Assembly (NCBI GenBank): GCA_036006525.1
Contig: DASYPP010000060.1
Coordinates: 23,794 to 87,793 of the forward strand
Source: Gemmatimonadales bacterium
GTDB lineage: Bacteria > Gemmatimonadota > Gemmatimonadetes > Gemmatimonadales > GWC2-71-9
Reading direction: 5' to 3'
Length of the DNA: 64,000 nucleotides
Part shown: positions 1 to 64,000 of the stretch, one piece after another
Layout: each line of letters starts with the position of its first letter
How positions within the stretch are numbered: the stretch's first letter is position 1
Translations under genes and position numbers: made by a program
Notes under the pieces: generated by a model
Database searches by the model: none
Told to the model about the DNA's origin: nothing
What the model saw: only the letters and a program-made list of their open reading frames with translations

Positions 1-340
1 ACCGGCCACCGACGTGCCGCCCCCGGATCCAGTGGAACGGCTTGTCCTGGTCGAAACTGTAGGGATTCTCCCGGTCATTCACGAAGAACTTGGAGCCCAA
101 TTCGTCGCAGGCGTAGCAGTTCTTCTGGATAAACTGGTCCCGTTCCAGCCGGGCCCGGTCGCCAAAGCCTCGGAAGTGCATTTCCCAGGGCTGCACGTGC
201 TCGACATAGTCCTTCGCGGGATCGATCGGGCCGCCCGCCTCGAGCACCAGGGTCCGGAGCCCGCGCTCGGTCAGTTCCTTCGCGGCCCAACCGCCGGAGA
301 TCCCGGAACCGACGACGATTGCGTCGAAATCAATTGCCAT
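1..340 (-). CDS. GMC-family FAD oxidoreductase (gluconate 2-dehydrogenase flavoprotein-like), N-terminal fragment; continues past window start
   Basis: Not in ORF track because it runs off the edge. Reverse translation from ATG comp(338..340) gives MAIDFDAIVVGSGISGGWAAKELTERGLRTLVLEAGG...HWIRGRHVGG. It has a GxGxxG Rossmann FAD motif and lies downstream of its usual small-subunit partner. Confidence 0.8.
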   Translation of the reverse strand, partial: MAIDFDAIVVGSGISGGWAAKELTERGLRTLVLEAGGPIDPAKDYVEHVQPWEMHFRGFGDRARLERDQFIQKNCYACDELGSKFFVNDRENPYSFDQDKPFHWIRGRHVGGR

Positions 341-365
341 AGGCCTGTACTTTCGGAACGTCGGT

Positions 366-515
366 TTCAAAAAGCTCCTCGTGGCGGACGCGGTGCAGCG
401 CGGCGCACGCGGTGAAAATCAAGGACACTATTGTGACACCCTCGAGAACTTCGTTGAAGTGCTTCGCCGCGGCCTCCGCGAAACGCCGCGGTCGCCGCGG
501 GGAGGAGTTGCAAGG
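366..515. repeat. long inverted-repeat element, CTCCTCG/CGCGG-unit arms (copy 1 of 4)
   Basis: Left arm 374..413 gctcctcgtggcggacgcggtgcagcgcggcgcacgcggtg. Right arm 462..515 cttcgccgcggcctccgcgaaacgccgcggtcgccgcggggaggagttgcaagg. Lies between the two dehydrogenase subunit genes. Confidence 0.7.
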
Positions 516-532
516 CTCAAATCCAACCTCAT

Positions 533-1114
533 CTATCGGGCCCGATACCCGACGAAGGGGGCGCAGCCATCATACCGGCCGGGGATGACCTGGTTGTGAA
601 GCTCCCGGGTGGCTCCCACTTCAGAAGTGTAGTAGCCGTACAGGGTAAGGCCCTTGAGCCGGTGGTAGAAACTGTTGTTCAAGTTCTCGTGCCGGCTGCG
701 CATCGCCTGGGCTTCGCTGTCCAGCGCGGTGAGCAGGCCGACCTGGTCCGCTTCGGTGCCGTCCACGAAATCCTTGCCGAATCGTTCCCGGCTTTTCGTG
801 TCCAGGCTCTCCAGTCCTTCCATGAACCGGTCGCGATCTTCCGGGGTGTCCCATTCGCCGACGATTACCGCGATGAACCCGGTCACCCCGGCCGCGAGGG
901 CGCCCGGGGTGTCGGTGGCCGGCAAGATCAACTCGGTGGCGCGATCGAGGGTCGCGGCCTGGTGCGGCGTGAAGGGTCCCACCGGGCCCGTTGTCGGGCG
1001 AGTCCGGGCGTGCGCCTTGGCGCCCCGGGCCAGCAATTCATCCGGAGTGAACGCGGCCAGGGCGCTACCGGCGGTGAGTCCACCCAGCAGGCCCAGCAAT
1101 TCGCGGCGATGCAT
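533..1114 (-). CDS. gluconate 2-dehydrogenase subunit 3 family protein (Tat-signal small subunit)
   Basis: 193 aa. Twin-arginine-like signal MHRRELLGLLGGLTAGSALAA; C-terminal FYHRLKGLTLYGYYTSEVG is typical of this family; paired with the GMC gene. Confidence 0.7.
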   Translation of the reverse strand: MHRRELLGLLGGLTAGSALAAFTPDELLARGAKAHARTRPTTGPVGPFTPHQAATLDRATELILPATDTPGALAAGVTGFIAVIVGEWDTPEDRDRFMEGLESLDTKSRERFGKDFVDGTEADQVGLLTALDSEAQAMRSRHENLNNSFYHRLKGLTLYGYYTSEVGATRELHNQVIPGRYDGCAPFVGYRAR

Positions 1115-1186
1115 GCGGGCTCCACAAGAGTTGCGGAAGAGTGCAAGCCTAAGTTGGCGATTCGGGCGAGCGGGCGCCAGAGCGTT

Positions 1187-1675
1187 TTACGCTTTTCGCC
1201 CGCTACCCCGGGTCGCCGCGGGCGAGCCGCGAATGAAACCGATGTAATCCGTCGGCGCCGGGGTGGAACCACCGGCGCGCATCGCGGCGGCCAGCTGGCC
1301 GCGATGGTAGCTGCCGTGAAGACAGACGTGGAGCAGGATGTCTTCGACCGTCGAGGTGAACTCCTGCCCCGCAGAATTGATGTAGCGGACGCTCCGGGCC
1401 CGCTCCGCCGGCGGCAGTGCGGCGACGAAGGCGGTGAACTCCTTCCCGTTTTCTTCGGCCAGCCGGCGGCAGTCGGCCAGGGACAGGACCGGCCAGACTG
1501 CCACATGGGGCGCGAATCCCCTGATACGTGACAGCCAGACGTGCTCGGCCCCCAGGATGTGTCCGAACAGCTCGAGCCAGCGCTCGGCGGTAGCCGGCGC
1601 GGCCTCCAGGGCCGCCAGGACGGCGGCATCGGACCACGCCAGATGGGCGAAGAGTCTTTCGATGTAATCGGTCAT
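1187..1675 (-). CDS. DinB family protein
   Basis: ORF 1187..1741 trimmed to MTDYIERLFAHLAWSD (ATG comp 1673..1675). DinB-like His motifs: HILGAEHVW and LLHVCLHGSYHRGQL. Confidence 0.7.
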   Translation of the reverse strand: MTDYIERLFAHLAWSDAAVLAALEAAPATAERWLELFGHILGAEHVWLSRIRGFAPHVAVWPVLSLADCRRLAEENGKEFTAFVAALPPAERARSVRYINSAGQEFTSTVEDILLHVCLHGSYHRGQLAAAMRAGGSTPAPTDYIGFIRGSPAATRGSGRKA

Positions 1676-1777
1676 GGGACCCGCACTGGATGATAGTTCA
1701 GGGTATTCCCCGATGGTTCCCACTCGTTGTCCAGCAACCACTTGCGGTTTCTCTGCAGGCGGCGCATGCTCATTAAC

Positions 1778-2818
1778 ATGACCCTGTATGACCCGACACA
1801 GGCCCGAATCCTTATCGTGGACGACGAGGAAAAAAATGTCAACGTCCTGGGGCGGATGCTGGCCAGCGCGGGCTATGGCACCATCCGGGGTTGCACCGAC
1901 TCGACCCAGGCCATCAGCACAGTCCAGGAGTTCAGCCCTGACCTGATCCTGCTCGACCTGACCATGCCGTCACTGGATGGCTTCGAGGTCATGGAAGCGC
2001 TCAATGCCCTGTTACCCCCCGACAGCTACCTTCCGATCCTGATTCTCACCGGAGATATCCGCTTCGAGGCCCGACAGCGCGCGCTCTCCAGCGGCGCCAA
2101 GGACTTTCTGCTCAAGCCCTTCGACATGACGGAGGTCCTGCTCCGGATTCGCAACCTGCTGGAGACTCGCTTTCTCTATCTGCTGCATAAAGACCAGAAC
2201 CAGATGCTCGAAATCCGGGTCGCGGCGCGAACCGGGGAGCTGGAGGAGGCGCGAGTGGAGATTCTGCAGCGGCTCTCCTACGCGGCGGAGTTTCGGGACG
2301 ACGATACCGGGCAGCACACCAAGCGGGTGGCCAGCCTGGCGATGGCGCTAGGTGCGTCGCTGGGATTGGACCGCGAACGGCTCGAGCTGATTCACCTCAC
2401 CGCACAACTCCACGATGTGGGCAAGATCGGGATTCCCGACGCGGTGTTGCTGAAGCCCGGCAAGCTCACGGCGGGTGAGTTCGAAATCATGAAGACCCAC
2501 ACCTCGATCGGAGCCAGGATCTTCGCGGGCGGCAAGTCACCCCTGGTGCGGATGGCGGAAGCTATTGCGCTCAATCACCACGAGAGATGGAACGGGACCG
2601 GATACCCCAATGGGCTCAAGGGCGAGGCGATCCCGCTGGAAGCGCGCCTGGTATCGGTGGCCGATGTCTACGATGCCCTGAGCCATCCGCGGCCGTATCG
2701 GGGCGCATGGAGCCCCGCCGATACTCGAAAGGAAATCGAACAGGGAGCCGGCGGCCACTTCGATCCCGAGCTGGTCGAGATCTTCCTCAAGCTGCCGGCC
2801 GACGCCTTTCCCCGCTGA
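1778..2818 (+). CDS. response regulator with HD-GYP output domain (c-di-GMP phosphodiesterase type)
   Basis: Receiver domain (ILIVDDEE...DLILLDLTMPSLDG...KPF) followed by HD-GYP (HDVGKIGIP...HHERWNGTGYP). Start moved to ATG 1778 (MTLYDPTQARILIVDD). Confidence 0.85.
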   Translation: MTLYDPTQARILIVDDEEKNVNVLGRMLASAGYGTIRGCTDSTQAISTVQEFSPDLILLDLTMPSLDGFEVMEALNALLPPDSYLPILILTGDIRFEARQRALSSGAKDFLLKPFDMTEVLLRIRNLLETRFLYLLHKDQNQMLEIRVAARTGELEEARVEILQRLSYAAEFRDDDTGQHTKRVASLAMALGASLGLDRERLELIHLTAQLHDVGKIGIPDAVLLKPGKLTAGEFEIMKTHTSIGARIFAGGKSPLVRMAEAIALNHHERWNGTGYPNGLKGEAIPLEARLVSVADVYDALSHPRPYRGAWSPADTRKEIEQGAGGHFDPELVEIFLKLPADAFPR

Positions 2819-2840
2819 ATCTGCGGCTCACTGACCACAC

Positions 2841-2903
2841 CTGTAGTAGACCCACCTCAGCCGCCTCGAACACCGCCACATACCGTCTACTAACTGTAGT
2901 AGC
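2841..2903. repeat. short direct plus inverted repeat (CTGTAGTAG x2; TAGTAGAC/GTCTACTA)
   Basis: ctgtagtagac at 2841..2851 and gtctactaactgtagtagc at 2885..2903, upstream of the first Kelch lipoprotein gene. Confidence 0.5.
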
Positions 2904-2992
2904 AGAAATGATTTACGCATTGAGTCCCAACCGCATTCCGGGCCTTAAACCTGCTGGGATGAGGCGAAATCATCTTCATCGCTGGGGAAACC

Positions 2993-5194
2993 ATGATCGC
3001 ACCACGACTTGGCCGCTGGACGCTTCTGGCTGCCTTGCTGCTTGTGGCCTCCTGTACCGATACGAGCAACGCCCCCTCCGGGCGGGGCTTGCCTGTCAGT
3101 TTTTCCGTGTTCTCCGGCAATGGCCAGAACGGCACTGTCGGCCAGGAGCTTCCCCAGCCGATCAAGGTGCTGGCGACTGATGTGAATAACCAGCCCATCG
3201 CGAACCAGGTCGTGAACTTCGTGGTGACGGCGGGAGGCGGCAGCGTGTTCGCCGGCACCGCGCTCACCAACGTGAACGGCATCGCGGCGGAAGTCTGGCG
3301 GCTGGGAACGGTAGCGGGATCGGTGCAAACGGTGGAAGTTCGCGCGGTGGCGTCCGACGGCACCAAGCAGGTGTTCGGCGTCTTCACCGCGAATGCCCTC
3401 GCTGGAGCGCCCGACACCATCGTCATCAACGGGGGTGACAACCAGAGCGCGCCGGTGAACGCGGCGGTGGCGATCGACCCCTCGGTACGGCTGGCCGACC
3501 AGTACGGCAACCCGGTCCCCGGCCACTCGGTCACCTTCCTGGTATTGAGCGGAGGCGGTGGGATCACCGGCTCGCCCGCTCTGAGCAATTCGTCCGGCAT
3601 CGCGACCGTGGGCAGCTGGAGCATGGGACCCACGGCCGGGACCAATACGCTCCGGGCCACCGCCGCGGGATTGCCGTCGACCCCCGTGGTCTTCACGGCG
3701 ACCGGGCAGGCGGTCTCGACCCCGCAGCTCGCGATCACCACCCAGCCGGCGGTGAACGGGCAGAGCGGCGTGGTTCTCAATCCCCAGCCGGTCCTGCAAC
3801 TCCAGGACAACCAGGGCCAGCCGCTGCACCAGGCCAATGTCGCCGTCACCGCGTCCATCAACAGCGGCGGCGGCACCCTGGGCGGCACGGTTACCGTGAA
3901 CACCGATATCAACGGCGTTGTGACCTTCACCAACCTGTCCATCTCGGGCCTCGTGGGTCCCCGCACTCTCGCGTTCAACGCGACTGGAGTGACCGGCGTG
4001 ACCTCGGGAACCGTCAACCTCGCGGCGGGCCTGGCGGCGCAGATCGCGGTGAACGACGGTAACGGGCAGTCGGCCAATGCCGGCAGCGCCCTCAGCACGG
4101 CGCCCTCGGTGATCGTCACCGACGGGGCCGGCAACCCGGTGGCCGGCGTCTCGGTCACCTTCATTCCCGCGACCGGCGGCGGCAGCGTGACCGGCGGAGG
4201 GCAGACCACGGACGCGTTCGGCGTGGCGCGGGTGGGAAGTTGGACCCTGGGACCCACATCGGGGAGCAACACCCTGAGCGCGACGGCCACCGGCTCCGGG
4301 ATCAGCGGCAATCCAGTCACCATCACCGCCACTGCCTTGGGGAATTTCTGGATGACGCGCGCGTCGATGCCGACGCCGCGCCGCTTCACGGCGTTCGGCG
4401 TCATCAACGGCCTGCTGTACGTCGCCGGCGGGAAGAACGCCAGCCTGACAGTGGTCAAGACGCTCGAGATCTACAACCCCGCGACCAATACCTGGACCAT
4501 CGGCAAGGGGATGAACTCGGCGCGGGTGGGCGCGGCCTACGGCGTGATCAATGGTCTGCTCTACGTGGCGGGTGGAACCAGCCCCACGAATGTCGACCTG
4601 GCAACCGTCGAGTCCTACAACCCGGCGACCAATACCTGGACCAACCGGGCCAGCATGCCTGCGCCGCGAAACTTTGGTGCCTCGGCAGTGGTGAACGGTA
4701 TCCTGTATGTCGCCGCCGGCGGCACATCTGCGGGCCAGACCAACCTGGTGTACGCCTACGATCCGGTGTCCAACACGTGGAGCACCAAGGCATCGCTGCC
4801 GGCGGTGCGGAACGACGCGGTAGGTGCGGCAGTCGGCAACCTGTTCTACGTCATCGGCGGGCAGCAGAACAACACCAACGACGGAGCATTGCAGGTATAC
4901 AACCCGGCCACCGACACCTGGAGCCAGGCCGCCACCATGGGCACGCCACGCTTCCACACCAACGCGGTGGTTTATAACGGATTGATCTACGTCGCCGGCG
5001 GGCTCCTGACCGGTGCCATCGCGACACCGGTTACCGAGTACTATGACCCGGCTTCCAATACCTGGACCCCGGTTGCCGACATGCCGACCGGCCGCAGTGG
5101 TGCCGCGATTGGCCTCATCGGTGGCATCCTCTACGTGGCCGGCGGCAGCGCCAACAGCAACGTGCTGGGAAGCAACGAAGCGTACGTGCCATAA
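2993..5194 (+). CDS. lipoprotein with N-terminal bacterial Ig-like (Big_1/invasin-type) repeats and a C-terminal six-blade Kelch propeller
   Basis: 733 aa with lipobox LLLVAS-C. About four Ig-like segments share the recurring pattern V.F.V..GGGS...T...G.A.V..W.LG...G.N.L. These are followed by six Kelch-like blades (P.PR....GV.NG.LYV.GG......E.YNP..N.W). Confidence 0.75.
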   Translation: MIAPRLGRWTLLAALLLVASCTDTSNAPSGRGLPVSFSVFSGNGQNGTVGQELPQPIKVLATDVNNQPIANQVVNFVVTAGGGSVFAGTALTNVNGIAAEVWRLGTVAGSVQTVEVRAVASDGTKQVFGVFTANALAGAPDTIVINGGDNQSAPVNAAVAIDPSVRLADQYGNPVPGHSVTFLVLSGGGGITGSPALSNSSGIATVGSWSMGPTAGTNTLRATAAGLPSTPVVFTATGQAVSTPQLAITTQPAVNGQSGVVLNPQPVLQLQDNQGQPLHQANVAVTASINSGGGTLGGTVTVNTDINGVVTFTNLSISGLVGPRTLAFNATGVTGVTSGTVNLAAGLAAQIAVNDGNGQSANAGSALSTAPSVIVTDGAGNPVAGVSVTFIPATGGGSVTGGGQTTDAFGVARVGSWTLGPTSGSNTLSATATGSGISGNPVTITATALGNFWMTRASMPTPRRFTAFGVINGLLYVAGGKNASLTVVKTLEIYNPATNTWTIGKGMNSARVGAAYGVINGLLYVAGGTSPTNVDLATVESYNPATNTWTNRASMPAPRNFGASAVVNGILYVAAGGTSAGQTNLVYAYDPVSNTWSTKASLPAVRNDAVGAAVGNLFYVIGGQQNNTNDGALQVYNPATDTWSQAATMGTPRFHTNAVVYNGLIYVAGGLLTGAIATPVTEYYDPASNTWTPVADMPTGRSGAAIGLIGGILYVAGGSANSNVLGSNEAYVP

Positions 5195-5198
5195 GCTG

Positions 5199-5233
5199 CA
5201 GAAGATGTGAACCAGAAGTGAATAAGAAGTGAG
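5199..5233. repeat. tandem ~11-bp units with AGAAGTGA core
   Basis: cagaagatgtga accagaagtga ataagaagtga, in the gap between the two Kelch paralogues. No inverted partner seen. Confidence 0.4.
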
Positions 5234-5318
5234 CGGCGGGAGGGGGAAGCTGGCCTGAGTCGTGCTAATGGAATGGTGGGGTTTGCCTCGTTCCTGGACA
5301 CGATTTCCGGAGCTCTCG

Positions 5319-7502
5319 GTGCCAGCTTTTCGCCCAGCCATTCTGTGCCTTGTCCCGCTTGCGCTTCTGCTCGCCTCCTGCGGCGCCAGCGACAGCACCG
5401 GTGTTTCCAACCGCGGTGTTCTCCTCGAAATCAAGAACGGCGATCAGCAGACTGGCACCGTCGGCGCCAGCCTGCCGGCGCCGGTTGAAGTGCAGGTTAC
5501 CGACCTGCTCGATCACCCGGTGTCCGGGCAGGTGGTGAACTTCATCGTGGTCGCGGGCGGCGGCGATATTGCGCGCACCGTGTACACCAACGGGAACGGG
5601 GTCGCGAGCGTCACGTGGCAACTGGGGACGGTCGCCGGCTCGAGCCAGCAGGTAGAAGCCCGGACCCTGGGCGGTGACGGCATTCGCAAGTCGATCCTGA
5701 TCACCGCCACCGCAGCAGCCGATCAACCGGATACCATCACGGCCATGAGCGCGATCCAGCTCTCCGCGGCGGCCGGCACAGCGGTGCGAACCCGGCCCAG
5801 CGTGCGGCTGGCGGATCACTACGGCAACCTGGTGACCAATCACCCGGTGACTTTCGCCGTCACCACCGGTGGCGGCAGCCTGCAGGGTGCGGTCGCGACC
5901 ACTGACTCTCTCGGTATCGCCACGGTCCAGCGCTGGACGCTGGGTTCGGCCCAGGGTCCCAACCAGGTCACCGCGACTGCCGCCGGGCTGCCTCCCCTCT
6001 CCTTCAACGCCAATGCCACCTCGCCGCTCGCCAGCCACATCGGGCTGACCATGGAGCCCGCGCCGGTGGGGCAGAGCGGAGTCACCCTCACCCAGCAGCC
6101 GGTGCTGCAGATCATGAACGACAGCGGCGATCCCATTCCGCAGTCCGGCGTGCCGGTGACCGCCAGCCTCGTGAATGGTACCGGGCTCCTGATCGGGTCT
6201 GCGACCGTCAACACCGATACCCTGGGGATCGCGACGTTCTCCAACCTGGCGATCGGCGGAACCGTCGGCCTGTTCAGCGTCCAGTTTGTCGCGCCATCCC
6301 TCGCGCCCGATACCTCCGCCACGATCGCGCTTGCCGCGGGGCCGGCCACCACGTTCGGATCCAACGCGGGACTCAACCAGAGCGCCAATGCCGGGGCCAC
6401 GCTCCCCATCGCCCCCAACGTCAGGGTGTCGGATGACTGGGGCAACGGTATCCCGGGCGTGACGGTGGTATTCACCGTGGCACTGGGCGGCGGCTCGGTC
6501 ACCGGCGGCACCCAGGTCACCGGGAGCGACGGCACGGCTACGCTCGGATCATGGACCCTGGGTCCTCTTCCCGGAACCAATTCGCTCTCCGCCACGGCCG
6601 GCAGCAGCAACCTCTCGGGCAACCCGCAGACGATCGAGGCCACCGGGTTGGGCGATTTCTGGTCGCCCCGCGCGTCGATGACCACCCCGCGGCGTTTCGC
6701 CGGGTTCGCGATCAACGCCGGGCTCCTGTACACCGTCGGCGGCAAGGACGTCAACCTTGCGGTCACCAGCGTGACCGAGGTCTACAATCCGGCCGCGAAC
6801 ACCTGGAGTCCGCGGGCCAGCATGACCACCGCCCGGGTCGGCGCGGCGGCCGGCTTCATCGGCGGCAAGCTGTATGTGGCGGGCGGCAATGGCGCGAACG
6901 GTCTCGCTACCCTGAACACCGAGGTCTATTCGCCGAACAACACGTGGGCTCCGTTCGCCGCGTTGCCGGGGCCGCGGGCGTTTCCGGCTTTCGGGGTATT
7001 GAACGGGCAGTTGATCCTGGCGGCGGGCGCCGACAATGTCGGCCAGCTGTCCTCGGTCGTAATGTACGATCCGGTGACGAATGCGTGGACGGCCAGGGAT
7101 TCACTGCCGGTGGCGAGAAACGACGCGGTCGGCGTGGTGCTTGGCGGGAAGTTCTACGTGATCGGCGGCCAGGCGGGGAACACGGTGGACGGAGCCCTCT
7201 ACGGGTACGATCCCCAGAGCGACAGCTGGACCACGCTCGCGTCGATGCCGACCCCCAGGTACCACGCGAATGCGGAAGTGCTGAATGGCAGGATTTACGT
7301 GGTCAGTGGAATTGTAGCCGGCGGGAATACTACGCCGGTGGTGGAAGTGTATGACCCGGCAACCAACACGTGGTCCACCGCCACCGACGTCACCACCGAA
7401 CGCTCGGCGGGTGCGATCGGCGTGGTGAATGGAATCCTCTACCTGGCCGGCGGGAGCTCGAACAACACGGTGACCGGCGTGCTGGAAGCGTACGTCCCAT
7501 AA
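5319..7502 (+). CDS. lipoprotein, paralogue of 2993..5194 (Ig-like repeats + Kelch propeller)
   Basis: Same architecture as the upstream gene, roughly half the residues identical by eye, and both end in EAYVP. Start uncertain: GTG 5319 (GGAG 6 nt upstream; VPAFRPAILCLVPLALLLAS-C lipobox) is preferred over 5262/5268. Confidence 0.7.
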   Translation: MPAFRPAILCLVPLALLLASCGASDSTGVSNRGVLLEIKNGDQQTGTVGASLPAPVEVQVTDLLDHPVSGQVVNFIVVAGGGDIARTVYTNGNGVASVTWQLGTVAGSSQQVEARTLGGDGIRKSILITATAAADQPDTITAMSAIQLSAAAGTAVRTRPSVRLADHYGNLVTNHPVTFAVTTGGGSLQGAVATTDSLGIATVQRWTLGSAQGPNQVTATAAGLPPLSFNANATSPLASHIGLTMEPAPVGQSGVTLTQQPVLQIMNDSGDPIPQSGVPVTASLVNGTGLLIGSATVNTDTLGIATFSNLAIGGTVGLFSVQFVAPSLAPDTSATIALAAGPATTFGSNAGLNQSANAGATLPIAPNVRVSDDWGNGIPGVTVVFTVALGGGSVTGGTQVTGSDGTATLGSWTLGPLPGTNSLSATAGSSNLSGNPQTIEATGLGDFWSPRASMTTPRRFAGFAINAGLLYTVGGKDVNLAVTSVTEVYNPAANTWSPRASMTTARVGAAAGFIGGKLYVAGGNGANGLATLNTEVYSPNNTWAPFAALPGPRAFPAFGVLNGQLILAAGADNVGQLSSVVMYDPVTNAWTARDSLPVARNDAVGVVLGGKFYVIGGQAGNTVDGALYGYDPQSDSWTTLASMPTPRYHANAEVLNGRIYVVSGIVAGGNTTPVVEVYDPATNTWSTATDVTTERSAGAIGVVNGILYLAGGSSNNTVTGVLEAYVP

Positions 7503-7503
7503 C

Positions 7504-7586
7504 GATTGAGGGGAGTGAAGGGAGTGAAGGGAGTGAAGGGATTGTGGGATTGAAGCAATCCCCTCAATCCCATCAATCCCATCAAT
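7504..7586. repeat. tandem-unit hairpin (9-mers GTGAAGGGA / TCCCATCAA)
   Basis: gattgagggga + (gtgaaggga)x3 + ttgtggga ttgaag, then caatcccctcaatcccatcaatcccatcaat. Perfect central stem gggattg-aag-caatccc (7546..7562). Between convergent genes, and overlaps the rlmN stop. Confidence 0.8.
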
Positions 7587-8643
7587 TCTTACGAACCCTC
7601 TCCTTCTTTTCGACTTCCACTCTCAATTGGCCGCAGGCCGCACTGATATCGAGTCCGCGGCTTCTCCGCACCACCGCCTCCACGCCCTGATTCCGGAGCC
7701 GGTCCGCAAAGGCGTGGATCCGGTTTCCTGACGATGGCGTCAGGTCGGGCGCCCCGCCGGGATGCAGCGGCAGAAGATTGACCAGCGCGCCCAGGCTTCG
7801 GGCCAGCTTGACCAGCTGGTCCGCATCTCGATCGGTGTCGTTCTTTCCCGCGATCAGTACGTACTCGAAGGTGACCCGCTTGCGAAACACGCGAGCGGCT
7901 TTGAGCACGGCATCCAGGTCGTATTTCTTCTCGATAGGCATGATCGCCCGGCGGCGCTCGGTGGTCGGAGCGTGCAGGGAGATCGCCAGCCGGAACTGCT
8001 CCGGCCGCAGGGCCAGCGACTCCATCCCGGGTATGATCCCCACGGTGCTCACCGTGATGTGCCGGGCGCCGATGCCGAGTCCTGCCGGATGGTTCAGGAT
8101 GGTGAGCGCGGTATCCACCGCCGGCCAGTTGAGCAGCGGCTCCCCCATGCCCATGAAGACCACGTTGGTGGCGGCCTCGTCAGGATGCCGGAGTACCACC
8201 TCGCGCGCCTGACCCGCGATCTCGAAGGGCGAGAGATTGCGCCGGAATCCCATGCGGCCGGTTGCGCAGAAGACGCAACCCAGCGCGCAGCCCGACTGCG
8301 ACGATACGCAGAGCGTCCGCCGGGTGCCGGAGGGGATGAGCACCGATTCGATGGCTTCGCCGTCCGGGAGGCGCCAGAGAAACTTTCGGGTCCCATCGCT
8401 GCTATCCTGCCGGGTTTCGAGCTGAAGTTCCGGCAAGGGGAGCTCCCGGTCGAGCTCATCGCGCAGTCCCGCGGGCAGTTCGGTCGCTTCGGCCCAGCGC
8501 CGCACCGGGCGGGTCCAGAGTCGATCCACGATCTGGCCGGCCCGATAGCGGGGCAGGGACTTGGTTTTGACCCATTCCTCGACGCGGGCCTTTGCGTCCG
8601 TGGGGCTGAGGTCGAGGATGGTTGGGTCCGGGAGCTTTGACAT
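7582..8643 (-). CDS. rlmN: 23S rRNA (adenine2503-C2)-methyltransferase, radical SAM
   Basis: Radical SAM motif SGCALGCVFCATG (CxxxCxxC), GMGEPLLN, C-terminal ISAACGQL. Start trimmed to MSKLPDP (ATG comp 8641..8643). Confidence 0.9.
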   Translation of the reverse strand: MSKLPDPTILDLSPTDAKARVEEWVKTKSLPRYRAGQIVDRLWTRPVRRWAEATELPAGLRDELDRELPLPELQLETRQDSSDGTRKFLWRLPDGEAIESVLIPSGTRRTLCVSSQSGCALGCVFCATGRMGFRRNLSPFEIAGQAREVVLRHPDEAATNVVFMGMGEPLLNWPAVDTALTILNHPAGLGIGARHITVSTVGIIPGMESLALRPEQFRLAISLHAPTTERRRAIMPIEKKYDLDAVLKAARVFRKRVTFEYVLIAGKNDTDRDADQLVKLARSLGALVNLLPLHPGGAPDLTPSSGNRIHAFADRLRNQGVEAVVRRSRGLDISAACGQLRVEVEKKERVRKN

Positions 8644-8743
8644 GGCAGTAAGATAGGCACCCTGCAAGGTCCTGAATGCGGCAATGTGGGAATGGGGGAA
8701 TCAAGAAACAGGTAACGGATCCCATCGAATTGTGGCATTTCGA

Positions 8744-8775
8744 CTTACCGTCTTACCGTCTTACCGCCTTACCGT
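8744..8775. repeat. tandem array (CTTACCGY)x4
   Basis: cttaccgt cttaccgt cttaccgc cttaccgt. The upstream short array aatgtgggaatgggggaatc (8683..8703) is not complementary to it. Confidence 0.7.
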
Positions 8776-8817
8776 CCTGTTGTTACGTTTCCCCCATGAC
8801 ACCGCCCCCCGGACCGT

Positions 8818-9273
8818 GTGCTCCTTGCTGACCTGATCACCCCCCAGCGCATCCGCCTGCCGGTCGAAGCACAGGATAAACCCGGTGCTCTGCGAGAGTT
8901 AGCGCAGTTCCTGGCGGAGCAATGGGGCGGCGGAGTCGAGGACATCATCCAGGGTGTCGAGGAGCGGGAACGCTCGCTCGGTACCGGCATCGGCTTCGGG
9001 GTAGCGATTCCCCATGGCAAGTCGCCAACCATGCGGGAGCTGGGCGCGGTTTGCGGGGTGACGGCGACCCCGATCGCCTGGGAATCGGTTGATGGCGAAC
9101 CGGTGCGGCTCCTGTTCATGCTGGCCGGGCCGGAGTCCTCCGCGGGAATCCATGTCAAAGTGCTGAGCCGGATCGCGCGGCTGGTGCGGCGCGAGGCGGT
9201 TCGGCAGCGGCTATTGCAGGCCACCAGCCCGGAGGAATTGCACCGGGCGATCCGTGAATCCGAGACCTGGTAA
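8818..9273 (+). CDS. ptsN: PTS EIIA(Ntr)-type nitrogen regulatory protein
   Basis: 151 aa. GTGIGFGVAIPHGK (phospho-His context) and VRLLFMLAGP. GTG start. Confidence 0.75.
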   Translation: MLLADLITPQRIRLPVEAQDKPGALRELAQFLAEQWGGGVEDIIQGVEERERSLGTGIGFGVAIPHGKSPTMRELGAVCGVTATPIAWESVDGEPVRLLFMLAGPESSAGIHVKVLSRIARLVRREAVRQRLLQATSPEELHRAIRESETW

Positions 9274-9284
9274 ACTCTTCTACG

Positions 9285-9311
9285 CTAGTCGGGCGCGGAG
9301 GCCCGACCTAC
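9285..9311. repeat. single REP-like palindrome ending CTAC
   Basis: ctagtcgggc-gcggag-gcccgacctac. About 22/25 identical to the right arm of the doublet at 52883..52907. Between ptsN and aspS. Confidence 0.65.
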
Positions 9312-9314
9312 TCA

Positions 9315-11069
<1,755 letters not shown>

Positions 11070-11087
<18 letters not shown>

Positions 11088-11142
11088 CATGTGACAAGTG
11101 GACGACGGCAGGCCTTGTCACTTGTCACCTGTCACTTGTCAC
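11070..11142. repeat. tandem-unit hairpin (7-mers GTGACAA / TTGTCAC)
   Basis: gtgacaagtgacaagtaacatgtgacaagtgg - acgacggcagg - ccttgtcacttgtcacctgtcacttgtcac. Contains the aspS stop codon. Confidence 0.8.
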
Positions 11143-11157
11143 AAAAGAGGAGCACGC

Positions 11158-12108
11158 GTGGCTGACGAATCACAGCATCGAATCTCGACCGAGGGTGCCG
11201 ATCCCCTGTTGCTCGCCGGGGTCAACGACACCAACCTGGTCGAGATGCAGCGCACCCTCGGCGTGAAGGTTTCGCTCCGCGGCGACACACTCACCCTGGG
11301 CGGCACCACCGAGCAGATCGAGCGCGCCACCCCGGTGGTGCAAGGCCTGATCGACCTGGCCCGGATGGGCGAGACGGTGTCTCCCGAGGACATCATCCGC
11401 TTCGCGGCGGAAGGTCAGTCGGTGGAGGCGGTGGCCGGCGGCGACCAGAAGATCGTGCTGCCCGGGTTGCGCCGGGTCATCGCGCCCAAGACCGCGGGCC
11501 AGCGCGACTATCTCCAGGCCATCAGCGAGCATGACATCGTGGTGGGCATCGGGCCGGCCGGAACCGGGAAGACCTACCTCGCCGTGGCCAAGGCGGTGGA
11601 GGCGCTGGCCCGGAAGCGGGTCAAGCGGATCATTCTCGCCCGGCCGGCGGTGGAGGCCGGCGAATCGCTGGGCTTCCTGCCCGGCGATCTCCAGGCCAAG
11701 GTCGATCCCTACCTGCGGCCGCTCTACGATGCGCTGGAAGACATGATGCCGCACGACCGGGTGCAGCGCGCGCTGGAAAACCGCACCATCGAGATCGCGC
11801 CGCTGGCCTACATGCGGGGCCGCACCCTTTCCGATGCGTTCATCATCCTGGACGAGGCGCAGAACGCGACCGGCGCGCAGATGAAGATGTTCCTCACCCG
11901 GCTGGGCGTGAACAGCAGGACCGTGGTCACCGGGGACAAGACCCAGATCGACCTGCCCCGGCGGGAAGAGTCGGGCCTGGTCCAGGTGGAGCGGATCCTT
12001 CCCGGTATCGAGGGGATCGCCTTCTGCTACCTGAACGAGAACGATGTCGTGCGGCACCGTCTGGTCCGGGAGATCATCCGGGCCTATGCGGAGGATCAGA
12101 GCGGCTGA
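11158..12108 (+). CDS. phoH: PhoH family ATPase (YbeZ-like)
   Basis: Walker A GPAGTGKTYLAV and LARPAVEAGESLGFLPGD. Start set to GTG 11158 after AAAGAGGAG, because ORF-track start 11098 translates the GTGACAA repeat. Confidence 0.9.
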   Translation: MADESQHRISTEGADPLLLAGVNDTNLVEMQRTLGVKVSLRGDTLTLGGTTEQIERATPVVQGLIDLARMGETVSPEDIIRFAAEGQSVEAVAGGDQKIVLPGLRRVIAPKTAGQRDYLQAISEHDIVVGIGPAGTGKTYLAVAKAVEALARKRVKRIILARPAVEAGESLGFLPGDLQAKVDPYLRPLYDALEDMMPHDRVQRALENRTIEIAPLAYMRGRTLSDAFIILDEAQNATGAQMKMFLTRLGVNSRTVVTGDKTQIDLPRREESGLVQVERILPGIEGIAFCYLNENDVVRHRLVREIIRAYAEDQSG

Positions 12109-13844
12109 TGTCCTCGACCTGGCAGGAACTGCGGGACGAGTCGCTTGCCGGGATGACCGTCCTGGGCCGTTGCTGGTTCCACCTGGTCCGCTGGCTGGTC
12201 CTGCTGATCGTGGCCCTGATCACGTACCTCGCTTTTCCCGCGACGGGTTCCCACGAAATCCCGGTGTATTCGGTGGGCGCCGTAGCGTCCCGCGACGTGG
12301 TGTCGCCCGCCGACGTGGTGTACTGGGAGAAGGTCACCCAGCAGCTCGAGTCTCCCCGTCGTTCGGCTGCCCATCCGGCCGCCCCGGCCGTCATCGTAGA
12401 CTCGCTTCGCCATGTCATTCGCGCGGGAGACCGCATCGTCGCGACCGGCGAAACGGTGACCCGCGACCAGAGCCTGGATCTTTCCGCCCTGGCGAACGTG
12501 CTTTCCTCCCAGTCCGAGAGCCTCGGCCTGATCCGGGGGGTCGTCGGCCCCATCCTCTTCAACGCCATGCTGGCCAGCGTGTTCTGGCTGCTGCTCCTGT
12601 TCTATCGCTGGGAGAGCTATCGCAGCCTGCGCGAAGTGGTGTTCTTCGGGCTGCTCTTCTCAGTCGTCATGCTCATGTGCGGGGCCATTCACCGGATGCT
12701 CCCCGGCCGGCCCGAGCTCATGCCGGTCCCTTTCGCGGCCATCCTCATCACCCTGCTTTACAACGGACGGCTTGGAGTCTTCGCCGCCGCGACGCTGGCG
12801 ATTCTCCTGGGCAGCCAGTGGGCGCTCCGCGATGAAGACGTCCTGCTGATTGCGCTGGCGGCCGGGGTCGCGGCGGCCGTAGGGACCCGCGCGGCTCGGC
12901 GCCGCAAGGAGCTGTACCTCACGATCGCCAGCGCCGTGCTGGCCTATGGGCTGGCCGCGCTGACCCTGGGGCTGCTCCATGGCTGGCCGCTCATCACCAT
13001 GGGGTGGAGCCTGGCCCGGGGATCGGTCACCGCGCTGGGCAGTGCATCGGTCGCGATGCTGCTGCTGCCGCTGGCCGAGTCGGTCATCCGGGTCACCACT
13101 GACATCACGCTGCTGGAGTTGTCCGACCCGGGACGCCCGCTGCTGCGCAAGCTCGCCATGGAGGCGCCCGGTACCTACGCCCACAGCCTCGCCATGGCGA
13201 ATCTCTGCGAGGCGGCGTGCAACGCGATCGGCGCCAACGGGCTGCTGGCCCGGGTCGGGTGCTACTACCACGATATCGGCAAGTCGAAGAACCCGGGGTT
13301 CTTCATCGAAAACCAGAAGCCCAACGCCAACCCGCACGACCAGATCTCGGCCCGCGAGTCGGCCGCGATCGTGCGGGGTCACGTGCTGGACGGCATCGCC
13401 ATGGCCCGCGAGGCCGGGTTGCCGGAGTCCCTGGTGTCGTTCATTCCCGAGCATCACGGCACGCTCTATATCGAATACTTCCTCGACCGGGCTCGCAAGG
13501 AGAGCGGCGGCAACGGGATCGACAAGGAAGAGTTCCGCTATCCGGGGCCGCGGCCTCAGTCGGTGGAGACCGCGATCGTGATGCTGGCCGACGCCACCGA
13601 GGCCGCGCTCCGGCTGCTGGGCGATCCCACTCCGGAGCGGGTGCGGGCTGCCGTCGAGTTCCTGTTCCAGGAAAAAGTGGATGCCGGGCAACTCAAGGAA
13701 GCGCCGCTCACCTTGAGCGATCTCGACCGGGTCAAGGAAGAGTTCGTCCGGGTGATGACCAGCATGCGGCACAACCGGATCGATTATCCCGGCCGGATCG
13801 GCGGCATCGCGGCGCGCTTCCCCCAGGGCACCGGGCATGACTGA
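12108..13844 (+). CDS. 7TM-HD membrane phosphohydrolase (PgpH-like)
   Basis: Multi-TM N-terminal half followed by an HD domain (CYYHDIGKS ... IPEHHG). Stop/start overlap with phoH; typical phoH-pgpH-ybeY order. Confidence 0.8.
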   Translation: MSSTWQELRDESLAGMTVLGRCWFHLVRWLVLLIVALITYLAFPATGSHEIPVYSVGAVASRDVVSPADVVYWEKVTQQLESPRRSAAHPAAPAVIVDSLRHVIRAGDRIVATGETVTRDQSLDLSALANVLSSQSESLGLIRGVVGPILFNAMLASVFWLLLLFYRWESYRSLREVVFFGLLFSVVMLMCGAIHRMLPGRPELMPVPFAAILITLLYNGRLGVFAAATLAILLGSQWALRDEDVLLIALAAGVAAAVGTRAARRRKELYLTIASAVLAYGLAALTLGLLHGWPLITMGWSLARGSVTALGSASVAMLLLPLAESVIRVTTDITLLELSDPGRPLLRKLAMEAPGTYAHSLAMANLCEAACNAIGANGLLARVGCYYHDIGKSKNPGFFIENQKPNANPHDQISARESAAIVRGHVLDGIAMAREAGLPESLVSFIPEHHGTLYIEYFLDRARKESGGNGIDKEEFRYPGPRPQSVETAIVMLADATEAALRLLGDPTPERVRAAVEFLFQEKVDAGQLKEAPLTLSDLDRVKEEFVRVMTSMRHNRIDYPGRIGGIAARFPQGTGHD

Positions 13845-14268
13845 GCCGGCGGTTGCGATCGCCCGCCGCCCCCCGGGGCTGTCCGAGGCTGCGCTGCTCC
13901 GCGCAGTGCGCGTGGTGCTGCGCGGAGAGCGGAAGCGCGCGCCGATCTCGCTCACGTTCCTGGGCCCCGCTGCCATGCGCCGGCTCAACCATCGTCACCT
14001 GGGGCATGACCAGCCAACCGACGTGCTTTCCTTCGCGCTTCCCATCGGTGACCTGGTGATGGGCGACGTGTACGTGTGCCGCGCAATTGCCGCCGCCGAG
14101 GCGCGCCGCCGGGGAATTCCCCTCCGGCAGGAGCTGGTGCGCCTGGTGATCCACGGCGTGCTGCACGTGCTGGGATATGACCACCCTGATGCACGCGGGC
14201 GCGAGTCCTCTCCCATGTGGAAGAAACAGGAGCGTTACCTGAAACTCGCGTTGCGGTCGGCCCCATGA
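13837..14268 (+). CDS. ybeY: rRNA maturation endoribonuclease YbeY
   Basis: HGVLHVLGYDH zinc motif. 143 aa. Overlaps the upstream gene by 8 nt. Confidence 0.9.
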   Translation: MTEPAVAIARRPPGLSEAALLRAVRVVLRGERKRAPISLTFLGPAAMRRLNHRHLGHDQPTDVLSFALPIGDLVMGDVYVCRAIAAAEARRRGIPLRQELVRLVIHGVLHVLGYDHPDARGRESSPMWKKQERYLKLALRSAP

Positions 14269-15470
14269 TCGAATCGATCATCCAGATCCTCCAGCTGCTG
14301 ATCGCGCCCATCATCGGGATCGGGTTGACGATCTGGGCCGGCTGGCTCGCGCTCGCGGCCGAAGCCGGGGAGGACCTGCCCCGGGTCCTCGCCGTCCAGC
14401 TGCCGCCCGATACCGGTGAGCCGTCTACCGCCCGCGGTCTGCACGTCGCGCACATGGCGCTGCTGGTGCTGGCCGGCGCGTTTGCCGCGATCTCCGCCGC
14501 CTGGTGGACCACGACTCCGCTCCTCGCCGCGCTCCGGCTGCTGCTGGCCGTCTTCCTGGTATGGATCCTCGGCGACGGCCTTCCACGCCTGTTGTCGATC
14601 CTCACGCCCGACCTCCCGGACCGGGTCTACCGGGCCGCGGTGAAGACCCTGGTCCCGTTCAGTCCCCTCCTCCGGTTGGTGAGCTGGGCCGATCGGAAGG
14701 GTCGTCCGAAGGAGGCCGGTCCGGTCCGGCGGGAAAGCGGCGCCACCCGCCGCGACATGCTGTTGGGCCTCTTTTCTCTGGCCGACACCACGCTGGCCGA
14801 GGTGATGACGCCCCGGATCGACATCGTGGCGGTGGACGTCGCGGCCACCCGGGAAGAAGTGATCGCCACGCTGCGCGGGTCCGAGCACGCCCGCATCCTG
14901 GTCTTCGACGAGCATCCCGACGCGCTGGCCGGCGTGCTCTATGCCAAGGATGTCCTGGCCAGCATGGCCCAGGATTCCGACGAGCCGTGGCACACGCTCA
15001 TTCGCCCCGCCGCCTTCGTGCCGGAGGGAAAGACGCTGGAGCGGCAGATGCGGGACTTCCAGCGGGGTCCCAGTCATATCGCGGTCGTGGTGGATGAGTT
15101 CGGCGGGACGGCGGGTATCGTCACCCTGGAAGACATCCTGGAGCAGATCGTCGGCGAGATCCATGACGAGCATGACACCGACGAGGTCCAGTCGATCCGG
15201 GAAGCGCCGGACTCGCGGCTGGTGGTCGAAGGCAGCACGGCGCTGGCGGAGATGGAGGCGGTGCTGGGCCACAGCTTCAACCGGGAAGACGTGAGTACGG
15301 TGGGCGGGCTGATCCTCGCGCTGTTCGGCCGGGTGCCACGCCCGGGGGAAACCGTGGAGCTCGACGGTTACCGCTTCGTGGCCGACCAGGTGGTTCGCCG
15401 CCGGGTGCGGCAGATCCAGGTACTCCGCCCCGCGGCGGGCGCGGTCCCCGGTCCCGAGGCCAGGCCATGA
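14265..15470 (+). CDS. hemolysin/CorC family protein (DUF21 + CBS pair + CorC_HlyC)
   Basis: TM-rich N-terminus, CBS region (VMTPRIDIVAVD...) and a C-terminal transporter-associated domain. Start set at ATG 14265 (ATGA overlap with ybeY). Confidence 0.85.
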   Translation: MIESIIQILQLLIAPIIGIGLTIWAGWLALAAEAGEDLPRVLAVQLPPDTGEPSTARGLHVAHMALLVLAGAFAAISAAWWTTTPLLAALRLLLAVFLVWILGDGLPRLLSILTPDLPDRVYRAAVKTLVPFSPLLRLVSWADRKGRPKEAGPVRRESGATRRDMLLGLFSLADTTLAEVMTPRIDIVAVDVAATREEVIATLRGSEHARILVFDEHPDALAGVLYAKDVLASMAQDSDEPWHTLIRPAAFVPEGKTLERQMRDFQRGPSHIAVVVDEFGGTAGIVTLEDILEQIVGEIHDEHDTDEVQSIREAPDSRLVVEGSTALAEMEAVLGHSFNREDVSTVGGLILALFGRVPRPGETVELDGYRFVADQVVRRRVRQIQVLRPAAGAVPGPEARP

Positions 15471-16645
15471 TCTGGATCGTGCTTGGCGTCGGACTCATCC
15501 TCTCGGTGTTCGGCGCTGCGGCCGGCGCCGCGCTGGTGTCGGTGGGTCGCCTGGAACTCACTCGCGCCGCGTCGCGCCGCCTCCGGGGCGGCCCGTCCGG
15601 GCCGGCCTGGCTGTCGCACATCGACCAGTATCTCGCGGCCGGGTCAGCCACCATGTCGCTCGGCGTGATCGTGCTGGGTGCCTGCTTCCCGGTGTTTTTC
15701 ACCGGGTTCCAGTTCCTGATCGTGGCCACCCTGGCGATCCTGATCGCGGTGCCCCTCGTCCTGTTTGGCGGATACCTGCTGCCCCGCTGGCTGGCCCAGC
15801 CCCGCGCCGAGGCGATCGTTCGGGCCGTGGTGCCGGTGCTCCGGCCGTGGGTCAGCATCGTGTCGCCCCTGCTGCCCAGCCGGGGCCGGAGCCGGCCCGC
15901 CAACGTGGGCTCGGTACTTCGGGAGGGCGCCGCGGCCGGCCTGGAGAATGACCAGGAGATGCTGATGGTGGCCGGCGTCATGACTTTCACCGAACGCCCG
16001 GTGCGGGAGATCATGACCCCGCGCACCGAGATCGTGGCGATAGCGGAGGACACGCCGGTGCCGGACATCCGGATGACGTTCGCCCACAGCGGGTACACCC
16101 GGATCCCGGTCTATCGCGGCACCCTGGATGACATCACCGGCATCCTGCACGCCTTCGACCTGTTCAAGGTGACGCCGGGCGATCCGCTGCCGGTGCGGCC
16201 GGTCACGCTGGCGCCGGCCAGCCGGCACTGCGGCGACCTGCTGCTCGACATGCAGCGGGAGCGGCGCCACCTGGCGATCATCCTCGATGAATTCGGCGGC
16301 ACCCTGGGCCTGGCGACCTTCGAGGACCTTCTCGAAGAGCTGGTCGGCGAGATCTTCGACGAGCACGATGAAGAATCGAAGGTCGGGGCCCCGCCGACTT
16401 CGGGCGTGTTCGAGACCGATGGCGCCACGGCGCCGATGGCGATCGAAACCCGGTTTGCCGTCGACCTGGGAACCCGGGCGGCCACCATCGGCGGCCTGCT
16501 GATTGAATTGACCGGGCGGATCCCGCTGGCCGGCGAGCGATTCACTCTCAAGGGCCTGGAAATCGACGTGGTCCAGGCCTCGCCCAATCGGGTGGAGCGG
16601 GTCCTGATCCGGCCCGGCCCGGTTTCCAGTATTGCGCTCAAGTAA
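15467..16645 (+). CDS. hemolysin/CorC family protein (second copy)
   Basis: Same architecture (IMTPRTEIVAI..., FGGTLGLATFEDLLEELVGEI). 4-nt overlap with the upstream paralogue. Confidence 0.85.
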   Translation: MIWIVLGVGLILSVFGAAAGAALVSVGRLELTRAASRRLRGGPSGPAWLSHIDQYLAAGSATMSLGVIVLGACFPVFFTGFQFLIVATLAILIAVPLVLFGGYLLPRWLAQPRAEAIVRAVVPVLRPWVSIVSPLLPSRGRSRPANVGSVLREGAAAGLENDQEMLMVAGVMTFTERPVREIMTPRTEIVAIAEDTPVPDIRMTFAHSGYTRIPVYRGTLDDITGILHAFDLFKVTPGDPLPVRPVTLAPASRHCGDLLLDMQRERRHLAIILDEFGGTLGLATFEDLLEELVGEIFDEHDEESKVGAPPTSGVFETDGATAPMAIETRFAVDLGTRAATIGGLLIELTGRIPLAGERFTLKGLEIDVVQASPNRVERVLIRPGPVSSIALK

Positions 16646-16648
16646 ACA

Positions 16649-16753
16649 GCGTATGGCATATAGCATATGGCAACTCCGAGGTAGCTCGATCCGTCCTGCT
16701 GGCGGGTCTGCCTCGAGGCCCACGTCAGTTGCCATACGCCATATGCCATATGC
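16649..16753. repeat. tandem-unit inverted repeat (7-mers GCATATG-type)
   Basis: gcgtatggcatatagcatatggcaac (16649..16674) and gttgccatacgccatatgccatatgc (16728..16753), with a 53-bp spacer. Followed by ccatcagccatcagcc. Confidence 0.8.
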
Positions 16754-16787
16754 TGTGTGTTATACGCCATCAGCCATCAGCCACTAA

Positions 16788-18437
16788 GTGCGGGCGCTCA
16801 AGGTCTTCCTCAAGCTGTTCCCGTTCGTCGTCGCCTTCCTGCGCGACCGGCGCCGTTTCATCGTGTTCGGAAAGCCCGCCCGCCGGACCGACGCACAGCA
16901 CCGGCGCCGCGCGGCGCGCCTGACGGCGACCCTGGCCGGCCTGGGGCCGGCGTTCATCAAGCTGGCGCAGGTGTTCGGGTCCCGGGCCGACATCCTGCCC
17001 GAGCCCTACCTGAGCGCGATCTCCACGCTGGCGGACCAGGTCCCGCCGCTGGCGCCCGGCGTCGCCGAGCGGGTGATCGAAGCGGAGATCGGCCAGCCGG
17101 CGTCGGCCATCTTCGGGCGGTTCGATTCCGAGCCGCTGGCCGCGGCATCGCTGGGCCAGGTCCACCGCGCCAGTTACGGCGGGCGCGAGGTGGTGGTCAA
17201 GATTCTCCGCCCCGGGGTGGAAGCCATCGTCCGCCAGGACCTGGATGTCTCCTTCAAGATCCTCTTCCTGCTCAACATCCTGTTCCCCAACCATCACGTC
17301 CGCGCCATCACCGCCATCGTGCAGGAGTTCCAGCGCCGGATCAGCGACGAGATGGACTTCCGGGAAGAGGCCCGGTACGCCGGGATCCTGCGAAGAAATT
17401 TCGCCGCGGAGCCCCGGGTGGTCATTCCCGAGGTCGTGGCACCGCTCACCCGGCAGCGGATCCTGGTGCTGGAGTACATCGAGGGCACCCGGATCGACCG
17501 GCTGCAGGAGCGGCTTGCGGCGCATGAGTTCGAGCTGGCGGCGCTGGTCCGGACCATCGTGGAGTTGTATCTCCAGATGATGCTGATCGACGGGGTGTTC
17601 CATGCCGACCCGCACCCGGGGAACCTGCTGGTAGACCGGGAGGGGCGGGTGGTGCTGCTCGATTTCGGAATGGTACTGCCGGTGGAGCGGGAGACCCGGT
17701 TGCGTATCATCCGGACGATACTCTCGGCGGCCCGGCAGGACGTCGATGGCGTGATCAACGGCTTCTACGAGCTGGGCATTCTCGATCCCGACGTGGACCG
17801 GGGCACGGTGCGGGACGCCGCGCAGCAGCTGATGGCGCTGTCCTTCCGGGACGACTACTCGCCGCGCCAGCTCCAGCGCCTGGTCGAGGAGGTGCTCAAG
17901 ACGTTTTACGACTGGCCCCTCATGCTGCCGTCCCAGCTGGTCTACTTCGGGCGCGCCGCGGTGCTGGTGGAGGGGATCGGGCTCCGTTACGACCCGAACT
18001 TCAATGGCATGACCGTGATCCGCCCGGCGGTGGACCACTACAAGGATAGGATGCTGAGCGGCCTGCTGGAGGGCGACGGCAAGAGCGTGCTGGACGACTG
18101 GACCCACGAAGCACAGTCCACGATTCGCACTCTGCGCGACCTGCTGCGCCGGGTGGAGCGGGAGGAGCTGCGAGTGCGCTGGCATCCCCGGGATACCCTG
18201 GAGCTGCAGCGTTTCCTGGCCCAGCAGGTCCGCCGCGGACTGCTGGCGATCTTCGCGTTCACCATCGCGCTGATCACCAGCATTCTCTACCTGGCGGTGC
18301 GCCGGATCGAAATCCTGATTGTCGGCCTGCTGCTGTCCTTCGGCATGTTCGTGGTGATCCTGGTGCTGCCCAGCCACCTGTTCCAGAATCCGCTCAGGTT
18401 CCGGGCCCGCTGGCCCAACGCCAAGAAGGGATGGTGA
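16788..18437 (+). CDS. ABC1/UbiB-family atypical kinase
   Basis: LGPAFIKLAQVFGSRADILP, ASLGQVHRA, HADPHPGNLLV, and two C-terminal TM helices. GTG start. Confidence 0.85.
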   Translation: MRALKVFLKLFPFVVAFLRDRRRFIVFGKPARRTDAQHRRRAARLTATLAGLGPAFIKLAQVFGSRADILPEPYLSAISTLADQVPPLAPGVAERVIEAEIGQPASAIFGRFDSEPLAAASLGQVHRASYGGREVVVKILRPGVEAIVRQDLDVSFKILFLLNILFPNHHVRAITAIVQEFQRRISDEMDFREEARYAGILRRNFAAEPRVVIPEVVAPLTRQRILVLEYIEGTRIDRLQERLAAHEFELAALVRTIVELYLQMMLIDGVFHADPHPGNLLVDREGRVVLLDFGMVLPVERETRLRIIRTILSAARQDVDGVINGFYELGILDPDVDRGTVRDAAQQLMALSFRDDYSPRQLQRLVEEVLKTFYDWPLMLPSQLVYFGRAAVLVEGIGLRYDPNFNGMTVIRPAVDHYKDRMLSGLLEGDGKSVLDDWTHEAQSTIRTLRDLLRRVEREELRVRWHPRDTLELQRFLAQQVRRGLLAIFAFTIALITSILYLAVRRIEILIVGLLLSFGMFVVILVLPSHLFQNPLRFRARWPNAKKGW

Positions 18438-18458
18438 AACGGTAACGTATTCGGGCGC

Positions 18459-18608
18459 TGCAACATCTCCTCGCGAAGGACGCGAAGTACCGCGAAAGCC
18501 GCGAAGGCATCTAGCACAATTATCTTTTTAACAAGCCGATTCCATCTGTATAGTTGTTCTTCGCGGTCACCGCGCTACTTCGCGGTCTTCGCGAGGAGCG
18601 TTTGCCGG
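18459..18608. repeat. long inverted-repeat element, CTCCTCGCG/CGCGAAG-unit arms (copy 2 of 4)
   Basis: Left gcaacatctcctcgcgaaggacgcgaagtaccgcgaaagccgcgaagg. Right cttcgcggtcaccgcgctacttcgcggtcttcgcgaggagcgtttgccgg. AT-rich core. Confidence 0.8.
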
Positions 18609-18616
18609 AGGTGACA

Positions 18617-19141
18617 ATGCAATTCGATCTCAAGGAAGCCGTACCGGTCCTGGAGCGCACACCCGCAACCCTGCAATCCCTGCTGGGCGGATTGCCGGAA
18701 CCATGGGTGCGGCAGAACGAGGGGGGCGAGAGCTGGAGCCCGTTTGACGTCGTGGGCCACCTGATCGACGGTGAGGAAACCGACTGGATCCCGCGGGCGC
18801 GAATCATTCTCTCCCGGAGCGGCCAGCCGTTCGTGCCGTTCGACCGGTTTGCCCACAAGTCGAAGAACCGGGGAAGCACCCTGGCTCAGTTGCTGGACAC
18901 GTTCACCCGGCTGCGGCAGGAGAACCTGGAAACGCTCCGGGGATTCAAGCTCCAGCCGGCCGATCTCTCACTGCCCGGCGTCCACCCCGAGCTCGGTGCC
19001 GTTACCCTGGGGCAGCTCCTCGCCACCTGGGTGGTGCACGACCTCGGCCACATCGCCCAGGTGGCGCGGGTGATGGCGCACCAGTATGACGGGGAGGTTG
19101 CCGTGTGGAAGCAATACTTGCCTGTACTAACAAGGCGGTAG
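18617..19141 (+). CDS. DinB family protein
   Basis: Start set to ATG 18617 (MQFDLKEAVPVLERTP), because the upstream part of ORF 18554 translates repeat 18459..18608. Motifs VVGHLIDGEE and WVVHDLGHIAQV. The TAG stop lies in repeat 19134..19221. Confidence 0.75.
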   Translation: MQFDLKEAVPVLERTPATLQSLLGGLPEPWVRQNEGGESWSPFDVVGHLIDGEETDWIPRARIILSRSGQPFVPFDRFAHKSKNRGSTLAQLLDTFTRLRQENLETLRGFKLQPADLSLPGVHPELGAVTLGQLLATWVVHDLGHIAQVARVMAHQYDGEVAVWKQYLPVLTRR

Positions 19142-19221
19142 TGGACGGAAATGGGCGGTAGTAGACGGTAACGCTACCGTCATTACCGCCCACTACCGCC
19201 CATCACCGCCCATTACCGTCC
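19134..19221. repeat. tandem-unit hairpin (10-mers GGCGGTA / TACCGCC)
   Basis: ggcggtagt ggacggaaat gggcggtagta gacggta-acgc-taccgtc attaccgccc actaccgccc atcaccgccc attaccgtcc. Between convergent DinB and TonB receptor genes. Confidence 0.8.
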
Positions 19222-19227
19222 TCTAAT

Positions 19228-22002
19228 CTAGTAACTCAGCAACACCTCCGACCTCACATACACGAACCGCCCGTTGTACCCGAACGGCGACGCCGCCGCC
19301 CAGGGGAAGGTGCGGTCGTTGTTGTTGAATTCCTTCTGGGCCTGGTCGGGGTAGGTATCAAACAGGTTCCGCGCCCCGACCGAAAAGTTCACCGCATTGA
19401 AACGATAGCCAAGTTCGGCATCGACCAGGGTCTTGCCGCCGTAGGTTTCCCGGTCAGTGAAGCTGGGCTGGGCCGAGGCGAAGCCGCCGTAGTAGGAGGC
19501 CCGGGCCAGGGAGTGCCAGCGGCCGGACGACCACAACGCGGTCAGGGTGCCGCGCCAATCCGGGCGTTCTTCTTCGATGCCAACCTGGGTCACGAGATCG
19601 AGCACGCTGGTGAGGTCAGTGGCCGTGCCCTGCAGGATGGCGGGCAACGGCGCCACCCGGGTGATCTCGTTCTTGGTGTAGTTGATCCCGGCGATGAATT
19701 CCAGCGTGCTGGCAGCACCGACCGGAAGCCGGTAATCGGCCGTCAGGTCCACGCCCTGGGTCTTGGTATCGAGCCCGTTGGTAAAGAACTGGACGCCCGC
19801 GATGTTGGGGAATCCCGAGTCGGCGAGGATGCGCTGCGATACCGTATCCCCGAACGTGGCGCCCAGCAGGATCCGGTCGTTGATCTTGATGTGGAAGAAG
19901 TCCAGCGTGAACGTCAGCCGGTCACTGGGCGTGAACGCGAGTCCTGCGCTCAGGTTTACCGACGTCTCCTCCTTCAGCGGTTTCGCCCCGAAAATGCGGG
20001 ACGCCGGCGCATCCACCGGGAGGTTGCCGATTTCCAGGAGCTGGCCGCCGATGAAGCTGGTCGTCGTGTGACTGAAGAAGCTCTGGGACAGACCCGGCGC
20101 GCGGAACCCGGTGCTGGCCGCGCCACGGAGTACCAGCCGTTTGGACGGCTGGAACCGGAGGGCGAGCTTGCCGGTCAACTTGGAACCGAAGTCGCTGTAA
20201 TTCTCGAAGCGGCCCGCGACGTTGGCGAGCACCTGGGACGTAAGGTTGGTTTCCAGGTCGAGGTAGGCCCCGAAATTGTTCCGGCTGTGCTCACTGGCAT
20301 CGGTGGGTGAGAAGCCGGAGAAGACCGACGACCCCGCCGGCGCCAGTCCGCCGCCCGAGGCGCTGTCCTGGGCGAGGTGACCGCCGTTGATCCAGGACGC
20401 GGTTTCGCCCGCTTCGATGATGTATTTCTCGTGACGATAGGCGGCGCCTACCGCAACGTTGACCGGGCCGGGCAGTCCCATGTTGAGCGACTTGGCGAGG
20501 TTCAGCCCACCGAGGAGCTCGCTGCGCGACAGCCGGCCGGCGTCAAACGACGTCTGGTTGGGGATGCCGGGGTCGTCGCTGGTTCCCAGGACGCCATCAG
20601 CACCGGGGGCGCAGGGGGTGTCCAGGCAGGGGCCGAGCGAGCTGTTGAGAGTGTTCTCCAGGTCGTAGTCGAAGGTGTTCTGGCCAAAGGATCCGCCGAT
20701 ATCAAAGGCCCAGCCGGAGAAGCTGGTGCGGAAACCGCCGACGGCGGAGTAGTCGTTCACGTTGGGATGGAACTCGGGAAGAAAGCCCTGGGGATAGATC
20801 TCCTGCCAGTTCCGCGGGCTGTCGAGGTAGCGCCAGAATCCATTCCCGGTCCCCCGCCGGTGGCTGTACCCGCCAAAGGCGTAGAACTCGCTGGTGCCTG
20901 CCGCGTTGAGCGGCATCCTCAGGTTGGCAAAGGTCATCGCGTCCTTCTCGAGACCGTCGCCCCAATGGAGATTCGGCTGTTTCAGGGAATTGCGCTTGTC
21001 GACAATGGTGCCGGTCAGGGTATCGATGACGTCGGTGACACCATTGGCGTCCGCCAGGAACTGGTCAGGCCAGGCGCGGTTCGTGGGGTCCCGGTGCAGG
21101 AACTCGCCAAACAAACTCAGGGACCCTCGGCCCAGGCCGATTCCCACGCCGCCGTTGAGATCGGCCGTGGTGCCGTCGTCGGGATAGTCCTTGGTCAGAT
21201 AGGTGCCCGCTTCGGCGTTCAGGAAGGGGGTGAACTTTCCTTCCTTCATGACCACGTTCACCACGCCGGCGATGGCGTCGGACCCGTACTGGGCCGAGGC
21301 CCCGTCGCGGAGGACTTCGATCCGGTCGATCGCGCCGCCCGGAATGGCATTCAGGTCTACACCGCTCGATCCGGCGCCCATGCCATAGGGGAACGTGTTG
21401 ACGATCGCGGTCGGATGCCGGCGCCAGCCGTTCACCAGCACCAGGGTGTGGTCCGGGCTCAACCCGCGCAGGGTGAAGGGACGCACGATGTCATTAGCGT
21501 CGGTAACGCTCTGCCGGGGGAAGTTCACCGAGGGCGCCAGCGATTGGAGAATCTGGCTGGTCTCTTGAGTTCCCTGCTGGGCGATATCCTCGGAGGTGTA
21601 GACATCTACCGGCACCGCCAGCTCAGTCGCCGCCGTGTGGCGGGCGCGGGAACCGACCACCACGTCGATCGGGGCGAGCCGCACCGGCGATGGTTCCAGG
21701 GTCAGGTCCTGGGTCTGGTCGCCGCCGGTCACGGCCAGGACCATCGCCATCGGCTTGAACCCGATCAGCCGGGCATGCAGGGTGTAATTGCCCGATGGCA
21801 CCCCGCGGATCTCATAATGTCCCCGGCTGTTGCTGGTGCTCCGGAGCGTCGTGCCTTCGACCTGGACCACGACTCCGCTGAGGAGGGTGCCCGTCGTATC
21901 CCGCACGTCTCCCCGAATGGTGCCCGACTGGGCTGCCAGCGGGAGGGCCAGGAACATCAGGGCGACAACCAGCCCGGCAATCACACGAAAGACGCGTGGC
22001 AT
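19228..22002 (-). CDS. TonB-dependent receptor with CarboxypepD_reg-like N-domain
   Basis: 924 aa. Signal peptide, GTIRGDVRDTTG...YEIRGVPSGNYTL, plug (FTLRGL, VLVNG), long beta-barrel, terminal aromatic residue. Confidence 0.9.
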   Translation of the reverse strand: MPRVFRVIAGLVVALMFLALPLAAQSGTIRGDVRDTTGTLLSGVVVQVEGTTLRSTSNSRGHYEIRGVPSGNYTLHARLIGFKPMAMVLAVTGGDQTQDLTLEPSPVRLAPIDVVVGSRARHTAATELAVPVDVYTSEDIAQQGTQETSQILQSLAPSVNFPRQSVTDANDIVRPFTLRGLSPDHTLVLVNGWRRHPTAIVNTFPYGMGAGSSGVDLNAIPGGAIDRIEVLRDGASAQYGSDAIAGVVNVVMKEGKFTPFLNAEAGTYLTKDYPDDGTTADLNGGVGIGLGRGSLSLFGEFLHRDPTNRAWPDQFLADANGVTDVIDTLTGTIVDKRNSLKQPNLHWGDGLEKDAMTFANLRMPLNAAGTSEFYAFGGYSHRRGTGNGFWRYLDSPRNWQEIYPQGFLPEFHPNVNDYSAVGGFRTSFSGWAFDIGGSFGQNTFDYDLENTLNSSLGPCLDTPCAPGADGVLGTSDDPGIPNQTSFDAGRLSRSELLGGLNLAKSLNMGLPGPVNVAVGAAYRHEKYIIEAGETASWINGGHLAQDSASGGGLAPAGSSVFSGFSPTDASEHSRNNFGAYLDLETNLTSQVLANVAGRFENYSDFGSKLTGKLALRFQPSKRLVLRGAASTGFRAPGLSQSFFSHTTTSFIGGQLLEIGNLPVDAPASRIFGAKPLKEETSVNLSAGLAFTPSDRLTFTLDFFHIKINDRILLGATFGDTVSQRILADSGFPNIAGVQFFTNGLDTKTQGVDLTADYRLPVGAASTLEFIAGINYTKNEITRVAPLPAILQGTATDLTSVLDLVTQVGIEEERPDWRGTLTALWSSGRWHSLARASYYGGFASAQPSFTDRETYGGKTLVDAELGYRFNAVNFSVGARNLFDTYPDQAQKEFNNNDRTFPWAAASPFGYNGRFVYVRSEVLLSY

Positions 22003-22168
22003 TCATGCTCCTTGTGGAGGCGGGAGGGACAGGCCAAGCCCAGCCTGCCGGTGGGTTCATATCGTGGAATGGGAGAATCCGGGAAAACACCAGACATACG
22101 ATTGTAACGCCGGGTCCTGCTGTCAACACCCCACGGGCGCTAAAGCGTCTTCCGGATTACTTTTAGGT

Positions 22169-23224
22169 ATGACTTGGGAGGCCATGCTCGCGGACCTTCG
22201 TGCCGGCAAGATGGCGGCGCTGGCCCGGGCGATTTCGATGGTCGAAAACGGCCGCCCCGGGTTCGAGGCGCTGTTGACGGCCATCCACCCCAGGCTGGGG
22301 CACGCCCGCCGCATCGGCATCACCGGCCCCCCAGGCGCCGGGAAGTCTACCCTCACCGAAGAGCTGGTCGCGGCCTATCGCGCCCGCGGTCTTACTGTTG
22401 CGGTGGTGGCGGTGGATCCCACCAGCCCCTTTACCGGTGGAGCCTTACTGGGGGACCGGATCCGCATGGAATCGGTCGCCCTGGACGATGGTGTCTACAT
22501 CCGCTCCATGGCGACCCGGGGTTCGCTCGGCGGACTCGCCATCACCACCCGGGAGGTCTGCGACGTCCTGGACGCGGCGGGCTTCGACCGGATCCTGATT
22601 GAAACGGTGGGTGTCGGCCAATCCGAGCTCGACGTGACCCGGAGCGTAGATACCACCATCCTGGTCCTGGTGCCCGAGTCGGGCGATGGCATCCAGGTGC
22701 TCAAGGCCGGCGTCATCGAGGTGGCCGACCTCTTCGTCGTGAACAAGGCCGATCGCCCCGGCGCCGACCGGATGCGTTCCGAGCTCGAGGTGATGCTGGG
22801 GCTGCGCAGCGGCCGCACGATGAAGCATGTGCCGGCGCACCACGGGGCGCTGCGGTCGGGCAGGGACGCCCGACCCACCCCGGATGCGGTAGGTCGGACC
22901 TCCGTGCCCGATCCCCAGTGGATCCCGCCGGTGCTCGCCACCGTCGCGGTAAAGGGCGAAGGGACGGCAGAGCTGGTCGAGGCGCTGGACCGCCACCATG
23001 ACTGGATGGCCGGCTCCGCCACCCTGGAAGAGCGCCGCCGCCGCCGGCTCTATCAGCGGACCCGCGAGGTCGTGGAGCGCGCCGCCCGGCAGTGGATCTG
23101 GAGCGAGACCGCGGCCGACCAGATCATCAACGCCCGGTTGGACGGCGTGGTGGCCGGCGAGGCCAGCCCGTACGAGATCGCCGCGCTGGTGCTGGAGAGC
23201 CTTAAACAGGGTGCCCGGGTATGA
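22169..23224 (+). CDS. meaB: methylmalonyl-CoA mutase accessory GTPase
   Basis: [32 protein letters not shown]. Start ATG 22169, because the 5' part of ORF 21830 overlaps the TonB receptor gene. Confidence 0.9.
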
Positions 23225-24903
23225 CCTACGAAGAGATGGTGGCGCTGGAAAAAGAGCTGGAGCAGCTCCGCGAGGAGGTGCGCCGCTGGCGCCAGACGAT
23301 GGAGCGAATGCCACAGCGCGCCGACACCGACTTCACGTCGGTTTCCGGCCGGGCCGTAGATCCGCTTTACACGCCGCTCGATCTGCCCGCCGATCTCCAG
23401 AAGGTATCCGGTCTGCCGGGCGAATACCCCTTCACCCGCGGCATTCACCCGACGATGTATCGCGGCAAGCTCTGGACGATGCGCCAGTTCGCCGGGTTCG
23501 GCACCGCGGAAGACACCAACGAGCGCTACAAGTTCCTGCTGGAGCGGGGCCAGACCGGCCTTTCCGTCGCCTTCGACTTTCCCACCTTGATGGGCTACGA
23601 CTCGGATCATCCCCGCGCCGAGGGTGAAGTGGGCAAGTGCGGAGTCGCGATCTCCAGCCTGGCCGACATGGAGACTCTGTTCGGGGGGATTCCGCTGGGC
23701 CAGGTTTCGACCTCCATGACCATCAACGGTCCGGCCCCGATTCTCTTCTGCTTCTACGTGGCCGCCGCGGAAAAGCAGGGCGTCAACATCGCCGACTTGC
23801 AGGGCACCATCCAGAACGACATCCTCAAGGAATACATGGCGCAGCACGCCTGGATCTTCCCGGCGGAGCCTGCGCTCAAGGTCATCGTGGATCTCTTCGA
23901 GTGGGCCGCGACCCACACGCCCAAGTGGAACACGATCTCGATCTCCGGGTACCATATCCGGGAGGCCGGGTCCACCGCGGCCCAGGAGCTGGCATTCACC
24001 CTGGCCAACGGATTCTGTTACGTCGAGCACGGGCTGGCCCGGGGGCTCGATATCGACAGCTTCGCGCCCCGGCTCTCGTTCTTCTGGGATGTTCACAACG
24101 ATTTCTTCGAAGAGATCGCCAAGATGCGGGCGGCCCGGCGCATCTGGGCCCGCCACCTGCGCGAGCGCTACGGTGCCCGGAATCCCCGCAGCTGGGCCAT
24201 GCGGTTCCACTGCCAGACCGCCGGCGTCACTCTCACCGCGCAGCAACCAGTCAACAACGTGGTGCGGGTGGCGTACCAGGCCCTGGCCGCGGTGCTGGGC
24301 GGCACCCAGTCGCTCCACACCAACGCGCTGGACGAAACCCTGGCGCTCCCCACCGAGGACTCGGTGCGTGTCGCCCTCCGCACCCAGCAGATTCTCGCCG
24401 CCGAGACCGGCGTCGCCAACGTGGCCGATCCGCTGGGCGGATCCTACTACGTGGAAGCGCTCACCGACCAGCTGGAGCGCGAAGCCGAGGGCCTCTTCGC
24501 CGAAATCGAGGCGCAGGGCGGAGTAGTGGCGGCCATCGAGTCCGGCTGGTTCCAGCGCCAGATCGCGTCGGCGTCCTCCCGCTTCCAGGCCGAAGTCGAG
24601 TCGGGCCGCCGCCCCGTGGTGGGACTCAACCAGTTCGTCGAGGACCAGGAAGGACCGGTCGAGATCCTCAAGATCGGCGACCAGGCGGAGCAGTCGCAGC
24701 GGGTGCGGATGGCGAAGCTCAGGGCGACCCGCGATTCCGCGCTGGTGGCCGGCCGGCTCGCCGCGCTGGGCGCTGCCGCCCGGGAGAACCGCAACGTCAT
24801 GCCCGCCATGCTCGACTGCGCGCGGGCCTACTGCACCCTGTTCGAGATTCGTCACGTCCTGGAAGAGATTTACGGTTCGTACCGAGAGCCGGTGTTCTTC
24901 TAG
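23221..24903 (+). CDS. methylmalonyl-CoA mutase, catalytic (large) chain of a split enzyme
   Basis: [28 protein letters not shown] and a conserved barrel. No B12 domain in this chain. 4-nt overlap with meaB. Confidence 0.9.
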
Positions 24904-24908
24904 CGACT

Positions 24909-26051
24909 ATGGACTTCTCCCGTCAGCTTGCGGCTCTGACCAGGATCGACGCCGGCGATCACCGGGTGGTCTCCTGCTATCTCAAGCTGGAACCGCGGGA
25001 CCGGGTCCGAAACAAGTATTTCATCAAGCTGAAAAACCGGATCGCGCAGGTGCAGGAGGCCGTCACCGCGCTGGGCCTGCCGCGAAAGACCCGGGATGAA
25101 GTCCGCAAGGATCTCGACCGGGTCCTGGCCTACCTGAAGAACCCGGACAACCTGCCGGGGACCCGCGGCATCGCGGTGTTCGCTTCCGGCCCCCTCAAGC
25201 TGTTCGAAGCGGTGCCGTTGTCGCGGGTGTATCGCTCCCGGGTGGCGGTGGACCGGACCCCGCTGGTCCGCGAGTTGGCCTCGCTCGAAGAAGAAGTGGG
25301 CCGGATGCTCACCACGGTGACCGACCGGACCAGCGCCCGTTTCTTCGACGTCACCGCCTTTACCATCGAGGAAGTCATCGGCGTGCGGGCCGACTACTCC
25401 CGGGGCCATCGCTGGCACGGGGAGAAGTACGGGGGAAGCGGCGAGAACGAACACGATTTCCATTCCCGCATCCGGGAGGAGAAGCAACGGCACTACGCCC
25501 ACGTGGCGCAGCAGCTCTTCCAGTTTCACCAGCGGCATCCCTACTTCGGGTTCGTCCTGGCGGGAACCGGTATCGACGCGGCCGCGGTCAAGCCGTTCCT
25601 CCATCCCTACCTCGCCGGGAAGGTGCTGGGCGTGGTGAAGCTCAACCCCAAGGACCTGGATCTCCAGGCGGTCTGGTCGGCGACCCTCGATGCGCGCGAA
25701 GCGTGGGAGCGGGCCGAGGAGCGCCAGGCGGTGCAGGCGATGGAAGACGCCGGGAATGGCTGGGCGGTGAATGGCATCGATGCCACGCTCCGCTCCCTGG
25801 CGCGGGGCCAGGTTCGCACCCTGCTGGTGGCGGCTGATGCCGTCGAGCCGGGTTTCCGCTGCGCCGCGAGCGGGCGGCTCTCCCGGAGCGACCGCGATTG
25901 CCGCGACGAGGGCGGCGGGGTCCCGGTGCTGGACATCGTAGACGAAGCGATCGAAGAAGCGCTGCGGCAACGGGTGACGGTCAACGTCATCTATGACGCG
26001 GCCGCGGGGAAGAAGATCGACGGACTGGCCGGCCTGCTGCGCTTCAAATAG
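24909..26051 (+). CDS. eRF1/Pelota-like (bacterial aeRF1-type, baeRF-like) protein
   Basis: 380 aa, the 3' part of ORF 23637..26051. N-terminus (VVSCYLKLEPRD) resembles the ...vSvYLd... start of bacterial aeRF1-type proteins as I remember them. Central basic segment HRWHGEKYGGSGENEHDFHSRIREEKQRHY. C-terminal domain-3-like end RVTVNVIYDAAAGKKIDGLAGLLRFK. Assignment is from memory of family features, not a search. Confidence 0.5.
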   Translation: MDFSRQLAALTRIDAGDHRVVSCYLKLEPRDRVRNKYFIKLKNRIAQVQEAVTALGLPRKTRDEVRKDLDRVLAYLKNPDNLPGTRGIAVFASGPLKLFEAVPLSRVYRSRVAVDRTPLVRELASLEEEVGRMLTTVTDRTSARFFDVTAFTIEEVIGVRADYSRGHRWHGEKYGGSGENEHDFHSRIREEKQRHYAHVAQQLFQFHQRHPYFGFVLAGTGIDAAAVKPFLHPYLAGKVLGVVKLNPKDLDLQAVWSATLDAREAWERAEERQAVQAMEDAGNGWAVNGIDATLRSLARGQVRTLLVAADAVEPGFRCAASGRLSRSDRDCRDEGGGVPVLDIVDEAIEEALRQRVTVNVIYDAAAGKKIDGLAGLLRFK

Positions 26052-26077
26052 CGAGCCGCGTACTGCGCGGTCAGTCC

Positions 26078-26231
26078 GGCAACTTCCAACCCAGAGGCGC
26101 TGAGCGCGCTGAGGACGCGCTGAGAAACTGATATTGTTCGTGAATTGCTTGCGGCTTCTTGATTACAATGTTTCTCCGCGAAAACTCAGCGTGCTCTGCG
26201 TCTCTGCGTTGGCTGTTGCAGAGTCTCAAGC
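26078..26231. repeat. long inverted-repeat element, GCGCTGAG/CGCAGAG-unit arms
   Basis: Left ggcaacttccaacccagaggcgctgagcgcgctgaggacgcgctgagaaac. Right gtttctccgcgaaaactcagcgtgctctgcgtctctgcgttggctgttgcagag. Inside the mutase gene cluster. Confidence 0.7.
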
Positions 26232-26266
26232 CAATAACCCGGAGTCGGACGACCACACACAGGGCT

Positions 26267-26701
26267 ATGAACGCAACTTCAAAGCTGAAGAGGCTCCAGC
26301 GTCCCATCCGGGTGCTGGTGGCCAAGCCGGGCCTCGACGGCCACGATCGCGGCGCCAAGGTGGTCGCCGCCTCGCTCCGGGATGCCGGGATGGAAGTGGT
26401 CTACACCGGCCTGCACCAGACCCCGGAGATGATCGCCCGGGCCGCGGTGCAGGAGGACGTGGACGTCGTCGGGCTCTCGATTCTCTCCGGGGCCCACATG
26501 ACGCTGTTTCCCCGGGTCAAGAAACTCCTCGACGAGCAGGGCCGCGCTGACATCCTGGTGACCGGCGGCGGCATTATCCCCAAGGAAGACATGGATGCGC
26601 TGGAGACCCTGGGCATCGGCAAGCTCTTCGGGCCCGGCACTCCGACCAGCGAGCTCATCAGCTACATCCAGTCCTGGGCCGGCGAGCATCTTGAAAACTA
26701 G
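26267..26701 (+). CDS. methylmalonyl-CoA mutase, B12-binding (small) chain
   Basis: [19 protein letters not shown] (DxHxxG) and GLSILSGAH. Start ATG 26267, because the upstream part of ORF 26159 translates repeat 26078..26231. Confidence 0.9.
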
Positions 26702-28292
26702 CCGGCTGCGCGCGCTGACCGACGAGTACCTCACCCTGGCCGCTCGGCTCCGCCAGGGCGGCGGCCCGTCCCGGATCGCCAAGATGCACGAGCAGGGCAA
26801 GCTCTCGCCCCGGGAACGGGTGGAGCAGCTGCTCGATCCCAACACTCCGTGGCTCGAACTCGGCCTGCTGGTCGCCTACGACCAGTACGACGGCCAGGCG
26901 CCGGGCGCCGGGGTGATCACCGGGATCGGCGTCGTCGAAGGCCGCGACGTCGTGATCGTCGCCAACGACTCCACCGTAAAGGCCGGCTCCTGGTGGCCGG
27001 AAACCATCAAGAAGATGCTGCGGGCCCAGGAAGTGGCCATGCGGCAGCGGATTCCCATCATCTATCTGGTCGACAGCGCCGGAGTGAACCTCCCCTACCA
27101 GGGCGGAGTGTTCCCGGGCCAGTACGGCGCCGCCCGCATCTTCTATTACAACTCCATCATGCGGCATTATCTCCACGTGCCCCAGATCAGCGCGGTCATG
27201 GGGAGCTGCATCGCGGGTGGAGCGTACCTGCCGGCCCTCTCCGACGTGATCTTCATGGTGGAAGGGACCAGCTTCATGGGCCTCGGTGGTCCCAACCTGG
27301 TGAAGGGTGCGACGGGCCAGACGGTGGATGCCGAGACCCTGGGCGGCGCAAAGACTCATACCGCCACCAGCGCCGTGGCGCACTACCGGGCCAGGGACGA
27401 CAAGGAATGCCTGCTCAAGATCCGGGAGTACCTGGCCCGGTTGCCGCTGGGTGAGCCGGTGGGGCACCGGGTCGTCGCTACCCGCCCGCCGGCCACTCCG
27501 CCGGTCCAGCTCTACGACCTGCTGCCCCACGACCACCGCATGTCCTACGACATGCACAAGGTGCTGCGCTGCCTGCTCGATGACGGCAAGCTGGACGAAT
27601 TCCAGCCCGACACGGCGGGTGAGATGCTCTGCGGTCACGCGCGGATCGAGGGCCGCCCGGTCGCGGTGCTGGCCAACCAGCGCGGCCTCATCAAGGGCAA
27701 TGTCCCGCCCCGGACCGGCGGCATCATCTACACCGAGAGCGCGGAAAAGGCGGCCTACTTCATAGAAAATGCGAGCCGGGAGAAGCTCCCCATCCTGTTC
27801 GTGCAGGACGTGAGCGGCTTCATGGTCGGTCCCGAGGCCGAGCATTCCGGGATCATCCGGGCCGGCGCGCGCTTCGTGGAGGCGATGGCGACCGCGCAGG
27901 TGCCCAAGATCGTGCTCACCATCAACCATGCGTCGGGGGCGGGGTACTATGCCATGGCGGGACAGGGTTTCGATCCCGACTTCATCGTGAGCTGGCCCAC
28001 CGGCCGCATGGCGGTGATGGAAGGCGAGTCCGCCATCGGCGCGGTGCACGGGCCCGATATCGACAAGGCGAAGAAGGCGAATACCCCGCTCGATCCCAAG
28101 ACCCAGGCCTCGGTCGAAGAGATGCGGGCCGACTACGAGCACCAGCTCGATGCCAAGTTCGCGGCGGCCCGCGGCTTCGCCGATGCGATCATCACGGTCG
28201 AGGAAACCCGGGATCAGCTGGCGTTTCTGCTGAGGGTGACTTCGAACTACGCCGGGCCGCATCTTGGTGCGTTCGTTTTGCCTGCTCAGTAG
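26691..28292 (+). CDS. acyl-CoA carboxylase carboxyltransferase (beta) subunit (PccB/MccB/AtuC-like)
   Basis: [30 protein letters not shown], and two-domain crotonase-like carboxyltransferase length. Inferred TTG start 26691, overlapping the stop of the upstream gene. Confidence 0.85.
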
Positions 28293-28302
28293 CGTCGGGT
28301 TC

Positions 28303-28506
28303 GACAACAGCTCCTCGCGTCGGGCGCGGAGTACACGCGGCGGCCGCGGCGGTCGAAACTTGAGATCTACCCGATGGACTTGTGGGTGATGATTTGACAA
28401 TTGTTCGTTGTTGTCCCAAATCCAGAATCCGCACCCAAGGGGTGTCTTTGCCGCGTGCGCCGCGCGTCCTCCGCGGTCGCCGCGAGGTGCTTTTGCCGGG
28501 CTTGAC
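28303..28506. repeat. long inverted-repeat element, CTCCTCGCG/CGCGGCG-unit arms (copy 3 of 4)
   Basis: Left caacagctcctcgcgtcgggcgcggagtacacgcggcggccgcggcgg. Right ctttgccgcgtgcgccgcgcgtcctccgcggtcgccgcgaggtgcttttgccgggcttgac. The core contains gacttgtgggtgatgatttgacaattgt. Confidence 0.75.
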
Positions 28507-31297
28507 TGCCCTCTTGTTGGCCGCGTGCGCCTCGCACCCGGCGATCCAGCCCAACATCGACCCGGGTCCGCTGCCGCCGGCCAGTATTACATCCCCCCGC
28601 GACCAGCTCCCGGCCCAGCCATCATTTTCCGAGGACCCGGAGACCGCGTTCCGCCAGGGGAAGATGCCGCTCTTCTCCACCGGTATCCCGGAGTTTCTCC
28701 GCGCCCACCCGACTTACGACGGACGTGGCGTCCTCATCGCCATCCTCGACAGTGGAATAGATCCCGGCGTCCGGGGTCTCGACTCCACGACGACCGGCGA
28801 GCGGAAAATCGTGGACCTGCGGGATTTCTCCGGCGAGGGCCGAATCGCACTGTCCCGGGTCACGCCGCAAGGTGATTCGGTCCGAATCGGCGGCGTGATG
28901 GTCGGAGGCTTCGGTCGCGTGGTGCTCTTCAACGCCAGCGGTCCCTGGTACGGCGGCCTGTTCCGGGAGACCCCGCTGGGGCCGTCGGGCGGCGCCGATG
29001 TGGACGGTAACGGGCAAGTGGGCGACTCGCTGCCGGTGCTGGTCACCCGGGCCAGCGACGGCTGGATCCTCATCGTGGACCGGGACCGCGATGGCTCATT
29101 GGCCGGTGAGCGGCCGGTGCACGACTACCTCACCGGGCGCGAGATGTTTGGCTGGGCGCTCAAGCGCCGGGTGCCGCGGCTCGATCTCGTGGCCAACATC
29201 GGCGAGGTATCCGGCGAGCCGGTGCTGGATCTCCTGTTCGACACCAGCGGCCACGGCACCCACGTCGCGGGTATCGCGGCAGGGCACGATATCTACGGGG
29301 TGCCCGGCTTCAACGGCGTCGCGCCCGGAGCCCAGGTACTGGGTCTCAAGATCGCCAACGACGCACAGGGCGGGCTCTCCACGACCGGGAGCATGATCAA
29401 GGCACTCGATTATGCCATCCGCTTCGCCGCCGACCGCCAACTCCCCCTGGTTGCGAACTTGAGTTTCGGCGTGGGGAACGAAATCGAAGGCACTGCCCTG
29501 ATCGACCGGATGCTGGATTCCGTGCTCACCCTGCACCCCGAGCTGGTGGTCGCGATCAGCGCCGGCAACGACGGGCCGGGCCTCTCCACGCTTTCCTTCC
29601 CCGGCTCCGTCCGCCGGGCGCTGACCGTCGGCGCAATTCTGCCGGGTGATCCCCGCGAGCCGGCCGCGACCCGCGGCGAGCCGGTGGCCTACTTCAGCGC
29701 CCGGGGCGGCGAGCTGGCCAAGCCGGACATCATGACGCCAGGCACCGCCTATTCCACCGTGCCGCTGTGGAACCGGGGCTCGGAAACCAGCAGCGGCACC
29801 AGCATGGCCGCGCCGCACGCCGCGGGACTCGCCGCGTTGCTGGTTTCCGCGATGAAGCAGGAGAACCTGGGGCTCAGCGCGTGGAACATTCGCCAGGCGC
29901 TGATGGTCACCGCGCGACCCATCGCCGATGTGTCCTTCCTCGACCAGGGCGCGGGAATCCCCGACGTGAGCTCGGCCTATCACTGGCTGCTCGGCCGCCA
30001 CCGCGTGGCCGATATCGAAGTCAAAGTCATCGGCGACTCCGCCGGGGTGACCGCCGCATATCGGCCCGGCGGGCTACGCTCGTCCAGCGATACCATCCAG
30101 CGCTTCGAGCTGCTCCGGCCGGAGGGCTCTCCGGTCGAGACGTTCACTTTACGCAGCACGGCGTCCTGGCTCGTCGCTCCCGCCGCGGTCTCCCTGTCCG
30201 AAGCCCGCTCGACCGTGACGCTGCGTTATCGTCCCGAGGCCTTGCCGGCCAATACGATTGCCACGGCCGTGGTGACCGGCTGGCCGGCCGATACACTGGC
30301 CGGCCCCGCATTTCGACTGGTAAACACGGTAGGTCATCGGCCGGTTGCCACCTCGAGTTTCGCCGAAGCCCGGCCGACGGTCATTCCACCCGGCGCGCAG
30401 CGTCGCCTGCTGGTCTCGGCCGACAGTGGGCGGCCGTTCCAGGTCGCCGCCCGGATCGGTGGCAATCAGCCGATCCTGGTATTCGTGCACGAACCGGGCG
30501 GGCGGCCGCTTCGTGGTGCCGAGCCGCAGATCGCCGGAGTGGGCCAGGAGGAAGTGATGTTCCGCCTGGACGGGCGCGATGTCCTGGGCGGGCTCTACGA
30601 AGTGGTCGCGGTGGCCCCACCCAGCCAGAGCAGCTCCGCCCGGTTCGAGGTGAAGGGAGCCACGATCGCGTTCGACGCCACTCGCGCCAGCAACGGCGTC
30701 GTGGCCCGGATCCGGCAGCCAGAGCCGGCGGGAACTCCGGCCGCCCAGGTAAGCCTGGTCGGCGCCGAGCGAGACCTGGTGGTGAACGGATCCGGTTCCG
30801 ATACGGTGAGCGCGTCGTTCAATATTCCGCCCTGGGCCAGCCATCTCGAGGTGGATTTCAGCATGAGCCCGGCGCAGTGGTCCCTGTTCACCGACATGGG
30901 CATGACGCTGTTCGATTCCGCCGGGCACCAGGTCGACCACGCGCCGCTCGATTACTCCTTTGGCCGCCTGGCGGTGGACTTCGACGCGGGCCGGCAGGAC
31001 CAGGCGGTCGTGCTGCGACTCTTCCCCGGACTGGCGGAACCGGCGACCAACGCGCGGTGGAGCGGAGTGCTCCGGATTCGCCTCTATGCCGGAAACCAGG
31101 TGGCGCTGACCAGCGGGAGCGCCGCCGGCTCGTCGGTCCCCGCCGAGGAGGAGACGATCCTGTTCAACATGATCCCCTCTCCCTGGCCGCTCGGCCCGGA
31201 CTTCTATCCGCTCGGGCTCATGGCCGTGGAGCAGGATGGCGTCACCTGGACTCGTGAAGTGCCGTTGCCGGACCCCTCCAGTCCGCTGATGCGATGA
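28487..31297 (+). CDS. S8 family (subtilisin-like) serine peptidase, large lipoprotein
   Basis: Catalytic triad contexts ILDSGID, HGTHVAGIAAG and GTSMAAPHAAG. Lipobox LTALLLAA-C. Start uncertain (GTG 28487 or nearby TTG), because ORF-track start 28382 reads through repeat 28303..28506. Confidence 0.85.
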   Translation: MLLPGLTALLLAACASHPAIQPNIDPGPLPPASITSPRDQLPAQPSFSEDPETAFRQGKMPLFSTGIPEFLRAHPTYDGRGVLIAILDSGIDPGVRGLDSTTTGERKIVDLRDFSGEGRIALSRVTPQGDSVRIGGVMVGGFGRVVLFNASGPWYGGLFRETPLGPSGGADVDGNGQVGDSLPVLVTRASDGWILIVDRDRDGSLAGERPVHDYLTGREMFGWALKRRVPRLDLVANIGEVSGEPVLDLLFDTSGHGTHVAGIAAGHDIYGVPGFNGVAPGAQVLGLKIANDAQGGLSTTGSMIKALDYAIRFAADRQLPLVANLSFGVGNEIEGTALIDRMLDSVLTLHPELVVAISAGNDGPGLSTLSFPGSVRRALTVGAILPGDPREPAATRGEPVAYFSARGGELAKPDIMTPGTAYSTVPLWNRGSETSSGTSMAAPHAAGLAALLVSAMKQENLGLSAWNIRQALMVTARPIADVSFLDQGAGIPDVSSAYHWLLGRHRVADIEVKVIGDSAGVTAAYRPGGLRSSSDTIQRFELLRPEGSPVETFTLRSTASWLVAPAAVSLSEARSTVTLRYRPEALPANTIATAVVTGWPADTLAGPAFRLVNTVGHRPVATSSFAEARPTVIPPGAQRRLLVSADSGRPFQVAARIGGNQPILVFVHEPGGRPLRGAEPQIAGVGQEEVMFRLDGRDVLGGLYEVVAVAPPSQSSSARFEVKGATIAFDATRASNGVVARIRQPEPAGTPAAQVSLVGAERDLVVNGSGSDTVSASFNIPPWASHLEVDFSMSPAQWSLFTDMGMTLFDSAGHQVDHAPLDYSFGRLAVDFDAGRQDQAVVLRLFPGLAEPATNARWSGVLRIRLYAGNQVALTSGSAAGSSVPAEEETILFNMIPSPWPLGPDFYPLGLMAVEQDGVTWTREVPLPDPSSPLMR

Positions 31298-32664
31298 GCC
31301 GCACGATCCGGATCGGCGGAGGGCAGGGGTTCTGGGGCGACTGGCTGGAGGCCCCGGTTCGGCTGGTGCAGGGTGGGCCGCTCGACTACCTGGTGCTGGA
31401 CTACGTCGCCGAAGTCACCATGTCTATCATGCAGAAGCAGCGGGCCCGCGACATCAGCCAGGGCTACGCGCGGGATTTCGTCACCCTGATGGAGCGGCTG
31501 CTCCCGGACCTGGTCGCGAAGCGAATCCGGGTCGTTTCCAATGCGGGCGGAGTGAATCCCCGGGCCTGTGCCGCGGCAGTGCTCGACGCCGCCCGGAAGC
31601 TGGGCCTGGCGGGGAAGGTCAAGATCGGGCTGGTGACCGGCGACGACATCATGCACCGGCTGGACGACCTGATGGCCCGGGGGCAAACCTTTCAGAATCT
31701 CGACACCGGCAAGGCGCTCTCGACCGTGCGGCCCGACGTGCAGGCCGCCAGCGCCTACCTTGGCATGGCGCCGGTCGTGAAGGCGCTCGACCAGGGCGCC
31801 GACATCGTCATCAGCGGCCGCCTGGCCGATCCGGTCCTGGCGCTGGGGCCGATCTTCCACGAGTTCAAGTGGTCGGCCGACGATGTCGACAAGGTGGCGG
31901 CGGGCATCGTCGCCGGACACGTCATCGAGTGCGGGGCCCAGAGCAGCGGCGGGAACCTGATGGCCGACTGGCGCAAGGTGCGGGACCTGGCGAACGTCGG
32001 TTTTCCGATCGTCGAGGTTGCCGACAACGGCTCTTTCGTCGTCACCAAGCATCCGGGAACCGGCGGCGTCGTCAACCTGGCCAGCGTCACCGAGCAGCTG
32101 GTGTACGAGATCGGCGACCCCAAGCGCTACGTCAACGCCGACGGCGTGGCCGACTTCACCTCGATTCAGCTGACCCAGCGGGGGCGCGACCGGGTGCAGG
32201 TAAGCGGAATCCGGGGAGCCCCGAAGACTCCCTTCTACAAGGTGTCGATTGCCTATCACTATGGATACAAGGCGGTCGGCACCCTGGTCTATTCCTGGCC
32301 CGATGCCTACGACAAGGCGAGAGTAGCCGACCGGATCATCCGGGAGCGGCTCGGCGATCAGGGACTTCATTTTGAAAAGATTCACACCGAGTTCGTCGGC
32401 TATAACGCCACCCACGGACGGCTGGCGGGGCCGCCGGATCCCGAGTTGCCTGAGGTGCAGCTCCGGATCGGGGTGCGGGCCAGGGATCGAGAGCCGGTGG
32501 AGCGGTTCGCCCGCGAAGTGGCGCCGCTGGTCCTGACCGGCCCGCCCGGTGTCACCGGCTACGGGTCCAAGCCGGACGTAAAAGAGATCGTCGCCTTCTG
32601 GCCCGCGCTCATCCCCCGGGAGGAGATCGATCCCGGTGTGCGAGTGGAACTGCTGTCGGGGTAG
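31294..32664 (+). CDS. AtuA family protein (DUF1446, acyclic terpene utilisation-like)
   Basis: IRIGGGQGFWGD...LDYLVLDYVAEVTM...VVSNAGGVNP...VTGDD is typical of AtuA. ATGA overlap with the S8 gene stop. Confidence 0.8.
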   Translation: MSRTIRIGGGQGFWGDWLEAPVRLVQGGPLDYLVLDYVAEVTMSIMQKQRARDISQGYARDFVTLMERLLPDLVAKRIRVVSNAGGVNPRACAAAVLDAARKLGLAGKVKIGLVTGDDIMHRLDDLMARGQTFQNLDTGKALSTVRPDVQAASAYLGMAPVVKALDQGADIVISGRLADPVLALGPIFHEFKWSADDVDKVAAGIVAGHVIECGAQSSGGNLMADWRKVRDLANVGFPIVEVADNGSFVVTKHPGTGGVVNLASVTEQLVYEIGDPKRYVNADGVADFTSIQLTQRGRDRVQVSGIRGAPKTPFYKVSIAYHYGYKAVGTLVYSWPDAYDKARVADRIIRERLGDQGLHFEKIHTEFVGYNATHGRLAGPPDPELPEVQLRIGVRARDREPVERFAREVAPLVLTGPPGVTGYGSKPDVKEIVAFWPALIPREEIDPGVRVELLSG

Positions 32665-32675
32665 CACAACTGCCT

Positions 32676-32747
32676 GACGCAAAGGCGCCGAGGCGCAAAG
32701 AAAACACCTATATCTTATTGTTCTTGGCGTCTCCGCGCCTTCGCGTC
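32676..32747. repeat. hairpin with GCGCAAAG-type units
   Basis: gacgcaaaggcgccgaggcgcaaagaa - aacacctatatcttattg - ttcttggcgtctccgcgccttcgcgtc. Confidence 0.7.
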
Positions 32748-32781
32748 AATTGGTCTTTCACACCAAAATCCAAGAACCCAT

Positions 32782-33168
32782 TTGGCCAAGGCCCGCAAAT
32801 CCTCACCAGTCAGGTCCCGCAGTCAGCTGGTGCAGTTGCGCCAGGTGGCCCATGCGCGCTCCGGCGACAAGGGCGACACGGCCAACATCGGGCTCATCGC
32901 CAATGACCCGGCGCTGTTCCCTATCCTGGCTCGCGAGGTAACGGCCGCCAAGGTGGGCCGGCATTTCCGCGGTATGGCGGGGCGGGTGGAACGGTATGAG
33001 CTGCCCAATCTCCATGCGCTCAACTTCGTGCTGCACGAGGCGCTGGACGGGGGCGGAACGATCTCTCTCCGGACCGATGCCCAGGGCAAGGTGTATTCGA
33101 CGGCACTCCTGCGGATGGAAATTCGCGTCCCGGCCGACTTGGTCAAGAAGCTTAAGGTGAAAAGTTGA
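32782..33168 (+). CDS. small AtuA-associated protein
   Basis: VAHARSGDKGDTANIGLIA motif, in the usual position after an AtuA-type gene. Start uncertain (TTG 32782 or GTG 32830). Confidence 0.6.
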   Translation: MAKARKSSPVRSRSQLVQLRQVAHARSGDKGDTANIGLIANDPALFPILAREVTAAKVGRHFRGMAGRVERYELPNLHALNFVLHEALDGGGTISLRTDAQGKVYSTALLRMEIRVPADLVKKLKVKS

Positions 33169-33182
33169 GTTGGTAGTGATGG

Positions 33183-33394
33183 TGAGCCTTGCAACGGCTC
33201 CTCGCGGAGGACGCGGAGGTTACGCGGAAGACGCGGAGGTGGTCTTCCAGATCGGCTCAGACGACTTCTTGTGGGTTTGGATTTGACATTGTGCAGGTCA
33301 GACGCAGACTTGAATCGGCACCCACAACAAGTTGTTCTCCGCGGCCTTCGCGCGTACTCCGCGGTCTCCGCGAGGAGCTTTTGCAAGGCTTGAC
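33183..33394. repeat. long inverted-repeat element, CTCCTCGCG/CGCGGAG-unit arms (copy 4 of 4, best preserved)
   Basis: Left gtgagccttgcaacggctcctcgcggaggacgcggaggttacgcggaagacgcggag. Reverse complement of the right arm: gtcaagccttgcaaaagctcctcgcggagaccgcggagtacgcgcgaaggccgcggag (about 85% match over 57 nt). The core contains gacttcttgtgggtttggatttgacattgtg. Confidence 0.85.
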
Positions 33395-33427
33395 GACCGG
33401 CACCATTCCAGAGGAACCAACAACGCG

Positions 33428-34183
33428 ATGACACAGCTGCTTACTGCGCTCCAGGACGGCGTTCTCACCCTGACGCTGAACCGCCCCGACAAGCGGAACG
33501 CATTGAGTACGCCAATGCTCGAGGAGTTGGGACGGGCCCTGACGTCCGCCGACCTCGATTCCACCGTGCGGGTGGTCTCGATCCGCGGAGCGGGTAAGGA
33601 TTTCTGTGCCGGCGCCGATCTCGACGAGCTGCTGGCCTCGGCCGATCGCACTGCGGAGCAGAACGAAGCCTCCGCGCTCATCATGGGCAATGTCTTCATC
33701 CAGATGCGCCGGCTTGCCAAGCCGGTGGTGGCGGTGGTGCATGGGCGGGTGCTGGCCGGCGGGGCCGGTCTTGCGACCGGGTGCGATCTCATCCTGGCGC
33801 CGGAATCGGCCCAGTTCGGCTATCCGGAGATTCAGCGCGGTTTCGTTCCCGCGATCGTGATGACGATGCTGAAGCGGCTGGTGGGGGAGAAGGTGGCGTT
33901 CGATCTCGCGGCGACCGGACGGGTGCTGAGTGCCCCCGAAGCTGCGGGCGTCGGATTGATCTCCCGGGTGTTCGCCCAGGCCGAGTTCGAAAATGGCGTC
34001 GACCAGGTTCTCAAGGGGCTCGCCGCCGCCAGCGCAACCGCTCTGGCGCTCACCAAGAAACAGTTCTACCAGCTGGACAACACGAGTTTTGAGGACGGCA
34101 TCCGGATGGGTGCCCGGGTGAATGCGCTCTCCCGCGCGACGCCGGACTTCCGGACCGCGATTGCGGCCTTCCTCAAGCGATAG
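33428..34183 (+). CDS. enoyl-CoA hydratase/isomerase family protein
   Basis: [35 protein letters not shown]. Start ATG 33428, because ORF-track start 33332 translates repeat 33183..33394. Confidence 0.85.
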   Translation: MTQLLTALQDGVLTLTLNRPDKRNALSTPMLEELGRALTSADLDSTVRVVSIRGAGKDFCAGADLDELLASADRTAEQNEASALIMGNVFIQMRRLAKPVVAVVHGRVLAGGAGLATGCDLILAPESAQFGYPEIQRGFVPAIVMTMLKRLVGEKVAFDLAATGRVLSAPEAAGVGLISRVFAQAEFENGVDQVLKGLAAASATALALTKKQFYQLDNTSFEDGIRMGARVNALSRATPDFRTAIAAFLKR

Positions 34184-34200
34184 CGGCGCATCGCATCAGC

Positions 34201-34371
34201 GTGTCCTTCCTTCCTCGCCTCCGCCTGGTCCTCGCGCTGGCCGGGCTGGTCTTCGCCATCGCCGGTGTCGCCACCGACAGCCGCATCATCACCTGGGCGG
34301 CGATCGGCCTGCTCACGGTGTCCGTCGTGCTTCGGCTGGTTCTCAGGAAGCGTTCCGAGAACCAGGAATAG
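34201..34371 (+). CDS. possible small membrane protein (56 aa)
   Basis: A GTG-initiated ORF not in the track: VSFLPRLRLVLALAGLVFAIAGVATDSRIITWAAIGLLTVSVVLRLVLRKRSENQE. Two hydrophobic helices. No homology argument available. Confidence 0.3.
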   Translation: MSFLPRLRLVLALAGLVFAIAGVATDSRIITWAAIGLLTVSVVLRLVLRKRSENQE

Positions 34372-34374
34372 GTC

Positions 34375-34848
34375 TCAGTCCCCGCACTCCGCCGGCGCCC
34401 GCCGGGTATCCGCCAGTGCAATGATCTGCCACCCGTTGGTGGTCTTCGCCAACTGCATGGCGTCCACGCCGCAATGACTGAAACGCTCGCCGATGTAGAA
34501 CCGATACTTGACCCACACCGTCGCCAGGTTGTCCTCCAGCTCGACAACCGGGTCGCCGATTCGTTCATCCAGCAGCTGGCCGGGCTCCGCGGTCGCCACG
34601 ATGTGGATGAACGCCGGCACCGGGGTCACATCCATGTCGGGAGCCGCGCTGGTACCGAACGTGGTGACCAGTCGGGCGGCGGGGTCCAGGACCTGGGCGA
34701 GCCCCAAGGTATCCCTGGCCCGCATTCCGTCGAACAGCTTCTGAACCGCCGTCATGACTTCCGCCTTCCGGGTCGCCGAGTCCTGGGCGATGGCAGGGAT
34801 ACTCGAGCCCAGCAGGACAACGGCAAGCAGAGCCAACGTGCGTCGCAT
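34375..34848 (-). CDS. secreted NTF2-like (SnoaL/DUF4440-type) protein
   Basis: Signal peptide MRRTLALLAVVLLGSSIPAIAQ. Size and the pattern ...ATVWVKYRFY...HCGVDAMQLAKTTNGWQI fit a cone-shaped NTF2 fold. Start trimmed to ATG comp 34846..34848. Confidence 0.5.
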   Translation of the reverse strand: MRRTLALLAVVLLGSSIPAIAQDSATRKAEVMTAVQKLFDGMRARDTLGLAQVLDPAARLVTTFGTSAAPDMDVTPVPAFIHIVATAEPGQLLDERIGDPVVELEDNLATVWVKYRFYIGERFSHCGVDAMQLAKTTNGWQIIALADTRRAPAECGD

Positions 34849-34913
34849 TTCTTTGCTCCGGGTCGCGGTTTCGGGATGCCACATGCGGAACAGGGGAACA
34901 CTACCGTTGCCGC

Positions 34914-36335
34914 ATGGCTACGTCCATCGCCGAGCGGCTGGGTTCGGCCCGCCAGCTCCTTAGCCGGCATTTCGGGTATGCCGACTTCCGGCCGCTGCAA
35001 CGGCGGGTGATCCAGTCGGTCCTGGCCGGGCACGATACGCTCGCCGTTCTTCCCACCGGGGGAGGGAAGTCCATCTGCTTTCAGATCCCGGCCCTGGTAA
35101 AGGGTGGGCTCACGCTGGTCGTCTCGCCGCTGATTTCCCTGATGCAGGACCAGGTGGAAGCGCTGCGGCGCCGCGGGATCGGCGCCGCCGCCCTGAACAG
35201 CAGCCTGACTCCCCACGCGGTGCGGGAAATCTGGCAGCAACTGAAAGACGACAAACTCCGCCTGCTCTACGTTTCCCCGGAGCGGCTGGGCTCGATGGTG
35301 GCCGAGCTGCAAGCGCGGCAGATTCGGCCCGCACTGCTCGCGGTGGACGAGGCGCACTGCATCTCCGAATGGGGCCACGATTTCCGGCCCAGCTTCCGCC
35401 AGGTCAACCGTGCGGCGTACCTGCTCGGCACGCCACCGATCGTGGCATTGACCGGCAGCGCCACCCCTGCCGTGCGTGACGATATTGCTGCCTCGCTCCG
35501 GCTGAAGCAGCCCCGCATCATCCAGGGATCCTTCGATCGGCCCAACCTGTGGTTCGGAGTCACCCCCGTCGTCGACGAGCGGGCCCGCTTCTCCGCGCTC
35601 CTCGCCGCGTGCAATGCCCGGAACGGGACCGCCATCGTGTACGCGCCGACCCGGGGCCAGACCGAGATTCTGACGGTGGCGCTCCGGGAGCGGAGCGTGC
35701 GAGCCGCGCCCTATCACGCCGGCCTCGAGAGCTTCACCCGGGCGGCGACGCTGCGCGCGTTTCTCGATGGCGATCTCGACATCGTCGTGGCGACCAGCGC
35801 CTTCGGCATGGGGATCGACAAGCCGGACGTCCGGCTCGTGGTGCACTGGGCCATGCCTCCCACGATGGAGTCCTACTACCAGGAGGCGGGCCGGGCCGGT
35901 CGCGACGGCGGACCGGCGCGCTGCGTCCTGCTCTACGCGCGGGGCGATGCCAGCCTCGCCCGGCGCCAGCTGGAGACCACTTTTCCTGCACCGGCGCTGG
36001 TGGAGCGGATATGGAAGGGGCCGAAGCGTCCCCCCGGTATTTCGGAGGCCATCCTGGAGAGCGCGGCCCGGCTCCGGCGAGAGCTACGTCCGGACCAGGG
36101 ACCAGTGAACTGGTCGCCAGTCCGGTCCCGCAAGCGCCTCGCGCTGGAGCGGCTCAAGACCATGGAGAACTACGCCGGGCGGGGCCGCTGCCGGCGGGCG
36201 ACGATGCTCAGGTATTTTGCGGAGTCTGCAAAACAATGCAGCGGATGCGATCGCTGCGCCCCGCAGCCCATTGGGAATCTCCCGGGGATGAGGCGCACCT
36301 GGAGCCGGGGACTGCGCCGGCTGGCGGGGTTGTAA
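34914..36335 (+). CDS. recQ: RecQ-family ATP-dependent DNA helicase (short form)
   Basis: FGYADFRPLQ, LPTGGGKS, DEAHCISEWGHDFRP, YYQEAGRAGRDG, and a Zn-binding C-terminus CRRATMLRYF...CSGCDRC. No HRDC-length tail. Confidence 0.85.
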   Translation: MATSIAERLGSARQLLSRHFGYADFRPLQRRVIQSVLAGHDTLAVLPTGGGKSICFQIPALVKGGLTLVVSPLISLMQDQVEALRRRGIGAAALNSSLTPHAVREIWQQLKDDKLRLLYVSPERLGSMVAELQARQIRPALLAVDEAHCISEWGHDFRPSFRQVNRAAYLLGTPPIVALTGSATPAVRDDIAASLRLKQPRIIQGSFDRPNLWFGVTPVVDERARFSALLAACNARNGTAIVYAPTRGQTEILTVALRERSVRAAPYHAGLESFTRAATLRAFLDGDLDIVVATSAFGMGIDKPDVRLVVHWAMPPTMESYYQEAGRAGRDGGPARCVLLYARGDASLARRQLETTFPAPALVERIWKGPKRPPGISEAILESAARLRRELRPDQGPVNWSPVRSRKRLALERLKTMENYAGRGRCRRATMLRYFAESAKQCSGCDRCAPQPIGNLPGMRRTWSRGLRRLAGL

Positions 36336-36374
36336 CCTTGCGATTTGCCGTCCGGGCGCCCAAGCTATAGGCAC

Positions 36375-38087
36375 ATGCCCGACGAAACCATCTCAGTCGA
36401 ACAGAGCGCCCGGCCGAGGCTGGTGGCGGCGCTTGGCCACAAGTATGAGGTGCGGGAACTGCTCGGGCGGGGCGGCTTCGCGGAAGTCTACGAAGTAAAC
36501 GACCGGCAGCTGCATCGCCGGCTCGCGGTGAAAGTCTTGCGGCCCGACATCGCCTGGACCGCGGGAATGCTGCAGCGGTTCGAGCAGGAGGCCCGGGCCC
36601 TGGCTTCGCTCAGCCATCCCAACATTCTCCCCATTCATTTCGTCGGCGATCGCGAGGGGCTGGTCTACTACGCCATGCCCTTTATCGAGGGCAAGTCCCT
36701 GGGCGACATCATCCACGAGGAAGGCGCGATCGATCCAGAGCGCGCGGTGTCGCTGATCCGCCCCATCCTCCAGGCGCTGGCTCATGCCCACGAGAAGGGG
36801 ATGATCCACCGGGACATCAAGCCCGACAACATCATCGTCGAGAAGCAGACCGGCCGTCCCCTTCTGGTGGATTTCGGCATCGTCAAGCAGATGGACGACG
36901 AACCCGGGAACACCCTCTCCGGGTTTGTCGTGGGCACGCCGACCTACATGAGTCCGGAACAGGCGCTGGGCCAGTCCAACGTCGATCACCGAAGCGACAT
37001 CTACGCGATCGGCGGGGTGCTCTTTCACCTGGTGACCGGTGCCCCGCCGTTCGAGGGTGATACTTCGCAGGAATTGATCGGCCGTCATATCAGCCAGGCC
37101 GTGCCGGTGCCCGCCGAGGTGAATGCCCAGGTTCCGCGCTGGCTCTCCGAAGTAATCCTGCGGGCACTCGCCAAGCGGCCCGATGATCGCTTCCGCAGTG
37201 CCGCGGACATGGCCGAAGCCCTGCGCAACGGGCTTCAGTCCGGGCCGCTGACGCCGCTCCGGTCGCGCGACAGCATGGTGCGCCAGATCCGGGAGGACGA
37301 CCCCACCCACATCATGCCGGCGGCTGTCGATACCGTCACGCCGACTCGCACCGCGCGGTCCAGCGACTCGACCGGGCGGCGCGCGGCCGATCTGACCCCG
37401 GTTCCCCGGCCCGTGGGCCGCCGTTCGGGCGACACCCTGATGGGGCCGGGTGGAAAGTACCGGGCGGCATTGCGTTGGCTGGTGCTTGGCGCGGCCGCGA
37501 CCGGGCTCGGACTCTACGCCGTACAAGGCACCCCGCAGTTCGTCACCCACAATCAGCTGGTCCTGCCGGTGACCCTGCGCTGGACCACCTCGACCCAGAG
37601 TGGTGGAGTGCGGACCCTCGCCCCCGGCGAAACCTTCCGCATGGGCATGCCGGCGGACGGTGTCGTGATGGCCTCATGGTCGCTGGTGCGGCCCTGGTTC
37701 AACGATAGCCTGAAGGCCCTGGGCGACGACTATCGCGGGAACATCCGGGTCGAGGGGATGACGTTGGCGGAAAGGCTGCGGCGCCGGGTCGCGGTGGATA
37801 TCGACAGCTGGACCGGCGAAGATCGCTACTTCGCGCCGCTCATCAGCAACAGCACGAACGAGCCGATCCTGGTGACGGTAAACCCCCGCGCACCCGTGCC
37901 GGGCTGTGCCTGCTGGATCGCCCCCGGGGTGCGGATTCCGATCGGGTACTACCTGCTTTCGGACGACACCGAAATCAAGGTCGCCCAGGGGAACCGCTTC
38001 GCGCTGTATCGCCGCCTGGACGGCATGGTGGATCCCATCAGCGGGGCAGTCGAAATCGTGGTCGATTCAACGTCGTTTTCCAAATGA
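36375..38087 (+). CDS. Ser/Thr protein kinase with TM segment and unknown C-terminal ectodomain
   Basis: GRGGFAEVY, HRDIKPDNI, DFG, TPTYMSPE. One TM helix (WLVLGAAATGLGLYAV). About 190 aa of unassigned C-terminal domain. Confidence 0.85.
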   Translation: MPDETISVEQSARPRLVAALGHKYEVRELLGRGGFAEVYEVNDRQLHRRLAVKVLRPDIAWTAGMLQRFEQEARALASLSHPNILPIHFVGDREGLVYYAMPFIEGKSLGDIIHEEGAIDPERAVSLIRPILQALAHAHEKGMIHRDIKPDNIIVEKQTGRPLLVDFGIVKQMDDEPGNTLSGFVVGTPTYMSPEQALGQSNVDHRSDIYAIGGVLFHLVTGAPPFEGDTSQELIGRHISQAVPVPAEVNAQVPRWLSEVILRALAKRPDDRFRSAADMAEALRNGLQSGPLTPLRSRDSMVRQIREDDPTHIMPAAVDTVTPTRTARSSDSTGRRAADLTPVPRPVGRRSGDTLMGPGGKYRAALRWLVLGAAATGLGLYAVQGTPQFVTHNQLVLPVTLRWTTSTQSGGVRTLAPGETFRMGMPADGVVMASWSLVRPWFNDSLKALGDDYRGNIRVEGMTLAERLRRRVAVDIDSWTGEDRYFAPLISNSTNEPILVTVNPRAPVPGCACWIAPGVRIPIGYYLLSDDTEIKVAQGNRFALYRRLDGMVDPISGAVEIVVDSTSFSK

Positions 38088-38123
38088 AGGTGCGCGGATT
38101 CAGGATCCGCCGCTCTCACTGCT

Positions 38124-38192
38124 CAACGCGAAGACGCCAAGCCGCCACGAGAACAGTTTCAATTCTTTCTTTGCGACTTAGCGCCTTTGCGT
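38124..38192. repeat. hairpin with GCGAAG/GCGCCAAG-type units
   Basis: caacgcgaagacgccaagccgccacgagaac ... ttctttctttgcgacttagcgcctttgcgtt. Confidence 0.6.
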
Positions 38193-38218
38193 TATGCAGT
38201 ATTCCATGCGCGCATCCC

Positions 38219-39292
38219 ATGCTCGGGCAACAACGCGCGCGCGATTTGGGAGTTGCACCGGGGATCTTCGCGCCGGGCCCGCTGAACGCCATTACCGATG
38301 TCCCCGGGGTCCGGGTCGGCCAGGTCAGCATCAGGACCGGCGACTCGGTGCGCACCGGCATCACCGCCATTCTGCCGCACGACCGCAATCCCTTCCTGGA
38401 ACGGGTTCCCGCCGCCATCGTCGTGGGCAACGGCTTCGGCAAGCTGCTCGGGTCCACCCAGGTGAATGAACTGGGCGAGCTCGAGTCTCCCATCCTGCTC
38501 ACCTGTACCCTTTGCGTCTGGCGGGCGGCCGACGCGCTGGTCGGGTGGATGCTGGAACAACCCGGCATGGAACAGGTGCGGTCCCTCAACGCGGTGGTGG
38601 CGGAGACCAACGACGGTTACCTCAATGACATTCGGTCCCGTCCCGTCACTCCGGAGCAAGTGCGGGCGGCGCTCGCCGCGGCCCGGCCCGGCCCGGTGGA
38701 GGAGGGATCGGTGGGTGCCGGAACCGGTACCATGGCGTTCGGCTGGAAGGGCGGGATCGGTACGTCATCCCGGGTGTTGCCGGCCGGCCTCGGAGGCTGG
38801 ACGGTCGGGGTCCTGGTGCAGACTAACTTCGGTGGCGTGCTCCAGGTGCTCGGCGCTCCCGTCGGCAAGGAGCTGGGTCGTTATGCCTTCCGGTCGCAGG
38901 TGGAGGGGGGCCAGGGCGACGGGTCGGTGATCATCGTGGTCGCCACCAATGCGCCGATCCTGGACCGCAATCTCCGCCGGCTCGGTTCCCGCGCCATCAT
39001 GGGACTCGCCCACACCGGATCCTCGGCGTCTAATGGGTCGGGCGATTATGTAATCTCTTTCAGTACGGCAGAGCCCATGCGGCGCCCCGCGCAGGGCCGG
39101 CGCCCGGCCGCGGCAGAGCTGGAGAACGAGGAAATGTCCGCCCTGTTCCAGGCGGTGTCGGAAGCCACGGAAGAGGCGGTCTACAACTCGCTCTTCATGG
39201 CGACCAGGGTGGAGGGAAGCGGCCACACCGCGGAGGCGATTCCACTGGATCGGGTGCGGGAGATTCTGCGGAAGTACGGAATCGGAAAGTAG
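38219..39292 (+). CDS. P1/S58 family peptidase (DmpA-like aminopeptidase)
   Basis: GPLNAITDVPGVRVGQ, AVVAETNDGYLNDI, GSVGAGTGT. Start ATG 38219, because the earlier part of ORF 38084 translates hairpin 38124..38192. Confidence 0.8.
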   Translation: MLGQQRARDLGVAPGIFAPGPLNAITDVPGVRVGQVSIRTGDSVRTGITAILPHDRNPFLERVPAAIVVGNGFGKLLGSTQVNELGELESPILLTCTLCVWRAADALVGWMLEQPGMEQVRSLNAVVAETNDGYLNDIRSRPVTPEQVRAALAAARPGPVEEGSVGAGTGTMAFGWKGGIGTSSRVLPAGLGGWTVGVLVQTNFGGVLQVLGAPVGKELGRYAFRSQVEGGQGDGSVIIVVATNAPILDRNLRRLGSRAIMGLAHTGSSASNGSGDYVISFSTAEPMRRPAQGRRPAAAELENEEMSALFQAVSEATEEAVYNSLFMATRVEGSGHTAEAIPLDRVREILRKYGIGK

Positions 39293-39328
39293 CCGGACCG
39301 GCGAACGAAGCAGCCAGGTGGTTTCGAA

Positions 39329-39404
39329 GGGCTGTCATTCCGAGTGGAACGAGGGATCTTGGTGGCCTTGAGAAGATTCCTCGCTACGCTTGGAATGACA
39401 GCCC
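39329..39404. repeat. GTCATTCCGAG...CTCGGAATGAC-type 75-bp palindromic element (copy 1)
   Basis: gggctgtcattccgagtggaacgagggatctt-ggtggccttgag-aagattcctcgctacgcttggaatgacagccc. Between convergent genes. Confidence 0.85.
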
Positions 39405-39454
39405 TCTGTTCTGTCCACCTCGACCCCCTGTCCGCCTGCCCGCCTATCCGACTT

Positions 39455-40627
39455 CTACTCATTGGCTTCAATCCGGTAGATCCGTCCCGACGCATATACC
39501 ACATACAGCTCTCCCGCCGCATCCTCGCCGAACGACGCCACGTTGTCATTGAGCAGCGGGGCGGCAAGTGGATCGAAGGCCTTGGTCACTCCGCCGGTGC
39601 GTTTCTTCAGGCTCCGGACCCAGCCACCGCAGTAATCTCCGTAAAAGTACGTCCCCTGGAGTCCCGGCATGGCACTCCCCCGGTAGACATATCCTCCGGA
39701 AATTGAACAACCGATGTTGTGCTGGTAGGTAAAGATCGGAGCGGTCAGACCCGCGCTGCCGCATCCTGAAGCGGGGAGATAACACTGGGTGCCCTCCCGA
39801 ATCGGCCAGCCATAGTTGCGGCCCGGGGCACCTGGGGGTTCCAGGTCCACCTCTTCGAGGGTGTGCTCGCCGACATCCGCGATCCACATCTCGCCGGTAA
39901 GGCGGTCGAAACTCCAGCGCCACGGGTTCCGCAATCCCAGAGACCAGATCTCCGGACGCCAGCCCGGTCGATTGACGAAGGGATTGTCAGGGGGAATCGT
40001 GTAGGGTGCCCCGTGGTCCACGTCCAGCCGGAGCATCTTGCCGTGCCACGAGGCGCTGTCCTGGGCCGGACTGGTGGGGGCCGGGTTCTGCGGGCCGGTC
40101 AGACTGTCGCCCAGGGCGAGGTAGAGAAAGCCGTCGGGCCCGAAGCTGATCAGTCCGCCGTAGAGAAACGCGGCGGGATCCTGGCCCTCGGCCAGCACCA
40201 GCGTTTCGGAGGCGAGAATGCCGTGGTCGAAATCCGGAGTGGCGGTGAACTCCGAAAGTCGGGAATTTCCGTTCAAATCGGCATAGTAGACAAAGAACCG
40301 GCGATTGGTCTGATACTGGGGATGGAAAGCAAGACTGTAGACGCCATACTCCCCGGTTGAAGGATTGGTGAGGCCGGTCATGTTCAGGAAGGCGGAATCC
40401 TGCCGGATACCGTTCTTGCGCAGCAGAATCCGGCCGCCCCGTTCCACGACGATGAGCCGGGATGCATCCCCGGGCGGCGCGGTGACGTACAATGAGAAGT
40501 CGAACCCGCTGTCCACCGGGACCAGGGTCAGCCCCGATGGTGGCCGGGGTGCGTTGGAATCGGTGCAGGCCAGGAGTATCAGGCCGGTCGCCGACCCGAG
40601 GGCAACGACGAGGAACCGGAAATTCAC
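39455..40627 (-). CDS. PQQ-dependent sugar dehydrogenase (GSDH-type beta-propeller), lipoprotein
   Basis: Lipobox LILLA-C. YGGLISFGPDGFLYLALGDS, LGLRNPWRWSFD, WIADVG. Confidence 0.8.
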   Translation of the reverse strand: MNFRFLVVALGSATGLILLACTDSNAPRPPSGLTLVPVDSGFDFSLYVTAPPGDASRLIVVERGGRILLRKNGIRQDSAFLNMTGLTNPSTGEYGVYSLAFHPQYQTNRRFFVYYADLNGNSRLSEFTATPDFDHGILASETLVLAEGQDPAAFLYGGLISFGPDGFLYLALGDSLTGPQNPAPTSPAQDSASWHGKMLRLDVDHGAPYTIPPDNPFVNRPGWRPEIWSLGLRNPWRWSFDRLTGEMWIADVGEHTLEEVDLEPPGAPGRNYGWPIREGTQCYLPASGCGSAGLTAPIFTYQHNIGCSISGGYVYRGSAMPGLQGTYFYGDYCGGWVRSLKKRTGGVTKAFDPLAAPLLNDNVASFGEDAAGELYVVYASGRIYRIEANE

Positions 40628-40713
40628 GGTCTTAAGCTAATAGGAATGAAGGATTATATTTGCTTGCCCCACTTTGTATCCGACGCAGAACCTACACGAC
40701 GAGTCACGAATAA

Positions 40714-41946
40714 ATGGATGACGCACTGTATTTCACCGATCAGCACCTGCAGGTGCGCGAGATGGTGCGGGAGTTTGCCCGCACGGAGGTCGCGCCCGTG
40801 GCCCGCGAATTGGATCGCACCTCGGAGTTTCCCTGGGAGAACATCCGGAAAATGGGCGAGCTGGGTCTCCTGGGTGTGCCCTGGAGCGAAGAGCTGGGCG
40901 GCGCGGGGATGGACCAGCTTTCCTATTATATCACCCTGCACGAGCTGGCCAAGGTGGACGCCAGCCATGCCCTTACCGTCAGCGCGCATACCAACCTGGG
41001 CACCTCACCCATCGTCGAGTTCGGCACTCCGGAGCAGAAGAAGCGGTTCGTCCCGCTGCTGGCCAGCGGCAAGGTCCTGGGAGGCTTCGGGCTCACCGAG
41101 GCCGGGGCCGGGAGTGATGCCGGCGGCACCACCACCACGGCGGTCGACAAGGGCGATCACTTTCTGCTGAACGGCGCCAAGGTCTTCATCACCCACGCGG
41201 GGGTCGGCGAAATCTTTTCCGCCACGGCCAAGACGACGCCCGGGTATGGGAACAAGGGGATTACCAGCTTCATCGTGACCAAGGACACCGTGGACCTCGA
41301 CAAGGCCCGCGAGGTCGGCGTCGGGCATGCCGCGGACCTGCCCAAGACCGCCGGGGTCCGGGCTGGAAAGAAGGAAGACAAGATGGGCTGGCGGGCGAGC
41401 GATACCCGGGAGCTCATTTTCGAGGATGCCGTCGTGCCCCGGGAGAATGTGCTGGGCGAGATCGGGCAGGGGTTCGTCAACTTCCTGAAGACGCTCGATG
41501 GCGGACGAATCGGCATCGCCGCGCTGTCCCTGGGCATCGCCGAGGGCGCGTACCAGGAAGCCCTCAATTATGCCGGGGTCCGCAAGCAGTTCGGCAAGGC
41601 GATCAGTTCCTACCAGGGCATCAGCTTCCAGCTGGCCGACATGGCGCTGGAGATCGAGGCCGGGAAACACCTGCTCTACCATGCGGCCTGGCTCAAGCAG
41701 AACGGCAAGCCGTTCAAGAAAGAAGCGGCCATGGCCAAGCTGTTCTGCTCCGAGCTGGCGATGCGGACCACGACCAAGGCGGTCCAGATCTTCGGCGGCT
41801 ATGGCTACACCACCGACTACCCGGTCGAGCGGATGATGCGGGACGCCAAGGTCTGCGAGATCGGGGAAGGGACCAGTGAGATCCAGCGGATCGTGATCTC
41901 CCGGCAGATCCTTGGTGAATTGGAACAAGACGGTAACGGACGGTAA
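40714..41946 (+). CDS. acyl-CoA dehydrogenase
   Basis: GLTEAGAGSDAGG and a C-terminal IGEGTSEIQRIVISRQIL. The tail DGNGR and the TAA stop are encoded by repeat 41929..42040. Confidence 0.9.
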   Translation: MDDALYFTDQHLQVREMVREFARTEVAPVARELDRTSEFPWENIRKMGELGLLGVPWSEELGGAGMDQLSYYITLHELAKVDASHALTVSAHTNLGTSPIVEFGTPEQKKRFVPLLASGKVLGGFGLTEAGAGSDAGGTTTTAVDKGDHFLLNGAKVFITHAGVGEIFSATAKTTPGYGNKGITSFIVTKDTVDLDKAREVGVGHAADLPKTAGVRAGKKEDKMGWRASDTRELIFEDAVVPRENVLGEIGQGFVNFLKTLDGGRIGIAALSLGIAEGAYQEALNYAGVRKQFGKAISSYQGISFQLADMALEIEAGKHLLYHAAWLKQNGKPFKKEAAMAKLFCSELAMRTTTKAVQIFGGYGYTTDYPVERMMRDAKVCEIGEGTSEIQRIVISRQILGELEQDGNGR

Positions 41947-42040
41947 TAGGCGGTAATGGGGCGGTAGAATATCTTTGGTGGCCTTTACCGCCTACTACCG
42001 CCTACTACCGCCATTTACCGCCTTTTACCGCCTATTACCG
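41929..42040. repeat. tandem-unit hairpin (10-mers GGCGGTA / TACCGCC)
   Basis: gacggtaacg gacggtaata ggcggtaatg gggcggtaga - atatctttggtggcc - tttaccgcctac taccgcctac taccgccatt taccgccttt taccgcctat taccg. Contains the stop of the acyl-CoA dehydrogenase gene. Confidence 0.85.
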
Positions 42041-42323
42041 ACTGCTCTTGTGGCTAAAGCCCGGTCCGCCATATCTTTACCCATGCTTCATTACGGCCTC
42101 TCGCAGGTCATGACGCTCATCTTCAGGTTTGGCCGTAGGCTTGGGGCCAAGCCGGTTGCTCTCCATTCCCGTTTCGGTGTTCTGCAGTCAGGGCCTGCCG
42201 CTCCTCTCGGACGGCGGGTACTGGCCAGGATAGCGACCGGACGGGCAGGGAAAGTCGATGTCGACTGGAGTTTGCAGCGCCCCCTGGGGACGTGGATCCC
42301 GCCGCGGGCGCTGCATCACGTTT

Positions 42324-44036
42324 ATGGAGCCGGCGCGGGACGACCGCACCGGGCGAAATCACTTGAAACGCGAGATTCTCATCAATGGAGGCCCGCGGGA
42401 GACCCGTGTGGCCATCCTGGAAGACGACCGTCTGGTCGAGCTTCTGGTGGATCGACCCGATCAGCGCCGCCGGGTCGGCGACATCTACAAGGGCAAGGTC
42501 GAAGCGGTCCTGCCCGGCATCCAGGCAGCCTTTGTTGACATAGGGCTGGAGAAGAGCGCCTTTCTTCATGCCAGCGACCTGCTGGAGCCCGACGAAGACG
42601 AAGATCCGGAAGAAGCCGCCGACGAAGCCGATGAGGCCGAGGAGGAGGCCCAGCCCGAGCCGGTTCCGGCCGAGGGCGATGCCGAGCCGGAAAACGGGCG
42701 CGAGCGGGGCCGCCGCAAGCGCGGGAACGGACGCTCCGGCGAAAGCCGTCCCAGTGAAGGTCGCCAGCGCGAGGTGAGCCCCCGGCGGCCGCTTCCCAAC
42801 ATCCAGGACATTCTCAAGAAGGGCCAGACTCTCCTGGTCCAGGTCACCAAGGAGCCCATCAGTACCAAGGGCTGCCGGGTGACCGCGCAGGTCTCCCTCC
42901 CCGGTCGTTTCCTCGTCTACATGCCCGCCGCCAGCAAGGTCGGCGTCAGCCGCAAGATCGACAGCCGCGAACAGCGGGGCCGGTTGCGCGAAATGGTGTC
43001 GGGGCTGCTCCCCAGGGATTCGGGCGGCGTGATCGTGCGAACCGTGGCGGAGGGCGTCACCCAGGAGCATTTCAAGCGGGAAATCGACTCGCTGCTCGGC
43101 ATCTGGAAGAAGATCCAACGGAAGGAAGGGTTCGTCCGGGCTCCATCGCTGGTCCACCGGGAGACCAGCCTCACCCGGGGCATTATCCGCGACGTGTTCA
43201 GCGACAAGGTGGATTCGCTTCACGTGGACAGCAAGGAACTGTACCACGAGATCGAGCAGTACCTGAAACAGGTCGACCCGGAGTTGATGGGCCGGGTGAC
43301 GCTGTACGGCGAAGCCACTCCGCTGTTCGAAAAGTTCGACATCGAAGCCGAAATCCGCGACCTCTTCAAGGCCCGCTGCGAACTGCCCACCGGGGGGTCG
43401 CTGATCATCCAGCCCACCGAGGCCCTGGTCTCGATCGACGTCAATACCGGGCGCTATACCGGCCGGAAGGACCCCGAGAAGACCATCCTCAAGACCAACC
43501 TCGAGGCGGCGCGCGAGATCGCCCGGCAGCTCCGGCTCCGGGACATCGGCGGCATCATCGTCTGCGATTTCATCGACATGGAGACCCGGGCCAACCGGGA
43601 AAAGGTGCTCCAGGAGCTGCGCGGTCACCTGGGCCGGGACCGGGCCCGCACCAAGGCCCTGGCCGTCTCGGACCTGGGGCTGGTGGAAATGACCCGGCAG
43701 CGGGTCCGGCCCTCCCTGCTGGCCAGCATGACCATCGAATGCCCGACCTGCGACGGAACCGGGCGGGTGTTCCGGCCCGAGGTGGTGGCTCGGCGGCTGG
43801 AGCGGTCGCTCAAGCGGGCCGGCCTCGACCGGAAAGAGCGCCAGCTGGCGGTTCGGTTGCACCCTGAAGTCGCCCTGTACCTGCTGGAAGAAGAGCCCAA
43901 GCTGCTCCAGGCTCTCTCCCGGCAGACCGGGCTGGAGCTGGAGCTCCGGGACGACCCCATGATGCGGCTGGACGAATTCCGGCTCATGAGCCGCCCGGCC
44001 GGACGGGATGTCACTGAGATGTACGCTGTCGCTTAG
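42324..44036 (+). CDS. ribonuclease E/G family endoribonuclease
   Basis: S1 domain (VGDIYKGKVEAVLPGIQAAFVDIG), catalytic core (GGIIVCDFIDM), Zn-link CPTCDGTG. A roughly 70-aa acidic-then-basic insert sits in the S1 region. Start ATG 42324 is one of several options. Confidence 0.85.
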   Translation: MEPARDDRTGRNHLKREILINGGPRETRVAILEDDRLVELLVDRPDQRRRVGDIYKGKVEAVLPGIQAAFVDIGLEKSAFLHASDLLEPDEDEDPEEAADEADEAEEEAQPEPVPAEGDAEPENGRERGRRKRGNGRSGESRPSEGRQREVSPRRPLPNIQDILKKGQTLLVQVTKEPISTKGCRVTAQVSLPGRFLVYMPAASKVGVSRKIDSREQRGRLREMVSGLLPRDSGGVIVRTVAEGVTQEHFKREIDSLLGIWKKIQRKEGFVRAPSLVHRETSLTRGIIRDVFSDKVDSLHVDSKELYHEIEQYLKQVDPELMGRVTLYGEATPLFEKFDIEAEIRDLFKARCELPTGGSLIIQPTEALVSIDVNTGRYTGRKDPEKTILKTNLEAAREIARQLRLRDIGGIIVCDFIDMETRANREKVLQELRGHLGRDRARTKALAVSDLGLVEMTRQRVRPSLLASMTIECPTCDGTGRVFRPEVVARRLERSLKRAGLDRKERQLAVRLHPEVALYLLEEEPKLLQALSRQTGLELELRDDPMMRLDEFRLMSRPAGRDVTEMYAVA

Positions 44037-44039
44037 CCA

Positions 44040-44140
44040 GGTGGGGCAGTGGGGCAGTGGGAATGTGGGTAGGTATCTGATTTGTCATGTACTTAGCCAC
44101 CGAAGCCTACCCACCGACCCACGTTCCCACCGACCCACCC
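44040..44140. repeat. tandem-unit inverted repeat (GTGGG-type 8-mers)
   Basis: ggtggggcagtggggcagtgggaatgtgggtaggt (44040..44074) and cctacccaccgacccacgttcccaccgacccaccc (44106..44140). Between the RNase E/G gene and rplU. Confidence 0.75.
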
Positions 44141-44214
44141 GGGGTTGATCTAACCTCCTCCCCTGGTTAGGTTTGGCGGCTCACTTGGCCAGCACTTTCT
44201 AAGAGCGGACGGTT

Positions 44215-44529
44215 ATGTACGCGATTTTTCGGGCCCTCGGCAAGCAGTTCCGGGCGGAAAAGGGACAGACCCTGCGGCTGCCGCTGATGACGGCGGAACC
44301 AGGCAGCACCGTCACGTTCGATGAAGTCCTGCTCACGTCCGACGGCGACACCATCCAGGCCGGGAGCCCGCTGGTCAAAGGCGCCGCGGTCGAGGTCGAA
44401 GTGCTGCGCGAGGGCAAGGAAAAGAAGATCTTCGTTTTCAAGTTCAAGCGCCGGAAGAACTACCGCCGGAAGACCGGCCACCGCCAGCGCTTCACCGAAG
44501 TTCGCATCACCGACGTCCGGGCAGGCTGA
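44215..44529 (+). CDS. rplU: 50S ribosomal protein L21
   Basis: [23 protein letters not shown]...[21 protein letters not shown]. Confidence 0.95.
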
Positions 44530-44536
44530 GGATCCC

Positions 44537-44806
44537 ATGGCGCATAAAAAAGGCGTAGGCTCCAGTCGCAATGGCCGTACGGCCAATCCCAAGTTTCTTG
44601 GCGTGAAGAAATTCGGCGGCGAGAAAGTCACGGCGGGAATGATCCTGGTCCGCCAGCGCGGCACCAAGTTCCATCCCGGGAAGAACGTGCTCCGGGCCAG
44701 CGACGACTCCCTGTTCTCGACCACGACCGGCGTCGTGAAATTCGAGTTCAAGGACAAGAACCGGCAGAAGGTGTCGGTGTATCCCGAGGCCGTGGCCGCG
44801 AACTAG
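44537..44806 (+). CDS. rpmA: 50S ribosomal protein L27
   Basis: [29 protein letters not shown]...[13 protein letters not shown] 44537 lies inside ORF 44321..44806. Confidence 0.95.
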
Positions 44807-44824
44807 AACTGAGGACTAAGGACT

Positions 44825-44853
44825 GGGCGCCCTGCGGGGCGCCCTTTTTGTTT
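44825..44853 (+). terminator. canonical intrinsic terminator after rpmA
   Basis: gggcgccc-tgcg-gggcgccc (perfect 8-bp GC stem, 4-nt loop) followed by TTTTTGTTT. Confidence 0.85.
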
Positions 44854-44855
44854 GC

Positions 44856-44983
44856 GAGCCCTTGGGCTAAAGCCCAGGCTCAGCCAAATCGTCCGGCTAA
44901 AGCCGGCCCAAACCTACAAGTCAAAGTCGTGGTCGCTTTAGCGACAAATACTTGCCGAGCCCAGGCTTCAGCCCGTGGGCTTC
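44856..44983. repeat. nested palindrome of four GCT-NN-AGC mini-hairpins
   Basis: cttgggctaaagcccagg, ccggctaaagccgg, gtcgctttagcgac, cccaggcttcagcccgtggg. The outer and inner pairs are approximate reverse complements of each other. Confidence 0.65.
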
Positions 44984-45051
44984 GTTGGCAATTGCACGTG
45001 GCTTATCATGTCTCTAGCTTCAGGGGGACTTCCAAATGACGGAGATTCCAA

Positions 45052-45402
45052 ATGGCTACCATCTTTGAACGCTTGAATCACGAGCTCGAAACCTTCGGCC
45101 GCCGGGCCCAGGCGGCGATCGACGAAGGCCGCTTCCATATCGAGTTGATCCGGCTGCGCCGCCAGCGGGAGGAAGCCGCAAGCAATCTGGGCCGGCTGGT
45201 GCATAAACGGGAGCGAGGCACCGAAGTGGAGCCGGCCCGGATCGACGGGTTGCTGCTCCGGCTCGACGACATCGAAGCCGCGATCGACAAGGTCGAAAAG
45301 CAGATGGGCTCGATCCGGGCGGAAGCCGCCGAAGAGAAAGCGGCACCGGCCGAACCGGCTGCTCCGGTGGAGACCGAAGTCGCCGAGGGATCGCCGTCCT
45401 AG
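45052..45402 (+). CDS. hypothetical coiled-coil protein
   Basis: 116 aa with GGAG upstream, heptad-like charged sequence and an Ala/Pro/Glu-rich tail. No family recognised. Confidence 0.5.
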   Translation: MATIFERLNHELETFGRRAQAAIDEGRFHIELIRLRRQREEAASNLGRLVHKRERGTEVEPARIDGLLLRLDDIEAAIDKVEKQMGSIRAEAAEEKAAPAEPAAPVETEVAEGSPS

Positions 45403-45430
45403 GGCGAGTCCCAGGCCCCGCCGGTACCGC

Positions 45431-45733
45431 ATGCTGCAGTCACGTTGGGGCCGCCGGCTCGCCGCCCTCTACCTCCTGGTGGTGGCATTCGCCGGCGGAT
45501 TCCTTTCGTACCATGCCATTGTCGCGCCCCACTCATCGCAGCCCCTCGCCGCGCTCGTGATCGGGGCAGGGATGCCGTGGAGTTTCCTGCTGAGCCGGGC
45601 GCTGGACCCGGATAGCATGGGCGCTGTTCTGCTGGTGATGGGATCCTGCCTGGTGCTGAACACCCTGCTCCTGTATTGGGTGGGGGTAGGGCTGGACCAC
45701 CTCAAATCGAGGAAACCCCGTGAAGCTCTCTAG
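45431..45733 (+). CDS. hypothetical small membrane protein
   Basis: 100 aa with three hydrophobic helices. No family recognised. Confidence 0.45.
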   Translation: MLQSRWGRRLAALYLLVVAFAGGFLSYHAIVAPHSSQPLAALVIGAGMPWSFLLSRALDPDSMGAVLLVMGSCLVLNTLLLYWVGVGLDHLKSRKPREAL

Positions 45734-46496
45734 GCACGCCGGTATCATCCTGGGAGTGCTCGCCATGGCTTGTGCCGGACCCTCCTCACCCGTGCCGTCG
45801 CCGTCGATCCTGGGCCCCTGGCCGCAACACTCTATGGACCGGCCTCGGCCCAGCGTCGTCACTCCGGCTGCATTTGTGGCCACGCCTCCCCCGCCGGACG
45901 CGGTCGTGCTCTTCGACGGCCAGTCGCTGGCGAGTTGGCGCCTGGCGGACAGCAGCCAGGCCCCGGCGCGGTGGAAAGTCGCCAACGGCTACATGGAAGT
46001 AGCACCGGGCGCCGGAGGAATCGCGACGGCGCAGGGGTTCGGGGATGCCCAGCTGCACATCGAGTGGATGGCGCCGGTACCGCCGGAGGGAACCGGCCAG
46101 GACCGCGGCAACAGCGGCGTATTCCTGATGGGGCAGTACGAGGTCCAGGTACTGGATTCCTACGGAAACGATACGTATCCCGACGGCCAGGCCGGCGCGA
46201 TCTACGGGCAATATCCTCCGCTCGTCAATGCCAGCCGCCCACCGGGCGAGTGGCAGAGTTACGACATCGTATTCCACCGCCCTCGCTTCAACTCCGACGG
46301 CTCACTCGAGTCGCCCGCCAGAATGACGGTGCTGCACAATGGGATTATGGTGCAGGACAACGCGACCCTGGTGGGTCCGACATCACACCAGGAACGCCGG
46401 CCCTACGTAGCACATCCTGACAAGCTGCCGCTCATGCTGCAGGACCATGGGCACCCGGTGCGCTACCGCAATATCTGGATTCGTACCTTGGAATGA
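45720..46496 (+). CDS. DUF1080 (3-keto-disaccharide hydrolase-like) domain lipoprotein
   Basis: Lipobox VLAMA-C. W...ANGYMEV, NSGVFLMGQYEVQVLD, GAIYGQ, and the terminal HGHPVRYRNIWIRTL typical of DUF1080. GTG start. Confidence 0.75.
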   Translation: MKLSRHAGIILGVLAMACAGPSSPVPSPSILGPWPQHSMDRPRPSVVTPAAFVATPPPPDAVVLFDGQSLASWRLADSSQAPARWKVANGYMEVAPGAGGIATAQGFGDAQLHIEWMAPVPPEGTGQDRGNSGVFLMGQYEVQVLDSYGNDTYPDGQAGAIYGQYPPLVNASRPPGEWQSYDIVFHRPRFNSDGSLESPARMTVLHNGIMVQDNATLVGPTSHQERRPYVAHPDKLPLMLQDHGHPVRYRNIWIRTLE

Positions 46497-46503
46497 GGGA
46501 GCG

Positions 46504-46649
46504 GAGGGCACCGAGAAAAGCCAACGCTGAGCCGCTGGGGTCGCCGAGGTAACGCAGAGAACTCCAAAACACTCAGGAACAACAATTTGGTTTCTCTGCG
46601 TGTGCTCAGCGAATTCAGCGGCTCAGCGTTGGTAGTTCTCGGTGTTCTC
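46504..46649. repeat. long inverted-repeat element, GCTGAG/CGCAGAG-unit arms
   Basis: Left gagggcaccgagaaaagccaacgctgagccgctggggtcgccgaggtaacgcagagaac. Right gtttctctgcgtgtgctcagcgaattcagcggctcagcgttggtagttctcggtgttctc. Between convergent genes. Confidence 0.75.
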
Positions 46650-47899
46650 TAGTAACTCGGCGGCAAGTGCCGGTACCGCTCCAGCAGCTCGGTCATCCGG
46701 CTATTCATCGGAATGTCCTTACCCTCGATGATCACATGCTCGGCGTGGCCCGAGTAGTCGAACGGATCTCCTTTCCAGATGACGACGTCCGCCACCTTCC
46801 CCGCTTCCAGTGATCCGTAGCGGTTCGCTACGCCGAACGCCGCGGCGGGCGTGAGCGTCACCGCCTTCAACGCATCCTCCCACGAGAGTCCATACCGGAT
46901 CGCAAAACCCGCCGCGAAACGGAGGTCCCTGGGGCCGCCGGTCTCTGCTTCCACCACGATCAGTGGCACGCCGGCCGCCGCCAGCAGGGCGGCGTTGTCC
47001 GATCGCGCGCCGGGCCCGTCGAAGGACGGAATGTTGGTGAGCGGGTAGACGGCAACCGGTACCCTGGCCCGGGCCAGGTCTGCCGCGACCTTCCACGCTT
47101 CGGTTCCCCCCAGGATCACCAGCCCCAGGTGGAACTCCCGCGCCAGGCGGAGCGCGTTGGCGATATCGCTCTGCCGGTTGGCGATGGCGAACACCGGCAG
47201 GGTTCCATGGAGGACCGGAAGCAGGGCCTCGAGCTCCGCGGCGGGCGCCGACAGTTCCTGCATGTCCCGCTTCTTGAAGTCCGCTTTGCGATGCTCGTAT
47301 TCGAGCGCATCCTGAAAGACCTGCCGCAGCCGCTGCATGACCCCGGCGCGGCTGCCGCCGCCCGCCCCTTTGCTGCCCTCGCTGAGATCGATCATCATGG
47401 CCGCTGGTGATTGTGTCACCATGTCCTCGATCCGGTCACCGTTGAGATCGATCAGCACGGCCTGGCCCGGGATCAGGCCGCCGCCCGGCCGGGTGATCGC
47501 GGTGGTCACGCCTTCCATCCGGGCAACCGGAATGTTCACCACTTGCGGATTGATGCCTTCGGCCACGTTAAAGGAGGGGTTCAGGTCTCCGCTGTGGCTG
47601 CCCTCGTTGGTCGCGTCCACCGAGCCGACCTGGGTCAGGCCCAGGTTGGACGCCGCGTTCAGGAGACCCGGCGTCACCAGGCGGCCGGTGGCGTCTATCC
47701 GCGTTGCACCGGCGGGTATCGTCACGCTGGTCCCTACCGCGATGATCTTTCCGTCCTGAATCAGCACGGTCGCATTCTCGATCGGCGGGCCGGACACCGG
47801 GTACACCTTTCCTCCGGTGATGGCGATCGATTGCGCCAAGGCGGTCGAGGCGGTCGCGGCGGACAGGGCGGTCAAGGCCGCCAGGAGTTTGCGCTTCAC
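46649..47899 (-). CDS. secreted amidohydrolase family protein
   Basis: Signal peptide. TPGLLNA..., and C-terminal GSLEAGKVADVVIW typical of the metal-dependent amidohydrolase superfamily. Confidence 0.8.
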   Translation of the reverse strand: MKRKLLAALTALSAATASTALAQSIAITGGKVYPVSGPPIENATVLIQDGKIIAVGTSVTIPAGATRIDATGRLVTPGLLNAASNLGLTQVGSVDATNEGSHSGDLNPSFNVAEGINPQVVNIPVARMEGVTTAITRPGGGLIPGQAVLIDLNGDRIEDMVTQSPAAMMIDLSEGSKGAGGGSRAGVMQRLRQVFQDALEYEHRKADFKKRDMQELSAPAAELEALLPVLHGTLPVFAIANRQSDIANALRLAREFHLGLVILGGTEAWKVAADLARARVPVAVYPLTNIPSFDGPGARSDNAALLAAAGVPLIVVEAETGGPRDLRFAAGFAIRYGLSWEDALKAVTLTPAAAFGVANRYGSLEAGKVADVVIWKGDPFDYSGHAEHVIIEGKDIPMNSRMTELLERYRHLPPSY

Positions 47900-49302
47900 T
47901 TGCCCACCCCCGGATCCGTGACGCCAAGGTTGAAATCAGTTTCCGGACGTCGCTTGGGATCGTTGCGGTCGAAGAGCAGCCATCCGTCGTTGAATACCAG
48001 CTCCGCCTTGGAGTAGATGGAGAACGGGTCGCCGGACCACAGCACGACGTCAGCGTCTTTCCCGGGCTCCAGGCTTCCGGTGACGCTATCGATGCCGAGC
48101 GCCCAGGCCGGATTGATGGTGATCCACTGGATTGCCTGTTCCCGGGTGACCGGGATCCCGGCCTGGTTACCACTGTACATCGCCTGGGCGGCGCCATCGT
48201 TGAGGCGCTGAATGCCGTCCGCGTCGTCGGAGTGGATGATCACCCGGACGCCGGCCTGCTGCTGCAGCGCGGCGCTCTGGGGAATCCCGTCGAACGATTC
48301 CATCTTGAAGCCCCACCAGTCGGCCCAGACCGAAGTCGCCACCCCTTCGCGGGCCAGGATGTCGGCGATCTTGTAGGCTTCGACGGCATGATGAAAAGCG
48401 CGGATGTGGAACCCGAACTCCCGCGCCAGATCCATCATCTGCACCATCTCGTCCGCCCGGTAGCAGTGGTTCTGCACCAGGATGTGGCCGCGGAGCACTT
48501 CGGCGAGAGTTTCCAGCTGAAGATCGCGATCCGGCGGATCGCCTTTCCTGTCTTTGAGCCAGGTGTCCCATCTCCGCCGGTACGCTTCCGCCCGGATGTA
48601 CGCCTCTCGATAGCCCGCCATGTTGCCCATGCGAGTCGAGGGCCCGCTGTTCTGGTAGACCCGTTTCGGATTCTCGCCGCAGGCCATCTTGAGGCCGTAG
48701 GGCGCGCCCGGGAACTTCATCTCCTGCACGGTGCGGGCGGGGATGAGCCGGAGCGTGGCCGAGCGGCCTCCGATCAGGTTGGCGGAGCCGGGCAGCGCCT
48801 GGATCACGGTCACGCCGCCGGCGATGGCCAGCGGTATCTGGGGATCCTGGGGCCAGAACGAATGCTCGGCCCAGACTTGCGCGGTGTTCGGGCTGGTCGC
48901 CTCGTTCCCGTCGGATTCCGCGAACGTGCCCGGAGCGGAATACACCCCGAGGTGACTGTGGTCGTCGATGAGGCCGGGAGTGACAAATTTCCCGGTGCCA
49001 TCGATCACCGTGGCCCCTGCCGGTGCCGTCAGGTCCCGACCCACTGAAACGACCTTGCCATCCTGGAAGAGAATCGAGGCGTTGGCCTGTTCCGGCCCCG
49101 CCGCGGTCAGGATCGTCGCGTTCCGGATCAGGACCGGCGGGTTCTGCCGCCGGTGATAGGTCGAGGCATACTGGGGCCGGAGCGCGCTGATCGAGTCGGC
49201 CCCTGCGTCCTTGGCCGGCTCTGACGTGGTCGCCACGGATCCGTGGCCGGCGCAGCCGGCCGCCAGCACGCTGGAAATCAGCAGGGGCCAACGGTTCATC
49301 AT
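47896..49302 (-). CDS. amidohydrolase family lipoprotein
   Basis: Lipobox VLAAG-C. TPGLIDDHSHLG (HxH metal motif), GSLEPGKDADVVLW. 4-nt overlap with the downstream paralogue. Confidence 0.8.
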   Translation of the reverse strand: MMNRWPLLISSVLAAGCAGHGSVATTSEPAKDAGADSISALRPQYASTYHRRQNPPVLIRNATILTAAGPEQANASILFQDGKVVSVGRDLTAPAGATVIDGTGKFVTPGLIDDHSHLGVYSAPGTFAESDGNEATSPNTAQVWAEHSFWPQDPQIPLAIAGGVTVIQALPGSANLIGGRSATLRLIPARTVQEMKFPGAPYGLKMACGENPKRVYQNSGPSTRMGNMAGYREAYIRAEAYRRRWDTWLKDRKGDPPDRDLQLETLAEVLRGHILVQNHCYRADEMVQMMDLAREFGFHIRAFHHAVEAYKIADILAREGVATSVWADWWGFKMESFDGIPQSAALQQQAGVRVIIHSDDADGIQRLNDGAAQAMYSGNQAGIPVTREQAIQWITINPAWALGIDSVTGSLEPGKDADVVLWSGDPFSIYSKAELVFNDGWLLFDRNDPKRRPETDFNLGVTDPGVGK

Positions 49303-50012
49303 CGCTTCTCCTCTTTTACCAACTGGAATTCCAGCGGTGAGCTGTTGATGGTCACCTTCACCAGGCGGTGCGGCGCGCGAGTCGTGACGAAGAAGTTCAC
49401 TCCGGATCCGTCACCGCTGATCAGCTCGGCGCGCCAGGTCTTGAAGGTGCCGGCTGGCACCTGGACCGTGGCCGTATCGACGACTGTCAGGGTACCGGGA
49501 GCGCTGGCGTTCTTGCCGGCCGAGAAAATGGTCAGCTTCCAGGCCGCGCGCGGGGCCCAGGGCAGGGTCGCGAGGAGGGGCTGGATCGCATTGTCGTCGA
49601 TGGTACCCGGAGTGACCACGGTGTCGATGGCGAACTCCTTGGACTGGGGGGCCGCGACCAGCGCATTGCCGTGAACTCTTCGGCCGGCGTATGCGATGTT
49701 GATATAGGCATCCTTGCCCTGCACCTTGCCGTGCTGCGCCACGGTCCGGACCGACAGGTCCGGGTTCAGGGACACCACGGTCGACTGGGTTACCGCGGTG
49801 CCGATCCCGGTGTCTTCAGTGTACTCGAATCCACTCGGGGTTCGCTTCAGGTTGGTGCGCTGGAAGCCGACCGTCCGGCCCTGGACGATGACCGTGAAGG
49901 AGTCGCGACCCAGGTTCAGGGCGCCAGGGCTGAAGCGGGGCGCAGTCTGGGCGGTGACCCGGGCGGCCGGACACACCAGGAGGGCAACCAGGGCGAGTGC
50001 AGGTCGAGACAT
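49299..50012 (-). CDS. hypothetical secreted protein
   Basis: Signal peptide MSRPALALVALLVCPAARVTAQ. Beta-rich. 4-nt overlap with the downstream amidohydrolase gene. No family recognised. Confidence 0.55.
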   Translation of the reverse strand: MSRPALALVALLVCPAARVTAQTAPRFSPGALNLGRDSFTVIVQGRTVGFQRTNLKRTPSGFEYTEDTGIGTAVTQSTVVSLNPDLSVRTVAQHGKVQGKDAYINIAYAGRRVHGNALVAAPQSKEFAIDTVVTPGTIDDNAIQPLLATLPWAPRAAWKLTIFSAGKNASAPGTLTVVDTATVQVPAGTFKTWRAELISGDGSGVNFFVTTRAPHRLVKVTINSSPLEFQLVKEEKR

Positions 50013-50013
50013 C

Positions 50014-50883
50014 TTACCTCTTTGTAGGGAACAGTTTCAGGCTGTTGTCACACAGGATCGCCTGCTGGGTGCCGGCCTTGAGGGGCAGGGCCAGGAATTG
50101 ATCCAGGTTCTGCCCGAGGTCCTTGATCCCCGGGCTCGGCCAGTCGGTGCCCCAGAGCGTCTTGCCGGCGATTTCCTCGAGACGGGGAAAGTACTCCAGC
50201 AGTTTCGACGGCGGTATGCCGGAGACCTCGAGGGACACGTTCCGGTGGCGCCGGAGGATGAAAAACGCCTCTTCCATCCAGAAGGGGCGGCCACCGTGAG
50301 CCATGATGATCTGGAGATCGGGGAAATCGATGGCGACGTCATCCACTTCGAGTGGATTGCCCCACTTGGAGCGGGCCCCGGGAAATATGCTGGTGCCGGT
50401 GTGGATCATGACCGGTACGCCCCGGTCTTCCAGGCGACGGTAGATCCGGCCGAGGGCTTCGAGGCCCTCGGTGTAAGCGTTGGCCGGGTAGAGCTGGTGG
50501 GGCGGGTGGATCTTGAAGCAGCGGATACCGAGGTCGATCAGCCGGTCGACATCGGCTTCGGGGTCCCTGGTAAAGCGGGGGTGCACCCCGCCGAACGGCA
50601 ACAGCCGCTCCGGGGCCGCCTGGGCATATTGGGCGGCGAAATCGTTGGTGGAATCGTCAAACCCCATGAGATCGGGGCTGGGATAGTTGATGAGTCCCAC
50701 CCGCCAGATGCCGGCCAGGTCCATCACCGCGAGCAGGGCCTTCGGATTCTCCATCAGCTCGATCAGCCGTTGCCAGTGAGCTTCCTTGCCTTTGCGCATC
50801 ACCTCCAGCACCGCCGGCTTCATCTGCCGCCAGGGCTGGATGTGGATATGGAGGTCGGTGACGGGATAGGGGAGCGGAGCCAT
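50014..50883 (-). CDS. amidohydrolase-2 (TIM-barrel metal-dependent hydrolase) family protein
   Basis: DLHIHI near the N-terminus, IHTG, IIMAHGG, WGTDWP. Confidence 0.75.
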   Translation of the reverse strand: MAPLPYPVTDLHIHIQPWRQMKPAVLEVMRKGKEAHWQRLIELMENPKALLAVMDLAGIWRVGLINYPSPDLMGFDDSTNDFAAQYAQAAPERLLPFGGVHPRFTRDPEADVDRLIDLGIRCFKIHPPHQLYPANAYTEGLEALGRIYRRLEDRGVPVMIHTGTSIFPGARSKWGNPLEVDDVAIDFPDLQIIMAHGGRPFWMEEAFFILRRHRNVSLEVSGIPPSKLLEYFPRLEEIAGKTLWGTDWPSPGIKDLGQNLDQFLALPLKAGTQQAILCDNSLKLFPTKR

Positions 50884-51004
50884 GGGGTCAAAACGTTAAC
50901 CGGTCGGGAAAGCGGAGCAAGTTGCGGCGGGTATGCCACAGGGTGCCCATGACTTGCGTCGGAGGTATCTTTATTCCCTCCTGATCCCGGAAATACCCGT
51001 ACTC

Positions 51005-52837
51005 ATGACCAGCCCCACCGCCCTCTGCCCTCGCTGCTCCCGCACGGTCACTCCGGGCCTTCGTGAGTGTCCCGGGTGCGGGTTCGACCTGGTGTGGGAC
51101 CAGGGCATGGTGACCACCGCGGCGGTGGATACTGGAGCCTTCATGACCACGGCGCGGATGCCGCAGATCGTCCGCCCGGTGGACCTGCTGGCCCACGCGA
51201 CCACCGGCGAGTACGAGATTCTCAATGAGCTGGGTCGGGGCGGCATGGCGGCGGTTTACCTCGCGCGCGAGCTGGCCCTGGACCGCAAGGTGGCGATCAA
51301 GCTGATCCTGCCCAGCATCGTGGACGGGCCGGAGGCGGTGGAGCGATTCAAGCGCGAAGCGCGCACGGCGGCGTCGCTGAGCCATCCCAGCGTGATCCCG
51401 ATCTACGCGGTCAAGGAATCCGACCACGCGCTGTTCTTCGTGATGAAGTACGTCCACGGGCGGACCCTGTCTTCCATCCTCCGGAGCGCGGGGCCGCTCC
51501 CCGTCAGCCTGGCCCGCAATGTCGTCACCTCGGTCGCGATGGCGCTCGATTACGCCCACCGTAACGGCGTCATCCACCGGGACATCAAGCCCGGCAACAT
51601 CATGGTGGATGTCGAGGGCCACGTGATGGTGACCGACTTCGGCATCGCCAAGGTGGCCGATGCCCGGGGTCTCACCACCACCGGCAGGACCATCGGAACG
51701 CCGGCCTACATGAGCCCCGAGGCGTGCGCCGGCCGGGAAGTGAACGGCGCGTCCGACCAGTACGCGCTGGGGGTGGTCGCCTATGAAATGCTGGCCGGGC
51801 GCAATCCGTTCATGGCGGAGAACTCGGTCGGGATCATGTACGCCCACGTGCACGAGGACCCGCAGTCCCTCGGCGAACTCCGGCCCGATTGCCCGCCCGA
51901 GGTCGCCAATGCGGTCATGCGGATGATCTCCAAGGATCCCGCAGCGCGGTTCCCTTCGCTCAAGGAAGTCGCCCTGGTCTTCCAGGGCAGCCAGGTGACC
52001 GACGAGATGGCGGTGGCCTCGCTGGGGGCGCTTGCCGCCAGCCGCGGACAGTCCGATTCCGCGATCCCCACGCCGGTGCCCCGGCGAACCCCGGTGCGCA
52101 CCGGCACCACGACCAGGCAGGTTCGCCGCCGCACCCTGATCTGGGTGATCGCCGGGACTCTGCTCCTGATCGCCGTCGTGCTGTTCGGACTGGCGCGTAT
52201 CAGGAGTCCCGACAACCGCCTGCCGGTTGCCGACAGCTCGGTGATCGCTACCCGGGCCGCGGCAATCGGGGCGCGGGCGCGGGCAACGGCGTCCGGCCTG
52301 GGTGCCGGCGTCCTGGCGGGCGGAGACTCGGTTTTCAGCGCGGGGGAAGCCATGGCAGATTCGGGCCGGATGGCCGATGCCGCGGCGCTCTTCGGCCTGG
52401 CCGCTTCGACCTGGGATTCCCTGCTCGTCAAGCGGACCCCGGCGGGGCCGGCGGCCAGCCCTACGGTCAGCCGCCCCGCCACCGCGGACACCTCCACTCG
52501 GATGGTCAGCGACTCAGCCGCGATCACGGCCTACTATAGGGAACTGGCCGGCGTCATCGAGTCGCGGCAGCTCGATGGCGTGCGCCGCCTGCTGCCCAAC
52601 CTGACGGAATCCCAGGAGCAGAACTGGCGCGGTCTGTTCGAGGACAAGGATGTCGAGAAGATCGAAGCGAGTTACGCGGTTGGGGCGGTGACCACGATGC
52701 CGGAAGAGACCCACGCCAGTATTTCGGAACACATCAGCGTCACCAAGCGGGGCAAGCTGACGCCCCGGAACCGCACCTACTTCGCGACCCTGACCAAGGG
52801 GCCGCAGGGCTGGCGGCAAATCCGCGAGGAGCGGTAG
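51005..52837 (+). CDS. Ser/Thr protein kinase with N-terminal zinc ribbon and C-terminal extracytoplasmic domain
   Basis: CPRC...CPGC, GRGGMAAVY, HRDIKPGNI, DFG, TPAYMSPE, TM helix LIWVIAGTLLLIAVVLFGL. Start ATG 51005. The TAG stop lies in REP doublet 52834..52907. Confidence 0.85.
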   Translation: MTSPTALCPRCSRTVTPGLRECPGCGFDLVWDQGMVTTAAVDTGAFMTTARMPQIVRPVDLLAHATTGEYEILNELGRGGMAAVYLARELALDRKVAIKLILPSIVDGPEAVERFKREARTAASLSHPSVIPIYAVKESDHALFFVMKYVHGRTLSSILRSAGPLPVSLARNVVTSVAMALDYAHRNGVIHRDIKPGNIMVDVEGHVMVTDFGIAKVADARGLTTTGRTIGTPAYMSPEACAGREVNGASDQYALGVVAYEMLAGRNPFMAENSVGIMYAHVHEDPQSLGELRPDCPPEVANAVMRMISKDPAARFPSLKEVALVFQGSQVTDEMAVASLGALAASRGQSDSAIPTPVPRRTPVRTGTTTRQVRRRTLIWVIAGTLLLIAVVLFGLARIRSPDNRLPVADSSVIATRAAAIGARARATASGLGAGVLAGGDSVFSAGEAMADSGRMADAAALFGLAASTWDSLLVKRTPAGPAASPTVSRPATADTSTRMVSDSAAITAYYRELAGVIESRQLDGVRRLLPNLTESQEQNWRGLFEDKDVEKIEASYAVGAVTTMPEETHASISEHISVTKRGKLTPRNRTYFATLTKGPQGWRQIREER

Positions 52838-52907
52838 GTCGGGCCTCCGTGCCCGACCTGGAATCGATGAGCATCCCAGTCCGGTCGGGCACGGAGGCCC
52901 GACCTAC
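52834..52907. repeat. REP doublet (REPIN-like): perfect 25-bp inverted repeat GTAGGTCGGGCCTCCGTGCCCGACC
   Basis: Arm 52834..52858 is the exact reverse complement of arm 52883..52907, with a 24-bp spacer. Each arm is itself a hairpin (ggtcgggc-ctccgt-gcccgacc). Confidence 0.9.
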
Positions 52908-53767
52908 CCATCCCAGTCGTAAAACCCCTTCCCGCTTTTCTTCCCCAGCTTACCCTCTTTCACCATCTGTCGCATCAGCGCCGGCGGCTCGTATTGCGCC
53001 CCGCCCAGGGTGCCGTGCAGGTACTCCGCGATCCGGAGCCGCACATCGAGCCCTACCAGGTCGGTCAGCCTGAGCGGCCCCATCGGATGGTTGTAGCCCA
53101 GCTCCATCGCCTTGTCGATATCCTCCGGGCTGGCGACACCCTGTTCCACCATCCGGATCGCTTCGAGGCCCAGCACCACGCCCAGCCGGCTGGAGGCGAA
53201 CCCGGGTGAATCCTGCACCACGATCGGTTCCTTGCCCAGCGCGCGTACGATGGCAAGAGCATCGGCCCGGCTCGCTTCGCTCGTCCCGGGATGGACGACG
53301 ATCTCCACCAGTTTCATCAGGTGGACCGGGTTGAAGAAATGCAGACCGAGAAAGCGATCGGGGCGGGGAAGGCCGCCGGCGAGGGCCGCGACCGAGAGCG
53401 ACGACGTGTTGGTCGCGATCAAGGCACCGGGGCTGGCGGCATCGGCGGCCTGGATCAATACCTGACGCTTCACCGCCGCATCCTCCACCACCGCTTCGAT
53501 GACGAGATCCACGCCACTGCATGCGGCAGCGATGTCGCTGGCACCCAGGATCCTGCCGCGGACAAGCTCGCGCGCTTCGGGGGTCATCTTGCCCCGGGTC
53601 ACCGCGCCTTCCAGGGTCTTTTCGATCGCGGCGAGCGCGGTCGGCACCGCCTCGGCCCGGGCGTCGCAGAGCCGCGCATCCCATCCCGCCGTCGCGGCTG
53701 CCTGGGCGATGCCGGATCCCATTGTGCCGGCGCCGATCACCGCGACCCGCTTCACCATGAACCCCAT
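52904..53767 (-). CDS. 3-hydroxyacyl-CoA (3-hydroxybutyryl-CoA) dehydrogenase
   Basis: VAVIGAGTMGSGIAQ, HFFNPV, and C-terminal KSGKGFYDW. Start ATG 53767 (TGATG junction) or 53758. Confidence 0.85.
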   Translation of the reverse strand: MGFMVKRVAVIGAGTMGSGIAQAAATAGWDARLCDARAEAVPTALAAIEKTLEGAVTRGKMTPEARELVRGRILGASDIAAACSGVDLVIEAVVEDAAVKRQVLIQAADAASPGALIATNTSSLSVAALAGGLPRPDRFLGLHFFNPVHLMKLVEIVVHPGTSEASRADALAIVRALGKEPIVVQDSPGFASSRLGVVLGLEAIRMVEQGVASPEDIDKAMELGYNHPMGPLRLTDLVGLDVRLRIAEYLHGTLGGAQYEPPALMRQMVKEGKLGKKSGKGFYDWDG

Positions 53768-54450
53768 CAGTGGATCTCCTTCACCGCGGCGCGCAGCCGG
53801 TCCGGGTAGTTGCCGCAGAGCCCGTCCACCCCGAGCCGGGTGAGCGCCCTGGCGTCGCGTGGCTGGTTTACCGTCCAGGCGATGAGTTTTCCCCTCGCCC
53901 CGTGCACCGCGCTCACCATCGCGGCGTCGAGCAGGCCGTGATCCTGCCAGATCGTGCCGGCGCCCGCCGAGCGCATCAGGGCGACCGGATCGAGCGGATA
54001 GGAGGAGAGCAGGATGCCCCGGGGAAGGCCGGGCTTGAGCGCTCCGAGCCGGGCGATAATGCGGTGGTCGAATCCATGGACGGCGTAGCGGGAAGGCGCC
54101 GGGCCCTGGTCCAGCACCGAGAGCAGGCTCGGGTCAAAGGCGGGGCTCAAGGTCTTCACTTCGACATACACATCGAGGTCGCCCAGGATATCGAGGACCT
54201 CGGGCAGGGTCGGGACCGGTTCCCCGTTGGGGAGCCGGAACTCCTGCATCTCCATGTAGCTGAGGTGGCCGATCGGCCCCAGGCCCTGCAGCTCGGCATC
54301 GTGATGGACCAGGATGATGCCGTCGCTGGTGGAATGCACGTCGAGCTCGACGCCATCGGCGCCGAGCTCGACTGCCAGGGCAAAGGCGGCGCGGGAGTTC
54401 TCAAACTCGCGGCCGGAAGCGCCCCTATGAGCAATTATGGTGGGTGACAT
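53767..54450 (-). CDS. glycerophosphodiester phosphodiesterase family protein
   Basis: IIAHRGASG..ENS, ELDVHST.DG..VV.HD. Confidence 0.85.
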   Translation of the reverse strand: MSPTIIAHRGASGREFENSRAAFALAVELGADGVELDVHSTSDGIILVHHDAELQGLGPIGHLSYMEMQEFRLPNGEPVPTLPEVLDILGDLDVYVEVKTLSPAFDPSLLSVLDQGPAPSRYAVHGFDHRIIARLGALKPGLPRGILLSSYPLDPVALMRSAGAGTIWQDHGLLDAAMVSAVHGARGKLIAWTVNQPRDARALTRLGVDGLCGNYPDRLRAAVKEIH

Positions 54451-54456
54451 CAGTAT

Positions 54457-54531
54457 GATGCTGTCATCCCGAGCGAAGCGAGGGATCTTCTCACCTCGGG
54501 CAAGATTCCTCGCTACGCTCGGAATGACATC
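54457..54531. repeat. GTCATCCCGAG...CTCGGAATGAC-type 75-bp palindromic element (copy 2)
   Basis: gatgctgtcatcccgagcgaagcgagggatctt-ctcacctcgggc-aagattcctcgctacgctcggaatgacatc. Confidence 0.85.
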
Positions 54532-54537
54532 TAGTGA

Positions 54538-55668
54538 CTAGTTGTCATCATCAGATTTCTTCGCTTCAATCCAGTCATTGTCCTTGAAGATATTCCGGAG
54601 CAGCTCGCGGTCCTCGGCCGTCGGAACCACCGATGCCAGGTAGGCGGCATACTTCGACCCGTCGATCTCGTCTCCATCCACCGTAAAGGCCTGGCCTTTG
54701 TAGAGCCCGATCCTCCGGTTGAACTTGATATCCGGGATCTTGAGATGCCGATCGTGGTCGGGGATCGCCATGTTGAGCCGGACCACCAGGCGGGTGATCT
54801 CCTGCCGGTAGAGCTCGCGGCTCGCCTCGTTCAGGTGAGCGACGTCCGCGGCGTCATCAACCTCCCGCTCGTTGAACCGGCCCTTGAGACCCCAGACATA
54901 GGCCCAGTGCGCGCTGGACGAGTTGTCGGTGCCGAACAGGTCGAAGGCGGTCGGAACCCACTTGTTGAAATAGCGCTGCATCACCTCGGGCGGAATCCGG
55001 CCGGCCTTTACGATGCGGAGTAACCCGTTGTTCCCGGTGCCCAGGTGGAAACTCTCCTCCTTGAGCATGGGGCCCATCGAGTTGGCCAGCGGCAGAAAAG
55101 CCGAGGTGGACAGCATCTTCAGCTGGAACTTGCCGTCCCGGTCGATGAACTGGGTATAGGTGTAGAAGTCGAGCCAGTTCTCCACGATCTCGTTGAACGA
55201 GCCCAGCAGTCGCTGGCCTTCCTCGGCCCGGCGCTCCAGCAGCTTGGCCGCCTCGCGACGGCCCTCGTCGCCGAAGTGCTGGCACAGCAGGTAAGACATC
55301 TGCCAGCCATGGCGCATTTCCTCGCTCATCACCCGCACCAGGGCGAACAGGTCGTAGTCGCTGGGCGAATTGTGCAGCAGGGCCTTCTGCTGTTCCACCG
55401 AGGCGAACTCGGTGTCGCCCTGGAACACGATCAGGTTGAGCAACGCATCCCGGATCCGCTGGTCGGGGATGTGCATGATCGTCTTCCACTTGTTGTTGCC
55501 CTTGTAGTGCCCGAACTCGATCGCGTCGGCCTCGGAGGCGGAGAACTTGGCATCGAACGCGAAATTCTTCGGGATCCGGGCGTTGAAATCCTTCATCGGC
55601 AGGCCGATAGACTCCTGCCAGAAATGGAAGTAGTCGATCCAGTCATCGAAGTTCATCAGGCGACGCAT
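54538..55668 (-). CDS. BoxB-like ferritin-fold di-iron protein (benzoyl-CoA 2,3-epoxidase B / PaaA-type oxygenase family)
   Basis: Two ExxH motifs about 90 aa apart (SEEMRHGW; KEESFH). QGDTEFASVEQQ and FIDRDGKFQL resemble BoxB as I remember it. 376 aa, shorter than the roughly 470 aa of BoxB. SD AAGGAG upstream. Confidence 0.55.
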   Translation of the reverse strand: MRRLMNFDDWIDYFHFWQESIGLPMKDFNARIPKNFAFDAKFSASEADAIEFGHYKGNNKWKTIMHIPDQRIRDALLNLIVFQGDTEFASVEQQKALLHNSPSDYDLFALVRVMSEEMRHGWQMSYLLCQHFGDEGRREAAKLLERRAEEGQRLLGSFNEIVENWLDFYTYTQFIDRDGKFQLKMLSTSAFLPLANSMGPMLKEESFHLGTGNNGLLRIVKAGRIPPEVMQRYFNKWVPTAFDLFGTDNSSSAHWAYVWGLKGRFNEREVDDAADVAHLNEASRELYRQEITRLVVRLNMAIPDHDRHLKIPDIKFNRRIGLYKGQAFTVDGDEIDGSKYAAYLASVVPTAEDRELLRNIFKDNDWIEAKKSDDDN

Positions 55669-55682
55669 GGTAGATCTCCTTA

Positions 55683-55766
55683 ATGGCTTATGGCGTGTTG
55701 CTTATGGCTTATGGCGTATGGCAATCGCTACCGCCCATTACCGTCTAATACCGCCTATTACCGCCC
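55683..55766. repeat. two adjacent non-complementary tandem arrays (TATGGC-type + TACCGCC-type)
   Basis: atggcttatggcgtgttgcttatggcttatggcgtatggcaa (55683..55724), then ctaccgcccattaccgtctaataccgcctattaccgccc (55728..55766). Confidence 0.7.
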
Positions 55767-56573
55767 CTCGAAACGTGGTGCTCGTTTCTCACCAAAGCTC
55801 CTGAAGCCTTCCGAGGCGTCACTGGTCTTGAAACAGCGTTCCTGGTTGGCTTCTTCCCGCGCCAGCGCATCGGCCATGGTGCCCGTGTGCGAGGCGTAGA
55901 CCGCCTGCTTGGCGAGCCCGGCGGCGATCGGCGGCAGCGCGGCCAGCTTCAGCGCCCATTCCCGGGTAGCGACGGCCAGCTGGTCGTGCGGCACGACCCG
56001 GTTCACCAGTCCCAGTTCCATGCAACGCTGGACTGGAATCACCTCGGCCGACCAGATCAACTCGAGCGCGGCAGCGGGCCCGGCCAGTTCGGGCACGAAC
56101 CAGGTGCCACCCCAATCCGGGTGCAGCCCGATCCGGTGAAATACCTGTCCGATGCCGGCCTGGTCCGATGCGATGCGGAGGTCGCAGCCGAGCGCGAGGT
56201 TGGCACCGCCACCGGCCGCCACGCCGTTGATGCTGGCGAGGATCGGCTTGGGACTCTCCCGGAGCGAGCGCACCAGCTGACCGCCCATCCGCACCAGGCT
56301 CATCGCCGTGTCGAAATCGCCTTGTTCGACGCAGCGGCCGAGGAACTTCACGTCGCCGCCGGCGCTGAAGCCGCGGCCCGCCCCGGTGATCACCAGCGCC
56401 CGCACCGCCGGGTCGGTCAGGAGCTCGCGCGACGCCTCGATCAGCTCGCGGGCCATGACGTCGTCGATGGCGTTGAGCTTGTCGGGACGATTGAGCGTGA
56501 GGGTCCCGATGCCGGAATCGATCGCCACGGTGACCGTCTGGTAGTCTGCGACGGCGGACTTGTCACTTGTCAC
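55758..56573 (-). CDS. enoyl-CoA hydratase/isomerase family protein
   Basis: [34 protein letters not shown]. The GTG start overlaps the thiolase TGA (GTGA) inside repeat 56559..56587. Confidence 0.85.
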
Positions 56574-56587
56574 TTGTCACCTGTCAC
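56559..56587. repeat. tandem array (TTGTCAC)x4 at a gene junction
   Basis: cttgtcacttgtcacttgtcacctgtcac. Encodes the thiolase tail NVTGDK, its TGA stop, and the GTG start and first residues (TSDK) of the next gene. Confidence 0.75.
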
Positions 56588-57772
56588 ATTCTCGATGATC
56601 ATCGCGATTCCCTGGCCCACCCCGATGCACATCGTCGCCAGACCGAAGCGGCCGCCGGTACGACGGAGTGCGTGGACCAGCGTGGTGAGGATCCGGGCGC
56701 CCGACGCGCCCAGCGGATGCCCCAACGCGATTGCGCCGCCGTAGATGTTGACCCTGGCCGGATCCAGCTTCAACTCGCGAATGCAGGCGATGCTCTGGGC
56801 CGCGAAGGCCTCGTTCAGCTCGATCAGGTCGACCTGGTCCAGCGTAAGCCCGGTGCGCTCGAGCAGCTTCCGGGTCGCGGGGATCGGCCCCAGGCCCATG
56901 CAGCTGGGATCCACACCGGCCACCGCGGAGGCGATGACCCGCGCGATCGGCTTCCGGGAAAGCTCCTGCGCCGTGCTGTCGCTCATCACCGCGAGCGCTG
57001 CGGCTCCGTCGTTGATGCCGCTCGAGGTTCCCGCCGTCACCGTGCCGTCTTTCACAAAGGCCGGCTTCAACGGCGCCAGGCTGTCCGGGGTGACGCCGGC
57101 CCGGGGATACTCGTCCTTTTCAAAGCGGCGTGCCTCCTTGCCGGGCAGGGTCACCGCGACGATCTCGTCGCCGAAAACGCACTGGGCCAGGGCCTCCTGG
57201 GCCCGGCGCTGGCTCTCGGCGGCGAACTCGTCCTGCTCCCGCCGCGAGATGCCATGCAGCTTCGCGACTTTCTCGGCCGTCTCTCCCAGCGAGATAGTCC
57301 ACTCCGATTTCATGGCCGGGTTCACGAAGCGCCAGCCCACCGTGCTGTCGGCGATCGGCGGCGGTGTCCGGTTCCACGGCGTCCCGCTCTTGAGCAGGAC
57401 GTAGGGGGCCCGGGTCATGCTTTCCACCCCGCCGGCGATGAAGAGATCGCCCTCGCCCGCTTTCACCGCCTGCGCGGCCGAGGCCACGGCCTGGAGACCC
57501 GAGCCGCAGAGCCGGTTCACCGTCTGCCCCGGCACCTCCACCGGGAGGCCGGCCAGCAGCGAGGCCATGCGGGCGACGTTGCGGTTGTCTTCGCCGGCCT
57601 GGTTGGTGCAGCCGAGGATCACGTCGTCGATCCGGTCGGCCGGAATCTTCCCTTGTTCGACCACTGCCCTGACGACGAGAGCGGCGAGGTCATCCGGGCG
57701 CATGTCGGCCAGGCTGCCGCCGACCTTGCCGATCGGGGTGCGGAGGGCCGTCGTAATGACCGCGTTCTTCAT
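56570..57772 (-). CDS. acetyl-CoA C-acyltransferase (thiolase)
   Basis: [11 protein letters not shown] (active Cys), [24 protein letters not shown]. Start ATG 57772 (ATGA overlap with the aldehyde dehydrogenase stop). Confidence 0.9.
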
Positions 57773-59202
57773 AGACCGACCCACACCGTCTTGGATTCCA
57801 TGTAGCCATCCAGCGCGACCCGGCCCAGGTCCCGGCCGAATCCACTCTGCTTGTATCCCCCGAACGGTGCCGCCGGGTCGTAGATATTGTAGGTGTTGAC
57901 CCAGACGGTTCCCGCCTTGATCCTGCGGGCCAGCTTGTGGGCCTTGCTGATGTCGCGGGTCCAGATTCCCGCCGCGAGGCCGTACATCGACTGATTGGCC
58001 AGCGTGGCCGCCTCTTCGTAGCTCTCGAACGGCAGCACCGCGAGCACCGGGCCGAAGATCTCCTCCCGCGCGATGGTCATCTCCGGAGTAATGCCGTCGA
58101 ACACCGTCGCCTCGACGAAATAGCCTTTGCCGTTCACCTTGGCGGCGTTGCCTCCGGCCACCACGGTGCCGCCCTCAGCCTTGCCCTTGGCGATGTAGCC
58201 CATCACGGTCTCCTGCTGTTTCCGGGAGACCACCGCACCCAGCCGGGTGGCCTTGTCGAACGGATCGCCGGGGATGAGCTTCTTCGCCCGCTCGGCCAGC
58301 TGCTCGACCACCTGGTCCTTCACCGACTTCTCCACCAGCAGCCGGCTCCCGGCGGCGCAGACCTCGCCCTTGCCGTAGAAGATGCCGCTCTGGGCTCCCT
58401 TGATCGCGGCGCCGATGTCGGCATCGGCGAAGATGATGTTGGGACTCTTGCCGCCCAGCTCCAGGGTCAGCCGCTTCACCCCGTTGGCCGCTTCCCGCAT
58501 GATGACCTTGCCCACCTCGGTAGAGCCGGTGAACGAGATCTTGTCCACGCCGGGATGCCGCACCAGTGCCATGCCCGCGCTGCGGCCGCCGCCGGTCACC
58601 ACGTTGAACGCGCCGGACGGGAGGCCGGCCTCCAGCATCACCTGGCCCAGGGCGAGGGCGGTAAGCGGAGTTTCGCTGGCGGGCTTGAGTACCACGGTGC
58701 ATCCGGCGGCCAGCGCCGGCGCCACCTTCCACATCGCGATGTTGAGCGGAAAGTTCCAGGGGACGATCGCGGCGACCACGCCCACCGGCTCCCGCAGGGT
58801 GTAGACGAAATACGCCGGGTCGAGCGGCAGAGTCTCCCCGGTCAGCTTGTCGCACCAGCCCGCGTAGTAGCGCAGGGTTTCGATCGCCATGTTGCAGTCG
58901 ATGTTCGACTCGAACAGCGGCTTGCCGTTCTGCTGCGACTCAAGCTTCGCGAAGTCCGCCTGCCGGCTGGCCAGGATGTCCGCCGCCCTGGCCAGCATCG
59001 CGCCGCGCTTCCTGGGGGCCAGCTGCTGCCACGCATCGCTGTCAAAACACGTCCGCGCGGCCGCCACCGCGGCGTCCACGTCGCTGGTGTCTCCGTCCGG
59101 CACCTGGGCCAGGACTTCTTCGGTCGCGGGGTTCGTGACGTCGAAGCGCTTGCCGCTCGCGGCCGGGCGGTACTCGTTCGCAATGAAAAGATCAGTGTGC
59201 AT
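57769..59202 (-). CDS. NAD(P)-dependent aldehyde dehydrogenase
   Basis: [32 protein letters not shown]. Confidence 0.9.
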
Positions 59203-59217
59203 TGAGTCCAGTTGTTT

Positions 59218-59312
59218 GGGTAAGCGGTAAGCGGTGAGCAGTAGGCGGGACTGGAGGACGGTTTCGAGTGATCGTTGCCAGTCCCGCTTACCGCTTACTG
59301 CTTACTGCTCAC
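59218..59312. repeat. tandem-unit hairpin (7-mers GGTAAGC / GCTTACC)
   Basis: gggtaagcggtaagcggtgagcagtaggcgggactgg ... ccagtcccgcttaccgcttactgcttactgctcac. Perfect inner 10-bp stem gcgggactgg/ccagtcccgc. Confidence 0.8.
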
Positions 59313-60139
59313 TTGGCTTTGAACGTCGCCATTCTCTTTTCATTGTAAGCCGCAATACCCTCTTTGGCGTCGTCGGACTGGAACAGCTGCTGCTGCAGTT
59401 CTCGCTCGATGGCGAGGCCGGACTCGAAGGGAACTTCGGCGCCGGACTGCACCGCCCGCTTGATCAGACCCACCGCCTTGGACGCCTTGTGCGGCGGGGT
59501 GAACTGTTTGGCATAGACCATCAGGTTGTCCCAGAAGCCTTCCGGCTCGAAGACCTTGTTGACGATGCCCAGGTCCTCGGCGGTCTCGAAGGAGAACGTC
59601 TCGCCGGTGCACATCAGCTCGATAGCCTTGGATTTCCCGACGATCCGGCAGAGGCGCTGGGTGCCTCCGGTGCCGGGCAGCACGCCGAGGTTTACCTCGG
59701 GGAGCCCGATCTTGCCGGCGTTCCGCTTGGCGATCCGGATGTCGCAGGCCATGGCGATCTCGAGCCCGCCGCCCACGCAATGACCGTTGATCGCGGCGAT
59801 GGTGAGTTTCGGGGTCTGCTCCAGCCGGGAGAGGGTCTCGTTGGCGTGGAGGCAGAAGAAGTATTTGAAGCGCGGGGTGACCTGGTTCAGCATCCCGATG
59901 TTGGCGCCGGCGGAGAAGAACTTCTCGCCGTGGCCCCGGATCACGATGACGTGGGCTTCCTCGGCCATCCGCGCATCGAGAATGGCCTGGTCCAGCTGGC
60001 GCATCATCTCGTAGGTATAGGTGTTGGCCGGCGGATCATTGAGCGTGATGATCGCGAGGCCGTCCTTCACTTCATAATCGACCAGGACTTTTTCGGTGGG
60101 AGCCGGAGCGCCGGGTCGGGGGGCCAGTGTAGTTGCCAC
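59309..60139 (-). CDS. enoyl-CoA hydratase/isomerase family protein
   Basis: [33 protein letters not shown]. The TGA stop lies in repeat 59218..59312. Confidence 0.85.
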
Positions 60140-60144
60140 GATGA

Positions 60145-60747
60145 CTATCCTCCGTGGGTCGCGACCAACCGGGTCGCGTGAGTAGTGGGTTGCAGGTACC
60201 CGTGAAGAAACAACTGTGTCATGTCATCCGCCAGCCGGTCGGGATCGACCGGACCGGTCGGGTTGTACCAGGTGTAGATCCAGTTGATCATCCCGAACAG
60301 CGCGTAGGCCGCGACCGGGCGGTTGATCCCGGAACCGGGGACCTGTTCCAGCAGCTCCAGCAGCAGGCTGACATATTCCCGCTTGCGGTGGCGGACCTGG
60401 GCCCGCATGGTGCCGGTGAGCTCGGCTTCCTCGTGGGAGAGCACCTTCATCTCCGCCATGTGGGCGGCGAAGAACTCCACGTGATGACGCACAAAAGCCC
60501 GGAGCCGGTCGGTCGGGGTCACGGCCGCGGCAACCGCCGCGTTGGCCCCCTCGATGACCTGGGCGAAGCAGCGATCCTGGATCAGGAAGAGCAGTTCCGG
60601 CTTCCCGGTCACATAATGATAGATCCCCGCCAGGCTGAGGCCGCTCTCCCGGGCGAGATCTCGCATGGAGGTAGCGTGGAACCCCTTATTGGCGAAGACT
60701 TTAACTGCAGCGCTGAGGAGCTTTTGAAGCCGGTCGTCGTAGCTCAA
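60145..60747 (-). CDS. TetR/AcrR family transcriptional regulator
   Basis: N-terminal HTH FHATSMRDLARESGLSLAGIYHYV. TTG start is the only option before an upstream in-frame stop. 5 nt upstream of the crotonase gene. Confidence 0.85.
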   Translation of the reverse strand: MSYDDRLQKLLSAAVKVFANKGFHATSMRDLARESGLSLAGIYHYVTGKPELLFLIQDRCFAQVIEGANAAVAAAVTPTDRLRAFVRHHVEFFAAHMAEMKVLSHEEAELTGTMRAQVRHRKREYVSLLLELLEQVPGSGINRPVAAYALFGMINWIYTWYNPTGPVDPDRLADDMTQLFLHGYLQPTTHATRLVATHGG

Positions 60748-60757
60748 TTTGGGCCGT

Positions 60758-60773
60758 CCGAACGTTCGTTCGG
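60758..60773. promoter_or_regulatory. candidate TetR operator palindrome
   Basis: CCGAACG-TT-CGTTCGG, a perfect 7-bp inverted repeat 11-26 nt upstream of the tetR TTG start, in the tetR/ECF-sigma divergent region. Confidence 0.45.
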
Positions 60774-60893
60774 GAGAAACCTAGCCCTGATGATGAGGTG
60801 GGTCAACCGAATAGGCGGACGAGCCGGACGAGGCGGTCCACCAACCAGGGCTTGTTCGACCGCCTTGTCCGCCCCGACCTCCCTGACCGCCTT

Positions 60894-60919
60894 CTTAACA
60901 CTGGGGTATCGGGTGCGTC
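60894..60919 (+). promoter_or_regulatory. candidate ECF-type promoter (CTTAAC-N16-CGTC)
   Basis: cttaac a ctggggtatcgggtg cgtc. The AAC-N16-CGT spacing resembles ECF autoregulated promoters. It would leave only about 6 nt of leader before ATG 60932. Confidence 0.3.
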
Positions 60920-60931
60920 ATAGCGGGGTCC

Positions 60932-61480
60932 ATGGGCGTTTCGACCGGACCTGATCCCTCGACCGATGCGGCGCTGGCCGCCCGCTACCGCTCAGGTGAT
61001 GAAGGCGCCGCAGCGGCTCTCGTCGCTCGCCACGCGGCGGCCATCGGTCGGTTTCTGTACGCTTCTGGTGCGGGACAGAGCGACATTGAAGACCTGGTGC
61101 AGGAAGCCTTCTACCGCGCGTTCCGAAAACTGGAGTTCTGGCGCGAGCATGCCTCGTTCCGCAGCTGGCTGTTCAGTATCGCGGCCAACCTGCTCAAGGA
61201 CGAGTATCGCCGGCGGAAGGGCCGCACCATGTTGTCGCTGGAAGACCGCGATCTTCCCGATCAGAGCGATCCCCACGCCGAGCTGGCGGCGAACGAGGCC
61301 GAGGACCGGATGCGGGAAGGACTGGCCGGGCTCCCCCGGCTGCAGCGCGAGGTTTTCCTCATGCGGTCTCAGCTGGGCAGCGAGTATGATGAAATCGCCG
61401 AGGCGCTGGGCACGACGCCCGGAGCCGCCCGAGTGCACTATCATCACGCGGTGAAACGCCTGAAGGAGCTGGTAGTATGA
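60932..61480 (+). CDS. ECF-type RNA polymerase sigma factor
   Basis: Region 2 (DIEDLVQEAFYRAF...SWLFSIAAN) and region 4 HTH (YDEIAEALGTTPGAARVHYHHAVKRL). Confidence 0.85.
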   Translation: MGVSTGPDPSTDAALAARYRSGDEGAAAALVARHAAAIGRFLYASGAGQSDIEDLVQEAFYRAFRKLEFWREHASFRSWLFSIAANLLKDEYRRRKGRTMLSLEDRDLPDQSDPHAELAANEAEDRMREGLAGLPRLQREVFLMRSQLGSEYDEIAEALGTTPGAARVHYHHAVKRLKELVV

Positions 61481-61986
61481 ACTGCGAACGTCTGTCGGAT
61501 CGCATGGCCGGGGTCCTGGCCGGCCGGGACCACTGGAGCCGGGAAGACGAGGAGCACCTGGTCGTCTGCGCCGATTGCCGGAACGAGTGGCAGTTGCTGG
61601 GCCGGGCTGCCGCGCTCGGCGCCGATCTTCCCGGGCTGGACGCCGGGAGCATCGCGAGCCAGGTCCAGCAGCGGCTGGCTCGGACGAACCGCGGGGCAAA
61701 GAACCTGAGGCGCGGGTGGCTCGGGATCGGGCTGGCCGCGGCAGCCGCCCTGGTGCTCGTAGTGACGCGGCCGGATGGCAAGAGTCCGCCGGGGCCAGGG
61801 CCAATCTCCGCCACGAACCTGGAGATCCCGTTCAGCGAACTGGACAGTCTTTCCCCGGCCCAACTGCAGGCAGTGCTCGAAACGCTGGAGCCGCCGCTGG
61901 GATCGAGCTCCACCCTGGATGCGCCGACGCTTCAGGATCTTGACGATCATCAACTCGAGCGGTTGCTCCGCTCGCTGGAGGGCTGA
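61477..61986 (+). CDS. anti-sigma factor (zf-HC2 type, single TM)
   Basis: HLVVCADC (Hx3Cx2C), TM helix WLGIGLAAAAALVLVV. 4-nt overlap with the sigma gene. Confidence 0.7.
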   Translation: MNCERLSDRMAGVLAGRDHWSREDEEHLVVCADCRNEWQLLGRAAALGADLPGLDAGSIASQVQQRLARTNRGAKNLRRGWLGIGLAAAAALVLVVTRPDGKSPPGPGPISATNLEIPFSELDSLSPAQLQAVLETLEPPLGSSSTLDAPTLQDLDDHQLERLLRSLEG

Positions 61987-62507
61987 TGCGCTACCTCAGT
62001 GGGCAGGGGGGCAAGTGGGCAAGCGGGCCAATCATCCTGGGACTGCTGCTGCTGGTGTCCGCGCCGTTGCGGGCCCAGGACGAGGCCGATCCGGCCCGGG
62101 CCGATTCGCTCCGCGGCATGATCCAGGAACGCTTCGCTCGCCAGGTCACGCAGCAGCTTGGCTTGACTCAGGAACAGGCCGACAAGATGCGCGCCACGGC
62201 GCGCACCTACTTCGCCAGGCGCCGCACCCTGCAGATCCAGGAACGCCGCATGAAGCAGGCGCTGGCCGCGCAGATGCGCCCGGGCCAGGCCGCCGACCAG
62301 GACAGCGTCGCCCGGCTCACCGACCAGTTGCTCAATCTCAAGATGCAGCAGGTGCAGACCTACCGTGATGAATTGAAAGAGATGACCTACCTCACGCCGG
62401 TGCAGCGGGCCCAGTTCTTTATTATGCGGGAACGGCTGCTGGAAGCGATTCAAAACGCCCAGGACCCGGACAGCGAGGTGCCGCAGCGAAGGCGTTTGCG
62501 CCCGTAG
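61986..62507 (+). CDS. periplasmic Spy/CpxP-like (LTXXQ motif) protein
   Basis: Signal peptide, LTQEQ and LTPVQ motifs, helical charged sequence. Overlaps the anti-sigma stop. Confidence 0.6.
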   Translation: MRYLSGQGGKWASGPIILGLLLLVSAPLRAQDEADPARADSLRGMIQERFARQVTQQLGLTQEQADKMRATARTYFARRRTLQIQERRMKQALAAQMRPGQAADQDSVARLTDQLLNLKMQQVQTYRDELKEMTYLTPVQRAQFFIMRERLLEAIQNAQDPDSEVPQRRRLRP

Positions 62508-62552
62508 GGATTTCCGCTAGCTTCTTGCGCATTCCCACTACACGGAACGCGC

Positions 62553-63860
62553 ATGCGGCTGTTCCTGGCTTCGCTCCTCCTCGCCTGCCCGGCCACCCCG
62601 GTCGCGGCGCAGCACGATACCGTCTATCGCATCGCTATTTCCGGCACCATTGATGGCGGGCTGGCTCCCTACGTTGCCCGGGCGTTGCGGCAGGCCGAGG
62701 TCTCGGGCGCGGCGGCTGTCTACCTCGATATCAACACGCCGGGCGGCCGGGTGGATGCCGCCGAGGCGATCGTAGACGCCATCCGCGCCACCCGCATCCC
62801 GGTCTACGCCTACGTGAACCCGCGGGCTTACAGCGCCGGCGCTCTCATCTCCATCGCGACCGACGGGATCTTCATGCGCTCGGGGGCAGTCCTGGGCGCG
62901 GCGACTCCGGTGGACGGACAGGGCACCAAGCTGCCCGAGAAGTATGTCTCGGCGATGCGCGCCGAATTTCGCGCCCTGGCGGAGGAGAATGGACTGGATC
63001 CCCGGATCGCCGAGGCGATGGTGGACGATTCGCTCGGCGTGCCGGGGCTGCTGCCGCCGGGCAAACTCCTCACCCTGAGTACCGACGAGGCGATGCGGGT
63101 CTCTTTCGCTCACGGGCGGGTGGACAGCGAGAAGGATCTGCTGATGGCGATCGGACTGCCCGACGCCCAGGTGGTGAACGTCGGCCTCAACTGGGCGGAG
63201 TCGCTGGTGCGGTTCTTCACCAGTCCGCTGGTCGCGCCGTTGCTGCTCTCGCTGGGCGTCCTGGGACTGGTGTTCGAGATCAAGGCGGGCGCCTTCGGGC
63301 TGGGTGGCTTGCTGAGCCTGCTCTCGCTCGGGCTCTTCTTCGGCGCCCACTACCTGGTCGGGCTGGCGGGATTGGAAGAGGTCATCCTGCTCCTCGCCGG
63401 GCTCGTCTCCATCGCGATCGAAGTGTTCCTGCTGCCCGGCTTCGGCGTGGCGGGGGTGCTCGGCATCGTCCTGCTGGGCGCCGCCGCCGTGATGGCCATG
63501 CTGGGGCCCTCGCCCAGCTGGACCGACGTGGCCCAGTCGCTTGCGGTGCTGGCCGCCACTCTGGTGCTGACGATCGCCGTCCTCGCCACCTGGATACGAC
63601 ACCTGCCGCACAGCACCCGGTTTCGTGGACTGTTCCTGCAAGGCGGACCCGGGGCGGTGGATGGATACGTTTCAGCGATCCCCCGGCACGACCTGATCGG
63701 ACTGGATGGCATCGCCGTCACCGATCTTCGGCCCGCGGGTACCGTGGCTGTGGGTAATGAGCGGATCGACGTGGTGACTGAAGGTGGCTATATCAAGGCC
63801 GGCAGCACGGTGCGGTTTATCCGCGCCGAAGGGTACCGTCATGTAGTGCGGGCCAGCTGA
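62553..63860 (+). CDS. NfeD family membrane protease (ClpP-class)
   Basis: Signal peptide, LDINTPGGRVDAA...AYSAGALI protease fold, multi-TM middle region, C-terminal OB-like domain. Confidence 0.85.
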   Translation: MRLFLASLLLACPATPVAAQHDTVYRIAISGTIDGGLAPYVARALRQAEVSGAAAVYLDINTPGGRVDAAEAIVDAIRATRIPVYAYVNPRAYSAGALISIATDGIFMRSGAVLGAATPVDGQGTKLPEKYVSAMRAEFRALAEENGLDPRIAEAMVDDSLGVPGLLPPGKLLTLSTDEAMRVSFAHGRVDSEKDLLMAIGLPDAQVVNVGLNWAESLVRFFTSPLVAPLLLSLGVLGLVFEIKAGAFGLGGLLSLLSLGLFFGAHYLVGLAGLEEVILLLAGLVSIAIEVFLLPGFGVAGVLGIVLLGAAAVMAMLGPSPSWTDVAQSLAVLAATLVLTIAVLATWIRHLPHSTRFRGLFLQGGPGAVDGYVSAIPRHDLIGLDGIAVTDLRPAGTVAVGNERIDVVTEGGYIKAGSTVRFIRAEGYRHVVRAS

Positions 63861-63911
63861 TTGTACCTGCTCGCGGCCCAGGTAGCACCTAAACCCGATC
63901 AAGGAGTAACC

Positions 63912-64000
63912 GTGGATCGTCTGCTCGAGATGGGAGCACCGTTTGTCGTCGCCATGCTCGTTATCGGGTTCATTGCGCTGGCCATCCTGCTTCGCTTTGT
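63912..64000 (+). CDS. probable SPFH/band-7 (slipin) protein, N-terminal fragment; continues past window end
   Basis: AAGGAG 5 nt before GTG 63912. VDRLLEMGAPFVVAMLVIGFIALAILLRF is an N-terminal membrane anchor in the usual position after nfeD. Too short to be sure. Confidence 0.4.
   Translation, partial: MDRLLEMGAPFVVAMLVIGFIALAILLRF

Follow-up and report, generated by a model that had tools for sequence, protein, structure and literature searches.

Several families of noncoding palindromes appear, on balance, to have bloomed side by side in one genus-level lineage of the Gemmatimonadales. They gather just 3' of stop codons, are probably renewed by insertion, slippage, and arm-to-arm copying and removed by deletion, and may act on RNA in the manner of REP elements, not as classical terminators. 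The window, meaning the whole 64-kb stretch of DNA that was analyzed, comes from an uncultured soil Gemmatimonadales bacterium (G+C 66%, ~7% intergenic); homologs of its AspRS and RNase G bear Gemmatimonadales names. The elements of the window are of three kinds: unit-armed hairpins, dispersed MITE-like palindromes, and a GTAG-tagged REP/REPIN family. The original prediction distinguished at least four architectures; these kinds are present but overlap, and the long inverted repeats with CGCG-type units are in fact ~9- to 10-nt tandem units within conserved termini. The density had been called unusual and without a known formal description. It is ~5 times that of other Gemmatimonadales, no published description of such elements in Gemmatimonadota was found in the literature searched, and an Rfam search of the elements matched no family.

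The listed sites were then compared with shuffled sequence. All 25 contain arrays or palindromes as predicted. When the MFE of each was set against 100 dinucleotide-preserving shuffles, 20 of the 25 had an MFE unreached by any shuffle (z -3.3 to -14.6). Four of the 25 are one-armed or chimeric short-unit tandem arrays, with TRF detecting arrays without a partner arm at 5199-5233, 8744-8775, and 56559-56587. The weak inverted repeat at 2841-2903 (GTAGTAGAC...GTCTACTA) was rejected as an element (dG -8.6, z +0.3, equaled by 60 of 100 shuffles); it is not conserved in the related loci L003 and L005 (related loci are labeled in this way throughout). Scans of the whole window gave a similar picture. 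The 17 longest inverted repeats are all intergenic, a gapless inverted-repeat scan with scores of at least 14 gave 16 matches, none of them in coding interiors, and 16 of 17 regions with an RNALfold z of -5.7 or lower are intergenic. The listed elements add up to ~2.4 kb, or roughly half of the intergenic DNA (~4.5 kb). Occupation of essentially all gaps over 100 bp, as had been claimed, holds for most of them but not for the divergent promoter gaps 22003-22173 and 60748-60931 or for 2819-2992. The divergent gap 8668-8817 has a one-armed array and no hairpin (z -0.9), and the divergent 86-nt gap 40628-40713 is a further exception.

The dispersed palindromes comprise families A to C and a 66-nt element. 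Family A consists of CTCCTCGCGG MITE-like palindromes of 130 to 210 nt. The copy at 366-515 has termini of approximately GCAAMRGCTCCTCGCGG, ~9- to 10-nt CGCGGNGNN arm units, and an AT-richer loop (z -3.9, 0/100 shuffles). Its insertion site lies between the genes for Gluconate_2-dh3 and GMC-oxidoreductase, which overlap by 8 nt (ATGGCTGA) in L003 and L005, where the element is absent. A second copy, with CGCGAAGGA units, lies between ABC1 and DinB (18459-18608, z -8.3), and its orthologs in L003 and L005 have unrelated loops. The loops of the other two, at 28303-28506 (z -5.0) and 33183-33394 (z -10.8; the best-preserved copy, with 54-nt arms), are homologous. A search with the terminus pattern of family A yielded 42 metagenome contigs with dozens of copies; these were chosen for carrying the family, and their element densities are biased accordingly. 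Family B is represented by a hairpin of GGCGCAAAG / GGCGCCGAG units that separates AtuA from the gene of its ferredoxin-like partner (32676-32747, z -6.3; copies in L093, L109, L116, and L117) and by one between the Ser/Thr kinase and peptidase S58 genes (38124-38192, z -4.5), of which L086 has the left part only and L087 nothing. Family C includes a long inverted repeat with GCGCTGAG-type units and an AT-rich loop (26078-26231, z -7.2; related copies in L112, L121, and L130) and the longest inverted repeat of the window, which fills a convergent gap with 58-nt arms (46504-46649, z -14.6). The MITE-like GTCATTCCGAG palindromes have a 66-nt core, assigned by family alignment. One copy occupies a convergent gap (39329-39404, z -8.3) and the other a minus-strand fatty-acid-type gene cluster (54457-54531, z -9.2). 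Fourteen such palindromes were found across the order with highly conserved sequence, and in five cases the 66-nt palindrome is nested inside another hairpin.

In the unit-armed hairpins, the arms are built from units of 7 to 10 nt that differ by site and lineage, with period 7 dominant. Among 68 hairpins pooled from the window and 83 related loci, 37 have periodic arms, compared with 1.4% of random segments; the period is 7 in 24 hairpins and 8 in eight. Tandem arrays of period 6 to 12 numbered 335 in 347 kb outside coding interiors (leading periods 7, 9, and 8) versus 258 in 1334 kb inside (leading periods 6, 9, and 12). Two hairpins of the window lie in convergent gaps: (TGAAGGGAG)3.9 / (CAATCCCAT)3.4 between Kelch-2 and radical-SAM (7504-7586, z -3.3) and GGCGGTAGT / CATTACCGCC, which covers the DinB stop (19134-19221, z -9.0). 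Others reach into coding sequence. The last AspRS codons and stop (11085-11087) lie within the 5' arm of the heptamer-armed hairpin (GTGACAA)4.4 / (CTTGTCA)4.1 (11069-11143, z -5.1), a GGCGGTAAT-type hairpin with 9- to 10-nt units encodes the ACAD C terminus and stop in its 5' arm (41929-42040, z -5.9), and the ECH stop (TGA, 59309-59311, minus strand) is inside the first unit of the heptamer-armed hairpin GGTAAGC / CCGCTTA (59218-59312, z -9.1). An octamer-armed hairpin, GTGGGGCA / ACCCACCG, stands 3 nt past the RNase G stop (44040-44140, z -4.1), and a heptamer-armed one with GCGTATGGCATAT-type units begins one base past the CNNM stop (16646-16768, z -6.0); the arms of the latter recur with another loop at another locus (L089/L099). 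A composite palindrome of small GCTAAAGC-loop hairpins at 44856-44983 (z -6.3) takes the position at which relatives carry a Metallophos gene, as judged from gene maps and sequences. The arrays without a hairpin are an 11-nt unit repeated 2.8 times 3' of the stop of Kelch gene 1 (5199-5233, plus strand; TRF score 41, dG 0), the plus-strand (CTTACCGT)4.1 in a divergent gap (delimited as 8744-8776; TRF 92% matches), and (GTGACAA)4.3 on the minus gene strand, which spans the thiolase stop and the ECH start (delimited as 56558-56587; TRF 95% matches). At 55683-55766, TRF showed two noncomplementary arrays side by side, (ATGGCTT)5.7 and (TACCGCCTAA)3.7. This site was rejected as a hairpin (z -0.9); it joins an arm of the GCCATAC family to one of the GGCGGTAAT family and is probably a deletion product.

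Of the palindromes predicted to be REP-like, one family is a genuine GTAG-tagged REP/REPIN. Where 1.64 matches to its 11-mer would be expected in the window, there are 7, and the 11-mer is present in 48 of 86 loci. A singlet whose minus strand reads GTAGGTCGGGCCTCCGCGCCCGACTAG is an exact GTAGGTCGGGC match (9285-9311, z -3.4). A REPIN-like head-to-head dimer with 94% complementary arms has exact GTAGGTCGGGC on both strands and overlaps both convergent stop codons by 5 nt (52834-52907, z -11.5). A REP-like pair with inward GTGG/GTAG tags is within the meaB coding sequence, where the ORF stays open (22856-22911). GTAG-tagged palindromes are known as REP/REPIN elements with RAYT transposases (PMC3733652; Bertels & Rainey 2011, PMC3116915), and Gemmatimonadota are not among the phyla covered by the GTAG-tagged REP survey (Di Nocera et al. 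2013, PMC3733652). The GTAGGTCGGGC...GCCCGACC family resembles these in its unpaired GTAG tag, 8-bp stem, and order-wide occurrence as singlets, a head-to-head dimer, and one intragenic pair, downstream of genes. It differs in that the suggested search for a RAYT/TnpA-like gene found no transposase or RAYT gene in the window (Pfam) or, by tblastn with the E. coli RayT protein, in the 1.68 Mb of loci sampled, so the case for mobility is drawn only from distribution and from filled and empty sites. Moreover, most elements here (unit-armed, families A to C, 66-nt) have no GTAG tag and are far longer.

Position and polarity were observed directly. As predicted, elements lie at the 3' ends of genes, in gaps between convergent genes, and within probable operons. 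They start ~-20 to +30 nt relative to stop codons. The median distance from the stop codon to the 5' arm is 9 nt for the 68 hairpins, many of whose arms overlap the stop. With the approximate gene calls of our own GC3-based caller in the related loci, hairpins occupied 38 of 257 codirectional and 27 of 128 convergent gaps (together 65 of 385) but only 1 of 84 divergent gaps in the window and 83 related loci, and hairpin density was 0.212/kb outside coding interiors versus 0.0137/kb inside. All five convergent gaps of the window are occupied. The 5' arm is purine- and G-rich in 54 of 68 hairpins (p = 2e-7), with G exceeding C in 51 versus 8, and stop triplets number 80 in 5' arms versus 24 in 3' arms.

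Orthologous gaps, the comparison that had been proposed, revealed filled and empty sites among relatives 91 to 98% identical, together with same-site family replacement, nesting, partial deletions, and changes in unit number. Between AspRS and PhoH, the hairpin is present, absent (L001/L002, 98% identity, and L005), or built from a different unit (nine other lineages), and L003 and L004 differ by 83 nt in length with an identical encoded AspRS. At the AspRS stop, arms of period 7 occur in ten lineages (units AGTGACA, GTGACAG, GTGYAGA, CGTGAGA, AGTGAGA, AGTGAAA, AGTTCGG, GAGTTCC, or GGGAACG), and the 3' unit, when reverse-complemented, matches the 5' unit to within 0 to 2 bases; a lone GTGACAG in L001 could represent either a seed or the scar of a deletion. 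The peptidase S58/GSDH site is empty in L087/L088, and in L086 its GTCATTCCGAG element is nested in a (GCGGACAG)n hairpin. One family is swapped for another between ACAD and RNase G, where the hairpin is longer in L087/L088 and replaced by the GTCATTCCGAG palindrome in L086, and between Kelch-2 and radical-SAM, where L003 and L005 carry the GTCATTCCGAG palindrome instead of the unit-armed hairpin. The RNase G/L21 junction holds either of two unrelated hairpins (a GGCAGGTC-type one in L087/L088) or none (L086). At the GSDH/ACAD junction, relatives show different partial deletions. Unit numbers differ among L001, L003, and L005 in the retained family at 16646-16768, and in L001 and L005 for the array at 8744-8776. 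A GTCAyCCCGAG palindrome is nested in the center of the hairpin at 19134-19221 in L005, and the REP singlet is present in L001 and L005 and missing from L003. As an internal control, the adjacent RNase G leader is near-invariant in the compared genomes.

Most likely, the elements are semiselfish palindromic repeats tolerated at 3' ends, post-stop DNA being perhaps the only permissive place for their accumulation. One route of renewal would be insertion at gene 3' ends of the 66-nt GTCATTCCGAG palindrome, the family A and B/C elements, and the GTAG-tagged REP/REPIN, with the 66-nt palindrome repeatedly entering the apex of preexisting hairpins. As a second route, we infer replication slippage of the 7- to 10-nt units plus arm-to-arm copying by intrastrand template switching, which would lengthen, shorten, and homogenize arms; arm complementarity is preserved even as the unit drifts from lineage to lineage. 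Deletions stimulated by the palindromes would take elements out again. For the unit-armed hairpins, in situ birth or dispersal may apply, either being compatible with the data. Bacterial palindromic mobile elements and MITEs include Correia/NEMIS, ERIC, Stenotrophomonas SMAG, and Deinococcus small noncoding repeats. Family A and the 66-nt palindrome are likewise small, noncoding, and multicopy, with terminal inverted repeats and filled versus empty sites. They differ in that neither a parent insertion sequence nor, at the filled and empty sites of relatives, a clear target-site duplication was found. The terminal inverted repeats of families A to C are ~9- to 10-nt unit arrays, and other hairpins repeatedly carry the 66-nt element nested in their apex. 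Similar nesting was reportedly described by Elhai et al. in 2008 for cyanobacterial small dispersed repeats.

Transcribed elements would form 3'-UTR or intercistronic hairpins starting at the stop codon. REP/BIME elements block 3'-to-5' exonucleases and partly attenuate read-through, and an effect of this kind, compatible with the positions, is the likeliest one on RNA. The original prediction also held that the elements may substitute for terminators. A doubtful version is that the lineage relies on them for transcription termination, as long, bidirectional terminators made of a hairpin only ("I-shaped") that replace the hairpin-plus-U-tract type in a 66% G+C genome, with slippage as a quick way to lengthen stems. 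A long inverted repeat starts -30 to +60 nt from the stop at 19 of 32 gene ends of the window, a canonical terminator is present at only 1 to 2 of the 32, convergent gaps are filled and divergent ones avoided, arm complementarity is maintained as units change, and a lost family is often replaced by another at the same site, which fits selection for some hairpin. As predicted, only one canonical terminator stands at a gene end (44825-44853, plus strand, 8 G-C pairs and TTTTTGTTT), after L27, whose stop is directly followed by (GGACTRA)n heptamers (heptamers and terminator together, 44806-44853); the terminator is kept in L086 to L088, with three heptamers in the window and five in L086. Consensus terminator-like sites do not exceed the number in shuffled sequence, with 6 versus 10.0±3.3 at 1-20000 and 10 versus 11.9±3.4 at 32001-52000. 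Against termination, the hairpins have no U-tract on their 3' side, sense RNA folds are as stable as antisense ones (18 versus 19, p=0.68), and the sense strand shows no enrichment in G-U wobbles (26 versus 36). One element lies between two overlapping subunit genes and others inside a beta-oxidation-type cluster. Absent U-tracts, absent sense-strand bias, and the splitting of overlapping subunit genes show that these are not canonical terminators. Such terminators are also stable hairpins 3' of stop codons, but the elements here have arms of 25 to 58 nt, are symmetric on both strands, and are dispensable: relatives 96 to 98% identical have no hairpin at the same junction in an otherwise unchanged locus. 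Hairpins of this kind are few in most other Gemmatimonadales, which are no richer in canonical terminators either (11% and 13% of gene ends), indicating that termination in the order is independent of these hairpins. A classical factor-independent terminator role is thus unlikely.

It is quite improbable that the unit arrays serve as docking sites for some DNA- or RNA-binding protein specific to the lineage (perhaps with each 7- to 10-nt unit taking one protein, and with the palindrome arising from binding on both strands). Units do recur (GGCGGTAAT-type at 4 to 5 window sites, GTGACAA and GCCATAC at 2 each, GTGAAAA at 3 in L029), and the purine- and G-rich 5' arms would also suit such a role; however, one 64-kb window holds at least 12 unrelated units of four lengths, units are wholly different at the same site in relatives 96% identical, and no protein emerged as a candidate. 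That the palindromes arose as artefacts in the assembly of metagenomic contigs is hardly credible: L001 does start with a perfect fold-back (119-nt arms centered on a GGGAGTGAA hairpin) that looks like a contig-end artefact, but the elements lie within contigs, between intact genes, and recur at the same junctions in independent ENA, JGI, and NCBI sample assemblies.

Arms of tandem 7- to 10-base units are a form for which the literature searched has no description in Gemmatimonadota. Intergenic heptamer repeats are known from Xanthomonas (GGGAATC, with 70 to 75 pairs in convergent orientation as potential stem-loops) and Nostoc (GGGGAYT) (Rehm et al. 2015, PMC4692102). Like the units here, they are tandem 7-nt units, G-rich on the stop-adjacent strand, mostly <50 bp from the stop, scarce in coding DNA and divergent gaps, and variable in length between close species. 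In Xanthomonas, however, a single unit with G-quadruplex potential is used genome-wide, and inverted pairs account for only part of its occurrences; here, at least 12 units of 7 to 10 nt per genome are mostly without G-runs, the hairpin layout is the rule, and the unit at one site changes between lineages. The Calothrix/Anabaena STRR and Beggiatoaceae TAACTGA arrays are intergenic heptamers with stops in all three frames in forward orientation, gene-end overlap limited to a few codons, and a single inverted case reported for Beggiatoa TAACTGA (PMC4679880). Those arrays run as direct repeats, usually lie upstream of start codons, and use a single unit in each genome; the elements here share the heptamer arrays and the enrichment of stop triplets, in this case in the 5' arms.

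The original prediction listed 25 intergenic sites with palindromes or tandem units between 366 and 59312, and the described content was present at all 25 coordinates. In a dinucleotide-shuffle control, 20 of the 25 sites folded better than all 100 shuffles made of each (z -3.3 to -14.6). The proposed structured element at 2841-2903 was not significant against its 100 shuffles. Sites 5199-5233, 8744-8775 and 56559-56587 are tandem arrays with one arm, and 55683-55766 consists of two adjoining unrelated arrays. The longest 17 inverted repeats of the whole window were all intergenic, and a gapless inverted-repeat scan yielded 16 matches at a score of at least 14, none of them in coding interiors. 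Together, the listed elements cover ~2.4 kb, roughly half of all intergenic DNA (~4.5 kb). An additional strong hairpin (GGCGATTCGGGCGAGCGGGCG...CGCCCGCTACCCCGGGTCGCC) missing from the list was detected at 1156-1220 and covers the 3' end of a minus-strand gene (1187-1741) of the DinB family.

The window (64 kb, ~66% G+C) carries an ordinary set of housekeeping and catabolic genes according to Pfam scans, including AspRS, a PhoH-YbeY-CorC cluster, a methylmalonyl-CoA mutase cluster, RNase G, L21/L27 and beta-oxidation-type genes; a tRNA scan of the window revealed no tRNA genes. Homologues of its AspRS and RNase G assign the window to uncultured Gemmatimonadales; contigs of samples ERZ27265208, ERZ1760244 and JGI 3300005518 come from close relatives. 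It was compared with three sets of related sequence totaling ~1.7 Mb: the syntenic loci L001-L005 and L086-L088 of close relatives (AspRS or RNase G 91-98% identical), 80 loci from species-representative genomes (AspRS identity 66-91%), and 42 metagenome contigs chosen for carrying the terminus of family A, a dispersed long inverted repeat. RNALfold z-scoring was effective on the window and was replaced for 1.3 Mb by a gapless anti-diagonal scan, which served to find inverted repeats across loci; a BLAST-based finder overlooked many imperfect arms. Genes in the related loci were called with our own GC3-based caller, a few calls of which are still imperfect. One locus binned as 'uncultured Acidimicrobiia' (CAXMUQ010000009.1) encodes an AspRS 71% identical to that of the window, as in Gemmatimonadales loci, and is probably mis-binned.

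Hairpin density was 0.25/kb in the window, 0.14/kb in the closest relatives, 0-0.1/kb in most other loci and up to 0.23/kb in a few (L029, L040 and L053). When gaps of at least 40 nt were considered, 19 of 32 gene ends in the window had such a hairpin, versus 48 of 433 in other Gemmatimonadales. At the gathering threshold, Rfam gave no matches anywhere in the window; a search of 38000-56000 at E <= 1 gave nothing beyond sub-threshold generic miRNA-hairpin matches, which are noise. BLAST of a 76-nt palindrome against 72,556 plasmids gave no match. No description turned up in literature searches that combined Gemmatimonadetes or Gemmatimonas with palindromic repeats, REPs or MITEs, or in searches for the motif string. 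The original statement that no formal description was known agrees with these results, which gave neither a report for this phylum nor an Rfam family.

One architecture is a hairpin with 7- to 10-nt units repeated in tandem along the 5' arm and the complementary array in the 3' arm. Units in the window include GTGACAA, GCGTATGGCATAT, GGGAGTGAA, GGCGGTAAT, GTGGGGCA and GGTAAGC. Arms were periodic in 37 of the 68 hairpins found in the window and 83 loci, compared to 1.4% of random segments, with a period of 7 in 24 and of 8 in eight. Tandem arrays of period 6-12 were ~5 times denser outside coding interiors than inside; the leading periods were 7, 9 and 8 outside and 6, 9 and 12 in coding DNA. 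These hairpins do not show the combination of a GTAG tag and a single conserved family sequence that characterizes REP/REPIN elements: they have no common tag, and their units are of at least 12 unrelated kinds. Runs of three or more G occur only in some units (GGGAGTGAA, GTGGGGCA). At the AspRS stop codon, period-7 hairpins were present in ten lineages with differing units (AGTGACA, CGTGAGA, AGTGAAA, GAGTTCC, GGGAACG and others). In each lineage, the 3' unit, once reverse-complemented, differed from the 5' unit by only 0-2 bases, showing that unit changes are mirrored across every unit of both arms.

The known system closest to the unit-armed hairpins is the GGGAATC heptamer repeats of Xanthomonas, which are G-rich beside the stop codon (within 50 bp), depleted between divergent genes and variable between close species, and which include 70-75 convergent pairs (PMC4692102). 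Tandem intergenic 7-nt units near stop codons and depletion between divergent genes are common to both. In contrast to the single, G-quadruplex-capable G-tract unit of Xanthomonas, the unit-armed hairpins of one genome use many different units, of more than one length, the hairpin layout is the rule, and the unit changes between lineages at a single site.

In addition, the window contains dispersed palindromes. Family A has four copies, starting at 366, 18459, 28303 and 33183, each with GCAAMRGCTCCTCGCGG termini at both ends. Every arm comprises three or four CGCGGNGNN units, and the loop between the arms is AT-richer and 30-140 nt long. Families B (32676 and 38124; GCGCAAAG-type units) and C (26078 and 46504; GCGCTGAG-type units) have the same build. 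In the 42 metagenome contigs, families B and C recur and family A has dozens of copies, the contigs having been selected by its terminus. Family A termini in the contigs examined were always paired about 130-230 nt apart. A terminus regex (CTCCTCGCG...CGCGAGGAG) applied to distant loci matched mostly high-G+C coding DNA and was abandoned; true copies were retrieved only from the window, L003 and L005. The loops of copies 28303-28506 and 33183-33394 share CTTGTGGGT..GATTTGACA(A)TTGT...AATC(C/G)GCACCCA, and further copies have GACAAT/ATTGTC-like motifs in AT-rich loops. Such an AT-rich center would favor cruciform extrusion.

A 66-nt GTCATTCCGAG palindrome was found twice in the window (39329 and 54457) and 14 times in the loci examined. 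It occurs across the order with a highly conserved sequence, compensatory change in 4 of 25 pairs, and the terminal inverted repeats CTGTCATYCCGAG...CTCGGRATGACAG. In their behavior, both this palindrome and family A resemble MITEs: they are small and non-coding, with terminal inverted repeats and multiple dispersed copies, and both show insertion polymorphism. Site 366-515 is filled in the window, and its flanking genes overlap in L003/L005; 39329-39404 is filled in the window and empty in L087/L088. The junctions of 39329-39404 fit a target-site duplication of 0-3 nt (CCC) and are ambiguous.

The GTAG...CTAC palindromes, predicted to be REP-like, fit the structural definition of REP/REPIN elements, for which we used an imperfect palindrome of 20-40 bp. 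They consist of GTAG plus GGTCGGGC, a loop and GCCCGACC, forming a short palindrome, one end of which carries an unpaired GTAG/GTGG tag; they are multicopy, mainly extragenic and conserved within the lineage, and form inverted dimers with a spacer. The window has a singlet at 9285-9311 and a head-to-head dimer (REPIN) at 52834-52907 with 31-nt arms (94% complementary) and a 24-nt spacer. The REP 11-mer, with up to one mismatch, occurred seven times in the window against 1.64+-1.40 expected, a number attained by none of 100 shuffles. Of 86 loci, 48 carried the 11-mer, with 79 matches in total. A published survey of GTAG repeats did not include Gemmatimonadota (PMC3733652). An inward-facing pair with GTGG/GTAG tags at 22856-22911, inside the open meaB reading frame and within the MeaB Pfam match, appears to be a REP pair within a gene that is translated as an insertion in the protein.

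Hairpins were biased in position and polarity. In the window and related loci, they lay in 38 of the 257 gaps between co-directional genes, in 27 of the 128 between convergent genes and in 1 of the 84 between divergent genes. The median distance from the stop codon to the start of the 5' arm was 9 nt, and the stop codon often lay within the arm, as in AspRS, DinB, ACAD, ECH and both REPIN-flanking genes. On either strand the 5' arm was purine-rich (54 of 68, p = 2e-7), with G exceeding C in 51 versus 8, and stop triplets numbered 80 in 5' arms against 24 in 3' arms (sign test, p = 0.005). The idea of a three-frame 'backup stop' was discarded, as stops in all three frames were present in only 8 of 68 5' arms.

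Orthologous gaps differed completely even between very close relatives, among which filled, empty, replaced, nested and partly deleted sites were all detected. At AspRS/PhoH, the window has a (GTGACAA)n hairpin and L001/L002 (98% identity) a 3-nt gap. At the same junction, a (GTGCAGA)n hairpin is present in L003 and is 83 nt longer in L004, with identical AspRS encoded, and L005 retains only a 3'-arm-type scrap (CTCTGCAC), indicating that single units can be deletion scars. GTGACAG in L001 was considered as proof of in situ birth of the GTGACAA hairpin and was dropped as not decisive. The S58/GSDH junction contains the 66-nt palindrome in the window, is empty in L087/L088, and in L086 has the palindrome nested within a (GCGGACAG)n hairpin; five cases of this palindrome at the center of another hairpin were found. 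Two unrelated octamer hairpins, or none, are present at RNaseG/L21, depending on the genome. Genomes also differ at Kelch2/rSAM and ACAD/RNaseG, some having a unit hairpin there and some the 66-nt palindrome. At GSDH/ACAD, a hairpin in L087 corresponds to differing partial deletions in L088 and the window. This turnover is specific to the palindromes, since the adjoining ~360-nt non-coding leader of RNase G (42041-42407; start at 42408, from P0121) is almost invariant in L086-L088.

These data are best explained by several families of palindromic repeats having bloomed within a single lineage. Renewal would proceed by insertion at gene 3' ends, with the 66-nt palindrome also repeatedly nesting in existing hairpin apexes, by slippage of 7- to 10-nt units combined with arm-to-arm copying, and by deletion stimulated by palindromes. 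Comparisons of filled and empty, nested, and partly deleted sites support insertion and palindrome-stimulated deletion; we infer slippage and arm-to-arm copying from unit-number differences, from single mismatches that recur periodically in the units, and from the mirroring of unit changes. Tolerance may explain both the anchoring at stop codons and the purine-rich 5' arm, since a stop-bearing unit at a gene end can expand without lengthening the protein, an argument made for TAACTGA repeats (PMC4679880). Against a bloom, target-site duplications are ambiguous and no transposase was found by Pfam in the window or by tblastn on 1.68 Mb. Specifically, window ORFs contained no Y1_Tnp domain or transposase, and E. 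coli RayT had no match below E = 4 in the 1.68 Mb of loci, which is weak evidence, as they are a small part of any genome.

Selection for having some hairpin at a site would also fit, in line with the high occupancy and the replacement of one family by another at the same site. It is rather unlikely that the stop-anchored palindromes of Gemmatimonadales, with 7- to 10-nt unit arms changing in concert yet staying complementary, are an undescribed class made or kept by a dedicated process, be it an unknown apex-targeting mobilization or copying system, or selection that keeps register-tolerant hairpins as the chief signal of transcript ends in the order, replacing hairpin plus U-tract.

A role as substitute terminators, also proposed in the original prediction, is doubtful. 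As predicted, the window has one convincing hairpin with a T-tract, at 44825-44853 past L27. Loosely defined canonical terminators were found at 6-17% of gene ends and were rare everywhere, and consensus terminator-like sites were at or below shuffle expectation. Only 1 of 38 co-directional hairpin tails (in L013) had a T-run; neither strand folded more stably overall, the sense fold being the stronger of the two in 18 cases and the weaker in 19 (Wilcoxon p = 0.68), and G-U pairs were not enriched on the sense strand (26 sense versus 36 antisense). The family A copy at 366-515 parts Gluconate_2-dh3 from GMC-oxidoreductase, which overlap by 8 nt (ATGGCTGA) in L003/L005, suggesting inefficient termination or a supplied promoter; neither inspection nor a consensus scan of family A loops revealed a consistent -35/-10 pair. 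Further elements are found within the beta-oxidation-type gene cluster on the minus strand, and most Gemmatimonadales have few such hairpins and canonical terminators that are no commoner. Together, these results argue against dedicated terminators. The original observation was confirmed, and its interpretation was borne out in part. REPs of E. coli act as exonuclease barriers and cause partial attenuation, and the elements are compatible with REP/BIME-like effects of these kinds.

If the unit-armed hairpins act as RNA, they would offer a route to transcript ending or stabilization without canonical terminators in an abundant, poorly studied soil phylum. If they act mainly at the DNA level, they would be an unusually clear natural record of slippage and arm-to-arm copying and of palindromes attracting more palindromes, which bears on repeat persistence in compact genomes. 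Their fast turnover makes them candidate strain-typing markers.

Several observations were made at individual loci. The RNase G leader has a long multi-stem fold, its flanking hairpins being replaced, and matched no Rfam family, the RNase E 5' UTR element included; it is a candidate autoregulatory leader. Directly past the L27 stop codon, one-armed (GGACTAA/GGACTGA) heptamers (three units at 44806-44824; five in L086 at ~8990-9025) place stops in three frames ahead of the canonical terminator. Further downstream, L086-L088 have a Metallophos gene on the opposite strand (9096-9980 in L086). The window lacks this gene and has at its position (44856-44983) a composite palindrome of GCTAAAGC-loop hairpins, which suggests deletion between inverted copies. 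Contig L001 opens with a perfect fold-back (1-251; 119-nt arms), almost certainly an artifact of the assembler, that is centered on the GGGAGTGAA hairpin and indicates that such palindromes disturb short-read assembly.

In Gemmatimonadota metagenome-assembled genomes, gene callers are misled by the elements, which also break short-read assemblies and change gene starts and the C-termini of proteins. Protein ends are rewritten by repeats at 11069-11087, 41929-41946, 533-560 and ~330-370. AspRS ends in ...VTSDK* in the window and in ...VTE* in L001. Units of the GGCGGTAAT type code for the ACAD tail DGNGR*, and the family A insertion gave Gluconate_2-dh3 a different C-terminus and the GMC oxidoreductase a different N-terminus.
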